IMG/VR virus record: IMGVR_UViG_2609460236_000001
Location: 15,766 to 79,765 of that record
Length of the DNA stretch: 64,000 nucleotides
DNA from: a virus
Taxonomy: Duplodnaviria > Caudoviricetes
Strand: one strand, 5' to 3'
Part shown: positions 1 to 64,000 of the stretch, piece after piece
Layout of the letters: each line of letters opens with the position of its first letter
Position numbering within the stretch: the stretch's first letter is position 1
Position numbers and translations under genes: made by a program
The notes under the pieces: generated by a model
Seen by the model: the letters and a program-made list of their open reading frames with translations, nothing else
What the model was told of the DNA's origin: nothing
The model's database searches: none

Positions 1-723
1 GACAACCAGATGCTTTGCGATCAGGTCCGGGTCAACTTCGTAGAAGCCCGTGATCTCCCACATGCCTTTCAGTGCTGCTTCGTTTTCCTTCACCCACGCC
101 AGCGGCTTCTTGCCGAGGTTGAAGGAGCCGGCTTCACTATCCCAGCAGGGCACGTAGCCCTCGGTGAAGAACTGCATCCAGCGTTCGCGGTCGCAGTGCT
201 CCCACGCCACGTCGCCGAAACCGGGGATGCCGGTGATCTTGTCGGACTTGTCACCGACGAGCGTCTTGTACAGGCGCACTTCGGTGAAGTCGGTGTTGTC
301 GTACTCGACCTTGTCGCGCCCTTCGAGCTTCGTGTGCTTGCCGTCGCACAGCGCGAGGTAGTCGCCGTCAGTCGAGTGGATGGTGATCGAGTCGGTCTGG
401 TCCTTGTAGAGACGATGTAGTGTGGCGATAACGTCGTCTGCTTCCCATGCGGGGATCTCAAGCGACATGCAGCGCGTGAAGCGCAGCACCTGCTTGAACA
501 GGTCCATCGTCTTGTAGAACTCGTCTACGGCGCTTTGCCGGCCAACCTTGTATCCGGGGTAGAGCGCGCGGCGTCGGTCCTTCGCGCCGTGTCCATCCCA
601 AATCCAAATGATGGTGTCGAACATCGGCAGCATCTTCATGTCGACCAGCACGTTGCGAATCGACCCGCTGGTTTCAAAGATGGTGCGGAAACGGTTGTTT
701 CCGTCGATGAAATGCAAACCCAT
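1..723 (-). CDS. 5'-3' exonuclease / flap endonuclease (Pol I N-terminal-like), truncated by window edge
   Basis: Not in the ORF track because there is no stop in the window. Manual translation from ATG 723: MGLHFIDGNN...IWDGHG..RRRALYPGYK...WEADDVIA...STDGDY, the conserved acidic motifs of 5'-3' exonucleases. Confidence 0.9.
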   Translation of the reverse strand, partial: MGLHFIDGNNRFRTIFETSGSIRNVLVDMKMLPMFDTIIWIWDGHGAKDRRRALYPGYKVGRQSAVDEFYKTMDLFKQVLRFTRCMSLEIPAWEADDVIATLHRLYKDQTDSITIHSTDGDYLALCDGKHTKLEGRDKVEYDNTDFTEVRLYKTLVGDKSDKITGIPGFGDVAWEHCDRERWMQFFTEGYVPCWDSEAGSFNLGKKPLAWVKENEAALKGMWEITGFYEVDPDLIAKHLVV

Positions 724-742
724 GATGACCTCGCAGGACATG

Positions 743-774
743 AAAAAAGCCGCGAGCTTTTGACTCGCGGCTTT
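743..774 (-). terminator. intrinsic terminator
   Basis: GCCGCGAG/CTCGCGGC stem (749-771) followed by a U-tract on the minus strand. Confidence 0.8.
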
Positions 775-790
775 CCGTACAGCTTGTGGC

Positions 791-1504
791 TTACGCCGGC
801 TCGGCTTCCGCTTCGATGCCCTGGTATTCCCAGGTCATGATGCCCCACGCGTTGTTGTTCTTGTTGGTCATCCGGAGGAAGCCAACCTTCACGTCCACGC
901 GCTGGCCACCAGCGTTCGCTTCCATGACCTTCTGGTAGAAGTCCTGCCACGCGCGCCAGTTGGTCGTCGACGTCGCGTAGCCGACGCGCTGACCAGCCTT
1001 GGCCAGAACTTCACCGTCTGCGGAGACGATGTCGGACGTCAGGATCATCGGCACGTCGGCGCTGCGGTATGCACGGGCCTTCGCGTCCAGAGCGATGGCC
1101 TTGGCCTGTGCTTCGGACCAGGGGATGCCCTTGTCGCTCGTGACGCCGTCGTACGTCGACCAGTATTGCGCCGGGTTGCCGGCCTTGATCGACATCTTGA
1201 CCATGAAGCCAGTGCCTTCCGTCATATCGATAACCGCCTCGAACGACTGCACGAGCTTTGCGCTTGCGCCGACCTGGAGACCGAATTCCTTCGGCTTGAT
1301 CCAGAGGTCGACCGCCATGCCCGCCGACATCAGTTGCTCCATCGAGAGCTTCTGGCCGGGAACTGCGACAGCACCGCCGGCCGTACCGACTGCGGCGACC
1401 GCCGTGCCGGTCGTCGGCGCTGCTGCTGCACCTGCTGCTGCATTCGCGATGGCGCCTGCCGCTGCATCCTTCGCGCGCTGCATTGCTGCTTGGATCGGGT
1501 CCAT
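791..1504 (-). CDS. hypothetical replication-module protein, possible ssDNA-binding protein
   Basis: 237 aa between exonuclease and helicase, Ala-rich N-terminus, acidic C-terminal tail (EAEAEPA). SSB role is inferred from position only. Confidence 0.45.
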   Translation of the reverse strand: MDPIQAAMQRAKDAAAGAIANAAAGAAAAPTTGTAVAAVGTAGGAVAVPGQKLSMEQLMSAGMAVDLWIKPKEFGLQVGASAKLVQSFEAVIDMTEGTGFMVKMSIKAGNPAQYWSTYDGVTSDKGIPWSEAQAKAIALDAKARAYRSADVPMILTSDIVSADGEVLAKAGQRVGYATSTTNWRAWQDFYQKVMEANAGGQRVDVKVGFLRMTNKNNNAWGIMTWEYQGIEAEAEPA

Positions 1505-1653
1505 AAAATTCCTTCAAATGTTAGCTGTTTATGCGTCTGTTTCTGCTTCTGCTTCTGCTCTCTCGCCGTGGTGGTGGACACGTCGAGGAATAAGATCGTA
1601 CCTTCGTGATACTAACTACACAATGCTGCTCTATACGATAGATCGCGCCCTCC

Positions 1654-3099
1654 TTACGCGAATTCGGCCATCGAGATCTTCTGATCAGTAGCCTCGGTTG
1701 AATCGAACATTTCCTCTTCCTTCTGCCGGCGCTGTTCCGACAACCTGAAGACTTCCTTCGTCGGGTCGACGAGGTTTGCATCACGCGACTTGTTCTCGAT
1801 GATCTGCATGATCCGCTGGTCGATGGAGTCGCGATACTCCAGCACGTAGATCCGCAGCGGTCTCGCGCGCTTGCCACGGATGCCCCGGCGATACGCCTGC
1901 ACGAATGAGTCGTCCATGTAGTTCAGTGAAGTGAAGACCATCGTTTCAAGGTGGTGCCAGTTGAAGCCGACACCGGCCGTATCCGGCGATGCAACCACGC
2001 AGTCGAGATCACCGCGGCGAAACGCCTCGTCGATGCGTGCCCGCTGCGTCGATGACACGTGGCCGTTGATCAACGCAGTGCGCAGGCCCATCGACTTCGC
2101 AATGGCGACGATGCGCTCTTGCTCGGGCACGAGCGCGGCGAACACCGCGATCGGTTCCCCGGACACAACCGCGTCCGCAAAGTGGATCTTCAAGCGCTCG
2201 TCCTTGCCGGTCGTCTCACCCTTGGCCAGCCCGAAGGTCTCGGGGTGCGCCATGATCTGCCGGCAACGCATCGCATTGACGGCGGGCGACTGGCCTTCAA
2301 GGAACTCGTCTTCCAGCTCAACGAGCGCCATTTCCTCCATCTCCTCGTACGCCTTGCGCTGCTTCGGCGACATGTCGCACAGCTCGGTGACGATGACCTT
2401 CGCTTCGGGGCCGTGAACCTCTTCGAAGGTGTGGCGCACGGCCACGTGCTGAAGGATCTGGCCAAGTCTCTGATGGTTGTGCCATCCGATCGTCGTGCCA
2501 TACTCGTCCTGAAGTCGGTGTTGGGCCAGGAATGCACCGTACGTGCCGTAGAAGCGCGGCTCGATCACCTGTAGCGCGGGGTACGCACTCGCGAGCGTGC
2601 CCTTGATGATCGTGCCCGTCATGGCCATGAAGCGCTCGATGCTCCGCATCGCGATGTACATGTTTTGCGTCCGTCCCGAGTCGTGGCCCGAGTAGCCAAG
2701 GTGCCACTCGTCGAAGATCGCGGCGTTCAACTGGGGGTGCCATTGCTTCATCCGTTGCCAGTCGTCGGAGAAGCGCTGGAACCCCATGATGAATACTTTC
2801 GCATCTTCGTTGCGCATCTGACGCTCGCGCCGTTTCGCCTCACCGTCGATGATCTGGATCTCACGAGGATGAAAGTTCGTGAATTCAAGCAGCTCGTCCT
2901 TGTTCTTCCGCAGTAGCGACATCGGCATGACGAAGTACGACTTGAATCCCAGCTCGTCCCACAGGTACTGCGTGTACATGCAGGCCGAGCCAGTCTTCTG
3001 CGTCGCCGGGTCCGACAGGTTCATACAGCGAGGCGTCATGATGTAGAAAGCGAGATCCGCGATCTGGTGCTCGCGCGGCACTTTCTTCTCGATCGTCAT
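1654..3099 (-). CDS. SF2 (SNF2-like) DNA helicase
   Basis: DEWH (motif II), MTGT (III), SPDTAGVGFN (V), QAYRRGIR (VI); motif I reads DPATQKT. Confidence 0.85.
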   Translation of the reverse strand: MTIEKKVPREHQIADLAFYIMTPRCMNLSDPATQKTGSACMYTQYLWDELGFKSYFVMPMSLLRKNKDELLEFTNFHPREIQIIDGEAKRRERQMRNEDAKVFIMGFQRFSDDWQRMKQWHPQLNAAIFDEWHLGYSGHDSGRTQNMYIAMRSIERFMAMTGTIIKGTLASAYPALQVIEPRFYGTYGAFLAQHRLQDEYGTTIGWHNHQRLGQILQHVAVRHTFEEVHGPEAKVIVTELCDMSPKQRKAYEEMEEMALVELEDEFLEGQSPAVNAMRCRQIMAHPETFGLAKGETTGKDERLKIHFADAVVSGEPIAVFAALVPEQERIVAIAKSMGLRTALINGHVSSTQRARIDEAFRRGDLDCVVASPDTAGVGFNWHHLETMVFTSLNYMDDSFVQAYRRGIRGKRARPLRIYVLEYRDSIDQRIMQIIENKSRDANLVDPTKEVFRLSEQRRQKEEEMFDSTEATDQKISMAEFA

Positions 3100-3383
3100 T
3101 TGTTCCTGCTCCTATCTCGAAAGTCCCAACGTTGCCATTCGTTATCCGGCAGCTCACTCTTGACCTGTCTGCCTGCCCACTTTGCGAACGTCTCACGTGT
3201 CACGACCGGATAACGTCGTCCGATTCCCACGGCGGGACCGTCATAGGTGATCGCACCGAGAAAGTTGATGTGGATGATCACCCGGTCGTTCACAAACCCG
3301 TTGGCGTTTGAAGGACGCTTTGCGCGCCACACCTGCCCAACGTGGAATGTCTTGCTTTCTTCCAGTGTTGTCCTATCGTTCAT
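3096..3383 (-). CDS. hypothetical protein
   Basis: ATGA overlap with the helicase start. Confidence 0.65.
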   Translation of the reverse strand: MNDRTTLEESKTFHVGQVWRAKRPSNANGFVNDRVIIHINFLGAITYDGPAVGIGRRYPVVTRETFAKWAGRQVKSELPDNEWQRWDFRDRSRNK

Positions 3384-3414
3384 TTCGATTCTTCGCTCCG
3401 ATTAGGAGGTCGTC

Positions 3415-3582
3415 ATGAATTGGCTCTGCATCAAGTGCCACCTTGAATTCCCGTTCGATGCCGAAAAAGTCGGAATCGACTCGTTCGGCATCTACGTGTT
3501 CTGCCCACACTGCGGCCGGCGCAACAAGCTCATCAACATCGGGAAGCGCGGCCATATCGTTCTTCAGCAGACGGGCACGTAA
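3415..3582 (+). CDS. small zinc-ribbon protein (55 aa), antisense to neighbours
   Basis: AGGAGG SD at 3404-3409; MNWLCIKC...VFCPHCGRRN (2x CxxC); fills the gap between two minus-strand genes; below the ORF track cut-off. Confidence 0.8.
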   Translation: MNWLCIKCHLEFPFDAEKVGIDSFGIYVFCPHCGRRNKLINIGKRGHIVLQQTGT

Positions 3583-3586
3583 CGGA

Positions 3587-3943
3587 TCAGGTCAGCAACC
3601 CCGACACGTTCGTGAAGTAGCTGTGCATCTGACGCAGAAGACGCAACTGCTCGCTCGTCAACACGCGCTTGGATAGTTCGTGGCCAAGGTGATAAACGGC
3701 CTTGATCATGTACTCCCGCGGATATGACGGGCCGAAGCTGTAGAGACGAACGTTGTGCCCAACCCGGTAATACGACGGCACCGTGTTGTTCCAGATCATC
3801 TTCAGCGTGTTGAACACGTGACGGGTCTCCATCTTTGCCGGATCGTGCCTATCGCCGTGCCGGTCGCGCCAGCGGAACGTGACGTCGATATGCGTCCGGC
3901 GCTCGATATGCGTGCGGAGTTCGACTGCGGTGCTCATGCTCAC
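3587..3943 (-). CDS. hypothetical protein
   Basis: GGAGG SD, coupled to upstream gene. Confidence 0.65.
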   Translation of the reverse strand: MSMSTAVELRTHIERRTHIDVTFRWRDRHGDRHDPAKMETRHVFNTLKMIWNNTVPSYYRVGHNVRLYSFGPSYPREYMIKAVYHLGHELSKRVLTSEQLRLLRQMHSYFTNVSGLLT

Positions 3944-4662
3944 CTCCCTCGGGCGGTGGGTAGATCGGAAAGCATGTCCTCGCGACGCGCATAGCGCCGC
4001 AATACAGCCACGCCAAGGCTTTCGAGGGGAAGAGACACAATCAGCCCCTCCTCGCCGGCCAGCAGGCCCGTCTTGAGCCGCTGGGCCGGCTTGCGCGCGA
4101 CGACGTCATACGTGCCGGTGATAATCACGCGACGCGGCATGTACACCGACTGATCGATGATCGCGTCGACGACCCTCTGGTACTTCGGGTTGGCCTGCGT
4201 CAACACCAGCGGCTGGACGTTGGTTCGCTCCAGCTCTGCACTGATATCGGTCGGCGAGAAGTGCCAAATCGGCCGCACAATCGGCTGGATGGGGCTACTC
4301 ATGCGCGAGAGCGTGAGCAGCGTGAGCGTCATCTCGTCGTTCGTGTCCTCCATCACGAACACCCCAGCCTCACCATCCCCCTTCGGGATTGGCAGCATGA
4401 CTCTGACCAGCGGGTCCCGAGCCAGAGCCTGGAATTGCTTCCAGTGTGTCGGGTCCGGGACCGCCGCGCTCACTGGGAAAAGGTGGTTGCATGCAAGCCT
4501 GCGCGCCGGCACCACCGCATACGGGGATGGTGCCTTGAGCGACAGGAAGTTCGATGCGTTGCGACCTTGATGCAAGTACGCAACGCCTTCAGCGTTCCAG
4601 TGGATTCCGTACGTCCGTACTTCGATCTTGTGGTCTGCTTCCTCGTTGTATAGGTCCTTCAT
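3940..4662 (-). CDS. hypothetical protein
   Basis: 240 aa ORF with 4-nt overlaps at both ends. Confidence 0.7.
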   Translation of the reverse strand: MKDLYNEEADHKIEVRTYGIHWNAEGVAYLHQGRNASNFLSLKAPSPYAVVPARRLACNHLFPVSAAVPDPTHWKQFQALARDPLVRVMLPIPKGDGEAGVFVMEDTNDEMTLTLLTLSRMSSPIQPIVRPIWHFSPTDISAELERTNVQPLVLTQANPKYQRVVDAIIDQSVYMPRRVIITGTYDVVARKPAQRLKTGLLAGEEGLIVSLPLESLGVAVLRRYARREDMLSDLPTARGR

Positions 4663-5063
4663 AGCCGTATCAATTCGCCGACGTGCTTCTTCGTGTACCC
4701 CGAAAGGTCCATGAGATCCGTGAGCGTCACTTCGTAACGTCCAGTCTCGACGGCCGCGACCTTATGAACGGTCCAACCGAGCCGTTCGGAAGCTTCCTTT
4801 CGGGTGTGTTTGAGTTCGATCGCTCTGCTGAACGCAAGCGTTTCGCCAAGCCGCTCATGAGTGCGGCCAAGCGTACGCCTCACAGGTTGTCCCTGTTGTT
4901 CAGCGTTCTCTACCTTCTTCCGCTGAGACGCCTTGACCCCCTTGGCTGCGATGATCGCCCTGATCGACGGAATCGACAGAGCGAAATCACGAGCGAGAGC
5001 CGAGGCTGACTTGCCGTCGACGTAGAGATCCGCGATCTGTTGATCGCGTTCCTCCTTCGTCAT
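4659..5063 (-). CDS. HTH DNA-binding protein (N-terminal HTH plus XRE-like C-terminal HTH)
   Basis: ERDQQIADLYVDGKSASALARDFALS and TRKEASERLGWTVHKVAAVETGR patterns. Confidence 0.7.
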   Translation of the reverse strand: MTKEERDQQIADLYVDGKSASALARDFALSIPSIRAIIAAKGVKASQRKKVENAEQQGQPVRRTLGRTHERLGETLAFSRAIELKHTRKEASERLGWTVHKVAAVETGRYEVTLTDLMDLSGYTKKHVGELIRL

Positions 5064-5071
5064 CGCAAGGC

Positions 5072-5299
5072 TCAGACTTTCATGTAGGGGAAACGAGTCG
5101 GGTGCTTCTTGATGAGGCTGCTGAAGGCCGCGCCAAACGATTCGGCCACGACCAGTTGGTCGACGACCTCCTTCGGCACGTTGCTGTACTGGTACTCGTC
5201 GCCGTTCTTGACGAAGACGATGTTGAGCCGCTGATCTTGTTCGTTATATGCGAATGCGGAGATCTGCGACGAAGTCACAGACATGTAGCCAGATTTCAT
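5072..5299 (-). CDS. KTSC domain protein
   Basis: VTSSQISAFAYN...LNIVF..GDEYQYSNVP......LVVAESFGAAF...IK matches the KTSC pattern. Confidence 0.85.
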   Translation of the reverse strand: MKSGYMSVTSSQISAFAYNEQDQRLNIVFVKNGDEYQYSNVPKEVVDQLVVAESFGAAFSSLIKKHPTRFPYMKV

Positions 5300-5413
5300 G
5301 TTTCGATCTCTTATAGATTGAAGGTTGCTGTTCAGGTGGTGGTGACACCCGTTGCTACGGTGAGCCTTTACGGAAAGCGTGGTGGTGGGGCGCTTACCGT
5401 GAGGCTTTACTGC

Positions 5414-5674
5414 TTAACCTGCATACAACACGATCTCTTCCGGCACTTCGATCGCAACAGGCGGTTGTCCGATGCCAAAAACCGTCAGCTTGATCGTTGC
5501 ACCGTTACGCAGCTTCTCGATGTCCTCCTGGCTCGGTTGCCAGTACGACATCCAGACGTTCTGCTCGTTGTCGCGCACGACGGGTAGAGACTTGCACTTA
5601 CCATCGCGGTCGTCATTCCAGCCGACCGGCCGGCCGAGGTCGTGGGTCGTGCGCGCGGTCTTGACGGGAGTCAT
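5414..5674 (-). CDS. hypothetical protein
   Basis: ORF coupled to upstream gene (TGATG junction). Confidence 0.65.
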   Translation of the reverse strand: MTPVKTARTTHDLGRPVGWNDDRDGKCKSLPVVRDNEQNVWMSYWQPSQEDIEKLRNGATIKLTVFGIGQPPVAIEVPEEIVLYAG

Positions 5675-5883
5675 CACGTCGCTGCCCTCCACCCGTCATG
5701 CCAGAACATCCAGTAGCGGTGAACTTCCGAGTTGGTGTACCCGTCGTCCTTCGGGTCACGTTCCAGCGACAGGCCTTCGAGCCATTCGTGCTGCTCGAAT
5801 TCCCGGCGCATCCGGTCATTCTCCGCGGCTTCGTGTGCAGCGGCGACGATCGCAAGGTTGCGAGCCAGTGGTGATTGACTCAT
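5674..5883 (-). CDS. hypothetical protein
   Basis: ORF in tightly packed operon. Confidence 0.6.
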   Translation of the reverse strand: MSQSPLARNLAIVAAAHEAAENDRMRREFEQHEWLEGLSLERDPKDDGYTNSEVHRYWMFWHDGWRAAT

Positions 5884-6146
5884 GCCTTCACCTTCGTGCG
5901 TCGGAGTTCATCGCGCAGGCGCTTCAGGCGCGCGATCTGCTTCTTGGCCAGTTGGCCAGAGTTGATCGTGTTCGCGACGGCCGAGTACCACGTATCACGT
6001 GAAATCGGGGACTCGGTGCCTTGGTCGTCGGCGACCTTCACGTTTGAGAACTTGCGGAGTGCTTCGCCGGTCTTGACCAGTGCGTCGACAGCTTTGGGTA
6101 CATCGGCCAGGGGGTGAGGTCTCGCCTCTGTGGTGGTGATATTCAT
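5880..6146 (-). CDS. hypothetical protein
   Basis: likely start MNITTT at 6146 (ATGA overlap). Confidence 0.6.
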   Translation of the reverse strand: MNITTTEARPHPLADVPKAVDALVKTGEALRKFSNVKVADDQGTESPISRDTWYSAVANTINSGQLAKKQIARLKRLRDELRRTKVKA

Positions 6147-6442
6147 TCTGATTCCGTACGGAAGATTCCAACTACAGCGGGCGACTCCACCGATTGCCCA
6201 AACCAGTATCCGGGATCGAGACGTGCGTTGACAAGGGCTTTTACCTCCTCCCACATCTGCAATCCCTCGTTCTGCCAAAACGGGTGATCCTGCATGCGTA
6301 TCGCCTGCTTCAGCCCGTGTGGCAGGTACTTCTCCTTCAGGTCGACAAAGGCGTTGATATCGACCTTCAGGAGCACAACAAGCGCGATGTCAACGACATC
6401 ACGGGTCTTGCCGCTCTCGGCTCGATATGCAATGACTTCCAT
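6143..6442 (-). CDS. hypothetical protein
   Basis: packed ORF. Confidence 0.6.
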   Translation of the reverse strand: MEVIAYRAESGKTRDVVDIALVVLLKVDINAFVDLKEKYLPHGLKQAIRMQDHPFWQNEGLQMWEEVKALVNARLDPGYWFGQSVESPAVVGIFRTESE

Positions 6443-6658
6443 CTATCGCATCTCGATCTTCGCGCCGTCCGGTATGTAGCCCACCGGCAGCACAAAGAAG
6501 CCCTTGATGACGCGAAGCTTTTCCAGCGTCTTCATGGTCCGAACCCACGCGTCTAGCACACACTCGTGGGTGAAATACTTCGGCTCCATGTGGTTATCCA
6601 GGTGGTGGACCTGTATCACCTGCGGCGGATTCAACAAGGTGCCCTTTTCCGATGTCAC
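6443..6658 (-). CDS. hypothetical protein
   Basis: AAGGAGG SD before GTG start. Confidence 0.6.
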   Translation of the reverse strand: MTSEKGTLLNPPQVIQVHHLDNHMEPKYFTHECVLDAWVRTMKTLEKLRVIKGFFVLPVGYIPDGAKIEMR

Positions 6659-7538
6659 GTAGTACCTCCTTTATCAGCTCGGGTTGAAAATCGATCATGT
6701 ATGGATGATTCATCACGTCCGCAAGGGTCCGCGGTTGGGTCACTTCCAACAGAGTTTCCATCAGTGCTTCACACGCATCTCGAAGGTTCTCCTCGCCATA
6801 TTGCGCGCCCCCTTCAGCTTCAGCGTCGCCGGCAGTGGGAGGTGGCACGCTGTCATGGATATGCCAGTGCGCTGGATTACAGCACAAGGTGTTTCTACAC
6901 TCATTCGTGAGTATGTACCGGTCAGACTTGTGCAAGTCCGGTGTCGCCCACTCAAAGACGATCTTGTGTACCGCCTTGCGCTTCCCTCCCCCTACCCTTA
7001 CCTGACCATATGGTGAATCTACAGTTAGTTGGTAGAAGGGAACCCACTCAGCCGTCCGCACCTTCTTCTGACGCGCACCGAGGTGTGTCTTTGGTCCCTT
7101 CCACGGCCAACACTGGTCAGGTTGGCCGAAGTTCTCTATACGCTCCTTCAGATCCTCAACCAAGGCCCCAAGATCGTGGCGCTCCTGGCCGACGAGTTGC
7201 CAGTGAGTATCGTTGCAACATAGCGTGTTACCACACCTATTGACAAGTCGATACTGTGGCTTGCCAAGCAATTCTGGGTTGGCCAGTTCGAACGTGATCT
7301 TATGGACTGTCTTCCGTCGCCCACCTCCCACCTTCACCAATCCATACGACGACACTACGGTAGATTGGTAAATGGGAACCCCTTCGGATTTCCGTATCTT
7401 CGTTACCTTTTTTCCAGCATTTGTCTTGGCCCCCCTCCACGGCCAGCACACATCAGACCGACCGAAGTTCTCGATACGGCCCTTGATGCGCCCAATCAGA
7501 TCCTCAAGTTGCGCTTTACGATCAACAATCTCACTCAT
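6594..7538 (-). CDS. protein with two tandem His-Me finger (HNH-like zinc-binding) domains
   Basis: Two copies of RIENFG..D.CWPW.G.KT...YG.V.VGGG.RK.VHKI.FE.A.P...C.NTLCCN..HW. Confidence 0.75.
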   Translation of the reverse strand: MSEIVDRKAQLEDLIGRIKGRIENFGRSDVCWPWRGAKTNAGKKVTKIRKSEGVPIYQSTVVSSYGLVKVGGGRRKTVHKITFELANPELLGKPQYRLVNRCGNTLCCNDTHWQLVGQERHDLGALVEDLKERIENFGQPDQCWPWKGPKTHLGARQKKVRTAEWVPFYQLTVDSPYGQVRVGGGKRKAVHKIVFEWATPDLHKSDRYILTNECRNTLCCNPAHWHIHDSVPPPTAGDAEAEGGAQYGEENLRDACEALMETLLEVTQPRTLADVMNHPYMIDFQPELIKEVLRDIGKGHLVESAAGDTGPPPG

Positions 7539-8433
7539 AGTCGGGGCAACCGTCAGCGATGTATGTCGACGCCTTGCCGATCATCAGCTTCGCGTCGCTG
7601 ATGATCTGCTTGTTCACGCTCCACGCACCCTGATCGATAACAGCGTCGATATGCGACGACACGAGCTGGTCAAGATACTGCGGCGGCAAAGCGTCAAGCT
7701 CCCAACTGGATTCACCGTACTGGTCAAGATACGACTTGAACCGAGCATCCGTGGACTTCGCCGGATTCTCTGGCGGGTTCAGCTCCTCAACTTGAGCCAT
7801 ATTGAGCGCGATGCGCTTCAGCTCGAACGAGTGCCCTCCGAACATCCGGAGCCGTTCAAGCAGATCGCGCGTCATATCGATCCCGCTCGGGTCGTGATCG
7901 CCAAGATGCAGAATGAGGCCGCGTTGGCCTTCACGCATGCTGGGAATAATGTCGCTCAGCGCGAACTCGCGCAACACCGTCGACGACGGATAGCCACGCG
8001 CGGCGAGCAGCGGGGTATCGTAACGATGGCACACTCGTTCGAGCACCCCTACGAGCGCTTCCTTCTCGACGATGACGAATACACGACGTGATTGACCGAT
8101 CCAGAGATCCTGATGGTACTGATCCGCACAGGCGTCGATGATTGATGTCGGCGACGTCCAACGCGAGCGGCGAATGAACGCACGCGTTCGATCCTCCAGC
8201 ATGTCCCAGTCGATCAGGCCCGCAAGCTTTCCGTCGTTGATAATCGACGCAGCGCGCTTGTATTCCTGCAAATTGTTGGGAATGATGTCGCGCGCGACGA
8301 GCTGGTAATACAGCTGCCGCGTGGTCAAGACATACCCTTGGCGCTGATACTCGCCAACGATATCGTTGATAATTCCGATCAGTTCGAGGGTGGAAGGCTT
8401 GAACCGCTTCCCCTCATATTTTTGAGTGGCCAT
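7531..8433 (-). CDS. TOPRIM-domain protein (Topo VI-A/Spo11-like architecture)
   Basis: TTRQLYYQLV, VEKEAL, RGYPS, GDHDPSG, WELDAL motifs. Confidence 0.75.
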   Translation of the reverse strand: MATQKYEGKRFKPSTLELIGIINDIVGEYQRQGYVLTTRQLYYQLVARDIIPNNLQEYKRAASIINDGKLAGLIDWDMLEDRTRAFIRRSRWTSPTSIIDACADQYHQDLWIGQSRRVFVIVEKEALVGVLERVCHRYDTPLLAARGYPSSTVLREFALSDIIPSMREGQRGLILHLGDHDPSGIDMTRDLLERLRMFGGHSFELKRIALNMAQVEELNPPENPAKSTDARFKSYLDQYGESSWELDALPPQYLDQLVSSHIDAVIDQGAWSVNKQIISDAKLMIGKASTYIADGCPDYE

Positions 8434-8453
8434 GTTTTCTCTCGAAAATGTCG

Positions 8454-8486
8454 AAATAAAAGCCGCATGGCTAAACCATGCGGCTT
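8454..8486 (-). terminator. intrinsic terminator
   Basis: GCCGCATGG/CCATGCGGC stem (8462-8484) plus U-rich tail on the minus strand. Confidence 0.8.
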
Positions 8487-8515
8487 CAGATCGATGAACT
8501 ACTACGCTTCGTCGA

Positions 8516-8923
8516 TTACTGCGTCTTCAGCAGCGTCGGTTGGAGCTTGTAGTGCTTCGAGAGGTACGTCAGGATCGCATCGCCATGCTCCGCCAGGTTG
8601 GCCAGCAGTTGCTCTTCGGTCGCTGCGACCGGCAGAGCGTAACCTTCGGTGATCACGTTGCCGTCCGCGCCCTTCACCGGCTCGATGTGAACCGGTTTCA
8701 CGCCGTGCAGCATGAAGTCAACGATCTTCTTCAGCGACGTGGTGCGTTCGGCGACGAACGCTTCACGAGCCTTCTGCTGCTCCTGGAAGCGGGTTTCGTC
8801 CGCGGCCGACCAGTTCGATGCAGCCTTCGGAGCGCCGCGCAGCGCGCGCGGGGACTTGCCGTCATTGCCGCCTTTATTCTTCTTCGGAGCAGCGGAGTTC
8901 TTGGTCGTGGTGGTGGGTTCCAT
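8516..8923 (-). CDS. hypothetical protein
   Basis: AAGGA SD, host-like codon usage, MEPTTTT start. Confidence 0.7.
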   Translation of the reverse strand: MEPTTTTKNSAAPKKNKGGNDGKSPRALRGAPKAASNWSAADETRFQEQQKAREAFVAERTTSLKKIVDFMLHGVKPVHIEPVKGADGNVITEGYALPVAATEEQLLANLAEHGDAILTYLSKHYKLQPTLLKTQ

Positions 8924-8984
8924 CTTCAATTCCTTCAGGGTATGTTTTGGTTGAGAGAGGTGATCAGCCTGCCAGGTCGGCCAA

Positions 8985-9365
8985 TCAGGTACGGCCTCTC
9001 ATCGACACGGGTAGCAATCCCGCGGCGATGAGATGGTTCAGGACAACGGCCGGCGTAGAAACCGGGAACGTCCTGACACATTCGCTGAGACCCAGTGCGA
9101 TGGCATCGATGGCCTTTTTACGCACAGTCGCAGCTTCAGCCTCGCTGTGTCGCGGGAGGTAAGGCACGAGCGCGCGGCAAATCTGCTCTGCCCGCTCGAT
9201 CAGGCCGTCCGTGATGTCGGTCTCGCTGATGTCGCGATAAGCAAACGTGCTCACGACGGCTTCGACAGACGCCCGCTGATGGGCCTCTACTTCTTCCTTG
9301 CGCGATGCCAGTTCGCGCAGCAGACGCTCGTCGTCGTCCGTCCAGGTTGTGGTGGTGGTGGTCAT
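8985..9365 (-). CDS. hypothetical protein
   Basis: MTTTTTT start, protein-like ORF. Confidence 0.65.
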   Translation of the reverse strand: MTTTTTTWTDDDERLLRELASRKEEVEAHQRASVEAVVSTFAYRDISETDITDGLIERAEQICRALVPYLPRHSEAEAATVRKKAIDAIALGLSECVRTFPVSTPAVVLNHLIAAGLLPVSMRGRT

Positions 9366-9423
9366 GTCTCAATCCGCGACACAACGACAAGGGCCAGCTT
9401 ATCGGTGCATCGGTATTCGTTTT

Positions 9424-9657
9424 TTACAGGTGACGGTTGTCCGAGATCTCGTTGTTGAAAGCGCGGCCCCGCGCGGTGTTGCCCCGCAATGCAAAGGCAT
9501 CCTTCTCATTCTCGAACTTCTTGCCGATGTACTGCCGCAGCTCAACGGCATCCCAGTCGGTTGGCATGTGATCGATGCGCTTCATCACGTCATCCTGCAC
9601 ATTCTTGATCAGGTCTTTCACGAACTTTCGTTTCTGTGCTGCCGTCTGCAATGCCAT
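9424..9657 (-). CDS. hypothetical protein
   Basis: protein-like ORF, start MALQT. Confidence 0.6.
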   Translation of the reverse strand: MALQTAAQKRKFVKDLIKNVQDDVMKRIDHMPTDWDAVELRQYIGKKFENEKDAFALRGNTARGRAFNNEISDNRHL

Positions 9658-9819
9658 CTTTCTATCACCTTGGGATCGCTGGATCATACATTAGATGATC
9701 ATTATATTGTTGAAATATTAACCGTGCAGTTTGCTCTAACCGTTGATCCCGGCATTGCCTACCGCGTCGGTTGATGGAGATGCCATTCTATTGAAGAAAC
9801 GCTCCTCCTTCCATCTTGA

Positions 9820-10530
9820 CTATACGATAGTCGGGACATCCCGTTCGGCCCAATGCCGACGTTCAAGCTCCTCCATTTTATTGGCATCTTGTGCAGCTTT
9901 CACCTGAAAAATCAGGCTCTTTGCTCATTCGAACGCGACTGCTACGTGGTATTCCTTGTGCGACTCGACGCCACCGACGCTGTCGCTGAAGTGCTCGCCT
10001 TCAACAAGCTCTCCATCATCGTTTGAACGAAGTATCGTCACCTTGACCCACATGTATTCCCATTGTTCATTACACCATTGTCGTAGGAATTCGAAATCAC
10101 GGCGAACGGCTTCTGCGCGAATTTTGCAACCCGTTAAACGTTTGCTGGGGTCTATTCCAGGCGTTTCCACTGTTTCCAACGCAAGGCGAGGTACGCGCAA
10201 TCCATTGGCGATCTGATATTCGGCGCGCTTTACGCGTCGCACGATCTTTTTGGATAGCCGCTTGATCAATTCCGCCTGATCTTCCTCGCTCAAACCCCAT
10301 CCGTCATTCTTGGCGATCTGGTTTGACGCCGCGATGTCGTAATAGCGTCGCGAGGCTCGATCCGACACCAGCACAACTTCGCCGGGTCGCTTGTTCCTAC
10401 GCGTCCAGTCTGACGCGACGCCGTGGCCATCATGGTTGGCCCACAGCTCGCTGATGTCGTCGTCTCGTTCGAAATGAGCCCTGAAACTGTATCCTTCAAG
10501 CTCGAATGTATTCCCGTTGTACTGGTGCAT
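9820..10530 (-). pseudogene. paralog of 17592..18353 interrupted by in-frame TGA at 9925-9927
   Basis: Similarity to the paralog continues past the stop (HWAERDVPT vs YWAQRDTVT) to TAG at 9820-9822. Confidence 0.7.
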
Positions 10531-10537
10531 GGTGTGC

Positions 10538-10852
10538 CTATTTTGTGATCCCTGCTGCCGCTAACGCCTTCGGCCACCAGCGGTGTGCCCGGTCGTTGGC
10601 AGGGTGCAAGGAGATGTTGCGGAAGGAGCCGTCACGATGATCGCGTTCCCCATGAGAAGTGATCCAGCGGGGGTTCGACGACGGGTAGTCACTCGGTTCA
10701 GCACCGGCGTATTCGAATCTGAGCAGGTGAACCAGCTCCTTGAACGTGTATGAAACGTCTTGCCAATCGAAGCCCGTCTCGTCGGCATTACCCTGTTCAG
10801 CACTCTCGTCCGTGATGACCTCATAGGTCTGGTGGAATTTCATTGGCGTCAT
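10538..10852 (-). CDS. hypothetical protein
   Basis: AAGGA SD, protein-like ORF. Confidence 0.65.
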   Translation of the reverse strand: MTPMKFHQTYEVITDESAEQGNADETGFDWQDVSYTFKELVHLLRFEYAGAEPSDYPSSNPRWITSHGERDHRDGSFRNISLHPANDRAHRWWPKALAAAGITK

Positions 10853-11040
10853 ACGATGATCCTTGCCATTGAGCGGACGTCTGCATCCGACATGTCATGA
10901 AACTGCTGCGTGACGAGGGAACGAAACGATTCCTCGAAACCCACCTTGCGTGCTTGCTCAACAGTCGCCGCTACGAGGTACGTCCGCAAAACTTGCGTAT
11001 CAGACATGAACATGTGCAGATCCTTTTGTGCTGAATTGAG

Positions 11041-11072
11041 AAAATAAAAAAGCCCACCGATCGGTGGGCTTT
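11041..11072 (-). terminator. intrinsic terminator (possibly bidirectional)
   Basis: AAAGCCCACCGATCGGTGGGCTTT perfect inverted repeat with a long U-tract on the minus strand. Confidence 0.8.
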
Positions 11073-11099
11073 GAACATGGCTTCGCGACTAGACGTCGT

Positions 11100-11513
11100 T
11101 CATTCAAGGGCAGGCTGCAACAACACCGTGCTCGCTGAGTCGAGACGGTATGTTCTGTATCGACTTGGAACGTTGATCAGGATGGACTGTGGCTCAATAC
11201 TGGTCCACACGCCATTACGTGCCGAAAGCATGTGCTCGCCAGCGGGAAGGTATAGGTTGACGCGCTCATCGGTCGCCATTGATGCGATTTTCACACCATC
11301 AGCCAACAACTCATAGCGCGCACCGCCACCCGCGATAAACGAGCCACCAGTGCGTATAACTGTGATCTTCTGCGCACCTTCCACCGGTTGCGCATACTTC
11401 GTCGAATAGATCCTGTCCGCAGGAACGTCCTTTGCCTGCTCAAATGGAAGAGTTCTTGACGCACACGCCGTCAAACACCCCGTAAGAGCAATGCAGAGAA
11501 TCACCTTGTTCAC
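11100..11513 (-). CDS. lipoprotein (moron-like)
   Basis: signal peptide with lipobox LTAC; AT-rich upstream region and own downstream terminator. Confidence 0.75.
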   Translation of the reverse strand: MNKVILCIALTGCLTACASRTLPFEQAKDVPADRIYSTKYAQPVEGAQKITVIRTGGSFIAGGGARYELLADGVKIASMATDERVNLYLPAGEHMLSARNGVWTSIEPQSILINVPSRYRTYRLDSASTVLLQPALE

Positions 11514-11557
11514 TTCCGCCCCCTCTGTATATAAAAGGACTAGAAGTATGCCCTACC

Positions 11558-12316
11558 TCAGTCGAGAAGGTCTTGCACTATCTCTTGGATGACACCATCC
11601 ATGTAGATGGCCTGCCCGGTCGTGCAGCGGCCCCACACGATGAGACCGCAAATGTCGCGATTTATCATCTCACCCCGCTCTTCGAGCTTTCCGGCGAGCC
11701 AGCCCGAGACGATCCAATGCTCGTAGGCTTCGCAGGTATCCGGGTCGATATTGTTCGTTTCGCACGCTGCACGCCATGCTTCTTGTTCGTCGTTGTACCA
11801 GTCGTCGGCGTAGTGCTTGTTGAGGTACGCGGTCAACACTGCGTGTTCAGTTTCCGCTTCGAAGAACATTCCATCGGTATCGCCGCTGTCTTCACGCGCC
11901 TTCGCGCTTGCGATGATTTCGCTGATCTTTGCCTGATCGGGCGCATCCAGTTCATTGATCTCGTCCACTGACTCTTCCGGGATGACATAGAACTTCCCAG
12001 CGTGTTCGAAGTATTCGAGGTTGTCGAGAGTGAGATTCCCTTTTACGTCGTCTTCCGGCTGAAGCGCGACGTACTCACGACATTCGTTCTCGAACAAGAC
12101 GTAGTCTTCGTGTTCTGCTGCGGACTTATGGTCGTCTTGAACGCAGATCCCGAACAGCTCATCCTGGTCGACACTTACCTCACGCAGCACGTGCGGATTG
12201 GCACTAGCGACCAGCTTGCTGAGGTCGCTGATCAACATGCTGACACACGCATGCACTTCTTCTCGGACGAGCTGACGCGCGCGCTCGTCGAGCGCGGACT
12301 TATCAATATTGGTCAT
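11558..12316 (-). CDS. acidic hypothetical protein
   Basis: 252 aa, very D/E rich. Confidence 0.7.
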   Translation of the reverse strand: MTNIDKSALDERARQLVREEVHACVSMLISDLSKLVASANPHVLREVSVDQDELFGICVQDDHKSAAEHEDYVLFENECREYVALQPEDDVKGNLTLDNLEYFEHAGKFYVIPEESVDEINELDAPDQAKISEIIASAKAREDSGDTDGMFFEAETEHAVLTAYLNKHYADDWYNDEQEAWRAACETNNIDPDTCEAYEHWIVSGWLAGKLEERGEMINRDICGLIVWGRCTTGQAIYMDGVIQEIVQDLLD

Positions 12317-12350
12317 CGTTGTTGTGGTGGTGGTTTGTTAGCAGATTCGG

Positions 12351-12384
12351 TGAACGAGGCGCGTGGCCAGACGCGCCTCGTTCA
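12351..12384. repeat. 14-bp perfect inverted repeat overlapping a palindromic operator copy
   Basis: TGAACGAGGCGCGT-ggccag-ACGCGCCTCGTTCA. Confidence 0.85.
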
Positions 12385-12394
12385 ACTTGAACTT

Positions 12395-12625
12395 TCAGAT
12401 TGCAGCTGCCATCGAGGCTTGAGCTTCGCGCTGGTATTGGCGCTCGTCATCAGAGACGTGCGCAGCCAAGCGGGCTTCGCGTGCCTCAAGCTTCGCGACT
12501 TCGGCCTGGAAATGTTCGAGTGCGCCACGCGCTTCGAGCAGCGCGAGGCGTGTCATGCGAAGTTGGTTCTTCGCTTCCTTAGCGGGCGACTTGCCGGTGA
12601 ACATCGTGATGATTGCACTCAACAT
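12395..12625 (-). CDS. small coiled-coil protein
   Basis: GAGG SD, heptad-like pattern. Confidence 0.65.
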   Translation of the reverse strand: MLSAIITMFTGKSPAKEAKNQLRMTRLALLEARGALEHFQAEVAKLEAREARLAAHVSDDERQYQREAQASMAAAI

Positions 12626-12647
12626 GGTGATTACCTCGGTGTGGTGG

Positions 12648-12920
12648 TTATGCTTTCCGCTCGATACAGAGGAGGTAGCGAATCTCCCCGACGCGCGTCG
12701 CCATAACTGCGGTGAAAAGATTTGTACTAAATTTCGAGTCGCGCATTTCTGCCGGCCTACGGCTGGCGGGGGTATTGATGGTCCGCATCAACTGCGGATA
12801 GCCTTCAACAGTCGTTTCTATGTAGTGGCGTTCGCCTACTTCCATCATGGATAGCATTTCGTTCCATGATCCGGCTCTTACCCCGTAGGACTTTCGGGGG
12901 CTAACGTCCATCTTTCTCAT
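12648..12920 (-). CDS. hypothetical protein
   Basis: packed ORF. Confidence 0.6.
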   Translation of the reverse strand: MRKMDVSPRKSYGVRAGSWNEMLSMMEVGERHYIETTVEGYPQLMRTINTPASRRPAEMRDSKFSTNLFTAVMATRVGEIRYLLCIERKA

Positions 12921-12923
12921 CTT

Positions 12924-13598
12924 CTACCCTTGGTGTATCAACCCGTCGTCGCCGATGTACAGCTCTCGGTTCCCGGCCTGACGTGCGGCGTCGGACAGCT
13001 GGTCGCGCAAATCGCGCGGAAGCTGGCTGCGATCCCAATAGCCGGCACCGTGGCCAGCGCGGGTGAGCCAAAAATCGTGTCCGGCCTGGACCGCTCCATA
13101 GCCGGTGCAATCAATTGCACGGCGCAACTGCGGCTCGGCGAAGTCGCAGAAGTCCTTGCAATCCTCGCGGAACTTCGTTTTCGTCTCGTAGTGCAGCTCG
13201 TAACCGTCTTCGAGATGCACCGCTTCCTCCTCCCCATCGTCGTTTTTGATTGTGTCGATGCTCGACCACAACGCGGCCTCTTCGTAGCCCGTCAAGAACT
13301 CCTCAAACCAGCGTTCACGTGGCGTGTCCATGATTTCCGCGTTCGGATACAGTTCACGAACATCTTCCAGTACATCCCAGCGGTCTTTGCCGCGCAGGAA
13401 GAACTCCACGTCCCCCTCGGGCTCGATAGCCCGCCACAGCGGCTCTCCCGCGCCCCAGTACGCCCCACCTTCGTCGTAGTCGCCATCGACGAATGGGCAG
13501 TGATGGACGATCAGCTTGATGTGGGCATCGTAGTCGCCGTGGGTGTCGCGGCGACCCTTCGGTGCGCCGCGGCTGCTGCTCACGTCGCTCAATTTCAT
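12924..13598 (-). CDS. hypothetical phage early protein
   Basis: 224 aa; YDEGGAYWG and AGHDFWLTRAGHGAGYWDR conserved-looking blocks. Confidence 0.7.
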   Translation of the reverse strand: MKLSDVSSSRGAPKGRRDTHGDYDAHIKLIVHHCPFVDGDYDEGGAYWGAGEPLWRAIEPEGDVEFFLRGKDRWDVLEDVRELYPNAEIMDTPRERWFEEFLTGYEEAALWSSIDTIKNDDGEEEAVHLEDGYELHYETKTKFREDCKDFCDFAEPQLRRAIDCTGYGAVQAGHDFWLTRAGHGAGYWDRSQLPRDLRDQLSDAARQAGNRELYIGDDGLIHQG

Positions 13599-14080
13599 TG
13601 TTGGTCCGCAACCAGTTCATCGGGCACGTCCACCTCAGCGCCGAGCTTCGAGGCGACGAAGCAGCGCATCGCGGCGATGAGCGGCGTCCCACCGATGAAG
13701 CGCTGCCGGCGCTTGTGGACCGCCCACGACTCCACGCCGTAGCGTTCGCCGCCGCGCGCCGTCATCTCTTCCCAACGGGCGGTTGTGTCGTTGCCGAGAT
13801 CCGCACTCGTCATCGCGTACCAGTTACCGGTCTTCGTGTGCTTGCGGGTCGCGATGCCTTCGCGCTCGACGATCTCGAATCCCTGGTCTCGGTCGGTTGA
13901 CGGCGTGTAGCCTCGGCCGATCTTGGTCATGAGGCCTTTCGGCGTCTTGTCCCATATCCAGTAGCCAGCTTCCGACCCGCTCTTGAACCCCATCGGGTCG
14001 TGGACAATCGGCTTGCCCTCGACTTTGGCAACTGCCCAGTCGAGCGTCGCGCCGAGCAGTTCGTGTGTCTTGATCTTCAT
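13595..14080 (-). CDS. NinX/DUF2591-family phage protein
   Basis: LDWAVAK.EG...YTPSTD..QG..IVE...TPLIAAMRCFVASKLG. Confidence 0.75.
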   Translation of the reverse strand: MKIKTHELLGATLDWAVAKVEGKPIVHDPMGFKSGSEAGYWIWDKTPKGLMTKIGRGYTPSTDRDQGFEIVEREGIATRKHTKTGNWYAMTSADLGNDTTARWEEMTARGGERYGVESWAVHKRRQRFIGGTPLIAAMRCFVASKLGAEVDVPDELVADQQ

Positions 14081-14083
14081 GGG

Positions 14084-14473
14084 TTATGCCCCCGTGCCGC
14101 TCAAGACGGCCTCTGCTTGTTCGATGGCGGCGGAAATTCGACTGCAGCGGCAGTCGCAGGCCTTGTTGAACTCCGACTCAGCTGCGCACATAGAATGGTG
14201 CGTGATGTGTTGCCGCGCTTCCTTCAACGAGTCGAGCAGCTTTTCACTCGCCTGTTCAAGCTGCCAGATGCGGTAGCGCAGTTGCTCCTTGTCGGCTTCT
14301 TCACGCGTCAGCGTGTGCAGCAGCAGCTCGGCCTCTTCCTTTTTCAGTAGCTCGTCGCTGTAGCGGCCACCACCCTTTGCACGGGAGATGATGTAACGCG
14401 GCGGTTCGCCGACACATTGCAGGGTTTCGATCGTGAACGGATGTGTTGTGAAGTAACGGACGGGTTCTTTCAT
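14084..14473 (-). CDS. hypothetical protein
   Basis: packed ORF. Confidence 0.6.
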   Translation of the reverse strand: MKEPVRYFTTHPFTIETLQCVGEPPRYIISRAKGGGRYSDELLKKEEAELLLHTLTREEADKEQLRYRIWQLEQASEKLLDSLKEARQHITHHSMCAAESEFNKACDCRCSRISAAIEQAEAVLSGTGA

Positions 14474-14475
14474 GA

Positions 14476-15141
14476 TCACCACCGTTGAATGTCAGCGCTG
14501 CCCAAACCGAGCAGGTTGCACTTTTCGCGGATGAACGTGAGGACCTCGTTCAGGGTCTTCATTGCCGGCAGGGCCTCGCGGCAGAAGTCGGAGCCGTCAT
14601 CGGACTTGAAGACGATCTGCCACTTCACACCAACGTAATGGAAGGTGTTCTCGGCGAGCGCGCGGTTGTAGCTGTGTGTGACCTTGATCGGCCGCGGCGC
14701 GCGCGGCTCGGGGCGCTTAGCGGAATCGATCAGCTCGGCAATCTTGCGATTCGCGAACTCGTCGACATCACTGAGGTAATTCTGCTGCTCGTCCTCGCTG
14801 CGCGATTCCCAGTCGGCATCGAACTCGTCGGCCCAGGTCTTCACGAGGTCGCTCAATCCACGCGAGCCGTCATGGTGGTCCAGGATGTCGCCGGTCAGCT
14901 GGTCCGAGAACGTATTCCAGCGGTTGCCCAGGGTGAACGAGAGGTCGAAGATGATCTCCTGCTTGCGCAACAGTTCCGGGTGTTCATTGACGGCCTGCTT
15001 GATGTACGCGGCGTGCTCTTTCATCTGCGGCGTACGGTCGAACTCGCAGATCACCTGCTCGCCGACCTCCTTGAGCAGCAGGCCCGTGCCATCGTGGTCG
15101 GACTCGGACAGGATGAGCGGGGTCTTGAAGGGGCTGCTCAT
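14476..15141 (-). CDS. hypothetical protein
   Basis: ATGA-coupled ORF. Confidence 0.65.
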   Translation of the reverse strand: MSSPFKTPLILSESDHDGTGLLLKEVGEQVICEFDRTPQMKEHAAYIKQAVNEHPELLRKQEIIFDLSFTLGNRWNTFSDQLTGDILDHHDGSRGLSDLVKTWADEFDADWESRSEDEQQNYLSDVDEFANRKIAELIDSAKRPEPRAPRPIKVTHSYNRALAENTFHYVGVKWQIVFKSDDGSDFCREALPAMKTLNEVLTFIREKCNLLGLGSADIQRW

Positions 15142-15602
15142 TGCAACGCTTCCTTGCCGAGCGCCAGCACGGCCTGAGCGTTCGCGATCATCTGCGGATT
15201 CGCGATCGAGTCGTCATGCCAGTCGTCGATCGAAAGCATGCCGTCGAGTGCGTCGACCAGTTGCTTGGTGAGAGCGAGATTGTCTGCCGGCGCGATTCCC
15301 CCGAACTGGTTCAGGTTGAACCATTCGACACGGCCCGCCTGGGTGACGATGGCCATCAGGCCTTCTTTGGTGACGAGCTTTCCAGCCTCAACCGCACCGC
15401 GGTCTGCGAGCTGAGCCATCTTCTTGCCCAGGATCGATTCGCGTTCCTTCCTGAAGTGGTCGTTCATCTGGTCGACTTTCTTCGCGAGATCGAACAGTTC
15501 CGCTTCAGCGTGCTTCTTGCCTTCTTCGGTGCCATCGCGCAACGAAGCGACGAGCACGCCCATGACGCCCGACCAAGTCGGGGTCAATACGATAGTTTTC
15601 AT
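15138..15602 (-). CDS. hypothetical protein
   Basis: start MKTIVL at 15602 preceded by CACCACCAC. Confidence 0.65.
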   Translation of the reverse strand: MKTIVLTPTWSGVMGVLVASLRDGTEEGKKHAEAELFDLAKKVDQMNDHFRKERESILGKKMAQLADRGAVEAGKLVTKEGLMAIVTQAGRVEWFNLNQFGGIAPADNLALTKQLVDALDGMLSIDDWHDDSIANPQMIANAQAVLALGKEALQ

Positions 15603-15678
15603 GGTGTGTGGTGGTGATGGGGGGTATAAAAAAGAGCGCACTGGCCAGAGCGCACTCTTCCTTAATCAACCGGCTGAA

Positions 15679-16041
15679 TCAGTGCAGGAACGCCCTCGAA
15701 GCGATCTGCGCAGCGGTCGCGAGAATCGTCAAGGTCACGAGCCACGTGACCATCGAGGTTTTCGCTTTCTCGATTTCGACACGGAACTCTCCACGCGCCT
15801 CCGAGAGGCCGAGCTTCATGTCTGCGCGGACGTTGTCGATCTCACGACGCAGATCGGTACGCGTCGCGTCGACCTTCTGCTCAACCGCCGTCTGCATGTT
15901 GAGTAGGTCTTGCTTTGTCGCCAAGGTCTGGTCGATCGCATCAGCCAGCGCCTCGGCTTGCATCACCGCAGTCTCGCGCGGGACCCCACCTTGTTCGAGG
16001 CGCTTGACGTAAGCCAAGGTGTCGAAAGCGACAGACATCAT
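15679..16041 (-). CDS. DUF1640/CCDC90-like coiled-coil membrane-anchored protein
   Basis: AFDTLAYVKRL..GGVP...A..QAEAL, coiled coil, C-terminal hydrophobic anchor; AAGGAG SD. Confidence 0.8.
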   Translation of the reverse strand: MMSVAFDTLAYVKRLEQGGVPRETAVMQAEALADAIDQTLATKQDLLNMQTAVEQKVDATRTDLRREIDNVRADMKLGLSEARGEFRVEIEKAKTSMVTWLVTLTILATAAQIASRAFLH

Positions 16042-16075
16042 GATTTCTCCTTGTACTTTGTAAGGTGATTCTACG

Positions 16076-16291
16076 CTATGCGGAAGCGGTTTCGGGAGCG
16101 CAGCGGCCCCAGTTGCTGACTACTTTGTGGCTGGTCGCCGTCGTGCGCTCGACGTAGCCATACCCGCCCTCGTTGGCGAGCTGCTTGGCATGGGTCTCAG
16201 CGTTCCTCTGCGACCGGAATTCCCGGACGCGGTACTTGCCGGCCGTGGTCGTGAAGCGGGTGCGGTAGATCGGTTTGCTCATATCTTTCAC
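16076..16291 (-). CDS. hypothetical protein
   Basis: packed ORF. Confidence 0.55.
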   Translation of the reverse strand: MKDMSKPIYRTRFTTTAGKYRVREFRSQRNAETHAKQLANEGGYGYVERTTATSHKVVSNWGRCAPETASA

Positions 16292-16494
16292 GATGTGAAA
16301 TTCGGATCATGCAGGGTGCGCCACGCGGCATCCCGAGCCTTTCGGCCCGACATCCCCTGCCTCTTGAACTGTTCGGTCAGCTGCCGGCGCGCACGCCGGT
16401 CGGCCATGTCCGGGTTCGCGTACAGGTCCAGCTCCAGTTCAGCGATACGCGCTTCCAGGCGCTGGATGTACTCCAGCAGTTGCTCGGGGTTCAT
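16288..16494 (-). CDS. hypothetical protein
   Basis: packed ORF. Confidence 0.6.
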   Translation of the reverse strand: MNPEQLLEYIQRLEARIAELELDLYANPDMADRRARRQLTEQFKRQGMSGRKARDAAWRTLHDPNFTS

Positions 16495-16820
16495 CCGTGC
16501 GCCTCTTCCAACTGGTTGGCCAGTTCAGTAGCCCCTTTGAGGACTTCTTCCAGGCACACGTGGTGATCGGAGATCACGTCCCACCCGTCATTTCCGTAGA
16601 CCAGGTGAACCGACCCGACGTGCGTACCGTCTTTCCAGAGGCGCAGATACTCTTCTTCACATGCGAACAGCGCGGCGAGGATCTTGTCCTTGTCGGTGCT
16701 CTTCGAAATCGCAGTGCCTTCTCCGTCGAATACACTCAGCTTGAACCCCGCGGCCAAGGCGTCGACGACGATCTTTTCGACGATCTGCTTCTCGATCGCG
16801 ATTCGTTGTTGTACGTTCAT
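16491..16820 (-). CDS. hypothetical protein
   Basis: AAGGA SD directly after a palindromic motif. Confidence 0.7.
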   Translation of the reverse strand: MNVQQRIAIEKQIVEKIVVDALAAGFKLSVFDGEGTAISKSTDKDKILAALFACEEEYLRLWKDGTHVGSVHLVYGNDGWDVISDHHVCLEEVLKGATELANQLEEAHG

Positions 16821-16832
16821 GTGTTGATCCTT

Positions 16833-16846
16833 GGTTCAACTTGCAC
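16833..16846. promoter_or_regulatory. palindromic repeat GGTTCAACTTGCAC (putative operator)
   Basis: one of at least 8 copies in 12.3-24.2 kb; contains the stop codon of 16836..17126. Confidence 0.65.
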
Positions 16847-17126
16847 TTGCACTTGCGACGTGCAGCCGCCGGTTATCGAAGGCAAAGTTCTCGGCTTCGT
16901 CCAGCCCTGCGTTGAAGGGGCCGATCACGTCATAGACCAGCACTGATTTCGCACCGTTCGCAAACAGCTGCAACGCCTTCGTATCGCGACTGGTTTCCTG
17001 GTAGTGCGTGTCGATCGACCACTCGTCCTTCTCGTTGATCCACTCGACCGCATAGAAGGTTCGCGTCTCATCACTTGTGAAGTCGAGCGAGGGAAGGCGC
17101 TGGATTTTGGGGTTGTTCAGGCTCAT
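16836..17126 (-). CDS. hypothetical protein (MSLNNP start)
   Basis: packed ORF. Confidence 0.6.
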   Translation of the reverse strand: MSLNNPKIQRLPSLDFTSDETRTFYAVEWINEKDEWSIDTHYQETSRDTKALQLFANGAKSVLVYDVIGPFNAGLDEAENFAFDNRRLHVASASAS

Positions 17127-17404
17127 TCAACGCTCCCGAATTGACGCTCGATGGCGTGAATCTCCATCGGGTTGTGCTCACGCAGGTACGCCAGTGCCTT
17201 CTTGTGATACTCGCTACCTACTCGCGCCTGATCGACCACGAACTTCCATGCGACATAATCGTTGAGGAACACGTCGTCATCGTCACAGCACTGGAGCTGA
17301 TACCGGCCGCATTCAGAACCATCGCAGGTGAAGATCGACCAGCCCTCTCCGACCGCCTGCTCATTGTCGAACTCGCGCGGGGTGTTGGGGTTGTTCAGGC
17401 TCAT
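17123..17404 (-). CDS. hypothetical protein (MSLNNP start)
   Basis: packed ORF flanked by 21-bp direct repeats. Confidence 0.6.
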   Translation of the reverse strand: MSLNNPNTPREFDNEQAVGEGWSIFTCDGSECGRYQLQCCDDDDVFLNDYVAWKFVVDQARVGSEYHKKALAYLREHNPMEIHAIERQFGSVE

Positions 17405-17580
17405 TGCGGTGCATCTCCCTCATGAGCGGTAGCGGGGCCACTGCTCTCGTAGTCGAAAGCTTCGGAACCCTGCTGTTCGAATACGTCCAGTGCGGCCTTC
17501 TTCGCTTCTTCCACGTTGGACGCTTCGAAGTCGCACGTGTAGTACGTCGGCCGCGCGACAGTGATGGTGAATCTAGTCAT
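17401..17580 (-). CDS. hypothetical protein (59 aa)
   Basis: manual translation MTRFTITVARPTYY...; GAGGTG SD; ATGA overlap. Confidence 0.6.
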   Translation of the reverse strand: MTRFTITVARPTYYTCDFEASNVEEAKKAALDVFEQQGSEAFDYESSGPATAHEGDAPQ

Positions 17581-17591
17581 ATTTTTTCACC

Positions 17592-18353
17592 TCACATAAC
17601 CTGGAGACGGACAACACCTGTAACGGTGTCACGTTGCGCCCAGTACAGGGCTTCAGCCGCTTCTCGTGCGTCGGCCTGACGCTCGTCGGCGAGTTCGGCT
17701 AGGAACTCGCCGATATGTTCGTGCGCGACTTCCTTGATGTAGTCGTAGGCATTGCTCTCGATACCCCATAGATCCTTCGACACCAAATAGTCGAGTTCCA
17801 CATCGGTGTCGGGGTCGTGGTCCGCCTTGCCGAGATACATGACGCACACGCCGACGTAGTTCCACTGGTCGTTGCACCAGCCACGCAGGAACTCGTAGTC
17901 GCGGCGTACCGCCTCGGCACGAATCTCGCCTCGCGTAAGTGGCTTTTTCGGATCTCGCCCGGGGAGCGCCACTGTTTCAACTTGATCCGCACTGTACTTG
18001 TAGATGTGCGAGACAAACCCGCGTTGCACGATGGTTGGCTTTTCGCCCTTCCGAATCCTGCGCACGGTTCGGGGTCGAGCCAAGTGCTCGATCAGCTCAG
18101 CCTTCGCCTTGTCGCTCAAGCCCCACCCGTCTCGCTTCGCGATCTTGTTGGCTTCCTGGACGTCGTAGAAGCGCTTGCTACCACTATCGGTGTTCAAGAT
18201 ACGTTCACCGGGGCGCTTGTCACGTCGCGTCCATTCGGAAACCGGCCCATGTCCGTCAAAGTTTTTCCACGGCTCGCCGTTGTCGCAGTCGTCTCGCAGA
18301 AATACCTTGAAGACGTAGCCTTCCTTCTCGATCACTTCGCCGTCGTAGATCAT
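17592..18353 (-). CDS. hypothetical protein, intact paralog of 9820..10530
   Basis: shared DGHG..S.WTRR.KRPGE, IAK.DGWGLS, IRAEAVRRD.EFLR.WCN.QW.Y. Confidence 0.75.
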   Translation of the reverse strand: MIYDGEVIEKEGYVFKVFLRDDCDNGEPWKNFDGHGPVSEWTRRDKRPGERILNTDSGSKRFYDVQEANKIAKRDGWGLSDKAKAELIEHLARPRTVRRIRKGEKPTIVQRGFVSHIYKYSADQVETVALPGRDPKKPLTRGEIRAEAVRRDYEFLRGWCNDQWNYVGVCVMYLGKADHDPDTDVELDYLVSKDLWGIESNAYDYIKEVAHEHIGEFLAELADERQADAREAAEALYWAQRDTVTGVVRLQVM

Positions 18354-18628
18354 TCGTGACCTCCGTACGCCGATTCGATCGGCTTCCCTGAGTGGACACA
18401 GACCATGTTCGTGTCTTCCCAGTTGATGTCCATTGCGATCACCTTCCAGCCGCCGTGCTTGTCATTGGCGATGATCGCGTCGCGGACAAGACCTGCGTTC
18501 TCCTGCGCAGCTTTGAATGAAAGCGCCTCGCAGTCCGATGTGATGAAGTAGCACGGATAGCCGCCCGGCCAGGCGTAGGGACCGTGGGCCATTGCCTTGT
18601 TGAAGTCGAAGACGTGGCGGATATTCAT
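18350..18628 (-). CDS. hypothetical protein
   Basis: YAWPGGYP motif, packed ORF. Confidence 0.7.
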   Translation of the reverse strand: MNIRHVFDFNKAMAHGPYAWPGGYPCYFITSDCEALSFKAAQENAGLVRDAIIANDKHGGWKVIAMDINWEDTNMVCVHSGKPIESAYGGHE

Positions 18629-18855
18629 GACTGGAACGTCCCTTCAACGTACTGACCGCGTAGAAATTCGACGATTGTTGAATCCTTGGCATGTCGGGCT
18701 TCTCCTACGGAGTAGTCAATCAGGAGCGAGTTGTCGCTGCTGCCGCTACCACACGGATGTGTGATGGGTCGCAGAAGCTCGTTGACTGCGTCATAGGTAT
18801 CTTGGTCAGTGCGCGCATCAACGAGAAGTGTGACTGTGACGATCTTCACGTGCAT
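18625..18855 (-). CDS. hypothetical protein
   Basis: GAGGAG SD. Confidence 0.6.
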   Translation of the reverse strand: MHVKIVTVTLLVDARTDQDTYDAVNELLRPITHPCGSGSSDNSLLIDYSVGEARHAKDSTIVEFLRGQYVEGTFQS

Positions 18856-18859
18856 CTCC

Positions 18860-19168
18860 TCAGAAGATGTATTCTTCGTTGTGATACACCGTCAGCGCCA
18901 CCGGGGTGTCGGCTGTCGTATAGGCGTTGTAGGTGATGCCCGTAACCTTCGCACCGGTCTCTTTCTCGAATCGGGAGATATCCCGCTTGATATGCTCGCT
19001 CAGCTTAAATTGGAGCACATCCCGAGCGAGTTTCACCTCTCGCTTTGTGTACGGCGCAGGAGGTTCAACTTGAACCGTTGCGTCCGTGGTGAGTTTTTCG
19101 ACAGCAGCCGCAGCCAATGCGTTTGCGTGGTCTTCATTCGTGTTCGTGGCCAGTTCTTGGGTGCTCAT
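18860..19168 (-). CDS. hypothetical protein
   Basis: start MSTQEL after GGATCAAAAC. Confidence 0.6.
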   Translation of the reverse strand: MSTQELATNTNEDHANALAAAAVEKLTTDATVQVEPPAPYTKREVKLARDVLQFKLSEHIKRDISRFEKETGAKVTGITYNAYTTADTPVALTVYHNEEYIF

Positions 19169-19194
19169 GTTTTGATCCGTGGTGGTGAATCGTT

Positions 19195-19413
19195 TTAGAT
19201 TTGCTTCAGTACCGTAGCGCTGCTGTTGTCCGGGTCTGCACGACACAATCGCAAATACGCCGCCCCCATCTCGCGCGCTTTCTTGGAGGTCGGGAAACGT
19301 GCCGCCTCAGCGAAGTTGTATGTACCGCCGTAACCTCGGGGGTCATCGCCTTGACCGCATAAAAATCCGCCGTTTGACTTGTTGTGGTAAAACACGACGA
19401 ACCCCTTGGTCAT
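19195..19413 (-). CDS. hypothetical protein
   Basis: ATGA-coupled ORF. Confidence 0.6.
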   Translation of the reverse strand: MTKGFVVFYHNKSNGGFLCGQGDDPRGYGGTYNFAEAARFPTSKKAREMGAAYLRLCRADPDNSSATVLKQI

Positions 19414-20054
19414 GCTGGCACTCCCTCGCGCTCCTCACGCACCCTGTCGTAGCTCGGGTCGCTGTACTTCGCGAAGAGATGCGGGAACGCTTCCTCGATT
19501 CGTCGACAGTTCGACATGTCAGCGTTGATCCATGCGTGGGCGATCTTTCGGGCGAACTCGCCCGCAAAGTCCCGCATGTTGAATGCCATCCGTTGCCGAT
19601 CCGCGTATGGTCGCGATGAGATCGGATGCGGACGCTGCTTCAGGCACATGCGACCATGCTGTGCGTACATGGCTGCGAGACGCTGTTCGTGGGTCTCCTG
19701 CATACCTGCGAAATGCTCGAGCATCGCCGTCAGGTGGAGAATCACGTCACGTTCGTTGAGGGATTCGGCTCGATCGGTTACGGTCCGCTGGTCCTCCAGC
19801 TCGTAATACCAGGCCTTGCGCAGACGCGGGCCGTCCTCGTGGTTCTTGATGACCATGCCGCACTGCTTGGCCATGTTGTCGATGAGCACGTCGAGCGGCA
19901 GGTTCACGTCGCGTTGTTCATCGTTCAGTTGCTCGAACACGCTTGCAGTAAGCACGATCTGCAATGCACGTTCGACGTAGGGTGCGCGCTGGCCAGCATC
20001 GCTCATCATCTCTTCGAAACTTTCAAACGGGCCGTAGGTGGTGGTGTTGCCCAT
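19410..20054 (-). CDS. hypothetical protein
   Basis: start MGNTTT after AAGGA SD. Confidence 0.7.
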   Translation of the reverse strand: MGNTTTYGPFESFEEMMSDAGQRAPYVERALQIVLTASVFEQLNDEQRDVNLPLDVLIDNMAKQCGMVIKNHEDGPRLRKAWYYELEDQRTVTDRAESLNERDVILHLTAMLEHFAGMQETHEQRLAAMYAQHGRMCLKQRPHPISSRPYADRQRMAFNMRDFAGEFARKIAHAWINADMSNCRRIEEAFPHLFAKYSDPSYDRVREEREGVPA

Positions 20055-20066
20055 GATGTTTGATCC

Positions 20067-20085
20067 TTGGTTCAAGTTGAACCAA
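20067..20085. promoter_or_regulatory. perfect palindrome TTGGTTCAA-G-TTGAACCAA (putative operator)
   Basis: contains the stop of 20072..20350, abuts the next SD. Confidence 0.7.
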
Positions 20086-20350
20086 TCAGAGCGTCAAACT
20101 CTTCTTGGTCAAGGTGGTAGTTGCGTTGCGATTGCGCGTCCCCTGTTACGAGGCGTGCCGCGTCCTCCCATGTTTCAGCAGTGTTTCGCTTACAACCATA
20201 GACAAAGTAGTCCCAATGCCCGTCTTCACGCGGCACGATGAAGACCGGAAGGCCCTTCACCAGCGCGCAATCAACGATCGGCTTGCCCGTGATGCTCGGG
20301 CATTGACCTTTTCGCCATTCAACGGGATTGGGCCGACGCGAGAACCACAT
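20072..20350 (-). CDS. hypothetical protein
   Basis: AGGAGG SD. Confidence 0.65.
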   Translation of the reverse strand: MWFSRRPNPVEWRKGQCPSITGKPIVDCALVKGLPVFIVPREDGHWDYFVYGCKRNTAETWEDAARLVTGDAQSQRNYHLDQEEFDALIGST

Positions 20351-20371
20351 GACCCCTCCTAGAAAATCCGA

Positions 20372-20662
20372 TCAGTTATAGACCGGCTCCAGCGGCAGAT
20401 GCGTTGCCGCGCTGCTGAACTCCTGCAGAACGTCGCGGATGACTCGCGCGTTGCGTCGATTGAGAAGCAGCGTCGCGCACATGCGATCGAACGTTACCTG
20501 CTCGATCTTGCTCGTGATCGCGCCATGCTCTTCTTGATAGAACTTGAGCAGGCGTTGCCTGAGTTTTGCCGGTACGGTGGTTGAGCATTCGTGTTCGGCA
20601 CACTCACGCTGCGTGGCAAACTCCCTGCCGTCCGAACTGGTGTACTTGCGGATCTCGCGCAT
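20372..20662 (-). CDS. hypothetical protein
   Basis: YTSSDGREF N-terminus similar to YVTADGRQF of the adjacent gene. Confidence 0.6.
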   Translation of the reverse strand: MREIRKYTSSDGREFATQRECAEHECSTTVPAKLRQRLLKFYQEEHGAITSKIEQVTFDRMCATLLLNRRNARVIRDVLQEFSSAATHLPLEPVYN

Positions 20663-20666
20663 CGCA

Positions 20667-20981
20667 CTACCCCTGGCAAGGTTGCGACTGGGAATGCTGG
20701 GTGGCCTGCTGTACGAACTCCAACCCGTCGAGTTCGGCCCTGCCACTCTTGATCTGATCAAGGATCGTCTCGACGTGCCGGAGGTTGTTAATGACCCCGT
20801 CGACGATCTTCATAAGCGGCTCGTCCTGCAACGCAACGCCGCACGACGCCTTCGCATACTCGTCGTTGATGATCTGCGCCAGGTTGTCGGGCAATACCAC
20901 GGTCACTTCGTGGCGCAGTGCCTCGACGTAGTTGGTGAACTGCCGGCCATCGGCCGTCACATATGTCTCGATAGTCTTCAT
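20667..20981 (-). CDS. hypothetical protein
   Basis: start preceded by CCACCACC. Confidence 0.65.
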   Translation of the reverse strand: MKTIETYVTADGRQFTNYVEALRHEVTVVLPDNLAQIINDEYAKASCGVALQDEPLMKIVDGVINNLRHVETILDQIKSGRAELDGLEFVQQATQHSQSQPCQG

Positions 20982-21020
20982 GGTGGTGGGTTCTCTTCAG
21001 GGAATGCAGGCCGATCTATG

Positions 21021-21137
21021 TCAGCTCGCGAACACGGTCAAGATCGGTCGAATATCCTGCTCGCTGTCTTCACGCGACTTGAACAGTTCGTCGATTGCGT
21101 CAAACAGCTGGGGGGCTTCGGAATAGATAGCGTTCAT
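21021..21137 (-). CDS. small hypothetical protein (38 aa)
   Basis: manual translation MNAIYSEAPQLFDAIDELF... Confidence 0.4.
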   Translation of the reverse strand: MNAIYSEAPQLFDAIDELFKSREDSEQDIRPILTVFAS

Positions 21138-21177
21138 GGTCTTCGTCGTTTCTTCTTGTTGGTTCTCAGGCGATGGT

Positions 21178-21585
21178 TCAAGTTGAACCTATCGGGTATG
21201 GGTCGACTTCCTGAAACAGCGCGTGGTGAAACACATCGTGCAGGTAGGCCTTGATGCTGTTCCGGTTACGGCCAGTGATCCGGATAACAGCCCCCGTGTC
21301 GAGCGATGGCGTGACGATCACGTGGTGTTCCGACCATCCGTCGTACATCCCGTGTCGGTTCATGTGGTGAAAATCAGCTTGAAATACCAGCTTGTTGCTC
21401 TTGCATTCGTCTTCGAGCAGTTGCGTGCCCGAGTCAAGGCCCGAGCCTGAAGGAAGCATGTCGAGCAGCTTTCCGAGACGTACTTTGTGGGTTGGAAGGA
21501 CAGGGCTGCGCGCGGACTTGCAGCGCTCGATAGTCGCGAGCGTGGACGCAATCGCGGCATAAAGCGGCGTGGTGGTGGTGATCAT
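21178..21585 (-). CDS. hypothetical protein
   Basis: LPSGSGLDSG, FHHMN.HG.YDGW blocks; the stop lies inside the palindrome at 21175-21189. Confidence 0.7.
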   Translation of the reverse strand: MITTTTPLYAAIASTLATIERCKSARSPVLPTHKVRLGKLLDMLPSGSGLDSGTQLLEDECKSNKLVFQADFHHMNRHGMYDGWSEHHVIVTPSLDTGAVIRITGRNRNSIKAYLHDVFHHALFQEVDPYPIGST

Positions 21586-21709
21586 GATTCCTATCGGAAT
21601 GGTTTTGTCAGAGGCTCTATATGCCGCTGGCGTTGTTTTTGGCTAGGTGGGTATACGGGAGATCCCGCAAGGCCCGCCCGGACCTGGGAAAACGGTCTGG
21701 CCCGCAGAT

Positions 21710-22081
21710 TCAGCCGAAGAAGTTCGTCCACACCCCGATCACGGCCAGTATCATGGTCGCGAGGACGCACAGTCTGCCGATGATGCGATCGGCGGAATCG
21801 GCGGTAGCCAGCTCGCGAGCGGTGAGTTCCACCCGTACGTTCCAGCCGCGGATGTTTCGAGTCGTCGAGACCGTGGTCGTCCGCACATAGGCTCGGGCAT
21901 CGTGAATGGAGCGCGGGGCACGAGCTGGAGCGAGGGCGACGAGCGCGCGGCCGGCTACTGGAGCACGAGCTGGAGCTAGAGCACGAGCTGGAGCGGTAGC
22001 GAGCAGCGCGTTGCTATGCGCGGTCTCGATTACTTGCTGCGAGGGGGACAAGCATATCCGGTTTACAGGTGTAATTTTCAT
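21710..22081 (-). CDS. hypothetical protein with C-terminal TM segment and APARA repeats
   Basis: ORF track; 3x GCACGAGCTGGAGC. Confidence 0.4.
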   Translation of the reverse strand: MKITPVNRICLSPSQQVIETAHSNALLATAPARALAPARAPVAGRALVALAPARAPRSIHDARAYVRTTTVSTTRNIRGWNVRVELTARELATADSADRIIGRLCVLATMILAVIGVWTNFFG

Positions 22082-22188
22082 TGTCGTTAGTATTTATCGT
22101 ATAAATGCGACAGAAATCCAGCGGCGGACGCGTGGGGACGATTTACTGACATGGGTGCGGATTCAATTCGTTCTTTATATAAAGCTAG

Positions 22189-22542
22189 AACTATCAGATA
22201 GATGCGATTTCGCAATGAAGTCGAATTCCAGTCGTCTCCAAGACATGAGCTTGTTCTCTTCCCTCTTCTTCTTTGGAACGGGAAGGGAAAGAGAAAAAGA
22301 AGAGAAATTAGATAGCTAAGTCTTTGATTACAGACGACAAACCAATGAAACTATCAGATAGTTGACGCTGCGCTCTGCAACCCTCCTGGCCATTGACCGG
22401 AGCTGGAGCCGTAGGGGGCCTGGCAGCGGACTAGGGACAAGGAAAATTATGTTGCATAAAAACAACACAGTTTCAGGTGCCGGGTTACGCTCCGCACATT
22501 CGCTACCGCTCCCGCAAAATCTCCCAGTCCAACTATCAGATA
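22189..22542. repeat. three AACTATCAGATA(GTT) palindromic repeats in an AT-rich non-coding region
   Basis: copies at 22189, 22349 (full palindrome AACTATC-A-GATAGTT) and 22531. Confidence 0.8.
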
Positions 22543-22694
22543 TATGTGCGCGTTTCGCGTGACGCGGAATACCGTGCGATTAACCATTTCGGTTCAAGTT
22601 GAACGTTTGCACTCGCTTAATTTCCCACTTATCGAGTGCTCCCCATGCCAATAGCGACACAATCGCCAATCCCGCTACCACTCCCGCGACCATG

Positions 22695-23075
22695 TCAGCG
22701 CCCTCCGCGTAGCGCGCGCAACGTTGCTCCGTCGCGGACGGTCGCACCCCACGCCTCGACCAGCCGGCCGAGATCGCATCGGACCTCCTGAACCTGCACT
22801 TCACGCCTGTATCGCGCCTCTGCGGCCCGCTGCCGCTTCCGCGTCATGGGTCGCGCTACCACTTCTGCCGCAGGAGCGGTAGCGGCTTCACGGGCGAACT
22901 CGGGCCACTCCTCTTCCGGGAGGTTGGCGCGGATCATCGCAATGCACGCCAGCCGCTCTGCGCGCTCGCCGTGCTGCTGATCGAACCAGAACGCGCGCTG
23001 ATACTGGCGCTGCGCGTCAAGGCCGCTGGAAATCGCTTTCGAATAGTTGCTGATCGTCGGATCAAGGTAGCGCAT
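22695..23075 (-). CDS. hypothetical protein
   Basis: GGAG SD right after the palindrome at 23091-23104. Confidence 0.6.
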   Translation of the reverse strand: MRYLDPTISNYSKAISSGLDAQRQYQRAFWFDQQHGERAERLACIAMIRANLPEEEWPEFAREAATAPAAEVVARPMTRKRQRAAEARYRREVQVQEVRCDLGRLVEAWGATVRDGATLRALRGGR

Positions 23076-23235
23076 TGGAATTCTCCGGATGGTTCAACTT
23101 GCACTTTTCATCCAGTTTCTGGATCAAGCCGCCTACTGGGCGCTACTACGCCTGCCGTAGAGGCATGACCGGATTCGTGGATGTGGAGCTGCCCCAGCGA
23201 CGGGCGCATGAGCGGTAGCGCCGGCCCCTATAGGG

Positions 23236-23312
23236 AGAAGAAAAAGGAACGACTCACGCCACCACGCGCGAGTCGTTCAAACCCGCCCAGTCTGGCAACT
23301 AGGCGGGATTGA
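23236..23312 (-). terminator. double hairpin / intrinsic terminator with GUGGUG loop
   Basis: CCCGCC hairpin, then GAACGACTCGCGC-GTGGTG-GCGTGAGTCGTTC-CTTTTT on the minus strand. Confidence 0.7.
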
Positions 23313-23313
23313 C

Positions 23314-24072
23314 TTATGCCGCTACCGTCTCGGTGTCAGCGACTGCGATATCCAAGGCTGCTGCTGCCTGAACGTCAGCGAGGATCGTTTGCGCAAAGAA
23401 CTGCCGATCCGCATCGGACATGCCAGCCATAACCGCACGCACGGATTCGGCGAAACGTGCCGCGTTTTCGCGTGACACGTCCGCAACGCTGCGGTTATCG
23501 GCTTCTTTCACCTCTGCGGCCGTCGCTTGTGCAGGCTGTGCATCGCTCGCGGGCGCTTCAGTCGTGCCGCTCGTCACTTCAGACGGAGTTTTTGCGGTTG
23601 CGCCTTTCGGTTCGCGATTACCCGCCGCTTTCGCGAAACCAAACGCGGCAAACAACGCGTCTTGCGACGTGCAACCCATGCCGAGCAGCCAAGCGCGCAC
23701 GATACCGGCCGCATCTTCATCTTTCTCAGCATTCGCAATTTCAGTCACAGGCGCACCCTTATCAGCCGCTTGTTTCGCAATGCCAACCGACTTTTCAGCG
23801 TAGCGCTTCGCGGTCGGAAACGCGGCACGCGTTGCGCTTACGCGATCGGCCGCGCCCATCTCCACCCACTTTTTACCGGCGCGTTGCTCGGCGATTTGCT
23901 CGCTCAAAACGTCAATCAAGCGGGCCGCATAGCCGCGCGCCCCGTGATTGTCGTCCCGAAGGCAGAGCGCGACGATTGCCGAGTAAGCGCGCGTGATTGC
24001 GCTGCGCTCCGTGCCGATGATTTCTTTAGCGGCATAGGTTGCCGCGCCCGTTGCGATTTGAAAGTCAGCCAT
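23314..24072 (-). CDS. Ala-rich hypothetical protein, first gene of the leftward early arm
   Basis: 252 aa ORF with AGGGG SD, two palindromic motifs upstream. Confidence 0.7.
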   Translation of the reverse strand: MADFQIATGAATYAAKEIIGTERSAITRAYSAIVALCLRDDNHGARGYAARLIDVLSEQIAEQRAGKKWVEMGAADRVSATRAAFPTAKRYAEKSVGIAKQAADKGAPVTEIANAEKDEDAAGIVRAWLLGMGCTSQDALFAAFGFAKAAGNREPKGATAKTPSEVTSGTTEAPASDAQPAQATAAEVKEADNRSVADVSRENAARFAESVRAVMAGMSDADRQFFAQTILADVQAAAALDIAVADTETVAA

Positions 24073-24126
24073 GTTAGTACCCCTAAACGTAGGTTGCGAA
24101 TGGCGCGGGATTGCGCCGTTTGCTTT

Positions 24127-24179
24127 GGTTCAACTTGCACCTTTCATCTACTGCGCTGCGAAAGGTTCAACGTTGCACC
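24127..24179. promoter_or_regulatory. tandem operator-like palindromes GGTTCAACTTGCACC and GGTTCAACGTTGCACC
   Basis: in the leader of the first early gene, downstream of a possible TTCAAT/TATAAC leftward promoter near 24271-24298. Confidence 0.6.
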
Positions 24180-24541
24180 TTTGGGAGTGCCCCGTGCGCA
24201 AGGCGCACGAAGCCCCGCCGCAGCGCGTAGGGCTTGTGTACCTTGGCGCTGCGTCACTGCATCTACCACGGTTATAAGGATACCAAGGTTTTATTGAAGG
24301 GTGTTGCGCTGCAGTTTCGACTATGGTAGGGGCATTGATTTTCAGTTTTTCGATTTTAGAACCATAGTATGCTTTATACTTAACACGCTACCGCCCCTGC
24401 CCGAACTGCCGGAAAGCGCCACTGCGATCGAAACATTCGGTAACAACATTTCGGGGCCAGAAGTTGACGGCACAGGCCAGTTGGACTCCGAATGGTCCAA
24501 GGCCCTGCTCGCGGATCAGGGCACGAACACATGACGACGGG

Positions 24542-25117
24542 ATGACGATGGAGAAAGAGAAACTAAAGCGCCAGGACTTTACGGTTGAAATGGCCCGCGA
24601 GCACTTTGGTTACGACCCAGTAGCAGGTCGCGCTATTCGTCTGACTAATAGCGCCAGGGGACCGCGCTCGGCTGGAAAAGTAGCAAGTTGCCCACACAAA
24701 CCGTCAGGCTTCAGACAGATTGTTTTCAAAACCATTTCGATATATGAACACCACATGGTGTGGGCACTTGTCTATGGGTATTGGCCCACCGGCTCGATTC
24801 GCCATCGCGACGATGACAAACAAAACAACCGGATCGAGAACCTGTTTGACCCCTCTCAAGTTGTAACCGTAAGTAACTTTGCAGATACGAAAGACGCTTT
24901 CCCTGGGGTCATCGTCACTAACTCCGGAAACTACAGGGCGACCATTTATCGAGATAAGGCAATCCATCTCGGCACGTTCTCAAGCCCTGAAGAAGCGCAC
25001 GAGATGTACCTTGCAGCTAAAGTCGTTCTTCATAGTCCGCTTAACAGAGGAGTAAGTACCGATGAACTGTTAAAACCTCTTTTGATAAGCCGAAAGGGAC
25101 TTGCCAAGGTAGGTTGA
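24542..25117 (+). CDS. HNH homing endonuclease with AP2-like C-terminal domain
   Basis: EHHMVW...IRHRDDDKQNNRIENL; FPGV....NYRATI....HLGTFSSPEEAHEMY. Confidence 0.85.
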   Translation: MTMEKEKLKRQDFTVEMAREHFGYDPVAGRAIRLTNSARGPRSAGKVASCPHKPSGFRQIVFKTISIYEHHMVWALVYGYWPTGSIRHRDDDKQNNRIENLFDPSQVVTVSNFADTKDAFPGVIVTNSGNYRATIYRDKAIHLGTFSSPEEAHEMYLAAKVVLHSPLNRGVSTDELLKPLLISRKGLAKVG

Positions 25118-25262
25118 GACAGGTAAAGTTAACAGAGTGCTTGATGATCTGTGGTGGTGAGTCAAGCATGACGAGTTGAGAGACTTGTCTCAGACAGTTG
25201 AGGTGGCCAGCCTCTCTGTCAGCCCTCTTCAGGGGCATGTTTTGATCAATGTTAGCTGTTAG

Positions 25263-25301
25263 ATCGCCCCGAGGATTAGCTACCCTCGGGGCGATTTTTT
25301 T
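25263..25301 (+). terminator. intrinsic terminator between convergent HNH and primase genes
   Basis: ATCGCCCCGAGG/CCTCGGGGCGAT stem plus T-tract. Confidence 0.85.
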
Positions 25302-25349
25302 CGTGCTCGCGTTTCTAATAGTTCTCTTCGCGGTTGTACATGCTCAACA

Positions 25350-27869
25350 TCAGGCGGCGATGGGCTTCGCGCCAGAATGGGCCGTCGATGAACTCTGCTG
25401 ACCCGGCGCCCCCACAAGTGTGAGGTTTTCGTAGAGTACGTCCTGTCCCCCCAGGTCCGTGGGCGTGATCGAAAGCTTGAATCCGAACTCGGTAGCTAAT
25501 TCCCGCATCTTGGCCCTGAACTGCGTCGATCCAACAGGCTTGGCAGACCCCGGCCCGACGCAGAAGGACCAATATGTCTGATAAAGCCTCGTTTCCTGCA
25601 CTGATGTGTGGGCTGAACTCTTCGACCCAGCGGATTCCTGCTGCTGGAGAGCGTTGATCCGCACCTTCCCGCTCTCCGTGAGAAAAAAACGTACTGAGTT
25701 GTTAAGGTTCGCTACTTCACGAATGACCTGATTGTGTGAGTCAGGCAGGGTGAACTCGTTGTGCTCCTTCAACCGCCCCATCGACTGCACCGCCCACGCG
25801 ACGATCGCTTCACGCTCCTCGACCACAATCACATCCCCGAGATCCAGGCGACGCTCAGAAGCCTTCACGGGCCGGTTGAACTGAAGCACGAGCCAGCGAC
25901 GGTTAAAGCCCTCCGACGTGTCCTCTGTACGCGGATAGTGGTTAGACGCGAACCAGTGGGTACAGATAGGCCGAAATCGGAAGATCTGCCCTCCCTTTAG
26001 CTGCCCAGACATCTCCGCGCCGTCGATAATGTCCTTGAAGCGCTGGCCATCGACCAGCTTCTTCTCGCTCAGTTCGCCCGCGACATTGATAATCTTCTCG
26101 AACATCTGTGTCGGTAGGAACTTGTCCGACCATTCGTTCGGCGGCACCGCAGCACGTGCGTTATCGGGAACAAGCGACTGCGCGATCTTCAGTAACTGGC
26201 TCTTGCCGGACTTCGGCGCACCTTGAAGCAGCACGGCGCGCTGGAAACGCGGGCCGAGACCGAACAACGTAACGGCCAGCGCCTCTTGAATGGCGTCAAG
26301 CTTCTGCTGGTAGTCCTCGTCCTCGCCCCAGCTCTTCTTCAGAAACTCGAAGAACATTGGGCAGTTGCCCGAGATCTCGGGCAGGTAACGAAACGGCAAC
26401 GTGTAAATCATGCCGTAGCCGGGGTCGTGATTCAGCAGCTTCAGGTCTTCCGTGAGGAAACCGTTCGCGAAGTTCACGCCACGCACGTCGAGCGTACGGA
26501 TACCCTGCGGCAAGATGGTCTTCATCAGGTTGTGAATGCCGCGGATGTCGTTGAACTTCTTGCATGCGGTCAGATGGCCATAATCGGCCGAGATCTTTGA
26601 CAGCACGTAGTTGTCGTCGAGCTTTTCCCAGTGCGAACCGGCCCACTTCCAGAGGAAGCCGTTGTGCGCCCGCACGGGGAACATCTGTTCGAGGTCCTTG
26701 ATGACTGCGCGTGCCACTTCCGACTGGTCTTGACCCTTGATCTCACCCATGCGCAGCTCTTTGATGCGCGCCTTGAGCGAGGAAAGCTTCAGACCCATGC
26801 CTCCTGACGTCGAAATGAAGTCGAGGATGCGGTCCTCTTCGAGCTTATTGAGGCTCGACGTCGTGGCCACCTTGTGCAACGCCTTGTCGATCGACTGGCT
26901 GCGCTGCGGCGAATCCTTCGGAAAACGCTCGAATTCGTCCAGGAGGAACTGCTTGAGGTCGTCGAAACCCCACTCTTCCTGCTCCTTCGTGAATTCGAGG
27001 CTGTACGCCTGCTTCTCTTCATCGGTTAGACCATCGTCCCAGCCGCTTGGAAGCACCTTCTGCTTGTCGTAGACATCACGGTGCAGGAACTTGATCATGT
27101 TCTTGACGTGCTTGTCGACGTCGATCGGATCTCCGGCAACGTTCTCAACGAAATCGGCCGCATACGCCTGAAGCATGCCGATGGCTTCCTTCAACGAGCG
27201 GTCGCCACGCATAACTGCATACGCGAAGAGGCCTGCGCGCTCTGTCAGCGACGTGTCGCGTGAGCCGGCCGACGCAAAGTCGACCACGCGCGTCCATCCT
27301 GAGTGTGACAACTCGACGCCGGCTTCCTGCAACGCAGCGCGCAACATCGACTCGATCTGCTGGTCGAGCGCAGGCAGCATATGGACGACCTCGACCAGTT
27401 CGCAGTTCGCCTCGTACGGGCGCTTCGTATCCGGATGGATCGACGGAGGCAGCACGGACTGCGTGCGAGCCGACAGCATTTCGCAAATCGTCTCACCCGA
27501 CGTGTTCTTGATACGGAACGTCTTCAGGCCTGTGTACTTGAACGCGAGCATCATCCCCTTCTTGCCGATACGGCACCACGGCGATGTCGGCAGAAGGCTC
27601 TGGATGATCGACGTCAACCGCTGGTCGACCGTGTCGATGTCCATCATGACGATGCCAGACTGTGGGCCGAGCACGATACCGATGTTCGATGTCGGGCACT
27701 GCTCGATCCACGCCTGCTGTTGCTCAGGCTCCACTGGATGATCGAAGTAACGCGACCAGTCGTTTGGGATCGGCTTCTTCTCTTCGGGGTAAAGAGGGAT
27801 GACGGGCAGGCCCTTCGCGTAGTACCTCGGTGCGGTCTGCGCGAAGATCGGTTGTCGTTCAGTTCTCAT
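25350..27869 (-). CDS. bifunctional primase-polymerase / D5-like SF3 helicase
   Basis: GLPVIPL, NIGIVLG, DID, VLPPSIHP (Prim-Pol); GAPKSGKS Walker A, ASNHYP, GFNRRW (SF3). Confidence 0.9.
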   Translation of the reverse strand: MRTERQPIFAQTAPRYYAKGLPVIPLYPEEKKPIPNDWSRYFDHPVEPEQQQAWIEQCPTSNIGIVLGPQSGIVMMDIDTVDQRLTSIIQSLLPTSPWCRIGKKGMMLAFKYTGLKTFRIKNTSGETICEMLSARTQSVLPPSIHPDTKRPYEANCELVEVVHMLPALDQQIESMLRAALQEAGVELSHSGWTRVVDFASAGSRDTSLTERAGLFAYAVMRGDRSLKEAIGMLQAYAADFVENVAGDPIDVDKHVKNMIKFLHRDVYDKQKVLPSGWDDGLTDEEKQAYSLEFTKEQEEWGFDDLKQFLLDEFERFPKDSPQRSQSIDKALHKVATTSSLNKLEEDRILDFISTSGGMGLKLSSLKARIKELRMGEIKGQDQSEVARAVIKDLEQMFPVRAHNGFLWKWAGSHWEKLDDNYVLSKISADYGHLTACKKFNDIRGIHNLMKTILPQGIRTLDVRGVNFANGFLTEDLKLLNHDPGYGMIYTLPFRYLPEISGNCPMFFEFLKKSWGEDEDYQQKLDAIQEALAVTLFGLGPRFQRAVLLQGAPKSGKSQLLKIAQSLVPDNARAAVPPNEWSDKFLPTQMFEKIINVAGELSEKKLVDGQRFKDIIDGAEMSGQLKGGQIFRFRPICTHWFASNHYPRTEDTSEGFNRRWLVLQFNRPVKASERRLDLGDVIVVEEREAIVAWAVQSMGRLKEHNEFTLPDSHNQVIREVANLNNSVRFFLTESGKVRINALQQQESAGSKSSAHTSVQETRLYQTYWSFCVGPGSAKPVGSTQFRAKMRELATEFGFKLSITPTDLGGQDVLYENLTLVGAPGQQSSSTAHSGAKPIAA

Positions 27870-28410
27870 TCGAAGACTCTTGTGTGGTGGTGGACGCAGC
27901 GTCATCGTCGGAGCGACGAGTGGTGACTACGCTGCGCAGGCGTTCCATGACCTCGGTGCGCTGATCCGGCGACATGCACTCTTCCATGATGCTCAGGACG
28001 GTGTCTTGGAAGTCGCGGATCTGCTTGATCCCCAACGCGCGCTCACGAGCTGTCACCAGACGTTCGAGGAGGCTGGTCGCCGTGCGGAAGTACGCCATGC
28101 GCTCCGTCTGATCGGATTGAGGGATGGTCTTGCCGTAGTTCTTCAGGTCGGTGAAGACTCGATACAGGTCGATGTCGAGACTCGAATCGATCTGGTCCTC
28201 GGTGATCTCGAAATCCGCTATGTCGACCTTCTTTTGTTCAGGTTGAACCTGACGATGAATCAGGTTCGAGATCACTTTCTTGAAATCGACACCGTAGGGG
28301 CATGCTTCATCGGCGAGGTAGGCCGCGTTCTCCGTGGCCAAGGTAAGGATCATCTTGATCGACCACTCGACATGATCAGTAATGACCGGATAATGAAAGT
28401 CGTTGCTCAT
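27859..28410 (-). CDS. helical hypothetical protein, possible terminase small subunit
   Basis: adjacent but divergent to terL and overlapping the primase start; function inferred from position only. Confidence 0.4.
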   Translation of the reverse strand: MSNDFHYPVITDHVEWSIKMILTLATENAAYLADEACPYGVDFKKVISNLIHRQVQPEQKKVDIADFEITEDQIDSSLDIDLYRVFTDLKNYGKTIPQSDQTERMAYFRTATSLLERLVTARERALGIKQIRDFQDTVLSIMEECMSPDQRTEVMERLRSVVTTRRSDDDAASTTTQESSNEN

Positions 28411-28615
28411 AGGGTTCTCGCTGAAGAGGAGTGCAAGGATACCGGCCTGCCTCTCCGCGAAGAATGGAAATCACGACGTCTATCTGCTAAATGCTCGCCT
28501 CTATCATCTGATACCCGCTCAAGGGACAACAACAGCTCAATTCATCAGATTTTCTTTGTGCTCCGATGACTGGCCGCGTAAGAATAACGCCTGCTTAGAT
28601 GGCCGAATCATCTCC

Positions 28616-30400
28616 ATGCCAAACCAGTATCTCCAACAGCTCTACGAACGCGCAGCGAACCGCTGGTCGAAAGACCGCGCGTCGATGACGTATGGCGACT
28701 GGATCTGCGAGAACACCACGCACAACGACAGAGCCTTCTCGTTCAAGCGTTACCCCTTCCAGAAGCAGATCGCGGACGACATGCACGACAACCTCGACTG
28801 CATCAAGCCGTCGCAGGTTGGTCTGACCGAAGTGCAGATCCGCAAGGTGCTCGCGTTCATAGCTCGCAACCGTGGCGTAAACGTCATCTACACGCTGCCC
28901 GACGAGACTATGATGGAGCGTATCTCGGTCGGCCGCGTTCGACCGCTCGTCGACGAGGAACACGCATTCAACCTTGAATCCCTCGGTGGCAAGAAGCCGA
29001 CGCGCACTAAAGAAATCATTCAGGTCGGCAAGAGCTTCCTCTACCTCACCGCTGCCGGCGAAGGGGCCGCGACATCCATCTCCGCAGACATGGTCGTGAA
29101 CGACGAAGTGGACTTGACCGACCAGTCGATGCTTGCCCTCTTCAACTCGCGACTTCAAGGCTCGGACTGGAAACTGAACCACCGATTTTCGACGCCGACC
29201 TTCCAGGACTACGGCATCGACCAGACATTCAAGGTCAGCGACCAGCACGAGTACATGCTCAAGTGTGCTTGCTGCAACCACTGGCAGGTGCCCGACTTCG
29301 AGCGCCCGTTCGTCCGAATCCCTGGCCTTCCTGACAGTCTCGACTTCGAGGAAATCGACGAAGCGATGATCGACGCCGGCGCGATCGACCTCGACGCCGC
29401 CTCGATCCACTGCGAGCACTGCGGTGCGCCCCTGAACCTTGGTAACCATGAGCGCCGTGCATGGGTGCCAAAGTACCCGCAACGCAAGCATGCGCGCGGC
29501 TACCGCGTGCGCGCCTTCTCTACCGAGCGCCTACCGCCCAAGTACATCCTGCGGCAGCTCTTCATCTACAAGCGCAAGGACTTCATCCGAGGCTGGTACA
29601 ACACCGTGCTTGGGCGCTCCCACACCGGGGGCGACCAACGCCTGAACGACGCGGATATCAACGCAGCCTTCACCGAGTTCCAGCTGGTCCGTCCGTCGAG
29701 CAACACGATGCCGGCGTGGCTCGGCATCGACATCGGCCAGACCTGCCACATCGTCGTCGGCGAGGGCTACGACGTGTCGTCGATCCACGTGGTCGAGTTC
29801 CTGACCGTGCCAGTCGGCCGCTTGCTGGAGGAGATCGCACGCATCCTGACCGCGTATCGCCTCGTTGCCGGTGGCTGTGACCGTCACCCGTACACACCGA
29901 CCGCCGAGGCGGTGCGTGACGTGTCACATCGCCGCGTCCTGCCGAACGAGTACCGTGGCTCCAAGGAAATCAATCTCGTCAAGGACCCTGCCGGCGAGAT
30001 CACGCACATGCAGTCCAACCGGACGCTGCTCCTCGACGAAGTGGCCCGAGCCATCCGGCTGCGCAAGATCAAGTTCTCCGGTTACGGGACGCACCGCTCG
30101 GCGATCGTTGAGCACCTGAAAGACATGGTTCGCAATGAAGAACCAGAGAAAGAAGCGGAATGGAAGAAACTGAACGGCAACGATCACTTCTTCCATGCGT
30201 TGGGTTTCATGTTGTCTGCCGTGAAGCTGCACACCACCAACGCATCCGCCCTTTTCAACACGGAAACGCGCAGCGTCATCCAGATCGTCGGCGCGACCGT
30301 GGGCATGAACGAGACCAGTCAACTCATGCTGGCCAATACCAAACACACCACTGGCAACTTGATCTATGGCAACGACCACCACCCCCAACTCTTCTTCTAA
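28616..30400 (+). CDS. terL: terminase large subunit (lambda gpA-like)
   Basis: IKPSQVGLTE, DEVD, FSTPT, CxxC..CxxC insert, GIDIG nuclease motif; start MPNQYL. Confidence 0.9.
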   Translation: MPNQYLQQLYERAANRWSKDRASMTYGDWICENTTHNDRAFSFKRYPFQKQIADDMHDNLDCIKPSQVGLTEVQIRKVLAFIARNRGVNVIYTLPDETMMERISVGRVRPLVDEEHAFNLESLGGKKPTRTKEIIQVGKSFLYLTAAGEGAATSISADMVVNDEVDLTDQSMLALFNSRLQGSDWKLNHRFSTPTFQDYGIDQTFKVSDQHEYMLKCACCNHWQVPDFERPFVRIPGLPDSLDFEEIDEAMIDAGAIDLDAASIHCEHCGAPLNLGNHERRAWVPKYPQRKHARGYRVRAFSTERLPPKYILRQLFIYKRKDFIRGWYNTVLGRSHTGGDQRLNDADINAAFTEFQLVRPSSNTMPAWLGIDIGQTCHIVVGEGYDVSSIHVVEFLTVPVGRLLEEIARILTAYRLVAGGCDRHPYTPTAEAVRDVSHRRVLPNEYRGSKEINLVKDPAGEITHMQSNRTLLLDEVARAIRLRKIKFSGYGTHRSAIVEHLKDMVRNEEPEKEAEWKKLNGNDHFFHALGFMLSAVKLHTTNASALFNTETRSVIQIVGATVGMNETSQLMLANTKHTTGNLIYGNDHHPQLFF

Positions 30401-31949
30401 GGGAATCGGCGGGGCGCTCGGCGCGGCGCTCTCCATTATCCTGCCGCGTCGCTCTGCGAAGGGCGGCATGTCGATGCCTGGCACTTATAACCCGAGCGCG
30501 CCGACTCAGCTGCTCACGATGCCGACGTATCGTGAGCACTTGACCGACATCTTTAGCTCGCGCACAGCGAACGATTCGCGCACGCTGATCAAGACCCTGC
30601 TCGTCCAGGACCCGGACGTGTCGGCTGCAGCCAACGCCTATCTGACCGTGGCCAATACCGACCTGATGGCAGTCGTCTACGACGTGAACGGGATGATCGA
30701 CCGCGACGGCCAGAAGATCCTCAACGCAGTGATGCAGGGCTACGAGGTCCGAAACGACTACTCCAAGGGCTTTGACTTCAGGCCGTCGTTCAAGGAACTG
30801 GCCGAGAACTTCCGGTACATGATCCTCGCGGGCGGATCGTTGCCGTGCGAAATGGTGCTTGACAAGACCTTCGTGCCGACCGAATTTCGCATGCTCGATC
30901 CCAAGACCCTCTGGTGGATCGAACCTCAACCGGGTGTCTTCACGCCTGAGCAACGCACGTCGGCGGGTGACACCATCGACCTGACCATTCCGACGTTCTT
31001 CTGTAAGTTCTTCCGGCGTGACCCGACGACGATCTACACCTACTCGCCGTTTGTTTCCGCGATCAACACGATCGCCGGCCGGCAGCAGGTGATCAACGAC
31101 CTGTACCGGATCATGCAGTTGACCGGATACCCGCGTCTCGAAGTGAAGGTGCTGGAAGACGTCATCACGCGCAATGCGCCTCTCGACACGAAAGCCAACC
31201 CCGTCAAGTTGCAGCAATACGTCGCAAGTGTGCTAAACGGGATCAGTGGCCAGATCGCGAACATCAGACCGGATCAGGCGTTCATCCATACGGACTCGTC
31301 AGAGGTAAAGATGATCAACGACAAGGCGCCGGGGATGGGTATCGACATCTCGTCGATCATAGAGACGCTGAACGCACAGAATCAAGCCGGCCTGCGCACG
31401 ATGGGGACTATTCTCGGTCGAGGCAACGCTGGCGTGAACACAGCCTCGGTCGAAGCGCGTCTCTTCAGCATGACGGCCGAAGAGATCAACCAGCCGATCG
31501 CTGACCTGTTCTCGGACATGTTGACGCTTGCGATCCGCCTGCAAGGATCGCAGTCCCGCGTAGTGTGCAAGTTCCGCCCTGCCGAGATGCGCCCGCTTAC
31601 CGAACTGGAACCACAGCTCACGATGCGTGCGTCGCGCCTGAAGGCCGACCTGTCGCTGGGCATCATCGACGATGACGAGTACCACCTTGAGATGTACGGA
31701 CGCATTCGACCCGACTCAGCCCCAATCCTCAGTGGTACGAACTTCATGCCTGGAACGAACGCCCAGGCCATGACCGCTCAAGACAGTCTTGACCAGCCGA
31801 ACGCTGGTGGTTCTGGAGGAGCGTCTGGAAAGACGAACGGCCCGCACGGCCCTGACGTCAGCAAGGTCAGCCCCAACTCCGACCCGCTCGGCCGGTCGCT
31901 TTCTTCAAAAGGCTCAAAGTCTGCCGCGAGTAACGCGGTGAAGCCCTAA
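30366..31949 (+). CDS. portal protein
   Basis: 527 aa immediately after terL; size and position. Confidence 0.8.
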   Translation: MATTTTPNSSSKGIGGALGAALSIILPRRSAKGGMSMPGTYNPSAPTQLLTMPTYREHLTDIFSSRTANDSRTLIKTLLVQDPDVSAAANAYLTVANTDLMAVVYDVNGMIDRDGQKILNAVMQGYEVRNDYSKGFDFRPSFKELAENFRYMILAGGSLPCEMVLDKTFVPTEFRMLDPKTLWWIEPQPGVFTPEQRTSAGDTIDLTIPTFFCKFFRRDPTTIYTYSPFVSAINTIAGRQQVINDLYRIMQLTGYPRLEVKVLEDVITRNAPLDTKANPVKLQQYVASVLNGISGQIANIRPDQAFIHTDSSEVKMINDKAPGMGIDISSIIETLNAQNQAGLRTMGTILGRGNAGVNTASVEARLFSMTAEEINQPIADLFSDMLTLAIRLQGSQSRVVCKFRPAEMRPLTELEPQLTMRASRLKADLSLGIIDDDEYHLEMYGRIRPDSAPILSGTNFMPGTNAQAMTAQDSLDQPNAGGSGGASGKTNGPHGPDVSKVSPNSDPLGRSLSSKGSKSAASNAVKP

Positions 31950-31985
31950 AAACTCTTTGACTCTCATTTAGCTGGTCGAAATAAT
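31948..31985 (+). promoter_or_regulatory. sigma70-like promoter TTGACT-N17-AATAAT
   Basis: preceded by AAAAACTCT; upstream of the head genes. Confidence 0.65.
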
Positions 31986-32028
31986 ACGGGCTACATTCAC
32001 CGGGCAGCATTAAAAGCACCAAACTGGC

Positions 32029-33156
32029 ATGGCTAAGAGCGTTCCGATCACACAAAGAATTCAGAATCTGATCACCCGCAATAGCGGGGGTGATCAGGTC
32101 GACTTCAGCGCGATCGTCGTGTTCGAGGCCTCGGTCACTAACACGCGCCCGTTGACGAAGCCCGGTTCGATTTTCGACAAAGGCCAGATCCAGGTCGACA
32201 CGCTCAACCAGATGGCCAGCTACCTCAACAGTGGCGGCTTCGTCCCCCTTCAGACCCTTCACCCGAACGGAGACGAACTCCCCCTCGGTCGTTTTTTCTA
32301 CGGTGAAGTCCTCCCGTCGACGCTCGGTGACGGATCGAGCGAACTGGTCTGTCTTTTCTACTTGCCGAAAGACGACTCGAATGTCCCTAAGCTCGAAAAC
32401 GGAATTATCGACGAAGTCAGCGTCGGTTTTGTCGGTCAACAACTGCTCTGTTCGAAATGCAGCTGGGACTGGCGCGGTCCGGAAGCCAGCTTCTCAAACT
32501 TCTACGACCGCGTGTGCGGGAATGATCACGTGCTCGGCGAAGACGGCGCGTATCTGAAGATCAACGGGCTGGATCGCTGGACTGAAACATCGCTCGTGTC
32601 GAAAGGCGCGGCGAACAACGCGAAGATCTTGGGCCGCACGAAGCAGCGGCTCGGCCAAGAGCAGTACGACCGCTTGGCAGCTTCGGGCGTCGCACCCGAG
32701 CATTTGATGCTGATTGCCACCACCACCACATCCCCTCGGAGTCCGAAGACGATGGATAAGGAACTGATCGAAGAACTGGCCAACCTGAAGGCTGGCCAAA
32801 AGATCCACGAACACACGATTTCGCTGAAAGACGCAGAAATCACGGCGCTCAAGACGACCAACGAGGCGTTGAGCACCGAGAACAAGACGCTGAAGGAAGG
32901 CACCGAGCTGAAGGCTGCGCAAACCTCGCTGGCCGAGTCGCAAGCGAAGGTGACGGAGCTGGAAGCTTCGGCAAAGACTGCTGAAACCGAGGTCGCCGAT
33001 CTGAAGGCGAAGCTCGCGACCGCAGAAGCGCAGGTTGAAGTCCTGAAGGCGGGCGCTGGCAACGGCGGCCGCTCACAAGGTTCCGACACCGGCACTGGTG
33101 CAACGAAGGGGACGACGCTTCACGCGTCGAGCGCGTTCAAGTCCGCGCCGCGTTAA
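32029..33156 (+). CDS. prohead protease with C-terminal scaffold
   Basis: LH, EVSVGF, ETSLV protease-like motifs; coiled-coil C-terminal third. Confidence 0.8.
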   Translation: MAKSVPITQRIQNLITRNSGGDQVDFSAIVVFEASVTNTRPLTKPGSIFDKGQIQVDTLNQMASYLNSGGFVPLQTLHPNGDELPLGRFFYGEVLPSTLGDGSSELVCLFYLPKDDSNVPKLENGIIDEVSVGFVGQQLLCSKCSWDWRGPEASFSNFYDRVCGNDHVLGEDGAYLKINGLDRWTETSLVSKGAANNAKILGRTKQRLGQEQYDRLAASGVAPEHLMLIATTTTSPRSPKTMDKELIEELANLKAGQKIHEHTISLKDAEITALKTTNEALSTENKTLKEGTELKAAQTSLAESQAKVTELEASAKTAETEVADLKAKLATAEAQVEVLKAGAGNGGRSQGSDTGTGATKGTTLHASSAFKSAPR

Positions 33157-33183
33157 GCGAACCCGCAACACGAGAGGTAATTC

Positions 33184-33606
33184 ATGAGCAACGCTATCGG
33201 TAACGGCGTCTCCCTTCGTGGTCTCTACGATGAGGATTCGCAGTATCCGTTCAACTTGGCCGCAGGCATCAAGAAAGGCCAGGACGAAGGCAAGGCCGTC
33301 TCGATCGACCCGACCGCGCCGAACACGGTGAAGCTGGCCGGCGACGGCGACCTGCTGGCCGGCCGACTTGAAACGATCGAAAACCGCGTGGCCGAAGGCC
33401 TGAACGTGGGCACGGTCTCGCTGGAAGGTGGCCTCGACTTCTTGGTCAAAGCGGGCTACGCCGCGACGCCGGGTGACCGCCTCGTCGGCGGTGGCGGCGG
33501 CACGGTTCGCAAGGCAGACCCTGCGAAGGACGCATTCGCTGGCTACTCGCCCTGGTGCGTCGTCGAAGTGCTGGCCAGCGGCAACGTGGTCGCCATCGAG
33601 CTGTAA
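33184..33606 (+). CDS. head decoration / capsid cement protein
   Basis: 140 aa Gly-rich protein between scaffold and capsid. Confidence 0.65.
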   Translation: MSNAIGNGVSLRGLYDEDSQYPFNLAAGIKKGQDEGKAVSIDPTAPNTVKLAGDGDLLAGRLETIENRVAEGLNVGTVSLEGGLDFLVKAGYAATPGDRLVGGGGGTVRKADPAKDAFAGYSPWCVVEVLASGNVVAIEL

Positions 33607-33613
33607 AGAACGG

Positions 33614-33704
33614 CGGCAGATGACCTCGCCCACCACCGGGGTCATCTGCTGGAAAAGCTGCAAAACCCTCGTCAGTTCCGACCACCACCGGGCTGACGAG
33701 GGTT
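33614..33704 (+). promoter_or_regulatory. twin RNA hairpins presenting CACCAC loops in the capsid leader
   Basis: GCAGATGACC/GGTCATCTGC and AACCCTCGTCAG/CTGACGAGGGTT stems with CCCACCAC and ACCACCAC loops. Confidence 0.7.
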
Positions 33705-33731
33705 CAAAAACAACTGACAACGGATCAAAAC

Positions 33732-34925
33732 ATGGCAGATCTGATCGACATCGAACGCAAGGCCCCTGCGGAGGTACTTGCGAACCTCAAGCCGAGCGAC
33801 GCGCTCGACACCCAGCGCTCGGTCGACGCTGGCAAGCGCCTCGTCCGCCTCTCCGCCGACGCTGGCCTGAACCTGCGTGACTACCTCACGCTCGCGATCG
33901 ACCCGCGCAAGGCAGAGGACTCCGCACGCTACGAAGGTCTGAACGGCTACGAAGCCGCCCTCGCCTACCTGAACCTGCCAGTTCGCCAGGATCTGTCGCA
34001 AGGCGTCCTGCTGCAAGCCGCTTCGGAAACGTTCCAGACGTATCCCGGCACCCGCGCGATGTTCCCGGAAGTCATGGACGATATCCTGCGCTGGAAGAAC
34101 CGCCAGGACCAGATCGAGCAAGTCGCCCCGCTCGTCGCGCAGTCGCGCACGATCAACGGCACCGAGATGATCTCGACGTTCGTCGAAGACGATTCGAACG
34201 AGCGCACGACGCACACGATCCCGGAACTGGGCCGCATCCCGGTTCGCACGATCCGCACGTCACAACAGACGGTCGGCATCTTCAAACACGGCTCGGGCTA
34301 TCGTACCTCGTACGAATTCAACCGCCGTGCATCGCTCGACATCATGACGCCGTTTGCAGCCCGCGTCGGCCGCGAACTGGAGATCTCGAAGGTGCGTGCC
34401 GCGACGGCCATCCTGATCAACGGCGACGGCGTCAACGGTGCAGCCAGCGCGGTCAAGGTGTCGGATTTCGGTGGCGACGCCAGCAAGGCGTTCTCGTCGA
34501 ACTACAAGGCGCTCGCGAAGTGGCTCATGGCCCGCGCCAAGGCCGGTTACCCGATCGACACGATCATCGGCAACTACGACATGTTCGTGGAACTGCTGTT
34601 CATGTTCCAGCCGGTGACGGGCATCTCGGGCGCGCACGCGACCGACATCGAAGCGCTGGTCGCACAAGGCACGCCGAAGATCAACACGCAGGTGCCGATC
34701 CTCAACCAGTCGGTGAACTTCCACCTGTCGTCGGCAGTGCCGGAAGGCAAGCTGGTCGGCTTCACGAAGGCTGAAACGCTGGAAGAGCTGATCGAAGCCG
34801 GCTCGAACATCTCGGAAAACGAGCGTTCGATCCTCAACCAGTCGATCACCTACGTTCGTACGGAAAACACCGGCTACAAGCTGGCGTTCCCGGACACGCG
34901 CCAAGTCCTCGACGTGACGGCGTAA
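33732..34925 (+). CDS. major capsid protein
   Basis: 397 aa, strongly biased codon usage, position, followed by a terminator. Confidence 0.85.
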   Translation: MADLIDIERKAPAEVLANLKPSDALDTQRSVDAGKRLVRLSADAGLNLRDYLTLAIDPRKAEDSARYEGLNGYEAALAYLNLPVRQDLSQGVLLQAASETFQTYPGTRAMFPEVMDDILRWKNRQDQIEQVAPLVAQSRTINGTEMISTFVEDDSNERTTHTIPELGRIPVRTIRTSQQTVGIFKHGSGYRTSYEFNRRASLDIMTPFAARVGRELEISKVRAATAILINGDGVNGAASAVKVSDFGGDASKAFSSNYKALAKWLMARAKAGYPIDTIIGNYDMFVELLFMFQPVTGISGAHATDIEALVAQGTPKINTQVPILNQSVNFHLSSAVPEGKLVGFTKAETLEELIEAGSNISENERSILNQSITYVRTENTGYKLAFPDTRQVLDVTA

Positions 34926-34944
34926 GCCTCCGGTTGAGAGCCTG

Positions 34945-34974
34945 AAAGCCCGCCCCTCTCGGGCGGGCTTTTTT
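34945..34974 (+). terminator. intrinsic terminator
   Basis: AGCCCGCCC/GGGCGGGCT plus T-tract. Confidence 0.9.
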
Positions 34975-34992
34975 ATGCCCTTTCATAGATAG

Positions 34993-35328
34993 ATGATGAA
35001 GATGAAGAAGATCCTCGCACACACCACTGGCAAGTTCATGTTGCTCGACGGCATGAGCGGCGACGAACTGGACGCGTTCCGCCCTTCGGTCGTTCGTCAA
35101 ACCCCGTTCATCAACACTCGTGTCGGTCTGAATCAGGTTGAGATCGTCGCGGAACTGAAGCCCGAGGCCACCGACGCCGAATACGTCCGCTTCTTGAAGG
35201 AAGCGGACGGCGACTTCGACGTCGCCAACGAATCCTTCCTCGCGGTGTATGGCATCGACGCAGAGCCGACCGAGGCGGGTGAAGACGCCGAAGCCGCACC
35301 GGCAACGTCCCGTCGTCGTCGCTCGTAA
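34993..35328 (+). CDS. hypothetical virion-module protein
   Basis: ORF after capsid. Confidence 0.65.
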   Translation: MMKMKKILAHTTGKFMLLDGMSGDELDAFRPSVVRQTPFINTRVGLNQVEIVAELKPEATDAEYVRFLKEADGDFDVANESFLAVYGIDAEPTEAGEDAEAAPATSRRRRS

Positions 35329-35339
35329 GGAGACGCGCC

Positions 35340-36068
35340 ATGCAGTGGTTCCAGGCTGGTGAAGACCTCACCTTCGAAGTTGAGCTAATGGCCAGTGGCG
35401 TTCAGGCCCAGCCTGACGCCGGCTCCGTGACGTACACCGTGCGTGATCAGAGCGGCGCTGTCCTGGCCGGCCTGGACCACGCTGTGCTCGACGTACCGGG
35501 CACGACCGCCCATATCCTGCTACCGGCGAGCGCGAACGGTATCGCCGCGGGAAACGACACCGAGACCCGCTTCGTCTCCCTCGCCTTCAAGACCTCGGGA
35601 CAGAGCCGTCAGCAGCAGGTGGCCTATGGCCTGCACCCCTTCATCCCGATGAGCGCCGATGCGGACGCTGTACGCGGTCTGATGGGGGTTTCCGTCGACG
35701 AGCTACCCGACGAGGCGATCGAGTTGATCCCGGCGTATTACTCGCTGCGCGCCGACTATGGTGCTGACTTCACGAACGCCCTGGTCGTCGGCGACAGCCG
35801 CACGCGCTCGGCCGCAAACCGCGCCCTCGCCGCGCGCACTGCGATTGATGCGCTGCCCTCCTTCCAGCTTCGGCTCGTGCAGTCGAAACAGGTTGAGAAC
35901 TCGAACTTCTCCCGCTGGGACTGGGTCGACCTCGACAAGCTGAAGGAAGACCTCACAACTCAACTCGGCGCGAGCCTTGCGCAACTGAGCGACACACTGG
36001 CCCGAACCGTCGCCGTGACGCCGACGATCTTCGTGGTCTCCGCCCCTACTGACCCGGTGACAGGCTAG
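35340..36068 (+). CDS. putative head-tail adaptor
   Basis: AAGGAG SD; position. Confidence 0.55.
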   Translation: MQWFQAGEDLTFEVELMASGVQAQPDAGSVTYTVRDQSGAVLAGLDHAVLDVPGTTAHILLPASANGIAAGNDTETRFVSLAFKTSGQSRQQQVAYGLHPFIPMSADADAVRGLMGVSVDELPDEAIELIPAYYSLRADYGADFTNALVVGDSRTRSAANRALAARTAIDALPSFQLRLVQSKQVENSNFSRWDWVDLDKLKEDLTTQLGASLAQLSDTLARTVAVTPTIFVVSAPTDPVTG

Positions 36069-36070
36069 TC

Positions 36071-36589
36071 ATGACCACTCTACCGCAGCTCACCCGAATC
36101 CTCGTGAACGTATCGCGGGGCAACGCCAAGGTGTACGGGATCGTCTCTTCACCGTCCGCGAAGTCCTCGTCGGAGCAGTTCACGACGCCGCAGCGCATGC
36201 TTCATGTGCGCCGTGGCTCTGTAGCCAACCCAGGCGACACGGTCAACGACCTCGGCTTCTACTACGTCCTCGGGGATTTCAGCCGAACGGCCAACGATGC
36301 GATCTTGCGCATGTTTCATCTCCCGTTCAACGGAGATGTCCAACGAATTTCACACCAGACTGACCCCGTTTCCGGCTTCGCGCGCAACGAAACGATATCG
36401 ACGATCGGAAAGACGTGGTACGACGTTCGCCCCCTCGGCCAGACCACTGACGTCAGCAACTCCAAGCGTCAGCGCTATCGCATCATCACCGGGTTCCCGT
36501 TGCAAGAGGGCGACCTGATCGGGCCGAGCAACTATCGCATCTCGAATGTGAAGTTCGAGCTGGGAGTTACCGTCGCCGAGGCGGAGTAA
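36071..36589 (+). CDS. putative head closure protein
   Basis: position. Confidence 0.5.
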   Translation: MTTLPQLTRILVNVSRGNAKVYGIVSSPSAKSSSEQFTTPQRMLHVRRGSVANPGDTVNDLGFYYVLGDFSRTANDAILRMFHLPFNGDVQRISHQTDPVSGFARNETISTIGKTWYDVRPLGQTTDVSNSKRQRYRIITGFPLQEGDLIGPSNYRISNVKFELGVTVAEAE

Positions 36590-37350
36590 TGGCAGACGTC
36601 AAGGCTGTTCAAGACAGCGTGATGCAGTTCGTCCAGAACTTCATCTTCCAAAACGTCACGAACATCCTTGCTGACTACGCCGACAAGGTCTCGCTGAAGA
36701 TCAAGGACGAGATCACGAAAAAGCTGAACTCGTTCTTCACCGATCTCGTCGGGACAGGTTCGATCGGCTCGTCCGAGCCACCTATGTGGCTCGATCAAGT
36801 CGGGGCACACTGGAACGAGCTGACTTACTTCTATCTCCATTACGAGAAGAATGATCACGTCAACTATTTCCAGTACAGCGTCCTCCCGCGCCGGGTGAAG
36901 AACAGCCCCGAGTCGCGTCGTATGCGCCGCAAGCACATCGGTGACGCCAAGCAGATGAAGAACTCCCTGCGTAACGAGCTGATGCGTCTGGGCAACCCAT
37001 CCCAGTATTTTGGCGAAGTCAAGGTGACGATCGACGCGACGCGCATACAGAGTCTCGGCCGCTACCCCGCCGGGACGATGCGCAATGGGGTCAAGGTGGG
37101 TGGACGATACTACAGCCGCCCGTCCGACACTGTCCGCATCGTAGTCGACTGGCTCCCGAGGCTTAACAACATGAACGTGTTGATCGCGAACATGGTCGAG
37201 CAGTACCTGCCTGAGACAAACAACCTCGCCGCGAAGCTGACAAACAACCGGCGAGGCGCATACCGCCCGCTGGTGAGCGCCTACATCCTCTGGTATCAGC
37301 AGAACATGATCTTTCCGATCATCAACCGAGCAGTTGAACCATACCTATGA
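36589..37350 (+). CDS. putative neck/tail-associated protein
   Basis: position, coupled. Confidence 0.5.
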   Translation: MADVKAVQDSVMQFVQNFIFQNVTNILADYADKVSLKIKDEITKKLNSFFTDLVGTGSIGSSEPPMWLDQVGAHWNELTYFYLHYEKNDHVNYFQYSVLPRRVKNSPESRRMRRKHIGDAKQMKNSLRNELMRLGNPSQYFGEVKVTIDATRIQSLGRYPAGTMRNGVKVGGRYYSRPSDTVRIVVDWLPRLNNMNVLIANMVEQYLPETNNLAAKLTNNRRGAYRPLVSAYILWYQQNMIFPIINRAVEPYL

Positions 37351-37808
37351 AAAGCGAAAACCTCTATGGCGATCACCTGTCGAGTCTCCTGAGATTCTGC
37401 GCAGACCAAGCGACCAACTTTCAGGCCTCGACGGGCATATCGCTTCAACCCGTCTTCTTCGACTCGTACAACGACTACGACAAGCTACCATCCGGCAACC
37501 TGATCGGAGTCGCGCAGTATTCACTCGACTTTGACGAACACCTGACGACGGTATCGGCTGTCGTCGGAGTCGCGACCGAGAACGATACGAACGACTTTAA
37601 TCTCACGCGAGTGATGAGCGCACTGGTTCAGCGGCTGCTACCGACGAAGTCGATCGACGTGCTCGATGCGTTGAAGGGGGACAAACTGGGGACGATGGTG
37701 GTGCAAAACGGCGTTCGTGTCTTGCCCGTAGGTGGTGGGTTGGGACGATCCATGAAGTGGGTGGCGTTCATGGCATCGTCCACGGTTACTGCGGATCTTT
37801 CTTCGTAA
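37347..37808 (+). CDS. putative tail terminator
   Basis: position before the major tail gene. Confidence 0.5.
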   Translation: MKSENLYGDHLSSLLRFCADQATNFQASTGISLQPVFFDSYNDYDKLPSGNLIGVAQYSLDFDEHLTTVSAVVGVATENDTNDFNLTRVMSALVQRLLPTKSIDVLDALKGDKLGTMVVQNGVRVLPVGGGLGRSMKWVAFMASSTVTADLSS

Positions 37809-37980
37809 TGCTGCTGATGAGCTTCCGATCGGCGCTCGTAGCATTGTCGATCGCGGTTTCAAGCAGATGGATGATCTCTGCATTCCGCGTTCGACGGTTA
37901 ACTCTCGCACGCTGCTTGATCTGAACATCGAGCGTGATGGGGATGCGTACCGTAAAGGCCTCGCGCTCTTCCAACTCCAT
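37786..37980 (-). CDS. Arc-family ribbon-helix-helix DNA-binding protein
   Basis: FTVRIP..L..QIK.RA..NRRTRNAEII..LE; GGAGG SD. Confidence 0.85.
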   Translation of the reverse strand: MELEEREAFTVRIPITLDVQIKQRARVNRRTRNAEIIHLLETAIDNATSADRKLISSITKKDPQ

Positions 37981-38004
37981 TGCGTGGTTCCTCCATATAC
38001 CAAT

Positions 38005-38041
38005 AAAAACCTTTGATTCGCGAAGGTATCACACGTAGGAT
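38005..38041 (+). promoter_or_regulatory. sigma70-like promoter TTGATT-N17-TAGGAT
   Basis: preceded by AAAAACCT; upstream of the major tail gene, divergent from arc-like gene. Confidence 0.6.
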
Positions 38042-38075
38042 CGCTCCACCAGAATTTTAAACCGGAGAACTAACG

Positions 38076-38867
38076 ATGGCTGGTGAAGCAAAGTCCGAGA
38101 AGTTCATGCTGGGGTCGGCCACCGTGATGATCGGCCCCCAAACTGACCTGTTCAACCTCAATCCCGACGAGCACTCGATCGGTCTCGTGAAGAACTTCAC
38201 AATCAGTGGCCAGCCGGCATACACCGAGCTGACGCAGGGCGTGAAGAACAGCGTTGTGTACTCGGTGATGACCGGCAACCCCGTCACCGCCACGATGGAA
38301 GTATTCGAGCACACGTCGAAGAACCTCGCGTACGGCTTGGGTCTCGACGGTTCGGCGCTGACGCCGTCCACGGTCAAGACCACGCTGAACGCAGACGTGC
38401 CTGCGAACGCCGCCGGCGCGGACACGCTGCCGGTCGCATCAGCCACCGGCTTCGCGGTCGGCGACTGGATTCAAGCGATCGTGCCTGGTTACAGCGACCG
38501 TATGCTCGTCGCCAAGGTCAAGACTATCGATTCGACGGCGAAAACGCTGCAAGTCGTCAGCTCGCAGAAGTTCGACTACCAGTTGCCGAACGGTACGGTA
38601 GTCCAGAAGGTCAACGTGGTGGGTATCGGCTCGAAGGCTAACCAGCCGTTCCTTGCCGCGAAGGTGGTCGGCAACCTCGCCGACAACACGCCGGTTGCGC
38701 TGCTGATTCCCAAGATCCGCATCACGGGTGGCTTCACGCTGGCGTTCAAGACCGACGCGTTCGGCAACCTGCCGTACAAGTTCCAGCCGTACGATCTGGT
38801 CTCGACGGACCCGTTCTACGACGACTTCCTGCCGTTCGGGCAAGCGATGCTGGCGTCGGCAAACTAA
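38076..38867 (+). CDS. major tail (tube) protein
   Basis: GGAG SD, position before chaperones and tape measure. Confidence 0.75.
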   Translation: MAGEAKSEKFMLGSATVMIGPQTDLFNLNPDEHSIGLVKNFTISGQPAYTELTQGVKNSVVYSVMTGNPVTATMEVFEHTSKNLAYGLGLDGSALTPSTVKTTLNADVPANAAGADTLPVASATGFAVGDWIQAIVPGYSDRMLVAKVKTIDSTAKTLQVVSSQKFDYQLPNGTVVQKVNVVGIGSKANQPFLAAKVVGNLADNTPVALLIPKIRITGGFTLAFKTDAFGNLPYKFQPYDLVSTDPFYDDFLPFGQAMLASAN

Positions 38868-38886
38868 GGTTCACGCCGGTACGGAG

Positions 38887-38936
38887 AAAAACCTTGAAGC
38901 ACCAATCCCCACGACACATAATCGTGGGGATTTTTC
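38887..38936 (+). promoter_or_regulatory. overlapping terminator hairpin and promoter TTGAAG-N17-CATAAT
   Basis: AATCCCCACGA/TCGTGGGGATT+TTT with the -10 element in the loop. Confidence 0.55.
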
Positions 38937-38952
38937 ATTCGGAAACCAAAAC

Positions 38953-39354
38953 ATGTCGACCACCACCACGCGACAAGCCCCGCCCGCAAAACTCGACGTC
39001 ACTCTGGCCGGCGAGAAGAAGAGCTTGTTCATGTCTTTTGGCTTGCTCAACGAACTGTGCCGGGGCATTGGCGATGCTCAAGGCGCATTGCAAGTCACGG
39101 CAAACTCTCAACTTCGTGATTTCGCCTTGATGGTTGTGCTTTCCGATCGAGACGAAGAAGGCAACGTCGTCAAGCCGATCAACGTCAATCGAATCGAAAT
39201 GTCCATCGAAGACGGTGAACGTTTGCTCGACTGGGTGGCGCAGCACGCAACTGATTTTTTCGTGCGGACGATGGAGAGAATCGTCACGGGACACAAGGAC
39301 AAGGAAACCCGGTTGAAGGCCCTGAAAGAGTTGGCCGAAAACCCGGCAAGCTAA
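38953..39354 (+). CDS. tail assembly chaperone (gpG-like)
   Basis: position; start MSTTTT. Confidence 0.7.
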   Translation: MSTTTTRQAPPAKLDVTLAGEKKSLFMSFGLLNELCRGIGDAQGALQVTANSQLRDFALMVVLSDRDEEGNVVKPINVNRIEMSIEDGERLLDWVAQHATDFFVRTMERIVTGHKDKETRLKALKELAENPAS

Positions 39355-39665
39355 CCGCATACACGGACTGGTTCCGCGACCTCACTTTCAGCGAGGCAGT
39401 GTGCTGGGCATTCGAAACTGTTCCTTCTGCATTGCCAATTATTTTCTGGAAGTACAGTCGCGAGGACATTAAAATCCGCACACGGTTGAAGCTCGGCGAA
39501 TGCCAAGCAAACCACGTGCAACAGTTCCAGACGTTGGCGATCCTTCTCTCCGAAGCCCTCGGCACAGGGACTGCTTCGAGCACGTCCGAATCCTCCCAAG
39601 AAAACGTGCCCAAAGACTTCGCGGACGCCCAACGCCGGTTGGCAGCAGTCTTCGGGAAACGATAA
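39339..39665 (+). CDS. gpT-like -1 frame extension of tail chaperone
   Basis: open -1 frame overlaps the gpG end and runs to the tape measure start; no good own start. Confidence 0.55.
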   Translation, partial: KPGKLTAYTDWFRDLTFSEAVCWAFETVPSALPIIFWKYSREDIKIRTRLKLGECQANHVQQFQTLAILLSEALGTGTASSTSESSQENVPKDFADAQRRLAAVFGKR

Positions 39666-42600
39666 ATGGCGGGCGAGAATCAAGTACAACAGGGGCAACT
39701 GGACCTATCCCTTGGTCCGAAGATCTTTCAGGATGCGCAGTCCCTCTCGACCCTCCTCACTGAGATCTTCAAGCGCCTCAATGACATCAGCGGGATCGCG
39801 AAGCAAATCTCGATCCCCGGCGTTTCTTCCACCGATCCGAGTCAGTCCAACATCCTGGCTGCGATTGGTGGTCTTCAGCGCGACATGCGAACCATGCTCG
39901 CGACCGTACGATCGGGCGGACCGCAGGCGCAGATCAACCAAGCTCTCGTGCAAGGCACGCGCTCGCAGGCACTTTTCGGCTCGGACAATCGCGCTCAGCT
40001 CGAACAGCTGACCGCGCTCAATGCCGCCGCCGAGCGTCGTGTGCTCCTTGAGCGACAACTTCAAGTCGCCCAGGAAGCGAACCGTGAATACTCGACGTCG
40101 CAGATGAGCGCGGCGACGCGGATCTACGAGATCACGGCGCGGATCACTGAAGCCCAGCAGCGCTACAAGCAAGCGATCATCGACAGTGACACCGCGACGC
40201 AGGCCTCGGCCAAGCGCGACATGCGCGATGGCCAACAGCGTCTCGACCAGCTGAAGCAGGAAATCGATCTGCGCGAGCGTGGGGCGCGCGTACGCCTCGG
40301 CCGCGCCCTAGACAGCGGCAAGAACGTTGATGTCGCGCAGGCCCAACTCGCGATAGTGAACGCTGACAAGGCGGATCTCTCGACGTCACTGCGCACCACG
40401 GTCGGTGCTCAGCAACGCGCCGAACGCGACGCGGCGAAAGCCCTGAGCAACGAGCGCAAGCAACTCGAAAAGGACTGGACCGCAGCGCTCACTGAGGAGC
40501 GCAGTCGGCAAGCCGCGATCGAGAAGGCATGGAATCAAGCCATTGTCGAAGACCGTCAGCGCACGCAACGTGCCGATGCCACATTCGAGCGGCAACTGCG
40601 CTCCGCGCAGGTTGAAGACCACAAGCGAGCACGCGACGCCGAGGCATCGTTCGACAAGACATGGAATTCAGCTCATCTCGAAAACCTCAAGCGCGACAAG
40701 GCCACTGAGCGGAAGTTCCTGGCTGACTGGGATGCCGCAATCCTTGAGGACCACCGGCGCTCAAAGACAACGCAGAAGAAGCTCGAAGATGACTGGGATA
40801 ACGCCATTCGAGAGAATCGTCGCCGCCAGCAGCAGGCAGACGAGGCAGCGGCTCGCGCCGCTGCTCAGTTCGGTCCCGATCGAGCGACGCTTATGCGCCT
40901 GCGTGATGCACAAGCCGAGAGCAACCGTCGCAACAGTCCCGATTTTCAGGATCAACAGGACTCAGCTACGCGTGCTCGTCGCTATCGCCAAACATTTGGC
41001 GACGGCGGAGCGTCAATCGCGCTGACGCAGACCGCCCTCCTCGCCAATTACAGCGTGACCCGTGGGGTGCAGACTGCGTTCACGTCCGCGTTGCAGAACA
41101 CGATTCAGTACGAAGAAGCACTGGCCCACCTCAAGACGATCACGTCCGCGACCGATCTTCAGCTCGCCTCTCTCGCGTCAACTATCGAGACTGTCTCGAA
41201 TGCGACACGTTACAGCGCGACGGATCTGACCAAGGCAGCTGCCGCCTTGTCGGAGACGGGTGTGACTACCAACCAGCTCGGTGTAGCACTCCGCGGCGTG
41301 GCTGACCTCGCCACCGCCACGGGCGAAGACTTCAACAAGACGGTTAACACCGTCACCGGTTCGCTCGGCGCGTTCAAGATGTCCGCGAGTGATACGGTTC
41401 AGGTAACGAACATGATCGCCCAGGCGGTCAACTCGTCGCGCCTGACAATGGACAAATTGAAAACGTCGATCGAAACCGCAGGCGAGACCGCGAGTGAGGC
41501 TGGTGTCTCGTTCAAGGAAATGCTGTCAGCGACCGTGGCCATCACGAATACTGGTACGGCCTCTGGTGCGACGCTCGGCGGTGGACTGCGTCAACTGCTG
41601 ATCGACCTCGAAAAGCCGAGCCAGAAGTTCAAGGCAACGCTGGATCAACTGGGTCTCACGCAGCAAGACATCAACGTCAAGTCGCAAGGCCTGTACGGTG
41701 CGCTGAAGAACCTGAAGGATGCGGGCTTTACCGCAGCCGACGCCATGCAGGCGTTCGAGGCGCGCAGTGCGTCGGCGTTCACAGCACTCTCGGGCAACCT
41801 AGCCGAGATGAACGACTTTTCGTCCACATTGAATCACACGGATGCAGCAGCGCGTGCCAACGCTGAGCAGATGGAAACGCTCGGCGCTCAGTACGATCGC
41901 TTCAAGAACCAGACGTCGCTTCTGGTCGGTGACGGCTTCAAGCCGTTGCTCGACGGACTGAAGAACATCCTGGATATGACGTCAAGCGCCGAAGCCGCGT
42001 TGAAGAGCTACGGTGGGGTCACCGAGACGGTCGGCACGCTGATCGGCACGGGCGCACTCGCGGTGGGCTTGAAGTATGTCGGCGGGCTGCTCGGCGGCAT
42101 CGCCGGCATGACATTCGGTGGCTTCGAAGCCGCTGCTGGTGTCGCTGCAATGGGCGGCCAGATCGGCCTCGTGATCGGCGCCATCGCAGGACTTACGGCC
42201 GGCGTCGTCTACCTTGTCAGTAAGCTGAATGACTCCGGGAAGGCGTTTGAGGAGCAGCGTACAGCTGTCAACGCTGCGAAAGATGCTGTGACATCGTCAA
42301 AGCAATCGTACGACAGCATCGGCCGTCAGATCGACACGCTACGCTACAAGATGACGGCGCTCAACGAGCACCCGGAACAGCTCAAGCGTGAAGTCGACGA
42401 TCTCAGCGTCCAGTTCGAGAAATACGGCGTCACGCTTGACAAAGACGCCATCGGGAAAACCGAAAACCTGATCATTGCATTGCAGCGCTTGCAAGGCGAG
42501 CTTGGCAAGCGATATGAGTTGAATACGTCCGTCCTCAGCGCGCAGCTTGACGTCATGGTCGAGCGCGCCAAAGAGTCTACCGGGCAAGAGGCCGGCAAGT

Positions 42601-45530
42601 TCCAGGCAAATGCCTTTTCTGGCCCACGCGACAAGATCGAACAGTCCAGCGGTGTGACCCTGGTGACCTCTGAACCGTACTACGACGCCGCCGGTGTCGG
42701 CGTCGCTCAGGGGCAAGTTCGATTCAACGCCGTGCCTGGTGGGCGTCGATCCGCAGGCTATCTGCCAGTCGACGAGGGCGTGAACAAGGACAACATCCCC
42801 GCAATCATCCAGTACCTGAAGGATGCGGGCGCTGACGTGTCTGGCAAGGTCCAGGCGGGCTTGGTGGACGCAGCTGGCATCAACGGACAGCCGCATGATC
42901 TGGATGCTCAACGGGCCTTCTCGACGGCCGTGAATAATGCGATTGCGAAAGCAATTCAGGCGCGCAGTGGGCAAAATGCCTCGGATGCCGAGAAGGCGAA
43001 TTCGTATGGCGAGGAGCAAGCACTGTCCAACTTGCTCGCCAATCTCCAGAAGGTCACGAACGGCCTGCAAACGGCACAAGGCTATCAGCATGATCTGGAC
43101 CGTGCCAACAAGACCCTCGCCAGCCAGCGCTACGCCGAGACGAACCCGGCCGCGCAGGAGATCGTCAGAGCGGTCTCGGCGGCGGTCACTCGTACAACAG
43201 GCGTACTCGGCTCCCCTGAATCGCGCCTTGACTCACTCTGGACGGCTCTGAAAACGCAGGAGAGCGGAAATCGGCAGTTCGACAGCAATGGGCGACCAGT
43301 CACGTCGAACAAAGGGGCTATCGGTATCGCCCAGGTGATGCCCGACACAGCCCCCGAAGCTGCACGGCTGGCAGGCCTACCGTGGGACGACAACCGCTAC
43401 CGAAACGACCCGACGTATAACGAGGCGATCGGCCGTGCGTACCTCAACGCTCAGTTAAAGAAGTATGGCAACAACTCGACACTCGCGCTCGCGGCCTACA
43501 ACGGTGGCCCCAGCTACGTCGACAGGCTGCTGGCTACTACGAGCGGGGACGGCCGTTCGATGGATTTCCGCAACCCAACCGGCGTCACCGAAACCGAGTT
43601 CGTCAACGCGCTCAAGCCCGAGACACGCAACTACGTGCAGCGCATCGGCAGCGGCGCTGGTGCGTTCGGCCGCTACCAGAATCTCTTGAACAACTCGGGT
43701 CTTGCGAGCCAAGGCGCGGCCAACAGCCAGCTCATGCGTCAGCTCCAGTCACAGCTAGACGCATCCAGTGACGACATCCAGAAAGCATTTCTGCTCGCGC
43801 AGATCGACCAGCTAAAAGTCGCGCAGAACCACATCCAGCGCGAAATCGAGAATGCGCGTGCCGAGGCCGCCCCTTCCCTGAAAGCGACCAATTCCGCGGC
43901 TCAGCGCGCGCTTCAAGCTCAGCTGGCCGAAGTTGATACGCAGGCTGGTATCACCCGTGACCCGGAGAAGGCACGGCAGCTCGGCGACGTCGCCGTCGAG
44001 TTGATCAAGAATCAGTACAACCGTACGATCGACACGCTGAAGAAGACCAGCCCAACCCTTCAGATCGGCGATCACCGTGACTACGCAGATGACGTGAAGC
44101 AACAGCTTCAGTCGTTGCAGGACGAGATGGACGCGAAGGTTCGCTCGCAGATCGACAAGAACACGGAACGCGTGCGCAAGCTCAACGAGCAAATCAAGGC
44201 CGCGCAGTTTAAGGAGGACGAAGATCGGGCGCGAATGGCGTTCAACGCTTTCATGACCACGCTCAAGGGCGACGAGAAGACACGAACAAGCAATCAGGCA
44301 ATCGAGCTGAAACGCAACTCGTACCCGGTCGTTGCCGATCAGGCAGCGTCGACATACATGAGTGATCCACGCTACTCGGCCCAGTTCAGCCAGGTTCAGC
44401 GTCAGTCGCTCAGCATCAAGGCAGCGGCCGATCAGGACGTCGTAGACGCGCGCAATCTCGTCACGTATCAAGCGAACATCACCGAATTGCGCGGCGAAAT
44501 CGAGCAATTGCGGAAACAAGTCAACGCCCGTACGGCAATGCTTGGCGAGGAAGGTGATGGCGCTGGTTCTCCCGCGACCGGCCTGTACTCGCAGCTCGCT
44601 GCGGCAAAGGCCGACCCCGCGAAACGGGAGGAACAGGCACGCCTCGAAGCGACGATCGTGCGCCTCACCACGGAACGCACTGCGCAGCAGGGAGAACTCA
44701 ACGCGCTGCAAGACAAGTCGAACGCACTGGTGGAGAGTCAGGAACGTCTGCAGGAGAAGCTGGCAGCGAAGACCACCACCGGCTCCTTCTCACTGATGCA
44801 GGGCATCAACGAGGCGAACAAAAACTTTCTCGACACACACAATGCGACTTCGATGGCAATCGACGGGTATGCCAACATGCTGAACGGGACCGACAACGCG
44901 TTGATCCAGTTCTTCGACGACCTGACCACCCACTCTAAAACCGCTGGTCAGGCCGTCAAGGATTTCGGCGTGTCATTCCTGAAGATGGTCATGCAGATCC
45001 TCGAACAACAAGCCGCGCTCATGCTTATCAAGGGCTTCCTGAGCATGTTCGGGACAGCTGCGTCCGCTTCCGCAGCGCCCACGGCCACAGGTGGCTTTGA
45101 TATGCCCGCCACCGGCACCGCACTCGCGGTCCAAGGCGGCTCCGTCAGCAACGGCCTCGTCTCCCGCTCGGCAGGTGTGAAGCGCTTCGTGTCCGGCGGC
45201 AGCGTGACGGGCGGGATGCCCGGTCGTGACTCCGTACATGCTCTTTTGAAAGAGGGAGAGTATGTGCTAAACGATGGCGCCGTGTCGACGGTCGGCACCG
45301 ACTTCCTCGACAACCTCAACGCACACAGCAACCGAGTCGTCTCGAAGAGCACGCCAGCACCGAAGCCCGAACGCGAGAAGCAGCCGCAGCACGTCAATGT
45401 ATGGGTCGTTGCCCCGGATCAAAAGCCACAGATGGGTCCGAATGACGTCGTCGCCGCGATTAGCAACGACATCGTCACGGGCGGCTCTACGAAGAAACTG
45501 ATCAAGCAAGTCGCACTAGGTCAAATGTAA
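39666..45530 (+). CDS. tail tape measure protein with lytic transglycosylase (SLT) domain
   Basis: 1954 aa helical; TP901-like TMP core; QES...GAIGIAQVMP...LAAYNGG...ETRNYV SLT motifs at about 43240-43645. Confidence 0.92.
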   Translation: MAGENQVQQGQLDLSLGPKIFQDAQSLSTLLTEIFKRLNDISGIAKQISIPGVSSTDPSQSNILAAIGGLQRDMRTMLATVRSGGPQAQINQALVQGTRSQALFGSDNRAQLEQLTALNAAAERRVLLERQLQVAQEANREYSTSQMSAATRIYEITARITEAQQRYKQAIIDSDTATQASAKRDMRDGQQRLDQLKQEIDLRERGARVRLGRALDSGKNVDVAQAQLAIVNADKADLSTSLRTTVGAQQRAERDAAKALSNERKQLEKDWTAALTEERSRQAAIEKAWNQAIVEDRQRTQRADATFERQLRSAQVEDHKRARDAEASFDKTWNSAHLENLKRDKATERKFLADWDAAILEDHRRSKTTQKKLEDDWDNAIRENRRRQQQADEAAARAAAQFGPDRATLMRLRDAQAESNRRNSPDFQDQQDSATRARRYRQTFGDGGASIALTQTALLANYSVTRGVQTAFTSALQNTIQYEEALAHLKTITSATDLQLASLASTIETVSNATRYSATDLTKAAAALSETGVTTNQLGVALRGVADLATATGEDFNKTVNTVTGSLGAFKMSASDTVQVTNMIAQAVNSSRLTMDKLKTSIETAGETASEAGVSFKEMLSATVAITNTGTASGATLGGGLRQLLIDLEKPSQKFKATLDQLGLTQQDINVKSQGLYGALKNLKDAGFTAADAMQAFEARSASAFTALSGNLAEMNDFSSTLNHTDAAARANAEQMETLGAQYDRFKNQTSLLVGDGFKPLLDGLKNILDMTSSAEAALKSYGGVTETVGTLIGTGALAVGLKYVGGLLGGIAGMTFGGFEAAAGVAAMGGQIGLVIGAIAGLTAGVVYLVSKLNDSGKAFEEQRTAVNAAKDAVTSSKQSYDSIGRQIDTLRYKMTALNEHPEQLKREVDDLSVQFEKYGVTLDKDAIGKTENLIIALQRLQGELGKRYELNTSVLSAQLDVMVERAKESTGQEAGKFQANAFSGPRDKIEQSSGVTLVTSEPYYDAAGVGVAQGQVRFNAVPGGRRSAGYLPVDEGVNKDNIPAIIQYLKDAGADVSGKVQAGLVDAAGINGQPHDLDAQRAFSTAVNNAIAKAIQARSGQNASDAEKANSYGEEQALSNLLANLQKVTNGLQTAQGYQHDLDRANKTLASQRYAETNPAAQEIVRAVSAAVTRTTGVLGSPESRLDSLWTALKTQESGNRQFDSNGRPVTSNKGAIGIAQVMPDTAPEAARLAGLPWDDNRYRNDPTYNEAIGRAYLNAQLKKYGNNSTLALAAYNGGPSYVDRLLATTSGDGRSMDFRNPTGVTETEFVNALKPETRNYVQRIGSGAGAFGRYQNLLNNSGLASQGAANSQLMRQLQSQLDASSDDIQKAFLLAQIDQLKVAQNHIQREIENARAEAAPSLKATNSAAQRALQAQLAEVDTQAGITRDPEKARQLGDVAVELIKNQYNRTIDTLKKTSPTLQIGDHRDYADDVKQQLQSLQDEMDAKVRSQIDKNTERVRKLNEQIKAAQFKEDEDRARMAFNAFMTTLKGDEKTRTSNQAIELKRNSYPVVADQAASTYMSDPRYSAQFSQVQRQSLSIKAAADQDVVDARNLVTYQANITELRGEIEQLRKQVNARTAMLGEEGDGAGSPATGLYSQLAAAKADPAKREEQARLEATIVRLTTERTAQQGELNALQDKSNALVESQERLQEKLAAKTTTGSFSLMQGINEANKNFLDTHNATSMAIDGYANMLNGTDNALIQFFDDLTTHSKTAGQAVKDFGVSFLKMVMQILEQQAALMLIKGFLSMFGTAASASAAPTATGGFDMPATGTALAVQGGSVSNGLVSRSAGVKRFVSGGSVTGGMPGRDSVHALLKEGEYVLNDGAVSTVGTDFLDNLNAHSNRVVSKSTPAPKPEREKQPQHVNVWVVAPDQKPQMGPNDVVAAISNDIVTGGSTKKLIKQVALGQM

Positions 45531-45923
45531 ATGGCAACGTCACTCACTTTCGACTTTCCGAATCATCTGGTCGAGGAGAAGTACCCCGAGTCTGGAACAC
45601 GCATCCAGCTCGGGAACTCCTATGTCTTCGCTACGCCGCCGACCGCTCCGGAACAACGTACTTTCATTCTCTCATTCGAGACGATGTGGCGCGGGCTTAA
45701 TGCGGACGGCACAGTGGACATCGCAACAAATCCGCTCAACAACATGGGGCTACTGAAAGACTTCTACGAAACGTACAGACTCTATAAGACATTCCAGTAT
45801 AAGCACCCGTGGCTGGGGGCCATGAACGTCCGCTTCAACAAGCCTCTCGAAATGCCGAAGGGTAAGAAGGGAGCCGACGGATGGTCTGAGTCCTTCAGCG
45901 TCGAGTTCGTGGAGATGCCGTGA
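45531..45923 (+). CDS. distal tail protein (lambda gpM-like)
   Basis: IQLGNSY, position, FSVEFVE end. Confidence 0.7.
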   Translation: MATSLTFDFPNHLVEEKYPESGTRIQLGNSYVFATPPTAPEQRTFILSFETMWRGLNADGTVDIATNPLNNMGLLKDFYETYRLYKTFQYKHPWLGAMNVRFNKPLEMPKGKKGADGWSESFSVEFVEMP

Positions 45924-46414
45924 GATCCGATCTTCCCGACACCCACGTTTCCCAGTCCTTCGAGCTGTCGGCCGATGGACTGGTCGACCTGTTCAAGTTG
46001 GAACTCAATAGCATCTCAGGTGGCACGGTTCTTTGCATGACGGCTAAAAATCAAGTCGTTTGGCAAGGCATGGTATTCGAGTCCATTCCCATCACCCTCG
46101 CCGGCGAAGGCGTTCGCACGGATGGCCAATGGAATCGACCGAAGCTGACGGTTGCCAACCCTGACGGCATCTTCTCGGCATTCATTGCACAGGGCAAGAC
46201 CGACAGCGCAACGGTCACTCGCTACCGCTGCCATCTTGAGGATGTGAAAAACAATGTTGGCCGCTATCAAATCAACATCTGGCGCATATCGAAGACTCTA
46301 AGCATGAGCAATTCGATGGCGACATTCGAACTGCGTACCCCGCTCGACGGACAGATGTTCTATCTGCCGGCACGTGCCTTCTACCCACCGGAGTTCCCGC
46401 ATGTCTCTCTATGA
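45920..46414 (+). CDS. minor tail protein (lambda gpL-like)
   Basis: VDLFKLEL, WQG..F..IPI, RPKLTVAN, FEL.TPLD, LPAR. Confidence 0.8.
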   Translation: MRSDLPDTHVSQSFELSADGLVDLFKLELNSISGGTVLCMTAKNQVVWQGMVFESIPITLAGEGVRTDGQWNRPKLTVANPDGIFSAFIAQGKTDSATVTRYRCHLEDVKNNVGRYQINIWRISKTLSMSNSMATFELRTPLDGQMFYLPARAFYPPEFPHVSL

Positions 46415-46943
46415 AAAATACATCGAAGGGTTCGAGGGAATCCCTTATATCGAAGGCCGCGATGATTGCTATGGCCTCGTGCGCAGATGGCTGGACAAGA
46501 CCTACGGAATGAAGCTGACGAACTACGCTCGTCCGTGTGCCTGGGAGAACGACGGTTTCAATCTACTTGGTGACTACTTCAACCGCGAGGGGTTTGTACT
46601 CGTCAATACGCCATTGAATCGCTTGCAGATCGGCGACCTATTGATGATGCACGTCGCCAGCAGGACGGGCATCTCGAACCACATCGGCGTCTACGTCGGC
46701 AACCAGTACGTATTGCATCATCTGTATGGCCAGGCGTCGAAAGCCGACCCACTGAACGACCGATGGAAGAACCGCATCCTTGATGTCATCCGGCATCCGG
46801 ACATCGCGGAGAAGAATCACGAGCAAACGGAGTCTGTCGACTTCATGACCCTGCTGCCACCCCACTTGAGAGAGAAGTATGAACGACGACTTGTTGAAAC
46901 TCTGGACTCCCCTGACCGAACGGTGCGGCTTCCTCCTAAATGA
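46401..46943 (+). CDS. NlpC/P60 tail assembly protein (gpK C-terminal half)
   Basis: GRDDCYGLVR, NHIGVYVG, LHH. Confidence 0.85.
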   Translation: MSLYEKYIEGFEGIPYIEGRDDCYGLVRRWLDKTYGMKLTNYARPCAWENDGFNLLGDYFNREGFVLVNTPLNRLQIGDLLMMHVASRTGISNHIGVYVGNQYVLHHLYGQASKADPLNDRWKNRILDVIRHPDIAEKNHEQTESVDFMTLLPPHLREKYERRLVETLDSPDRTVRLPPK

Positions 46944-47247
46944 CGGGTCGATTGTCGAGTGCCAAAACGTCCACGAGCAGCCTGAAATAGGCTTTGAAAT
47001 TACCCCCGCGTCTATCCGACAATATGAGGATCAGATTGCTGCCACATGGCACACGCATCCGCACACGGGGCCTAACCTATCTGCTCAGGACTACCGTGCA
47101 TTTCAGGCGTGGCCGCGGTGGTTCCACTACATCATTGGCGAGCACGATGTCTGGTGCTACTACGTCAGAAACAACGCGGTGATTTTGCTCGATGAAGATG
47201 ATCTATCTGCATGGCTCCCTGAAGGAACTGCACCCGGAGCCGATTAA
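46879..47247 (+). CDS. JAB/MPN domain protein (gpK N-terminal half)
   Basis: ERCG...WHTHP....LS.QD. Confidence 0.85.
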   Translation: MNDDLLKLWTPLTERCGFLLNDGSIVECQNVHEQPEIGFEITPASIRQYEDQIAATWHTHPHTGPNLSAQDYRAFQAWPRWFHYIIGEHDVWCYYVRNNAVILLDEDDLSAWLPEGTAPGAD

Positions 47248-47821
47248 CGTCCATTCCACCACGGCTGCTGAAGCGCTGACGGTGCTGAAGCAGTTCCCTG
47301 GATTTGACGCTGAGAACCCCGTCGATGTGCGCGTCGACGGCTTCGATTGCCGCGACGCGCTGTTCGTGCAGACCGACAAGACCGAGTTGCATGTCTACCC
47401 CGCCCTGCGTGGTGCGGGTGGAAACGGCGGCTTCCTACAGATCCTGATCGGGGCCGTAATGGTCGTGGTCGGTACGGTCCTATGGTGGAACGGCCCGATA
47501 GGGGGCACGATGGCCCAGGTGGGCATCGGCATGATGATGGGAGGCGCGATGATGATGCTCGGCGGGGTCATTTCAATGCTTGCCCCACAACCTAAGCTGG
47601 GAACGGGTTCAGCGACGAACTCTAGCTTGATAATCCCTGCCAGCCAGAACACCGTGAAAATCGGCACTCGACTACCGCTCCTGTTCGGCCGAGTGAAGCA
47701 TTTCGGGCACTACCTGTCGTTCAACGTCGATGCAAAGCGGTACGATGATTCCAACATGGTCCTCGGTGGCTACTGCAACCAGAACGGGGACGGTCAAGCA
47801 CTCCACTGCGTACTCGCATAA
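47192..47821 (+). CDS. tail assembly protein (lambda gpI-like)
   Basis: ubiquitin-like N-terminus, GAGG.GGFLQILIG, NT..IG.RLPLLFGR. Confidence 0.85.
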   Translation: MKMIYLHGSLKELHPEPINVHSTTAAEALTVLKQFPGFDAENPVDVRVDGFDCRDALFVQTDKTELHVYPALRGAGGNGGFLQILIGAVMVVVGTVLWWNGPIGGTMAQVGIGMMMGGAMMMLGGVISMLAPQPKLGTGSATNSSLIIPASQNTVKIGTRLPLLFGRVKHFGHYLSFNVDAKRYDDSNMVLGGYCNQNGDGQALHCVLA

Positions 47822-47830
47822 CAAAAATAC

Positions 47831-50800
47831 ATGATGATTGTCGAAGAAGAATGCCCCCTCCAGAGCATCCGCGGTGCGAGCGGCGGTGGCTCCAGCTCGC
47901 CCACGCGAACGGACGACAACCTGTTTTCGAGAGACGTCGTCGAGATCGTCCTTGGTCTTTCTCAAGGCCCGATTCGAGGACTGGTCGACGGCATGAAGTC
48001 CTTCTCTGTCGGCGGGACGCCGCTCATGTCGCAGGACGGATCGCTGAACTTCAGTTCGTTCAACCTCGGCGTCAAGCTCGGCACCACGCATGACTCCGCA
48101 GTCAACTACGTCCTGGGCGGCGAAAGCTCGAACACCCAGGTCGGCACGCGTCTATTTCAAGGGACGTGGGTCAACCGCCAGACTGACCAAGCGCTGAAGG
48201 GAGTGATCGACCAACTGCAAGTACGGATGCAGTTCAATGTCCTCTACGTCCAAAACAACGACGGCTCTTTCAACAACACGGCACGCTTCCGAATCCAGTA
48301 TCGTCCGGCATCCAGCTACGCTGCGTGGTCAGAGGTTCAAGGTGGATTAATCAAGGTGACGGGTAAAACCACGAGCGGCTACATGGTCGACTACTCGTGG
48401 GACGTGCCTCGCATCAGCGACAACTGGGTGATTCGGGTACTGAAGGAGAACCCGGACGCCAGTACGACCGAATTTTGTGACCTCACCTGGGAAAGCTTCC
48501 AGATGGTCACGAAAGGGAACCGCTCGTACAACCAAGTCGCGCTCCTCCATCTGGTCGCCAAGGCGACGAGCCAGTTCAGCTCGATCCCGGACTTCTCAGG
48601 CATCTACGACGGGCTGGAGATCCTGGTTCCTACAAACTACAACGGTGACATGCACTCGTACGACGCGAGCGGCCCGTGGAATGGAACGTTCAAGCTCGCG
48701 TGGACGAACAACCCGGCGTGGATTCTGTACAACCTCATCATGAATCCCACATGGGGTCTCGCGAAGTATTACCCCTGGATCACCTGCAACCGATTCGACT
48801 TCTACGACGCGGGGCGCTGGTGTGATGAGATGGTCCCCGACGGCATCGGGGGCTGGCAACCGCGCTACACCTTCAACCTCGTCCTGACCGACCAGCAGAC
48901 TGGCCTCGACATGTTGAAGTATGTCGCCGGCAGCTTTGGCGCGGTCATCTTCGACGACGCCACCGGCATGGTTCACCTGCGTGTCGACAAGTGGGAAGAA
49001 CCTACCTTGATGTTCACGCCCGAGAACGTGACGCCCGAAGGCTTCAGCTATACGTTCACGGATATGTCGACGCGCTACAACGACTACGAGGTTCAGTTTG
49101 TCAACCCTGACATCGACTGGAACGTCGACCATCGGCGCGTCCCGTACGAAGAGCACATCGCGCTCAACGGCAGCATTCCGTACCAGTTTCAGGCGATCGG
49201 CTGCACGAACGAGCACGAAGCTGTTCGTCGCGCCACCTATCAGCTGATCACGTCGACCACCGAGTGTGCCACGGTGTCATTCATGACCGCGCGCCTCGGC
49301 CGCGTCATCGACCCGTACAAGCCGATCTACGTCGCAGACCCGATCACCGGCTGGTCGTCCGGTGGTCGCATCAAGTCCATCTTCAACAACAAGATCTATC
49401 TGCGAGATCCGATCTACTTCACGATCAACCAGAACTACAACCTGCGACTTCAGTCCGTCGATGGATTGTGGAACCTCGTTGTGAACCCTGGCAAGACCGG
49501 AGCCGCAACCGAGCTGACGATCGTGAGTGGCGTCACTCCGCCGAACATTCCGGATCGCACCGTCTTCACGATTGAAGACAACGGCGGATTCGGCATCGCG
49601 AAGCCATTCCGTCCGATCGCGATCGAGCCAGTTGACAATCAACCTGACACCTACAAGGTTACAGCTGTCGAAGTCAACGTCAACAAGCAGGCCGCAGCGG
49701 ACAACTGCGTGCCGATCGGCAGCAAGCAATATTCGTTTAAGAACCCGCTGATCCCTCCTCCGCCGACGAACATGGTCATGGCTTCCGGGACGGAGCAACT
49801 GATCATCGGTCAGGACGGTTCGATTCAGGCGCGCATCCTCGTGTCTTGGGACCCACCTGCAAACGCGATCGTCAAGCGCTACGACGTGCAGTGGAAGGAA
49901 AGTTCACAGTCGACATGGCTCACCGCAAGCACGACGGGTGAAAGCCTATTCCTTGGTCCTTGTAAGAGCGGCGTTGATTACGACATCACCGTGTGGGCAA
50001 TCAGCACGTTCGACTACCGCAGTTCGCAGCTTTCTGCATGGAACTACCGATGCGTCGGCAAGGATGACCCGCCGAGCAACGTGACGAACTTTAACGTCAT
50101 ACGCCGTCAGAACGACATTCTGCTGAAGTGGGACCCGATCCCCGATCTCGACCGCGCCGGTTACGAGATTCGCCTTGGCACGTCGTGGGAAACTGGAACG
50201 GTTCTCGTGACTGACTACGCAGCGACGCAGTTCGCATGGACGACGGATACCGGAGGGGCATACTCGTTCATGATCCGCGGGATCGATACGAGCCATAACT
50301 TCTCGCCGATCCCGACGATCCAGACTATCGCGTTATATGGCCCGTCCTCAGTACGTGGCGTCATTGCTGTTCAGTCGTCGAACCGGATCGAGATGAGCTG
50401 GAAACCGAACCCGGAAGACAATATTCTCGACTACGAGATCCGTGAGGGTGACTCGTGGGCGACCGCAGTGTTCGTTGCGAAGACGAAATCTACAAGCTTC
50501 GGTTTTACGGCCGGCGCAGGTGGTACGCGCAAGTTTTGGCTGAAGTCAATTGCCGCCCCTGGCATCTACTCGGACAAGGCAACCTTCGTCACTACCGACG
50601 TCGCTCAACTCGACAACACCAACATCGTGTACGAGTCGGACGAACTGTCGAAAGGCTTCACCGGCATGCGGTACAACATGGTTGTCTACGGCGACTCTTT
50701 GCGAATGGACGATGGAAAGGCGAAGGCAGAGTACATCTTCAGCGTGTCGCTCCCGACGAGCTTCCGTGCGCAGAATACGCTCTTCATCGGTCTCGACGCG

Positions 50801-51439
50801 ATCGTCGACTTCACCATGCGGTGGAACGACGCAACCTTCCCGTGGGACGACGCCAGAGCGCAGATGCCGTGGGCCGCAGCGGGTGACATCTCGTCGATCA
50901 ACTACCGTGCCGAGATTGCCACGCTCACTGCATTACCGCCTGACGTGCTTTATGCGATCAAACTCGACAATACGCTCGGATTCTCCGGCCCCGGTGAGGA
51001 CGGATCGGTCACCGAGCAGCAGACGGTTAGCTACCGCGCTGGCAAGTATGGCTCGGGGCTTTTCGTGCAGACTGCGCCGCTTCAACCGGTGCCGACTCGC
51101 GTGACGTTCGACGCTAATATTCCGAACGTGTTCTCGACTAGCTTTTGGGTCATTCCATACGACGACAACGACGATACCTGGTCCAGCTTCTGCGGACGGA
51201 ACGGCGCGCAAATCACGATCGGCTATCAAGCGTCCACGATGAGTGTCTATGCGATCGACAACAACGGTAAGAAGATCTCCGTCCCGATCGATCTGGAAGT
51301 AGGCGAACGCTACTTCGTCGCTATTTCTCAGGATACAAACAAGCGCACGTTGTACGTCGGCCGAGAAGGCGGATCGGTATTCCGAGGGACCCTCGATGTC
51401 CAGGGTATCGGACAAACCATCAACTACAGTTTGTACTGA
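47831..51439 (+). CDS. tail tip / host specificity protein (lambda gpJ-like) with FN3 repeats
   Basis: LSQGPIRGLV, WNGTFKLAWTNNPAWILY, PRYTFN; FN3-like repeats. Confidence 0.9.
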   Translation: MMIVEEECPLQSIRGASGGGSSSPTRTDDNLFSRDVVEIVLGLSQGPIRGLVDGMKSFSVGGTPLMSQDGSLNFSSFNLGVKLGTTHDSAVNYVLGGESSNTQVGTRLFQGTWVNRQTDQALKGVIDQLQVRMQFNVLYVQNNDGSFNNTARFRIQYRPASSYAAWSEVQGGLIKVTGKTTSGYMVDYSWDVPRISDNWVIRVLKENPDASTTEFCDLTWESFQMVTKGNRSYNQVALLHLVAKATSQFSSIPDFSGIYDGLEILVPTNYNGDMHSYDASGPWNGTFKLAWTNNPAWILYNLIMNPTWGLAKYYPWITCNRFDFYDAGRWCDEMVPDGIGGWQPRYTFNLVLTDQQTGLDMLKYVAGSFGAVIFDDATGMVHLRVDKWEEPTLMFTPENVTPEGFSYTFTDMSTRYNDYEVQFVNPDIDWNVDHRRVPYEEHIALNGSIPYQFQAIGCTNEHEAVRRATYQLITSTTECATVSFMTARLGRVIDPYKPIYVADPITGWSSGGRIKSIFNNKIYLRDPIYFTINQNYNLRLQSVDGLWNLVVNPGKTGAATELTIVSGVTPPNIPDRTVFTIEDNGGFGIAKPFRPIAIEPVDNQPDTYKVTAVEVNVNKQAAADNCVPIGSKQYSFKNPLIPPPPTNMVMASGTEQLIIGQDGSIQARILVSWDPPANAIVKRYDVQWKESSQSTWLTASTTGESLFLGPCKSGVDYDITVWAISTFDYRSSQLSAWNYRCVGKDDPPSNVTNFNVIRRQNDILLKWDPIPDLDRAGYEIRLGTSWETGTVLVTDYAATQFAWTTDTGGAYSFMIRGIDTSHNFSPIPTIQTIALYGPSSVRGVIAVQSSNRIEMSWKPNPEDNILDYEIREGDSWATAVFVAKTKSTSFGFTAGAGGTRKFWLKSIAAPGIYSDKATFVTTDVAQLDNTNIVYESDELSKGFTGMRYNMVVYGDSLRMDDGKAKAEYIFSVSLPTSFRAQNTLFIGLDAIVDFTMRWNDATFPWDDARAQMPWAAAGDISSINYRAEIATLTALPPDVLYAIKLDNTLGFSGPGEDGSVTEQQTVSYRAGKYGSGLFVQTAPLQPVPTRVTFDANIPNVFSTSFWVIPYDDNDDTWSSFCGRNGAQITIGYQASTMSVYAIDNNGKKISVPIDLEVGERYFVAISQDTNKRTLYVGREGGSVFRGTLDVQGIGQTINYSLY

Positions 51440-51440
51440 T

Positions 51441-51902
51441 ATGGCACACGTAATTTCCGATATCACCATCTCGAAGAAGGTGCTCGACGACAACGGTTTC
51501 CTCGCACTGCTCACGTCAGACAGCCCGACTGGCTATGCGCCATTTCAACCGTTCGTGCAGGGTGACTACGAGTATCAGACTGCCCTCTTTCGCATCTCTA
51601 TGAACTCAACTTCCGGCGACCGTGGGGTGATCAACAAATTGAGCGTTGTCGTCGACGTTCCCGATATGTTCGACAGCGGCGACAACATCATCGACGGGAC
51701 GACACCGACGCGAATCTTCTTCACGCGTCCATTCCACGTCGCACCGAAGGTGACCCTGACCGTGCAAAGCGCGAGCGACCCATGCACCGCGAAACTTGTC
51801 GCTGGCTCGGTCACGCGCACGTATTTCGACTGCTTCCTTGAAAGGGCTTCCGATAAGGCGAAGATCGACGGCGCTTTGACATGGGCCGCTCACGCATACT
51901 GA
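51441..51902 (+). CDS. tail tip-associated protein
   Basis: FTRPFHVAPKVT, WAAHAY resemble a gpJ C-terminal segment. Confidence 0.65.
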   Translation: MAHVISDITISKKVLDDNGFLALLTSDSPTGYAPFQPFVQGDYEYQTALFRISMNSTSGDRGVINKLSVVVDVPDMFDSGDNIIDGTTPTRIFFTRPFHVAPKVTLTVQSASDPCTAKLVAGSVTRTYFDCFLERASDKAKIDGALTWAAHAY

Positions 51903-51937
51903 AATCCCTTGGGTGCTCTGGCCAGCGCTCGTAAAAT
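51901..51937 (+). promoter_or_regulatory. sigma70-like promoter TTGGGT-N17-TAAAAT for the fibre/rSAM unit
   Basis: intergenic, 27 nt before ATG 51964. Confidence 0.55.
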
Positions 51938-51963
51938 TCGTCTTGCTAACGGACACCACCACG

Positions 51964-53442
51964 ATGCAGAACTACACACAGATTCCCGACAGCCAGCGGG
52001 TCTCCGACTCGCTCGCGCCGCTGCTCAACAACGACCTCACGGCGATCTCGCGTAACTCTGGCGACTCCTTTCCGATCACTGGACTCCAGATCGGTATGCC
52101 GTACCTCAGCACGTCGCAGAACAAGCTCTTCCGGCTTACGAGCCTGACGCCGGTCACATGGGTGGTCGAAATCGACTACAACCGCTCGATCGCATATCAG
52201 GACAACCTCGATCAGGTTGCGGCTTCCGCAAACAGCCGCGTCCTCAAAAGCGGCGACAATATGACCGGCCCGCTCACGCTCTCGGGAGATCCGTCTCAAG
52301 CACTGCACGCCACGCCGAAGCGGTACGTTGACGCTCAGGCGCAGGCTGCAACCACCGCAGCGAACAACCGCGTGTTGCGCTCGGGCGACCAGATGACCGG
52401 CCCGCTCACGCTCTCGGGCGACCCGTCACAGCCCTACCACGCCGCGACGAAGAACTACGCCGACTACCTCTACAACTCACTGAACAACGCCAAGCTCGGT
52501 CGCAACGGCGACACCGTGTCCGAGCTGTACAACAACGGCTGGTTCCGTTCGAACGGACAGGTCGGCTGGTACAACCAGACGTACGGTGGCGGCATCCACA
52601 TGACCGACACCAGCTATGTCCGCGTATATGGCGGCAAGGGCTTTGCGACCGACACGCATACGCTCGAACAGGGCACGGGCGGGATCTGGACATCGCGCTA
52701 TGGCTGGTTGGAGAACTACTTCGCCGGAAAGGGTGCGGAAGACCGTCTCAATTCGGTTGGCACGACCGATGGCGGCGACGGATGGCACCCCGGAGGCTGG
52801 CCGTGGATCCCAAACGGCGTGATTGCACCACAGTCCTTCTACCTCCAGCGCTCGGGAAATCAAGTCCAGCTCGTGCGCGTTTGGGGCAACTGCAACTGCA
52901 ACTGCGCATGCACGTGCTTCCCGGCCGGCACTCGAATCATGATGGCTGACGGGAGCTGGAAGTACGTCGAGCAGATCCAGATTGGCGACATCGTCATGAC
53001 ACCGCTTGGGCCGGAAGCCGTGCTCGACGTCGAGACCCCACTGCTGGGCGATCGGAAGATGATTTCGTTCGAAGATCGTTCATTCTTCTGGACCGATGAT
53101 CACGCATTCTGGACGCGTCGCGACGGCGTGCAGTCGTTCGGCGTAGTAGACAAACAGTCGTGGTTGCGTGGCGTCGAACTGGGTGTAGTAAAAGGCCTGC
53201 CGAACAATGATGACGTTCGCGTTCTGGACGACCGCTGGGATGAATTCGCCCACATCGACGGCTGGCAACGCAAGCGCGTGATGAAACACGACATGAACCG
53301 CAATACGAAGGTCTATCTGCCGATCGTCGGTGGATGCCACATGATCATCGCCGAAGGTTATGTTGTCTCGGCCGGCGCGAATGGGTATGACTTCGATTAC
53401 AACACCTTCGAATGGAAAGGACTCAGCCATGCTGGTGCATAA
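51964..53442 (+). CDS. tail fibre with Cys-rich segment and C-terminal Hint (intein-like) autoprocessing domain
   Basis: 2x GD.MTGPLTLSGDP...HA..K.Y.D fibre repeats; GWFRSNG..GWYN.TYGGGI.M.D adhesin motif; NCNCNCACT then CFPAGTRIMMADG (Hint block A, Cys at 52915), TDDH (block B). Confidence 0.88.
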   Translation: MQNYTQIPDSQRVSDSLAPLLNNDLTAISRNSGDSFPITGLQIGMPYLSTSQNKLFRLTSLTPVTWVVEIDYNRSIAYQDNLDQVAASANSRVLKSGDNMTGPLTLSGDPSQALHATPKRYVDAQAQAATTAANNRVLRSGDQMTGPLTLSGDPSQPYHAATKNYADYLYNSLNNAKLGRNGDTVSELYNNGWFRSNGQVGWYNQTYGGGIHMTDTSYVRVYGGKGFATDTHTLEQGTGGIWTSRYGWLENYFAGKGAEDRLNSVGTTDGGDGWHPGGWPWIPNGVIAPQSFYLQRSGNQVQLVRVWGNCNCNCACTCFPAGTRIMMADGSWKYVEQIQIGDIVMTPLGPEAVLDVETPLLGDRKMISFEDRSFFWTDDHAFWTRRDGVQSFGVVDKQSWLRGVELGVVKGLPNNDDVRVLDDRWDEFAHIDGWQRKRVMKHDMNRNTKVYLPIVGGCHMIIAEGYVVSAGANGYDFDYNTFEWKGLSHAGA

Positions 53443-54139
53443 AGCCCTCATCCCCGACGACTTGACTGAAGACCAGCGCGCTCAAGCTTACGGCATCGCC
53501 ACGGTCATCCCTACCCCAACTGGCTTCACGATGCAGTCGACGGACCTGAGCCTGTACTGGCAGTTCGACTTGACCAAGGTCGATCATGGCAATGACGTCC
53601 TGCATCTCGTCCGTACCCGAAATGGGCAGTACACCATCGTGTGGGGCAGCGACATCCACGAGTCGAAGGACAGCATGTCGTCTGCCCTGCTCCGCAAGAA
53701 CATCGACTCGTTCATGCCGATCGTGCTCATCGGCATCAACGAGGCGAAGGACGACTACACTGCGGTCTTCTTCTGCTTCACCATCGAGCCAGCCAACCCG
53801 ACCCCGTACATCGACACGACGGATGAAGGCGGTGACATGGTCCTCAAGCGGCTCATGCCAACGATTGCACCGATCATCGACCGCTGGCATGCGAAGCACA
53901 AGCTGCTGAAGAACATCAAGACGAATGACGCACTCGCCGCGCTCGAAGCACAGGTAGACCTGCTCACGGAGTTGCTGTTCACCATCCTGCCGGCCGGCGC
54001 GTTTCCATCTGATAAACGGCAGAAACTCCTTGACGCTGGTGTGCTGAAAATGAAGGATGGGGACCTCGCCTTCAACGACATGGTCGCCTTCAAGACGGCG
54101 CTCCGCGCGCTTCAGGCGACGTATCTAGCCACCAGATGA
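53429..54139 (+). CDS. hypothetical protein coupled between fibre and radical SAM gene
   Basis: start MLVHK overlaps the fibre stop; ATGA overlap with rSAM. Confidence 0.7.
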   Translation: MLVHKALIPDDLTEDQRAQAYGIATVIPTPTGFTMQSTDLSLYWQFDLTKVDHGNDVLHLVRTRNGQYTIVWGSDIHESKDSMSSALLRKNIDSFMPIVLIGINEAKDDYTAVFFCFTIEPANPTPYIDTTDEGGDMVLKRLMPTIAPIIDRWHAKHKLLKNIKTNDALAALEAQVDLLTELLFTILPAGAFPSDKRQKLLDAGVLKMKDGDLAFNDMVAFKTALRALQATYLATR

Positions 54140-55488
54140 CCACCTTTCGCCTGAAGACGGTCGACGCCTCTGGCGTCGGCCGCGACTTTTTTTACAACAA
54201 CCAGCGCAGCACCCTCACCGACGACCGCGGACTCGACGTGGTGACCGAACGTCCGAGCGAGCCACGCGCGCCGGCCGCGCACCCTGGCCACAAAGACCGC
54301 GTCATTCGCACGCTGAAGGTCCAGCTGGGCCTCTCGTGCAACTACAGCTGCGACTACTGCTCGCAACGATTCGTACCGCACGCGGACCAGACCAACCCCG
54401 GCGACGTCGACGTGTTCATGTCCCGCCTCATGGCGAACTGCTATCTCACCGAGGACGCGACGGTCGAGTTTTGGGGTGGCGAACCGATGGTGTACTGGAA
54501 GACGCTCAAACCGCTCGCAGAGAGGCTGCGGATGCGTTACCCCGGCATCACCCTTCGGATGATCACGAACGGCTCCCTGATCGACCACATGAAGGCCGGA
54601 TGGCTCATTTCGATGGGGTTCACGATCGGCATCTCGCACGACGGACCAGGGCAGAAGGCACGCGGTCAAGACCCCCTCGATAACCCCTTGACGCGCGAAG
54701 CGATCCTCATGCTGTACCAGCGGCTGCGTCCACTGAACCGGATCTCTTTCAACGCGATGCTGCATAGGGACAGCACGTCGCGGCGCGCGGTGCGCGACTA
54801 CTTCATCAAGCTGACGGGCGACACCGACGTGCCGATCGGCGAAGGCATGTTCGTCGACGCGTACGACGAAGGTGGCCGCTCGATGTCGTTTCACGACGCG
54901 CACGAGCATGTCCGCTACCGCGCTCGCGCCTTCGACGAGCTGAAGAGCGGTAATGCGCTCAACTTCGACAGCGTCACGCAGAAGATCGTGGACTTCGGCG
55001 AGTCTGTGGTCACTCGGCGTGAAGCACGCACGCTCGGTCAGAAGTGCGGCAGCGACCGCGCTGACACGCTGACGATGGATCTGAAAGGCAACGTGCTGAC
55101 GTGTCAGAACGTGTCGGCAGTAGCGGTAGCGCCGAACGGCCAGCCCCATCTCGCCGGCAACGTGCAAGACATGAACGCAGTTCAGCTCAAGTCCTCGCGC
55201 CACTGGTCGACGCGAGAGCACTGCAACGCGTGCCCCGTACTTCAGCTCTGCAAGGGCAGCTGCATGTTTCTCGAAGGAGACTTGTGGGATGTCACCTGCG
55301 AGAGTGCATACAGCGACAACGTCGTATTCCTTGCCACGGCGCTCTATGAGCTGACTGGCTGCACCCTTCAGCGTATCGAGCCGTTGACCGGCACGCTGCC
55401 TGAGCATCGCCAGATCGTCTTCGGACCTCTGGCCAACAAGCGGACCACCACCCGCAAAATCATTCAGATCAAAACGGAAACGCCATGA
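54136..55488 (+). CDS. radical SAM enzyme with SPASM domain
   Basis: CNYSCDYC (54337-54360), FWGGEP, TNGSL, ISHDG; C-terminal KCG...GNVLTC...CNACPVLQLCKGSC...C. Confidence 0.93.
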   Translation: MTTFRLKTVDASGVGRDFFYNNQRSTLTDDRGLDVVTERPSEPRAPAAHPGHKDRVIRTLKVQLGLSCNYSCDYCSQRFVPHADQTNPGDVDVFMSRLMANCYLTEDATVEFWGGEPMVYWKTLKPLAERLRMRYPGITLRMITNGSLIDHMKAGWLISMGFTIGISHDGPGQKARGQDPLDNPLTREAILMLYQRLRPLNRISFNAMLHRDSTSRRAVRDYFIKLTGDTDVPIGEGMFVDAYDEGGRSMSFHDAHEHVRYRARAFDELKSGNALNFDSVTQKIVDFGESVVTRREARTLGQKCGSDRADTLTMDLKGNVLTCQNVSAVAVAPNGQPHLAGNVQDMNAVQLKSSRHWSTREHCNACPVLQLCKGSCMFLEGDLWDVTCESAYSDNVVFLATALYELTGCTLQRIEPLTGTLPEHRQIVFGPLANKRTTTRKIIQIKTETP

Positions 55489-55826
55489 ACGATCAACAAA
55501 CCACTCCCCTGATGAACGAAGGCCAGATGATGCACCACGTGCTGACGCTACAGCGCAACGAGCTGGCCGATCGCCTCGCTCACGCAAGCGTCGCAGCTGG
55601 TCAAGCTGAGCAACAAGTGCAAGCACTGGCCACGGCGAATGCAACCATGCAATCTGCGCTCGACGAGGCGAACGCTGCACTCGAAGCGACGAAGAGTGCG
55701 CTGGTCGCGAGCCAGTCGCGCGCTGACCAGCTTCAGAAGAACCTCGACGACGCCAACCGGAAGCTTGCTGCGCAGCAGCGACCGATTGAAGGCGCGCCCA
55801 CGTCGGTTGATCCGATACCCGCATAA
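55485..55826 (+). CDS. coiled-coil protein
   Basis: A/Q-rich heptads; ATGA overlap with rSAM. Confidence 0.7.
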   Translation: MNDQQTTPLMNEGQMMHHVLTLQRNELADRLAHASVAAGQAEQQVQALATANATMQSALDEANAALEATKSALVASQSRADQLQKNLDDANRKLAAQQRPIEGAPTSVDPIPA

Positions 55827-55842
55827 GCACGCGAATAGGTGC

Positions 55843-55867
55843 TAAGTGAACCAATTAGGTTCACTTA
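55843..55867. promoter_or_regulatory. perfect inverted repeat TAAGTGAACC-N5-GGTTCACTTA upstream of lysis promoter
   Basis: direct reading; followed by AAAACTCT TTGTGT-N18-TAAAAT (55889-55918). Confidence 0.6.
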
Positions 55868-55951
55868 TCATTTCCTGTGCAAAACTCTTTGTGTCTGCGT
55901 AAACCCCAACCTTAAAATTCTCGGCACTCACCACCACCACACGAGTCCGAG

Positions 55952-56485
55952 ATGTCTATTACGTCCGACCAGCTTCGGAAGATCTGGACGCACGCACCGA
56001 TTGACAGATGCGCTACGTACGCACCCCTGCTCTCGGACGCGATGGCGAAGTTCGAGATCGATACGCCGGAAGAGATCGTCGAGTTCCTGGCTCAGATCTC
56101 GCACGAGTCAGCCGAGGGGCGCTACACGCTGGAGATCGCCAGCGGACAGGCATACGAGGGACGCAAGGACCTCGGCAACACGCAACCGGGCGACGGCGTC
56201 CGCTACAAGGGCCGTGGCCTCATCCAATGCACCGGTCGGACCAACTACCTGCTGATGGGTGTGCTGCTTGATCTTGACCTGATCGCGCACCCGGAGCTGC
56301 TTGAGCAACCGCAGTACGCGTGCCTCAGCGCCGCCGCCTTCTGGTGGAACCACAAGCTCGACAACCTCGCGCTGAAGAAAGACTTCATTGCGGTCACGAA
56401 GGTCATCAACGGCGGCACGAACGGTCTCGCGGATCGTCAGGCGTATCTCGTGCTCGCACGAAAGGTAATTCCGGGAGCCGCCTAA
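55952..56485 (+). CDS. endolysin, glycoside hydrolase family 19
   Basis: FLAQISHES, YKGRGLIQ.TGR.NY, TKVINGG.NGLADR. Confidence 0.92.
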   Translation: MSITSDQLRKIWTHAPIDRCATYAPLLSDAMAKFEIDTPEEIVEFLAQISHESAEGRYTLEIASGQAYEGRKDLGNTQPGDGVRYKGRGLIQCTGRTNYLLMGVLLDLDLIAHPELLEQPQYACLSAAAFWWNHKLDNLALKKDFIAVTKVINGGTNGLADRQAYLVLARKVIPGAA

Positions 56486-56898
56486 TGACGACGCGCAACG
56501 GAGACTTCTTCGCGCGCCTCGGCTTCACGACATGGGCGCTTGCGGTCGTCGTGCTTTCGATGTGCCACGGAAGCTCGATCCCAGCCGCGACGATGCAACA
56601 CGGCGGCTGGTTCTTCACTCTCCTTCTGCTGGTTGCCGGCGCGCTCCTGCTGGTCGACATCGTGGTCAATGACTTGATGCCGGACCGATACGTTTTCACG
56701 TGGGGATTGAAGTGGCGTCATTGGGTCTACCCGATGGCGTCCTTCTCGTTTGCGTCTCATCTGTTCGTTGCTGAGCAGGCTTACAAGAGTGTGCAGATCA
56801 GCACACTCGTTCTCTATGGCTCGATGGCTGTGTTTGGCCTGACGCTGAGTTTTCGAAATCTTTTTCACGTACGGGGTCGAGCGTGCAGCGAACGATAA
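56485..56898 (+). CDS. multi-TM membrane protein (holin/antiholin candidate)
   Basis: start MTTRNG (TAATG overlap); about 4 hydrophobic segments. Confidence 0.6.
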   Translation: MTTRNGDFFARLGFTTWALAVVVLSMCHGSSIPAATMQHGGWFFTLLLLVAGALLLVDIVVNDLMPDRYVFTWGLKWRHWVYPMASFSFASHLFVAEQAYKSVQISTLVLYGSMAVFGLTLSFRNLFHVRGRACSER

Positions 56899-57278
56899 AG
56901 GTATGGGCGATGTTTCTCGCCCTCACGTGGTCTCTCGTCACCTACGCGGCTACGCGTAGTGACGTGTCTTTCGGGCGCGATCTGACCAGCATCCCGATCA
57001 TCGCGTACGTGATCACGGTCATCCTCAGCAGCATCGGTGGAGCAGCGTCGACGCTGCAAAAGCTGTCGAACGCCGAGGATCTGTCGCGCTGGAAGCTGCA
57101 CGTCGCGCGCGACATGGTCTCCTCGATCGCAGCCGGCCTGCTGATGTTCTTCATCGCCGAATCGTTCCGCTGGGATTCCGCTCAAGAGGCCGCGGCCATC
57201 ACTGTCGCCGGCTATGGCAGCTCGAAGCTGTTCGACGCGGTCATGACTCGCATTCTGCAAAAGGTGGACACCGCATGA
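56883..57278 (+). CDS. holin candidate
   Basis: hydrophobic segments, position before the spanins. Confidence 0.65.
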   Translation: MQRTIKVWAMFLALTWSLVTYAATRSDVSFGRDLTSIPIIAYVITVILSSIGGAASTLQKLSNAEDLSRWKLHVARDMVSSIAAGLLMFFIAESFRWDSAQEAAAITVAGYGSSKLFDAVMTRILQKVDTA

Positions 57279-57790
57279 AGCTGACCGCCATTGCCGCGCT
57301 CTGCGCCGCTCTCGTGAGCGGCGCTGGCGCGTTCTACTTCACCCGCGACCACTACGTCGCGCTCATAGCCGAGAACGACGATCGACAGCAGAAGGCCCTG
57401 CGTGCCGCTCAAGAGCGAGCGGACGCAGCAGCGGCCTTCGCTACCACGACGTCGAACCTGCTGGTCACGCAGATCTCGACCGACTACGAAAGGAAGCTCA
57501 ACGATGCGAAGTCTCAAGCTGACCGCGATATTGCTGCTGCCCGCGCTGGTGCTCTGCGCCTGCGCGACCGAGCCGCAACCTGTGGCAATCAACCGTCCGA
57601 AAGTGCAACTGGCCCCGGTGCCGGCGTATCTGCTGACACCGGAGGAGCCGAACTTTCGCTGCCGGCTACTGAATTTCTTCTCGGCGAAGCCGGTCGAGCT
57701 GACGAAATCGTGCTCAGACTCAACGCCTGCGAAGCCGTCGTCCGGAGCGACCGAGACGTTCTCGCTCGTCTGAACGTGGGTGAGCAATGA
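57275..57790 (+). CDS. Rz-like inner membrane spanin
   Basis: N-terminal TM, coiled coil, G.LRLR, L...A..AD.....L.AC. Confidence 0.85.
   Translation: MKLTAIAALCAALVSGAGAFYFTRDHYVALIAENDDRQQKALRAAQERADAAAAFATTTSNLLVTQISTDYERKLNDAKSQADRDIAAARAGALRLRDRAATCGNQPSESATGPGAGVSADTGGAELSLPATEFLLGEAGRADEIVLRLNACEAVVRSDRDVLARLNVGEQ
57504..57773 (+). CDS. embedded Rz1-like outer membrane spanin lipoprotein
   Basis: +1 frame inside Rz; AAGGA SD; lipobox LCAC; Pro-rich. Confidence 0.8.
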   Translation: MRSLKLTAILLLPALVLCACATEPQPVAINRPKVQLAPVPAYLLTPEEPNFRCRLLNFFSAKPVELTKSCSDSTPAKPSSGATETFSLV

Positions 57791-58404
57791 TTGCGGCTTC
57801 TCTCCCCCTCGCCCCGACCAATCCGGACGGCCAACCGCTCATCCTGATGATGAGTCCGGTCTATAACAACCTCGGACAGTTGACCCCGATGAAACTGCTT
57901 TACGGCCGTGGAGCGCCGGCCAACAACGTCGGCAACGACGGCGACTCGTACATCAACCTGGACAACAGCTTCATGTTCGGCCCGAAGACGGGCGGCGTCT
58001 GGCCGAGCGGCTACAGCATCAAGGGCGACAAGGGCGACAAAGGCGATACGGGTGACGTCAACAAGACGCCGATTGCGCGCATGAACGTGACCGGCAACGG
58101 TCTTGACCTGGACCTGTCGACCGGAATCGGCTGCTTCAACGCGACGATCAACTCCCCGCAGACGGCAATCACGATCAGCAACCCGGCAACGGATGCGAAC
58201 TTCGTGCGCTCGTTCTCGCTCGTGCTCAAGCAAGGCACCGGCTCGAACAAGGTCAGCACCTGGCCGGCAATCATCAAATGGAACGGTGGCGTCCCGCCCG
58301 TCCTGTCGTACGCGCAAGGCGTGAGCGACGCGTTCATGTTCGAAACCTATGACGGCGGCAAGTCGTACGTAGGCTACTTCGTCGGCAACAACATTCCTGC
58401 GTAA
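57787..58404 (+). CDS. tail accessory protein with short collagen-like repeat
   Basis: GAP....G.DGD.Y motif, KGDKGDKGDTGD, C-terminal WP..IKW.GG..P.LS domain. Confidence 0.65.
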   Translation: MIAASLPLAPTNPDGQPLILMMSPVYNNLGQLTPMKLLYGRGAPANNVGNDGDSYINLDNSFMFGPKTGGVWPSGYSIKGDKGDKGDTGDVNKTPIARMNVTGNGLDLDLSTGIGCFNATINSPQTAITISNPATDANFVRSFSLVLKQGTGSNKVSTWPAIIKWNGGVPPVLSYAQGVSDAFMFETYDGGKSYVGYFVGNNIPA

Positions 58405-61218
58405 ATGAACCGGCTCTACCTGTCCCGTCAGTCCCTCAACCAGCTCGCCGCGAATGCGAACTCGATGCTGGACGGCCTCATGCAGTTCGTCGATCGCCAC
58501 ACGAAAGACGACCCGGACACGGGTCAGGACTACATGATCGTCAACAGCAAGAGCGTGCTCTGCAACAACATGCACTATGAGACGGGGAGCGTCTGGTACA
58601 CCCCGAACGGCACGGCCACGACCGAAGGTCAGGCTCTGTACATCCTTGGCCTCTACTACGCATGGAAAGGCACCGGCAAGCGCTCCTACCTCGACCGCGC
58701 CGTGCGCGCGATCGACGCCTACCTGGACCTGTTCTACGCCGGCCAGCCGACGCCGACCACGCCACAGATCTACCGCGCGAACTGGATCATCAACGGCAAG
58801 CGCCCATTTCAGGCGTTTGGTCCTCTGGACCCGAACAACCCGGACAGCCCTGGCGGCAAGGGTATCAAGGTGCAGTTCACGAATGGGGTGGGCCAGATCC
58901 CGACCGGTGATCCGTACAACGGCCAGCTCGTTACGCGCCTGTATTCGGTCTACAACGGGAAGCTCTCGTACGACTCCGTGCGCTCGGGCGTCAACGCAGG
59001 CGGCACGGTCTACCCGTTCGCTTCGTATGTGACTTACGACGGCGTGCGCCACAACGCAGATCAGGACGCGATCGACCCGAACGGCGACACACCGGGAACG
59101 ATCCGCCTCGTCGACACGACGTTCACCGGCACGGCGCTGGTGAACTACGCGAACATGACCGGCCCGATGATCGGCCGCAACCAGCCGTTCGATGTCTGGC
59201 CGATCTGGATGGCGTTGTCTCCCGACCAGTGGGGCAACTCGATCGACTCGGAGCAGTGGTTCGCCGAGGCCTGCTACTTGATGTTCCAGGAGACTGGCAA
59301 CCCGCGCTACTTCAACGCGTTCAATGCCTCAATCTACACCATCAACGACGCGACCGACCTTCAAGCCGACGGCTTCTATTTTCGGCAGGACACGAAGGCT
59401 GCTGACCCTTTCAACGTGGGCATCGCGTACGACTGGGAATACCTCGGCGACGCGAAGGCGACGCTTAACCGCGACAGCAGCGGCTACATCCACGTGTCGA
59501 AGACCGCTGAATCGAACGTCAACAAGGAGAGCACGGTCGCGCTCGAACAAATCGCGGTCTACACTCGCATCGACTCCAGCAAGACAGCGATGGTCAACAC
59601 CATCGGCATCAACACGCCGAAGGCGCGCATCGAGTTCCTGACGCGGATGAAGACCGACCTCCTGAGCGACGGCCGGCAGTATCGCTATGCCCTGCCCTCG
59701 AACGGTAGCGTGACGCCGACGCCGATGGTGGTCCCGTTCGGCCAGATGGTCACGGCCACGCAATCGGACGGCCAGCAGCACGCCATGCTCGACGGTTCGA
59801 GCTTCGTGCCGTACGGCAACGCCGGCTACACCACCACGTACGAGGGCGGCATCCTCGGCGACCCTGGCCGCGCTGACTGGATCGGCACGGCCAACATCAA
59901 TGACGGCACTTCTGGTGTCGTCGCCGGTTTCTGGCTCGCAACACCGACCACCCGCGCCCTCACGTCATTGACATACCGCGTGAACAACGGCGAGATCTGG
60001 TTGAAGGTCACGGACGCGCTTGGCAACAAGTATCAGCGCGTGCTGCCCTCCGGTGGCTGGACCACGCTGCCGCTGAGCTGGTCCGACTTCACGCTCGTGC
60101 CGAATCAGGCGGCAGGCACGCCGGCCGCACCGACGCCGAATGGCGCGATGACGCAGATCGAATTCATCACGAACAACGGCCAAGGTGGTTCGATCTCGAC
60201 GTACTGCTGGGGCGAGATCCCGCAGAAACTCGTGTCGGTCAACGACTACTCGACCGAGTGGTTCATCCATGTCAAATGCCAGCCGGCAATGGAGATGGCC
60301 GTGGGGGACGTGTATGCGTCCAACCCTGCTCCGCTCGCGTTGAAATACACACCTGGAGTGCTTCCCTTCACGACGAAGTATTCGGTCTCGCGCGCACGGA
60401 AGGATTACTGGCGGGGAACACCGTACACCGGCTACCAGTATGGGCCGATGTGGGTACTCTCGGGCAAAACCCAGTATTACACCAACTGCATCGCCTTCTA
60501 CCACGACGCGCAAGAAGCATACGCGAAGAAGATCGGTGTCATGGGTCCGGTTGCGCCGCTCTATGTGTGGCCGCGCTACGACCAGCTCGATCAAGGCCCC
60601 ATCGACACGTTCGCTTGGGGAACGGACAAACCGTACCCGTGGGCGGGATACAACGCGCGCGCTTTCTTCGCAGGTTGCCGGATGTGGCAGTTGCTCGTGC
60701 AGCAAGGCTTCCCTGTCGATACCCGGCTCATCACGTTTTGCGAGCGCTACGCGAAGTATCTGGCTGACTTCCAGGATGCAAACGACAACCTGACACCGAC
60801 CGAATTTCCACCCGACAAGCCGGCGTTCAACGATGACTACGACCACACTGGCCATATGACGGCGCTGTATATGGCAGGTGCCGTCTGTATGAAGTTTGCC
60901 GGTTCGAAGTCCACCTACGTCGATCGCGTGATCAACGGCTGCATGGTCGAATTCACGCGCACGCAGGTGATCGAAGACCCGGCTGGTCCCTACTCCGACA
61001 TGAGCGGTGCGTATTCAAGCTGGTCGCACGGCCACTACTTCTACGGATTTTGGGCGGGCGAGATCATGCGCGCGCTAGGACTCTTGATGATGTGGAATCT
61101 GCGCAATCAGCAAGGTGCAGGCATTCAAATCGAGGAATCCAACATCCTGCTTGAAAACGCATCCGGACATATCGCCGCAGAAGACGGCACCTTGATCAAA
61201 ACAGAGACCTCCCTATGA
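58405..61218 (+). CDS. large glycoside hydrolase-like protein (GH8-like alpha/alpha barrel with inserted beta domains), putative virion depolymerase
   Basis: ATTEGQ (58615-58632) and IDSEQW resemble GH8 catalytic segments; aromatic-rich; flanked by fibre genes. Confidence 0.55.
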   Translation: MNRLYLSRQSLNQLAANANSMLDGLMQFVDRHTKDDPDTGQDYMIVNSKSVLCNNMHYETGSVWYTPNGTATTEGQALYILGLYYAWKGTGKRSYLDRAVRAIDAYLDLFYAGQPTPTTPQIYRANWIINGKRPFQAFGPLDPNNPDSPGGKGIKVQFTNGVGQIPTGDPYNGQLVTRLYSVYNGKLSYDSVRSGVNAGGTVYPFASYVTYDGVRHNADQDAIDPNGDTPGTIRLVDTTFTGTALVNYANMTGPMIGRNQPFDVWPIWMALSPDQWGNSIDSEQWFAEACYLMFQETGNPRYFNAFNASIYTINDATDLQADGFYFRQDTKAADPFNVGIAYDWEYLGDAKATLNRDSSGYIHVSKTAESNVNKESTVALEQIAVYTRIDSSKTAMVNTIGINTPKARIEFLTRMKTDLLSDGRQYRYALPSNGSVTPTPMVVPFGQMVTATQSDGQQHAMLDGSSFVPYGNAGYTTTYEGGILGDPGRADWIGTANINDGTSGVVAGFWLATPTTRALTSLTYRVNNGEIWLKVTDALGNKYQRVLPSGGWTTLPLSWSDFTLVPNQAAGTPAAPTPNGAMTQIEFITNNGQGGSISTYCWGEIPQKLVSVNDYSTEWFIHVKCQPAMEMAVGDVYASNPAPLALKYTPGVLPFTTKYSVSRARKDYWRGTPYTGYQYGPMWVLSGKTQYYTNCIAFYHDAQEAYAKKIGVMGPVAPLYVWPRYDQLDQGPIDTFAWGTDKPYPWAGYNARAFFAGCRMWQLLVQQGFPVDTRLITFCERYAKYLADFQDANDNLTPTEFPPDKPAFNDDYDHTGHMTALYMAGAVCMKFAGSKSTYVDRVINGCMVEFTRTQVIEDPAGPYSDMSGAYSSWSHGHYFYGFWAGEIMRALGLLMMWNLRNQQGAGIQIEESNILLENASGHIAAEDGTLIKTETSL

Positions 61219-62333
61219 GCGACATGAAAATCTCGGAGTTCAACGAACTCCAGAATCCAGTTGATGATGCAATGCTCGCGGGAGCATATGGCGGCAACAA
61301 CTTCAAGTTGAAGCTTTCGACACTGCGCGCGTGGTTCGGCATCGTGACGCAAAAAGCAGCTGGCTTCATGGGTGCCGACGATAAGACCAAGCTCGACGGC
61401 ATTGCATCACAAGCAACAAAGAACAGTGCGGACGCGACTCTGCTCAACCGTCAGAACCATACTGGCCAACAAGACGCGAGCACAGTGACAGGCCTCGCAA
61501 AAGTGGCAACGAGCGGCAGCTACAAGGACCTGAAAGACGCCCCGTCCAGTGGCATCCCTGTCGCAACGAGCACGCAGCTTGGTGGCGTGAAGCTCGGCCC
61601 CGGCCAGACCACGGATGGCGATGGCACTCTGCGGATCTCGCGCTTCGCCGAGCGTGCAGCATTCGATCCGGTGATGAAGGCCGGTACTGTCGCGCTCTCG
61701 AACAACAACCTGACCGCTACCATCCCTGGCGGTAAGCAAGTCGTAGCGCTTGGAACGACCGGCATGAAAGCTGGAAAGTGGTACTTCGAAACCACGTTCG
61801 TCTCCGGCACGTCCAGCGGGAACGCCGCGGTCGGGGTATGCCCGCGTAACGAAGCGATGGACGCTCAGGTCGGATATAACGACGGCCAGGGGACGATTGG
61901 GAAATTCCAGTCGAGCGGCAACGTGTATCGAGACGGCGGCACGAACTCTGGCTCGGGTGCGGCATTCAATGTTGCCGGCGACACGGTTGGCCTAGCGATC
62001 GACGCGACATCGCGCACGGCATGGTTCCGCGTCAACGGTGGCGTCTGGAACGGTAGCGCTTCGAACGACCCGGCGACTGGTGTGGGTGGTTACCCCATCG
62101 GCGGCACGTTCCCGCTCTTCCCCGCCATCTGTTCCGATGTTGCGTCGGTCTGGACCGTGAATTTCACCGGACCATTTGCAGCAGCTTCCCCGACTGGATT
62201 CATCCCGTGGTCGCAAGGCAGCTTGCAGCTCTCACTCGGGGATTGCGCAGACGTCGACCTGACCGGTGCGAAGGCTGGCGACACTCTGAAGCTCTCAACT
62301 ACCGGTGTCTGGAAGCCATCCTCGGTTGCGTGA
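61215..62333 (+). CDS. tail fibre-like protein with SPRY/B30.2-like domain
   Basis: AGFM...DK.KLDGI, NHTG.Q.AS, LAKVATSGSY.DL fibre motifs; LSNNNLTA, GKWYFE, GDTVGLAID, WFRVNG. Confidence 0.75.
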   Translation: MSDMKISEFNELQNPVDDAMLAGAYGGNNFKLKLSTLRAWFGIVTQKAAGFMGADDKTKLDGIASQATKNSADATLLNRQNHTGQQDASTVTGLAKVATSGSYKDLKDAPSSGIPVATSTQLGGVKLGPGQTTDGDGTLRISRFAERAAFDPVMKAGTVALSNNNLTATIPGGKQVVALGTTGMKAGKWYFETTFVSGTSSGNAAVGVCPRNEAMDAQVGYNDGQGTIGKFQSSGNVYRDGGTNSGSGAAFNVAGDTVGLAIDATSRTAWFRVNGGVWNGSASNDPATGVGGYPIGGTFPLFPAICSDVASVWTVNFTGPFAAASPTGFIPWSQGSLQLSLGDCADVDLTGAKAGDTLKLSTTGVWKPSSVA

Positions 62334-62457
62334 GATTCCCTGGCCCCGCCACAAGATCAACCGATTCTCGAAAAGGATGATATAGCGCCCCTCGGTAATA
62401 TTGAGATAAATTACGCAGCCACGCGAATAAGATTGGGTTTTCTGAGAGGGCCAAACA

Positions 62458-63030
62458 ATGAAAAGAAGAATCGCGTCTGTGGGCGATACTCTATCCAGTG
62501 GCGGCACCGTTCTACCAGCGGGCGGGCCGCCTATGACCTTCATGGGCCACCAAGTTGCCCTGATTGGAGGTCAGGCGTTTTGTACAGCATGTAAGAGCAA
62601 CGGCGTCATTGCTAAGTCCGGGGGACCCTACCGCATACAGTTCATAGCGGAGATTGCCTTGGACGGCGACATTGTGATGTGCAAATGTCCGCGCCCTCCG
62701 CGCATTATTGCAGCGCTCAGTGGCGAGTCATGGTGCGACGATGACTTAGGCGGTAGCGGCCAGCAAAGCTCGTCTGGTTTCGCCGCTGCCGGCGTTGCCG
62801 CTGCCGGGGCTGTCGCGTCAACTTTGACCAAGGCCTACGACGAGCAAGTGAAGGTGACCGCTGATGGTCCGGAGGGATACCCGTACTACGTCGAAACAAC
62901 GGATGGTCGGGTGTTCCAGGGAAAACTCGACGCAAGCGGCATGCTACCGCGCATCCATACCGGCCATAACCCCGATGACTACACGGTCTATTGGGGAGAC
63001 GACGCAATCGCTAAGCAAAACGAGGCTTAA
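62458..63030 (+). CDS. PAAR-domain protein with C-terminal extension
   Basis: VGD..SSGG.V, VAL.G..AFC.ACK..G.I, ALDGD.VMCKC..PP.IIA. Confidence 0.85.
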   Translation: MKRRIASVGDTLSSGGTVLPAGGPPMTFMGHQVALIGGQAFCTACKSNGVIAKSGGPYRIQFIAEIALDGDIVMCKCPRPPRIIAALSGESWCDDDLGGSGQQSSSGFAAAGVAAAGAVASTLTKAYDEQVKVTADGPEGYPYYVETTDGRVFQGKLDASGMLPRIHTGHNPDDYTVYWGDDAIAKQNEA

Positions 63031-63032
63031 CA

Positions 63033-63668
63033 ATGCCGAACAAACCGCTCAAGGTTCGCTCGAACAATACGCGTGATTCAGTCAAACCGGTTCAGCTGAA
63101 ATCGATCACGTTTCAAGAGCTTTGGAACGCCTATCCAAGCAAGGACCCGTACGACGATAAGACAGGTCAATACGAGAACCAGTGTGCGATCCGCATGAGC
63201 GTAACCTTTCACAACATCGGAAGCGATATGAAGTCGTTTTCACAGAAGGTCGTGAAACCCATGCCTGGAAAGAGAGAACTGGGCCGTCTCATGCTAAACA
63301 ACAAGCCTACGGCAACTCGTGCTTATGAGCTTGCAGAGTGGTTGAAACTGCAACCGTTCTTGGGACTCGGAAAACCAGAGAACATCACTGGCGCGGATTG
63401 GCAGAGCAAGGTAAAAGGTCGGACGGGCATCATCTACTTTTTCGGATACTGGCGACAAGAAGGTGATTCCTCGGACAGCACCCTTACAGGCGGGCACATC
63501 GACCTGTGGAACAAGGACACGTTGACCCCCAACTGGGCATCGTTTCTGCGGTTCCGCGTTGGCATGTCCTCATTGCCGAACCCGTTGTCATGGTTTCGAG
63601 GTCGAACAGACAACGCGTTCTCCGATCTCGCCAATTCGAAAGAAATCCTATTTTGGGAAGTGAAATGA
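63033..63668 (+). CDS. T6SS amidase effector Tae4-like protein
   Basis: NQCAIRMS (Cys 63183), GRTGIIYF, GGHIDLWN (His 63495). Confidence 0.8.
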   Translation: MPNKPLKVRSNNTRDSVKPVQLKSITFQELWNAYPSKDPYDDKTGQYENQCAIRMSVTFHNIGSDMKSFSQKVVKPMPGKRELGRLMLNNKPTATRAYELAEWLKLQPFLGLGKPENITGADWQSKVKGRTGIIYFFGYWRQEGDSSDSTLTGGHIDLWNKDTLTPNWASFLRFRVGMSSLPNPLSWFRGRTDNAFSDLANSKEILFWEVK

Positions 63669-64000
63669 AGCGTACAGGGTTTGCGTTGTTGGGGTTCGTG
63701 TGGGGTTTGCTGGTCACATGGGCATCAGGCTACACATTCAGCCATATGCACTGGCCCACGCCTCCCTCACATTCCACGGGCTGCAACGATCTTGAGCATT
63801 GCGGCTCTCATGCAGCCTTTTTCTTGGTAACACTGGGACTGCTGATTTGGCCCGCCATCGTATTCTGCGTTCTGAATACGGTTGCATATAAGCGGTGGTC
63901 GAATCGGAAATGGGGCACCGTCTTTGCCGTTGTGACGCTTCTCGTCGTGTTGTTCTATTTGGCCACGTACGCTGTACCTGCGTTGGGCCTCTTCGGCTGA
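63665..64000 (+). CDS. 3-TM membrane protein, candidate immunity protein
   Basis: start MKRTGF with ATGA overlap to the effector; three hydrophobic segments, Cys pair in the loop. Confidence 0.55.
   Translation: MKRTGFALLGFVWGLLVTWASGYTFSHMHWPTPPSHSTGCNDLEHCGSHAAFFLVTLGLLIWPAIVFCVLNTVAYKRWSNRKWGTVFAVVTLLVVLFYLATYAVPALGLFG

Follow-up and report, generated by a model that had tools for sequence, protein, structure and literature searches.

The CACCAC tracts of a JWF-like prophage

The window analysed here, a stretch of 64,000 nucleotides, is part of a prophage of about 80 kb that is related to Achromobacter phage JWF and resides in a host of 67% GC. The phage belongs to a clade of temperate JWF-like siphophages. 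Its two arms diverge near 28.4 kb. Close to many gene starts on both arms lies a tract that consists of C and A only and therefore cannot base-pair within itself. A preliminary description had listed 23 copies, all of which do hold CACCAC-type runs on the strand given. The sites, together with two exceptions deep inside genes, are collected in Table 1.

Unless stated otherwise, a run is a period-3 (CAC)n tract of at least 9 nt, and gene starts are the longest-ORF starts of a crude ORF caller. The related viral loci used for comparison include JWF and four that we call G401, G403, G404 and G405.

Table 1. Tracts and hairpins, with their positions relative to gene starts
Position (strand)	Tract	Relation to start	Structure and remarks
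1568..1577 (-)	CCACCACCAC	Intergenic, 63 nt 5′ of ATG 1504	Small hairpin, 8-nt loop UCCACCAC, z -2.5
5335..5388 (-)	Two tracts, 5379-5388 and 5335-5344	79 and 35 nt 5′ of ATG 5299	KTSC-domain gene; G401 orthologue has a 16-bp hairpin with CCCACCAC loop instead of two tracts
6130..6138 (-)	CACCACCAC	First codons (M N I T T T); ORF start 6146	
8907..8916 (-)	CCACCACCAC	First codons (M E P T T T T); start 8923	JWF orthologue has a 15-nt tract upstream
9349..9362 (-)	ACCACCACCACCAC	Immediately 3′ of ATG 9365 (M T T T T T T)	
12324..12334 (-)	ACCACCACCAC	7 nt 5′ of ATG 12316	No SD between tract and ATG
12641..12648 (-)	ACCACCAC	15 nt 5′ of ATG 12625	Orthologous G403 leader has a 48-nt (CAC)16 tract
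15608..15616 (-)	CACCACCAC	5 nt 5′ of ATG 15602	No SD
19179..19187 (-)	CACCACCAC	10 nt 5′ of ATG 19168	Loop of 5-bp hairpin, z -2.8; stem pairs GGAUC of the SD region
20037..20046 (-)	CACCACCACC	First codons (M G N T T T); start 20054	
20981..20989 (-)	CCACCACCA	Tract overlaps ATG 20981 by its final A	
21569..21580 (-)	CACCACCACCAC	First codons (M I T T T T); start 21585	
25151..25159 (-)	CACCACCAC	No clear associated start	Weak 7-bp hairpin, z -0.9; ORF-poor, lower-GC stretch
27884..27893 (-)	CCACCACCAC	14 nt 5′ of ATG 27869	Primase-polymerase; start fixed via G401 orthologue
30375..30383 (+)	ACCACCACC	First codons (M A T T T T); start 30366	Portal gene homologue
32717..32729 (+)		22 nt 5′ of in-frame ATG 32752	Internal to gene 32029-33156; GGAG before ATG
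33614..33651 (+)	CCCACCAC (loop)	Before major capsid gene	Hairpin 1, 15-bp stem, z -4.5
33664..33704 (+)	ACCACCAC (loop)	Tract ends 42 nt 5′ of capsid ATG 33732	Hairpin 2, z -6.2
38959..38969 (+)	ACCACCACCAC	First codons (M S T T T T); start 38953	
51954..51962 (+)	CACCACCAC	1 nt 5′ of ATG 51964	Start fixed via G401 and JWF orthologues
55444..55452 (+)	ACCACCACC	32 nt 5′ of ATG 55485	Within 3′ end of preceding gene
55919..55952 (+)	CACCACCACCAC (55929-55940)	Tract ends 11 nt 5′ of ATG 55952	Tract in hairpin loop, z -3.8; glycoside hydrolase 19 endolysin
44772..44780 (+)		No nearby start	Exception: in-frame Thr-Thr-Thr deep in tape-measure gene
59829..59837 (+)		No nearby start	Exception: deep in 937-aa tail gene

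Abundance, strand and position

The window contains 78 copies of CACCAC, versus 34.3 ± 5.4 in dinucleotide shuffles (maximum 48; none of 100 shuffles reached 78), and the density of runs of at least 9 nt in the prophage is 16 times that of the host. The motif was described as following the direction of transcription, and all 23 window runs of this length indeed lie on the coding strand, which is minus for the 14 below 28 kb and plus for the nine above 30 kb. Of the 30 runs in the entire prophage, 23 are at most 75 nt from a same-strand start (null 0.089, binomial P 7e-19). The same ±75 nt interval takes in 20 of 28 runs in G401 and 22 of 27 in G405.

Coding sequences contain 62 sense copies of CACCAC versus 22.4 ± 4.7 in codon-preserving shuffles (maximum 39 among 300 shuffles). 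In the first 20 codons there are 24 versus 1.8 ± 1.4 (maximum 6), so that the claimed enrichment at starts is upheld. The 60 nt 5′ of starts hold 23 sense and no antisense copies. The three hexamers most enriched at starts are CACCAC, CCACCA and ACCACC, with P values of 1e-13 to 1e-14 for the prophage and 1e-11 to 1e-21 for G401, and in both genomes they rank above SD-like words. Among curated tracts, the spacing to the start codon extends from 94 nt on its 5′ side to about 20 nt on its 3′ side, and 22 of 35 start-proximal C/A-only runs are of the CAC type. The motif had been called genome-wide. It does exceed chance by far, but it accompanies only about 25% of the prophage genes (22/88) and is specific to one phage clade.

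The orientation of the runs flips near 28.4 kb, where the arms diverge, and this point could also be a landmark of replication or packaging. The tract might be a DNA-level signal oriented by arm: a promoter element, a Chi-like site for recombination or nuclease attenuation, or a site of priming on the lagging-strand template. Its complement, GGTGGTGG, presumably resembles the G-rich Chi class. We consider such a role improbable. It predicts neither the clustering within some tens of nucleotides of start codons, nor copies 3′ of the ATG, nor partner genes with a weak Shine-Dalgarno (SD) sequence. Moreover, the flanks of the tract carry at most 0.33 bit per position and no promoter-like information, and neither the JWF annotation nor the tested ORFs revealed a phage RNA polymerase.

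A hairpin-loop subclass

Seven copies had been proposed to lie in hairpin loops. All seven fold with the motif in the loop, with uneven strength (z = -6.2, -4.5, -3.8, -2.8, -2.5, -1.8 and -0.9). That the motif is often displayed in this way was an overstatement, since a lenient genome-wide test placed 7 of 27 copies in loops against a null of 0.235, i.e., no excess. A strict test (stem of at least 5 bp and 8-nt loop) does reveal an excess, with 3/61 in the prophage and 7/56 in G401, versus 0/32 in JWF and 11/1061 in the host. Most copies of the tract are unstructured, and loop display is a real minority subclass.

Within this subclass, an invariant 8-nt loop, NCCACCAC, is carried on unrelated stems. 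In the major capsid leader, the CCACCAC core is invariant in all 19 distinct sites, the loop geometry is fixed at 8 nt and the closing pair is G-C in 18 of the 19. The stems exhibit compensatory changes at 8 of 10 pairs, with a covariation score that none of 500 shuffles reached, and 76.8% of stem cells pair versus 30-58% when the partner is slid. The idea of a conserved loop on variable stems therefore withstands covariation analysis, but for a minority of the copies. A conserved loop with a tolerated stem is also what marks operator hairpins of the MS2/Com type, and only the hairpin subclass has it.

Intrinsic terminators do not explain these structures, since A/C-rich sequence, and no U-run, comes after the motif hairpins. 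No match to Rfam at the gathering score was found in the window. Another idea, which we regard as unlikely, is that the tracts and hairpins are elements of mRNA processing or stability, either cleavage sites that separate cistrons or protective stem-loops at 5′ or 3′ ends. It would fit tracts in the intergenic gaps that head translational units, the stable hairpins between the capsid gene and its predecessor, which are the strongest copies, and the lack of a U-run, which makes them non-canonical as terminators. However, many copies lie in the first codons or touch the ATG, where cleavage would ruin the message. In addition, most copies are unstructured, and stability hairpins have no need of an invariant loop.

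Conservation in the clade

All 12 related viral loci with a capsid identity of 79-99% retain the tract at orthologous starts, even though the flanks have diverged. By contrast, the tract is not associated with starts in any of 15 more distant loci, JWF among them, and sister clades in related hosts lack a start-associated tract. In the host itself, runs near starts amount to 18/194, versus 11/300 for random sites. This rarity in the host and the absence from sister clades are odd for a signal that is read by the ordinary ribosome.

The tract upstream of ATG 32752 is internal to another gene. Of 13 loci examined, 11 retain both the tract and this ATG. ATG 32752 is a possible nested start, and the arrangement, with GGAG before a conserved in-frame ATG, counts in favor of a role in initiation.

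Copies within ORFs are always in the ACC (Thr) frame, and the N-termini MTTTTTT, MITTTT, MATTTT, MSTTTT and MEPTTTT are present as previously reported. This uniform frame could mean that the tract encodes an N-terminal poly-threonine tag, and the slippage-like variation in length between relatives could point to a neutral trinucleotide microsatellite without function. Both ideas are contradicted by the data, and we judge them very unlikely. Over half of the copies are untranslated. At one orthologous leader, the tract varies from 8 to 48 nt. At the orthologous pair at 21585, the tract forms the MITTTT codons in the window, but lies 11 nt 5′ of the ATG in G401. Such movement between leader and first codons, combined with the variable length, suggests action at the level of nucleic acid rather than of poly-threonine. 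Neutral repeats, for their part, are not expected to sit at starts, on one strand, and to be kept across relatives with 79-99% identity.

Shine-Dalgarno pairing, folding and gene spacing

The preliminary description noted weak SDs at several motif genes, and this is a general tendency. Median SD pairing, scored against a generic anti-SD core taken from general knowledge that may not be the host's own, is -2.9 kcal/mol for motif genes versus -5.2 for other genes in the prophage, and -1.9 versus -4.9 in G401. A strong SD occurs in 12% of motif genes, versus 40% of the others. Some leaders, such as those of 15602, 12316 and G403 locus L042, lack any SD. Where the tract occupies the position of the SD, the lower score follows from its presence. 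By this weaker pairing with the anti-SD, the tract is not itself an SD sequence, which would complement the 3′ tail of 16S rRNA at about -5 to -12. Comparing motif genes with their JWF orthologues in pairs gave the expected direction, in only four and six pairs.

Start regions of motif genes fold less stably (-5.4 kcal/mol versus -12.4 for other genes), in part as a built-in effect of a tract made of C and A only. Motif genes are also set apart from their neighbors, with a median gap of about 57 nt, whereas other genes overlap or abut the preceding gene. Gaps of at most 5 nt precede 5/22 motif genes versus 34/66 other genes in the prophage, and 3/21 versus 39/61 in G401.

Search for a trans-acting reader

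The tract could be the target of a dedicated reader, i.e., a phage or host RNA-binding protein or a complementary RNA, that jointly controls translation or stability of about 25-30 phage genes in an operator-type regulon and either activates or represses them. We regard this as possible, but only tentatively. The exact sequence is kept rather than a mere composition, as is most evident in the invariant, G-C-closed capsid-leader loops on covarying stems. The restriction to one clade and the near absence from host starts also fit a reader, and a period-3 repeat would suit an oligomeric one. Furthermore, a terminator-like hairpin with a GUGGUGG loop occurs at 23245-23285 and in G405.

However, this complementary loop was not found in G401, and no phage-encoded complementary RNA common to the clade was found. 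Searches of Pfam, PHROGs and Atlas with about 60 ORFs (about 50 from the left arm plus clade-specific ones, most without assigned function) revealed no RNA-binding family. A small zinc-ribbon ORF (3415-3582) was not found in G403 and G404, which bear the motif. A pure repressor operator, moreover, would still require an SD, which most motif genes lack.

A proposed role in translation initiation

Two functions had been envisaged, a control site for a protein or sRNA and an SD-independent enhancer. Position, weak SDs, low structure, uncoupled genes and the movement between leader and codons together point to an RNA-level role in initiation, which an enhancer fits best; for the control site, no reader was found among the ORFs searched. 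The sites also have what characterizes the C/A enhancer/standby class, namely a single-stranded C/A-rich tract in the initiation region. From the sequence, we propose with moderate confidence that the tract is a phage-specific, SD-independent C/A-rich initiation enhancer or standby element. We infer that it acts on RNA, with a positive effect, and that its reader is the ribosome itself.

In the proposed mechanism, (CAC)n or CCACCAC would be a cis-acting mRNA element that promotes initiation where the SD is weak or absent. The tract lies within or beside the span covered by the initiating 30S subunit, and some copies are kept open in a hairpin loop. The single-stranded tract could then be a landing (standby) site for the 30S subunit, possibly through ribosomal protein S1. 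It would serve genes that load ribosomes afresh and not by coupling to the preceding gene.

A generic enhancer should accept any C/A sequence. The invariance of CCACCAC in the capsid leaders and the predominance of CAC-type runs instead suggest sequence-specific reading. A bolder, doubtful version of the proposal is that CCACCAC is the clade's own initiation signal, read by a dedicated factor of phage or host or by a specific ribosomal contact, and that it loads about one quarter of the genes without an SD. If so, the phage would have a partly private translation channel in its proteobacterial host.

A tract read directly by the ribosome would offer a compact, SD-independent module for initiation in GC-rich bacteria, whereas sites that need a dedicated reader would form a new phage post-transcriptional regulon. 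The clade provides a natural system in which a single exact C/A word recurs at about 25-30 starts in each genome, and the variants (gains, losses, lengths, leader or codon positions, loop or linear forms) can guide experimenters' choices. For annotation, the tract marks true starts, such as 27869, 51964 and 15602, and possibly the nested one.

Comparison with known systems

Phage translational operators with a known protein reader include the MS2-type coat-protein hairpin, the T4 RegA sites and Mu Com/mom. MS2 and Com operators occupy one or few sites per genome. The CACCAC tract resembles these operators as an RNA signal at the translation start and, in the hairpin subclass, in its kept loop and tolerated stem. 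It differs from them in that its sites number about 30 and are mostly unstructured, and in that no reader was found among the roughly 60 ORFs searched.

So far, C/A-rich enhancers have been described in a few enterobacterial mRNAs and in synthetic leaders, and how they act is still unclear. Yang 2014 (PMC3879156) describes C/A-rich and ACA elements that enhance initiation with loose spacing, 45 nt up- or downstream of the start, and that can replace the SD, with S1 suspected. CA tails are standby sites with length-dependent action, according to Sterk 2018 (PMC5934652). With such elements (those of the GcvB targets gltI, yifK and dppA, and the CA tails before the MS2 coat RBS), the CACCAC tract shares a single-stranded, C/A-only sequence in the initiation region and, as regards position, a flexible spacing up- or downstream of the start. 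Length dependence, SD replacement and a suspected S1/30S platform would, by analogy with what is described there, be further likenesses. Unlike these enhancers, the phage tract is one exact period-3 word, CCACCAC, rather than ACA or (CA)n. It accompanies about one quarter of a phage's genes, is confined to one phage clade and is nearly missing at host starts, and it is sometimes shown in a fixed 8-nt hairpin loop. Also unlike the GcvB targets, no GcvB-like G/U-rich antagonist RNA was found across the phage clade.

The SAS/ESAS elements (Start-Associated Sequences) of Cluster K mycobacteriophages (PMC3203893) are a short asymmetric repeat that lies in one orientation by the starts of a subset of genes. 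They are kept across subclusters even at non-homologous genes and are rare in the host genome. Their function was unknown as of 2011, with translation initiation proposed. SAS is a 13-bp word with an SD core, located 3-7 bp before starts in the non-structural genome half only, and the same paper saw little hairpin support for ESAS. Like SAS, the CACCAC tract is oriented, adjacent to starts in a subset of genes and rarer in the host, by a factor of 16 for runs. It is not SAS proper, however, being a different word without SD complementarity and with variable spacing (-94 to +20), and found within the first codons as well. Unlike SAS, it also occurs in both arms, at the portal, capsid and endolysin genes, and it adds a hairpin form with covarying stems.

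Tract abundance, strand and position

CACCAC occurs 78 times, as compared with 34.3 ± 5.4 times in shuffled sequences, and none of 100 shuffles reached 78. Longer copies are concentrated in the prophage. We counted 30 maximal period-3 runs of at least 9 nt in its 80 kb and 196 in the remaining 8.55 Mb, which is a 16-fold higher density in the prophage. The motif also reaches past the range first reported for it, both to the right of the window and with at least 5 copies in the 14 kb to its left.

A preliminary description of the window proposed that these copies follow transcription, and this holds. Each copy that it listed is a CACCAC-type run on the strand it gave, and all 23 in-window runs of at least 9 nt are on the coding strand. 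The gene strand switches at ~28.4 kb, from minus on the left to plus on the right. Two 8-nt copies in the right arm have the "wrong" orientation for that arm (Table). Since they are located just downstream of its only minus-strand gene, which is Arc-like, they still follow a local minus-strand transcript.

Most runs are found at gene starts. With starts taken from our own crude ORF calls (the longest ORF), 23 of the 30 prophage runs lie within 75 nt on either side of a same-strand start, where 8.9% are expected (P 7e-19). The 60 nt upstream of starts contain 23 sense copies of CACCAC and no antisense copy. The proposed comparison with codon-preserving shuffles also bore out the enrichment: coding sequences have 62 sense copies (22.4 ± 4.7 in shuffles), and the first 20 codons have 24 (1.8 ± 1.4). 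An unbiased scan ranked CACCAC, CCACCA and ACCACC as the three most start-enriched hexamers, above any SD-like word. Host runs are rarely start-proximal (18 of 194; random sites, 11 of 300).

Flanking positions carry at most 0.33 bit of information each; the element is therefore the tract alone and not a piece of a longer dispersed repeat. A DNA-level signal, i.e., a promoter, a Chi-like site or a priming signal, would leave unexplained both the clustering around start codons and the copies inside the first codons. We also considered a G-quadruplex on the template strand, and rejected it because, by inspection, most tracts have three CC units only.

Coordinates of the tract-related and other features (window positions unless a record is named)
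Feature	Position	Strand	Remarks
(A)GGATCAAAAC-ATG arrangement	33720-33734; 19168-19180; 25238-25250		examples; recurs at many starts
Internal tract	32717		within gene 32029-33156
Putative nested start	32752	+	ATG preceded by GGAG
L041	G403:C1:69200-69800		5′ leader; (CAC)16, 48 nt, 15 nt before ATG
Opposite-orientation copies	37696-37738	-	two 8-nt copies
Arc-like gene	37786-37980	-
Zinc-ribbon ORF	3415-3582	+	55 aa, basic, CxxC...CxxC; opposite strand of left arm
Terminator-like hairpin	23245-23285	-	T-run follows; loop GUGGUGG
ORF-poor region	24100-25350		GC 0.535
ORF with Hom_end_hint and Shufflon_N matches	51964-53442		both sub-threshold or borderline
Excisionase-like HTH gene	~64032-64289		just right of window; internal M-E-T-T-T-T, another tract shortly upstream
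Second repeat, (GGTT)CAAGTTGAACC	16833-16843; 19062-19076; 20069-20083; 21175-21189; 22591-22605; 23091-23101; 24127-24137		examples; range 12379-24141

Link to translation initiation

Of 88 prophage genes, 22 have a tract at the start; the figures for two related viral records are 25 of 90 (G405) and 21 of 82 (G401). These motif genes pair less well with the anti-SD than other genes do (median -2.9 versus -5.2 kcal/mol in the prophage and -1.9 versus -4.9 in G401, scored against a generic anti-SD core rather than the host's own 16S rRNA), have a strong SD less often (12% versus 40%) and have less folded start regions (-5.4 versus -12.4 kcal/mol); these SD and folding differences partly follow from the tract itself, whose C/A composition precludes pairing and which may fill the SD position. 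Their orthologues in the more distant Achromobacter phage JWF tend to have stronger SDs (-5.8 versus -2.3 kcal/mol in 4 pairs and -5.5 versus -0.6 in 6 pairs), a difference that is not significant.

Motif genes are also less often coupled to the preceding gene. The gap before them has a median of ~57 nt, while other genes overlap or abut their upstream neighbor. Gaps of at most 5 nt precede 5 of 22 motif genes and 34 of 66 others in the prophage (P 0.025), and 3 of 21 versus 39 of 61 in G401 (P 1e-4). Since motif genes are mostly without other means to recruit ribosomes, a purely negative operator seems unlikely as the function of the tract.

Other C/A-only runs are mildly enriched near starts too, including those of JWF. 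The CAC type accounts for 22 of 35 start-proximal C/A-only runs in the prophage versus 3 of 21 in JWF. Another start arrangement, (A)GGATCAAAAC-ATG, contains an SD variant (AGGA/GGAUC) with start-proximal enrichment in both the prophage and G401.

Probable action at the level of nucleic acid

Judging from the sequences, the tract is not a protein feature. Copies inside ORFs are always read as Thr, and the tract moves across the start codon between relatives. The gene starting at 21585 (MITTTTPLYAAIA) has an orthologue in G401 that begins MKPLYQAIA, and there the tract lies 11 nt before the ATG. For the primase and the gene at 51964, starts set from orthologues fall after the tract. In the leader of 12625, the tract is 8 nt long in the window versus 48 nt, (CAC)16, in the orthologous leader of the related record G403 (L041), which shows a microsatellite-like expansion of the element. 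A second G403 leader has three tracts that run into the ATG, without an SD.

One internal tract is located 22 nt upstream of an in-frame ATG, and 11 of the 13 examined loci retain the pair. The arrangement suggests a nested start within the gene, which lies upstream of the capsid gene, and the product may be C-terminal and scaffold-like.

Hairpin loops

The preliminary description named seven hairpins with the tract in the loop, and all seven fold in this way (z -0.9 to -6.2). Its broader claim, that the tract is often in hairpin loops, stands only in part. A lenient genome-wide test found no excess (7 of 27, versus 0.235 for other start-proximal positions). A strict architecture, in which a stem of at least 5 bp closes the 8-nt loop NCCACCAC, is enriched: the counts are 3 of 61 prophage sites, 2 of 65 for G405, 7 of 56 for G401, 0 of 32 for JWF and 11 of 1061 for the host.

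The leader of the major capsid gene offers the best example. From the 140 nt that precede the capsid start in the window and 11 related loci (12 sources), we aligned every distinct CCACCAC site, 19 in total, with no selection for pairing. As proposed, a conserved loop is carried on variable stems: no loop position varies, and the stems bear no relation to each other. The loop is closed by G-C in 18 of the 19 sites, and 76.8% of the cells in the alignment are paired, versus 30-58% when the 3′ partner is slid. The suggested covariation analysis revealed changes on both sides in 8 of 10 pairs, with a score that none of 500 shuffles reached. No U-run follows these hairpins.

Genomic context and distribution among related phages

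The window corresponds to positions 197331-261330 of G000:C1, inside a prophage of ~80 kb (about C1:183000-262000) whose GC content is 58-60%, versus 67% for the 8.6-Mb host. An integrase is encoded ~14 kb to the left of the window and an excisionase-like protein directly past its right end. The internal M-E-T-T-T-T of the excisionase-like gene may be its true start. An ORF-poor region of lower GC adjoins a homologue of a gene located in the terminal repeat of JWF, and may contain the packaging site or genome-end region, or a regulatory RNA.

Among named phages, Achromobacter phages JWF and 2-1 are nearest (74% identity in the capsid protein; syntenic genome of ~80 kb). No relative was found among 399 scored genomes of the host's family or in a genome-contig scan. 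IMG/VR contains 27 related loci. The tract is present in all 12 loci with 79-99% capsid identity, at 2.8-6.1 runs of at least 8 nt per 10 kb, with 1-5 start-proximal copies apiece. None of the 15 loci with capsid identity of at most 74%, JWF included, has a start-proximal copy. JWF has 8 runs of at least 9 nt, one of them near a start, and a hexamer scan of this phage did not detect start enrichment of CACCAC, CCACCA or ACCACC.

Whole records of five clade members have 14-30 copies of the 9-mer and the same strand switch. Records G402-G404, G406 and G407 also belong to the motif clade, while phage 2-1, G408, Lumi and Seuss, like JWF, count as relatives outside it. Two full relatives were compared: G405 (96% capsid identity), with 22 of 27 runs near starts, and G401 (82%), with 20 of 28. 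A start-by-start comparison of the window prophage with G401 found many orthologous starts where the tract is kept and the flanks have diverged, along with some lineage-specific gains and losses.

Candidate readers and pairing partners

There is real room for a sequence-specific reader of the tract. Three observations speak against a generic enhancer: an exact word is conserved, the loop does not vary, and the motif is confined to one phage clade and nearly absent at host starts. A search for such a reader did not find a candidate. Among ~60 ORFs, no RNA-binding family was detected (Pfam for ~60, PHROGs for 10, Atlas for 2). The families found were HTH_31, KTSC, NinX, CCDC90-like, primase-polymerase, SNF2 helicase, terminase, GH19 and radical SAM. 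Scans of the window with Rfam and for tRNAs found nothing.

A small zinc-ribbon ORF was considered as a reader and rejected. It occurs in close relatives and, at a different place, in G401, and did not turn up in five non-motif records. Searches of three more distant clade members did not find it in two of them, G403 and G404.

We also considered RNAs complementary to the motif. The GUGGUGG loop of a terminator-like hairpin has this property, and the hairpin is common to the closest relatives (G405). It was not seen in G401, and was rejected as a clade-wide complementary RNA. The 23S rRNA has a single GUGGUGG, a 7-nt complement of the motif, at positions 21-27 near its 5′ end. This region is not known to contact mRNA.

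A second repeat

A second, partly palindromic repeat, (GGTT)CAAGTTGAACC, has 46 copies at up to 2 mismatches, versus 13.8 expected. Its exact and 1-mismatch copies are clustered in the early left arm, where many directly precede AAGGATCAA-ATG. The JWF counterpart is GGTTCGTAACGAACC, which occurs in similar places. The repeat may act as an operator, promoter or leader hairpin. The JWF words AACCTT and CCTTTG were candidates for an alternative start motif at the same genes, but they are part of this JWF palindrome and do not correspond to the CAC tract.

Comparison with known systems

Among the titles listed for CACCAC at phage start codons and for phage JWF, none was about this motif, and no paper was found that combines ACCACCACC with a ribosome binding site.

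In its genomic pattern, the tract is closest to the Start-Associated Sequences (SAS) of Cluster K mycobacteriophages. Unlike the SAS family as described in PMC3203893, the tract is a different word without an SD core, has variable spacing and occurs in both arms. It is not a member of that family.

In its predicted behavior, the tract is closest to C/A-rich translational enhancers. PMC3879156 and PMC5934652 describe C/A-rich enhancers or standby tails that need no strict spacing, act when placed 45 nt before or after the start, depend on length and can replace an SD, with ribosomal protein S1 suspected to be involved. The position of the tract, the weak SDs and uncoupled genes associated with it, its movement across the ATG and its variation in length all resemble the enhancers and standby tails described there.

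Follow-up and report, generated by a model that had tools for sequence, protein, structure and literature searches.

Why a tailed phage (Duplodnaviria; Caudoviricetes) should encode a radical SAM/SPASM enzyme two genes behind a side tail fibre, and what that enzyme acts on, are the questions raised by the 64,000-nucleotide stretch of viral DNA analysed here (the window; positions 15,766 to 79,765 of IMG/VR record IMGVR_UViG_2609460236_000001). All of the genes concerned lie on the forward (+) strand. The fibre gene (51964-53442) encodes 492 residues from an ATG at 51964, a start that was fixed by alignment with gp028 of the cultured phage JWF and nine relatives (the longest ORF, 51913-53442, has a GTG start and 509 codons). 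It is followed by ORFs for a 236-aa protein (53429-54139), the 450-aa radical SAM/SPASM enzyme (54136-55488) and a 113-aa coiled-coil protein (55485-55826). These coordinates bear out the gene order of the original prediction, as well as its overlapping starts and stops, which amount to 14 nt at 53429/53442 and to ATGA at 54136-54139 and 55485-55488. The palindrome that had been proposed to close the unit also stood up: the stem-loop (core 55843-55867, + strand; wider fold 55827-55885) has a folding energy of -24.2 kcal/mol (z = -6.5), and none of 200 shuffled sequences folded as well. It is without a T-run and absent from the list of the terminator scan, and a terminator is annotated at the matching position in JWF. 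The promoter-like element suggested at 51909-51937 (TTGGGT-17-TAAAAT) did not survive, as it agrees with the consensus at 8 of 12 positions, which is no better than chance, and is missing from the sites of a consensus promoter scan that gave 2 sites over 15 kb, where shuffled sequences predict 4.0. Phage JWF carries the same module, in the order J, gp027, the Hint protein gp028 with its Cys ladder, gp029, gp030, gp031, terminator and endolysin, and its radical SAM enzyme, gp030, is 56.6% identical to that of the window. The best reading is that the module of the window belongs to a Burkholderia-type prophage and serves virion-protein maturation.

The product of the third gene is what it had been taken to be. 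It matched phrog_1802 at 1.8e-59 in a PHROG profile search and, in Pfam, Fer4_12 at 24.1 bits (cut-off 22), with Radical_SAM just under its threshold (26.6 against 29.5); the SPASM model TIGR04085 covered residues 304-378 with a score of 31.3, over its cut-off of 27. The CX3CX2C motif of the SAM-cleaving [4Fe-4S] cluster (C68, C72 and C75) and all seven SPASM Cys (C304, C323, C363, C366, C372, C376 and C388, encoded at 55045-55299, + strand, and arranged as C-x13-G-x4-C ... C-x2-C-x5-C-x3-C ... C) are invariant in 27 homologs. The best NCBIfam matches were QhpD (5.2e-13), the unassigned geopeptide maturase (9.1e-13) and PapB (1.3e-12, aligned to residues 58-377), the last of which forms Cys-to-Asp/Glu thioethers. 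With 48.5 bits against a cut-off of 453 for TIGR03906 (QhpD) and 47.6 against 340 for NF047865 (PapB), the enzyme falls far outside both families. As no curated family cut-off was reached, its chemistry is not fixed by sequence. Only about 55 residues precede the radical SAM core, and neither the enzyme nor the 236-aa protein had a Pfam or NCBIfam match to a PqqD-like RiPP recognition element.

The first gene is assigned to a tail fibre both by family, with matches to phrog_16641 (tail fiber; 1.8e-9 in the PHROG profile search) and to Pfam Shufflon_N (28.9 bits, exceeding the 27.5 cut-off), and by its position in the tail module after a J-like gene (47831-51439), an order also seen in JWF. The body of the fibre was modelled as a monomer with pLDDT below 50 for residues 1-316, which we count against the explanation favoured below. 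The fibre part ends in an Asn-Cys ladder, NCNCNCACT (52888-52914, + strand). Read directly from the DNA, the codons at 52888-52917 are AAC TGC three times, a perfect 18-nt (AACTGC)x3 tandem repeat, then GCA TGC and ACG TGC. The final Cys codon (52915-52917) adjoins the ladder and is where the Pfam Hint match begins, and so the CxCxC run directly precedes the Hint nucleophile, as had been proposed. No other ([N/D]C)x3 run occurs in the six-frame segments (10.7 million residues) of the 8.6-Mb host genome. Across 59 distinct tails from related loci the ladders contain 3-10 Cys (median 6), x is N at 59%, A at 17%, D at 14% and Q at about 1% of its positions, and N stands before the first Cys in 57.

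The association of ladder and enzyme was assessed in both directions. For the enzyme-first set, we took the 119 related loci whose sequence extends 3 kb or more upstream of the enzyme gene and looked in the 4.5 kb before that gene for a (Cx)≥2C run in an ORF on its strand; 114 of the 119 had one. Two of these runs (L011 and L013) were chance CLCCC matches, with true ladders 5.3-6.1 kb upstream in both loci, and at L003 and L050 the ladders lie 4.8 and 5.9 kb upstream. In total, a true (Asn/Asp/Ala-Cys)n ladder ORF stands upstream of the enzyme at 116/119 loci; no ladder was found at L064 and L130 (2/119), both of which look degraded by eye. For the ladder-first set a DNA pattern for NCNCNCxC was used. 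Among the 80 viral loci listed, 33 have a C-terminal ladder ORF, and all 20 of these with at least 3.5 kb of downstream sequence have a radical SAM homolog downstream (20/20), with 25-56% identity to the enzyme of the window; 14 of the 20 loci were new relative to the enzyme-first set. The coupling spans 25-97% enzyme identity and siphovirus, myovirus and jumbo phage backgrounds. The predicted co-occurrence of radical SAM homologs with upstream ladders is far from chance, and comparison of these genomes strongly supports a two-way genomic coupling in which the minimal conserved pair is the ladder protein and the radical SAM enzyme.

The view of the ladder carriers as fibres held in part. Most belong to the fibre family F1 and follow the gene order J-like (F3), F6/F5, F1, but at least four unrelated families carry ladders (F1, F30, F39 and F241), and some ladders sit on proteins of 65-110 aa. 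Carriers that are not fibres comprise 65-aa and ~95-aa proteins as well as Cys/Asn-rich ones. In the jumbo phage RP12 a ladder ends a 65-aa ORF that lacks annotation and lies upstream of three radical SAM genes, and three tandem ~95-aa ladder proteins are found in L059, L062 and L073. The myovirus RSP15 encodes a radical SAM enzyme with 46.6% identity to that of the window three genes behind a 'side tail fiber'; of the ladder, the C-terminus of this fibre retains only a two-Cys N-C-x-C remnant.

In the window, the ladder is capped by a C-terminal, bacterial intein-like domain (52915-53439, + strand). Its Pfam scores were below the cut-offs (Hom_end_hint 9.5e-7, 29.5 bits against 32.1; Vint 16.9 against 27), and its residues C318 (Cys1), T377 and H380, the last two belonging to the TxxH of residues 377-380 in the 492-aa protein, are invariant across 10 sequences. 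The structural model had pLDDT values of about 63-86 for residues 321-400 and about 76-86 for residues 421-450, and its confidence dropped at 402-415 and 455-458. In a fold search its best match was the BIL2 structure 6tmm (Z 14.2, rmsd 2.7, 142 aligned residues), followed among others by the BIL 2lwy (Z 12.8) and hedgehog 1at0 (Z 11.4), and all 26 chains at Z of at least 8 were Hint or intein proteins. The model thus shows a Hint fold with its catalytic residues at the fibre C-terminus. The domain shares its fold, Cys1, TxxH and position at the end of the protein with the BIL and hedgehog Hint domains, and differs from them in its Pfam scores and in capping a phage fibre straight after a Cys ladder. 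Since nothing is encoded beyond it, cleavage is possible solely at its N-terminal side. Hint-capped ladders are a minority (8/59 distinct tails) spread over two or more separate enzyme-tree clades, with a third, distant case at L227 (radical SAM enzyme of 34% identity), whereas in 49/59 the ladder itself ends the protein, at most 8 residues from the stop. Self-cleavage by the Hint domain, judged from these tails, would give the same C-terminal ladder end as in the Hint-less relatives, in line with the original proposal that it exposes the ladder. In the Hint variants a thioester at the last residue of the ladder could also serve ligation or cyclisation, besides hydrolysis. Autocatalytic removal of a C-terminal domain would in itself not be new to fibres, as endosialidase and T5-type fibres and tailspikes have an intramolecular chaperone domain that removes itself after folding; unlike the domain of the window, these chaperones are not Hint domains, are cut at Ser and have no enzyme-modified tail.

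The remaining genes are less constant. The 236-aa protein had no Pfam, PHROG or NCBIfam match, and neither its fold nor profile comparison linked it to anything known (model pLDDT 64; best fold match Z 5.5). It has 416 representative relatives at E of at most 0.001, and of the 150 listed almost all have 200-290 aa, with some shorter fragments. A fusion to DUF4376, a domain with matches to tail PHROGs, occurs in one relative. In the sampled loci this family (F15) and an alternative accessory family (F4) never share a locus. As an accessory, the 236-aa protein would take the place held elsewhere by F4, and it may be an assembly or presentation factor; the original prediction had it as a putative recognition factor or chaperone. 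The 113-aa protein gave weak coiled-coil-type matches only in Pfam and NCBIfam, and the sampled loci contain just 3 members of its family; the four-gene unit of the original prediction is thus anatomically correct but is not conserved as such. 2OG-Fe(II) oxygenases are encoded in 79/118 related loci and are absent from the 64-kb window. Given these O2-dependent enzymes in most relatives, the final product may be more complex.

The explanation that we favour, and consider rather probable as a whole, is that Hint cleavage exposes the ladder of the fibre and that the radical SAM/SPASM enzyme crosslinks the ladder Cys through thioethers with the help of the 236-aa protein. The fibre would be synthesised with its C-terminal ladder followed by the Hint domain, which would remove itself by an N-S acyl shift at Cys1 and leave the ladder as the fibre C-terminus. 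The enzyme would then act on the ladder, its presumed substrate, by taking a side-chain hydrogen from a neighbouring Asn, Asp or Ala and joining the carbon concerned to a Cys thiolate bound to a cluster, and the resulting ranthionine-type crosslinks would rigidify the end of the fibre or lock it covalently. Modification of the ladder Cys as Cys-to-Asn/Asp thioethers is the most likely chemistry. The two-way coupling and the 49/59 C-terminal tails provide what is characteristic of RiPPs, a C-terminal core encoded near the enzyme. Two characterised systems offer parallels. According to PMC9389541, the streptococcal radical SAM enzyme NxxcB forms a thioether between Cys and the beta-carbon of Asn, and Ala, Gln or Asp can stand in as the acceptor; these correspond to the x residues of the ladder family (N, A, D, Q). 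The substrate of NxxcB, NxxcA, is a short peptide that contains a single NxxC motif, whereas here 3-10 Cys at i/i+2 stand in a large virion protein. In PMC13692751, CrpC of Methanococcus voltae is a radical SAM/SPASM enzyme with three clusters that introduces several ranthionine crosslinks into the Cys-rich CrpA, encoded in the same BGC, where the trackable modified peptide is the C-terminal one, and QhpD forms Cys-to-Asp/Glu thioethers. CrpC/CrpA resembles the window in pairing such an enzyme with a Cys-rich protein from the same gene cluster, and differs in being archaeal and cellular and in having an RRE and the motifs CAGM, CAVD and CPLV. The i/i+2 spacing of the ladder is unlike both NxxcA and the modified CrpA motifs reported in PMC13692751, which we count against the thioether reading. 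Weighing on the same side are the scores far under the QhpD and PapB cut-offs, the two loci without a ladder (L064 and L130) and the two-Cys remnant of RSP15.

The enzyme might instead act on the ladder by other radical chemistry, such as formylglycine or thioaldehyde formation, C-C or C-O crosslinks, epimerisation or a step linked to the 2OG oxygenases. This we regard as unlikely, if worth keeping in view. The x positions of the ladder, mainly N, D and A, are the acceptors that PMC9389541 gives for a Cys-Asn thioether synthase. Against this, the failure to reach any curated family cut-off leaves room for a different reaction, and the best solved-structure profile match, 8vpo (6.2e-15, core only), belongs to a paper on cyclopropyl synthases; CteB (5wgg) also matched over the core only (8.4e-12). 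The anaerobic sulfatase-maturating enzyme anSME (4k37) aligned to residues 70-381 at 2e-9, thus sharing the radical SAM plus SPASM architecture, and one GenBank record of JWF names its radical SAM gene 'anaerobic sulfatase-maturating enzyme'. However, anSME enzymes recognise the sulfatase motif C/S-x-P/A-x-R, which is absent from the ladder, the enzyme scored 43.3 against the TIGR03942 cut-off of 349.45, and all 10 PF00884 matches in the host genome are on contigs other than that of the window, so that no sulfatase lies nearby, as had been noted.

It is improbable that the ladder is a metal or iron-sulfur needle on the axis of a trimeric fibre, left covalently unchanged, with the enzyme engaged in cluster or metal delivery or in some other task. 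Phage fibres are usually trimers, the strict C-x-C-x-C alternation makes every Cys point to the same side of a strand, the ladder would do with Cys what the HxH iron sites do in T4 gp37, and the original prediction had also proposed a metal site. On the other hand, the complete CX3CX2C and SPASM set, invariant in 27 homologs, is characteristic of enzymes that modify peptides and proteins, we know of no radical SAM/SPASM enzyme that is a metal chaperone, and the ladder proteins of 65-110 aa need not be trimeric fibres. Those small proteins, including the 65-aa ORF of RP12 and the tandem ~95-aa proteins, would fit with a ladder that is released as the core of a RiPP-like peptide, acting as a signal, toxin or anti-defence factor, and that is encoded behind a long, fibre-like leader, as in a RiPP precursor. 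This is very improbable, as no protease or exporter gene was found in the module of the window or in the accessory families scanned, the carriers are mostly of family F1 in the tail-gene order given above, and the Hint site lies behind the ladder and not ahead of it, so that the ladder would stay attached to the fibre. Finally, extra genes are often found near tail fibre and lysis genes and the 236-aa protein offers no link, but that the enzyme is an unrelated passenger with a host or nucleic-acid substrate is scarcely credible and, from its co-occurrence with ladders (116/119 and 20/20, over 25-97% identity, at least four carrier families and three phage backgrounds), appears close to refuted.

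We found no paper in the literature on a phage module of ladder and radical SAM enzyme, and the PMC13692751 text on CrpC/CrpA contains no occurrence of 'phage'. Since the enzyme is almost never found without a ladder, chemical modification of the fibre ends is probable in these phages. Whether thioether stapling of the ladder, possibly with inter-chain locking, by a radical SAM/SPASM enzyme, often together with 2OG oxygenases, is how many phages of Burkholderiales and other Pseudomonadota make their fibre ends is in our judgement evenly balanced; if true, enzymatic modification of the RiPP-like kind would be new to phage fibres.

Four co-directional genes on the plus strand of this prophage, which lies inside an 8.6-Mb genome and whose nearest named proteins come from Burkholderia, encode the fibre-ladder-Hint protein (51913..53442), a 236-aa protein (53429..54139), a 450-aa radical SAM (rSAM)/SPASM enzyme (54136..55488) and a 113-aa protein (55485..55826). 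Alignment of the fibre with gp028 of Achromobacter phage JWF and nine relatives indicates that its true start is probably the ATG at 51964. The original prediction treated these genes as one unit with overlapping starts and stops, a closing palindrome and a promoter-like element of its own. By coordinates the overlaps are indeed 14, 4 and 4 nt, and the palindrome was found to be a stem-loop at 55827-55880 (-24.2 kcal/mol, z -6.5) with folds as good in 0/200 shuffles. The promoter-like element (TTGGGT-17-TAAAAT) did not hold up: it was absent from the sites of a consensus promoter scan, which returned fewer sites for the region than for shuffled sequence. Rfam gave no match within 51000-57000. 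Upstream of the module is a J-like central fibre gene (47831-51439; phrog_31, 9e-152), and between it and the ladder fibre lies a gene for a 168-aa protein (51396-51902), which matches an H-type lectin weakly (6.2e-4; 20.3 bits against a cut-off of 24) and belongs to a family with 51 members in the sampled loci, F5, whose usual place is directly before the ladder fibre. On the 3' side of the stem-loop are a GH19 endolysin gene and then the remaining lysis genes. As a second fibre set (57787-61218) comes after this lysis cassette, the lysis genes lie between two fibre modules, likewise in JWF; in the second set, a G-D-K/G-D-T collagen-like stretch occurs in a 205-aa protein that matches phrog_9017 (tail fiber) at 1.3e-24, and a 937-aa tail protein matches phrog_2871 at 2.8e-236.

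The ladder, a run of alternating Asn/Asp/Ala and Cys residues, reads NCNCNCACT from the DNA at 52888-52914 on the plus strand. Directly after it, the codon for Cys1, the first-residue nucleophile of the Hint domain (52915-52917, plus strand), opens a 175-residue domain that closes the protein. Pfam Hint models matched this C-terminal domain below their cut-offs only; C318, T377 and H380 (TxxH) were invariant across ten Hint sequences. The AlphaFold model of the fibre protein was confident in the Hint part only (pLDDT about 63-86 at residues 321-400 and 76-86 at 421-450), and residues 1-316 of the fibre body, modelled as a monomer, had pLDDT <50 and no confident fold. A structural search with the Hint model ranked BIL2 (6tmm) first (Z 14.2, rmsd 2.7, 142 residues aligned), followed by a C. 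thermocellum BIL (Z 12.8), inteins and the hedgehog autoprocessing domain (11.4), and all 26 chains with Z>=8 were Hint or intein. By its modelled fold the domain is of BIL type. Since there is no sequence after the Hint domain, cleavage is possible at its N-terminal side only, and self-cleavage would leave the ladder of the window as a free C-terminus. This is the usual state among relatives, because the stop follows the ladder within 8 residues in 49 of 59 distinct tails (8 have at least 100 residues after the ladder and 2 are intermediate). The x positions in these tails are N (59%), A (17%) and D (14%), Asn stands before the first Cys in 57/59, and each tail has 3-10 Cys (median 6). The first 18 nt of the window's ladder (52888-52905) are a perfect (AACTGC)x3 repeat, at which in-frame slippage could alter ladder length.

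In the enzyme, the CX3CX2C motif (C68, C72, C75) and the full SPASM cysteine set were invariant in 27 homologs, the SPASM domain scored above its cut-off (31.3 vs 27), and the protein matched phrog_1802 at 1.8e-59. The best NCBIfam matches were QhpD, PapB, the geopeptide maturase and anSME, all far below their cut-offs, and profile matches in the PDB were 8vpo, CteB and anSME. On these sequence comparisons the enzyme is classed as a radical SAM/SPASM protein outside every curated family tested. At E<=1e-10, at least 2,823 of 8,000 scored candidate proteins belong to its family. The enzyme was found in at least 591 of at least 593 pattern-matched viral stretches and in 172/271 stretches of species-representative genomes, mostly from Limnohabitans and other Burkholderiales. 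Three loci (L116, L117 and L127, with L095 by record title only) carry Akkermansia, Bacteroidetes or Verrucomicrobia labels; the enzymes of these three adjoin Limnohabitans or Comamonadaceae loci on the enzyme tree, where the end branches leading to L117 and L115, in one small clade, are 0.0023 and 0.01 long. The labels probably reflect metagenome binning error and not true host range.

Whether ladder and enzyme travel together was examined from both sides, with crude greedy longest-ORF gene calls. On the enzyme side, 160 loci were collected and scanned by script. At least 3 kb of upstream sequence was available for 119 of 163 loci (164 less L004, the window's own region), and 114 of these 119 have, no more than 4.5 kb upstream of the enzyme, an ORF on its strand that contains a (Cx)>=2C run. 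Among the 114, the matches in L011 and L013 were rejected as chance CLCCC runs; the true ladders of these two loci lie 5.3-6.1 kb upstream. The misses included the Ralstonia jumbo phage RP12 and L050, with ladders at 4.8 and 5.9 kb upstream, and the Ralstonia myovirus RSP15, with a two-Cys remnant only. L064 and L130 were the only loci of the 119 without any ladder; the former has no intact enzyme ORF and the latter has a fibre of the ladder-fibre family (F1) with an aberrant C-terminus, and judged by eye both look like decayed prophage remnants. The co-occurrence anticipated by the original prediction was thereby borne out, with a true ladder upstream of the enzyme in 116/119 loci, a count that does not represent independent events because two related host orders supply most of the loci. 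As a measure of background, the only ([N/D]C)x3 run in the host genome was that of the window (six-frame segments of at least 100 residues, 10.7 million residues).

For the converse test, a DNA pattern for NCNCNCxC was run against the viral collection, and 80 loci were listed of at least 120 matched. A C-terminal ladder ORF, defined as having at least 90 residues before the ladder and a stop within 25 after it, was present in 33 of the 80 listed loci. An enzyme homolog (25-56% identity) lay downstream in all 20 of those with at least 3.5 kb of downstream sequence, 14 of which were contigs outside the first, enzyme-side set, and in 6/13 of those with shorter downstream sequence. The remaining 47 of the 80 were spurious low-complexity frames, N-terminal motifs, truncated ORFs or Hint-capped forms, 4 with the enzyme. 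Eight of the 47 (L173, L174, L175, L176, L183, L199, L217 and L238) encode a distinct small Cys-rich family in which K-N-C-N-C-N-C-H-C stands close to the N-terminus, and none of these eight loci has a radical SAM gene; a motif that is not C-terminal is therefore not, by itself, tied to the enzyme. JWF shares the window's gene order; its ladder, ahead of the Hint Cys, is longer (six Cys; x = N, D, S), and its enzyme is 56.6% identical to that of the window. In RSP15 the enzyme (46.6% identity) is encoded three genes after a 'side tail fiber' with a C-terminal two-Cys N-C-x-C remnant and no Hint.

The Hint cap and the protein that carries the ladder both vary. In a tree of 108 distinct enzymes, drawn from 118 loci in which an intact enzyme ORF (at least 400 aa) has a ladder ORF upstream, Hint-capped forms fell into at least two separate clades. 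The window's clade has 7 rows (support 97); L044, L070 and L121 form another (support 99) inside an 88-row clade (support 95) that is mostly uncapped. A third, distant Hint case is L227, in which a 275-aa ladder and Hint protein adjoins a 104-aa uncapped ladder protein and the enzyme has 34% identity. The ladder carriers are diverse, including the fibre family F1, tandem proteins of about 95 aa, a Cys/Asn-rich family (F39) and a 65-aa ORF of RP12. In L059 (4587-5499), L062 and L073, two or three tandem paralogues of about 95-110 aa (three in L059 and L073), all with a ladder as their exact C-terminus, are followed by F4 (a protein of about 275 aa), a 2OG oxygenase and the enzyme; these paralogues may form a heterotrimeric tip or be multiple precursors. 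F39 proteins have two ladder segments, and their gene adjoins the enzyme gene: 54-67 nt upstream of it in L137 (6479-6934) and L142 (6552-6947), downstream of it in L144 (3025-3930) and also L145, and adjoining it in L157 (4815-6023). About 174 residues follow the ladder in the L144 protein, with no Pfam match. The RP12 ORF (NC_041911; L003, 990-1187), which is unannotated, ends in NCNCNCACT plus 4 residues and lies between ORF074 and ORF075, upstream of three radical SAM genes (ORF076, 077 and 079); it resembles a RiPP-type precursor, here encoded by a jumbo phage. Small ORFs similar to it were seen in L193 and L202.

The genes between ladder and enzyme were also variable. F4 occupied this position in 80/118 loci, and the family of the 236-aa protein (F15) was present in 22/118 together with the window and L007, both missed by the ORF caller and added by hand; the two families were never found in one locus, and comparison of them by hhalign gave a probability of 0.05%. 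One to three genes between ladder and enzyme encode 2OG-Fe(II) oxygenases in 79/118 loci (for example L089, 6444-7001, and L042, 5544-6122 and 6119-6820), assigned from matches of F2 to phrog_81 (8e-13) and of F22 to Pfam 2OG-FeII_Oxy_3 (1.7e-8), so that oxygen-dependent and radical SAM enzymes share one module. The window has F15 only in this interval, and no 2OG oxygenase. The 236-aa protein matched no family in Pfam, PHROG or NCBIfam and gave no ESM Atlas hit; its AlphaFold model had pLDDT 64, and the best fold match (Z 5.5) was on a helical hairpin. A profile search of 1.84 billion representatives returned 416 relatives at E<=0.001, and almost all of the 150 listed were 200-290 aa, with some shorter fragments. 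Five of these 150 were scanned against Pfam and three of the five against PHROG; one was fused to DUF4376, with tail-protein PHROG matches, a hint that may serve as a pointer for the 236-aa protein but not as a function. F4 gave weak Atlas leads to Big_1 Ig-like domains, with a score of 0.78, below the 0.9 level.

Because the ladder is coupled to the enzyme, it is most likely the enzyme's substrate. We infer that the enzyme would act on the fibre ladder by forming Cys-to-Asn/Asp/Ala thioethers, a chemistry favoured because of the NCBIfam and PDB kinship and two precedents. According to the available part of PMC13692751, the rSAM/SPASM enzyme CrpC of Methanococcus voltae introduces ranthionine crosslinks into the Cys-rich CrpA, and 'catalytic proximity residues' distinguish sactisynthases from ranthisynthases. 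In the available part of PMC9389541, the streptococcal enzyme NxxcB makes a Cys-Asn beta-thioether; its acceptor residues are the ones that occupy the x positions of the ladder. Among the best family matches, QhpD and PapB are thioether-forming and the geopeptide maturase has unassigned chemistry; the enzyme is far below the cut-off of each. The main rival to thioether formation is other radical chemistry on the same ladder. A ladder that binds metal is less likely than modification by the enzyme, as is a ladder acting as a released peptide. The idea that the enzyme is a passenger gene, set against the coupling that points to the ladder as its substrate, is also less likely.

Tail fibres set which bacteria a phage attaches to, and to our knowledge, and in the literature searched, their maturation is ascribed to folding, chaperones and self-cleavage and not to dedicated redox enzymes. 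Full-text searches returned no paper that describes a radical SAM enzyme working on a phage fibre or on Asn-Cys ladders, and the term 'radical SAM' occurs 0 times in the available text of the JWF-related PMC9959647, PMC9228384 and PMC7996906. We rate the system as a known process, rSAM/SPASM maturation of a Cys-rich protein, here apparently directed at a phage fibre that is sometimes Hint-capped. The module is widespread, counting over 2,800 enzyme homologs, over 590 viral contigs and 172 species-representative hits, and its presence in the cultured phage JWF makes a direct test possible there. If the ladder is crosslinked, these fibres would form a new and large class of proteins modified by rSAM/SPASM enzymes, the crosslinks would be a covalent stabilising device for phage fibres, and caution would be needed when such fibres are engineered or produced in the absence of the enzyme.
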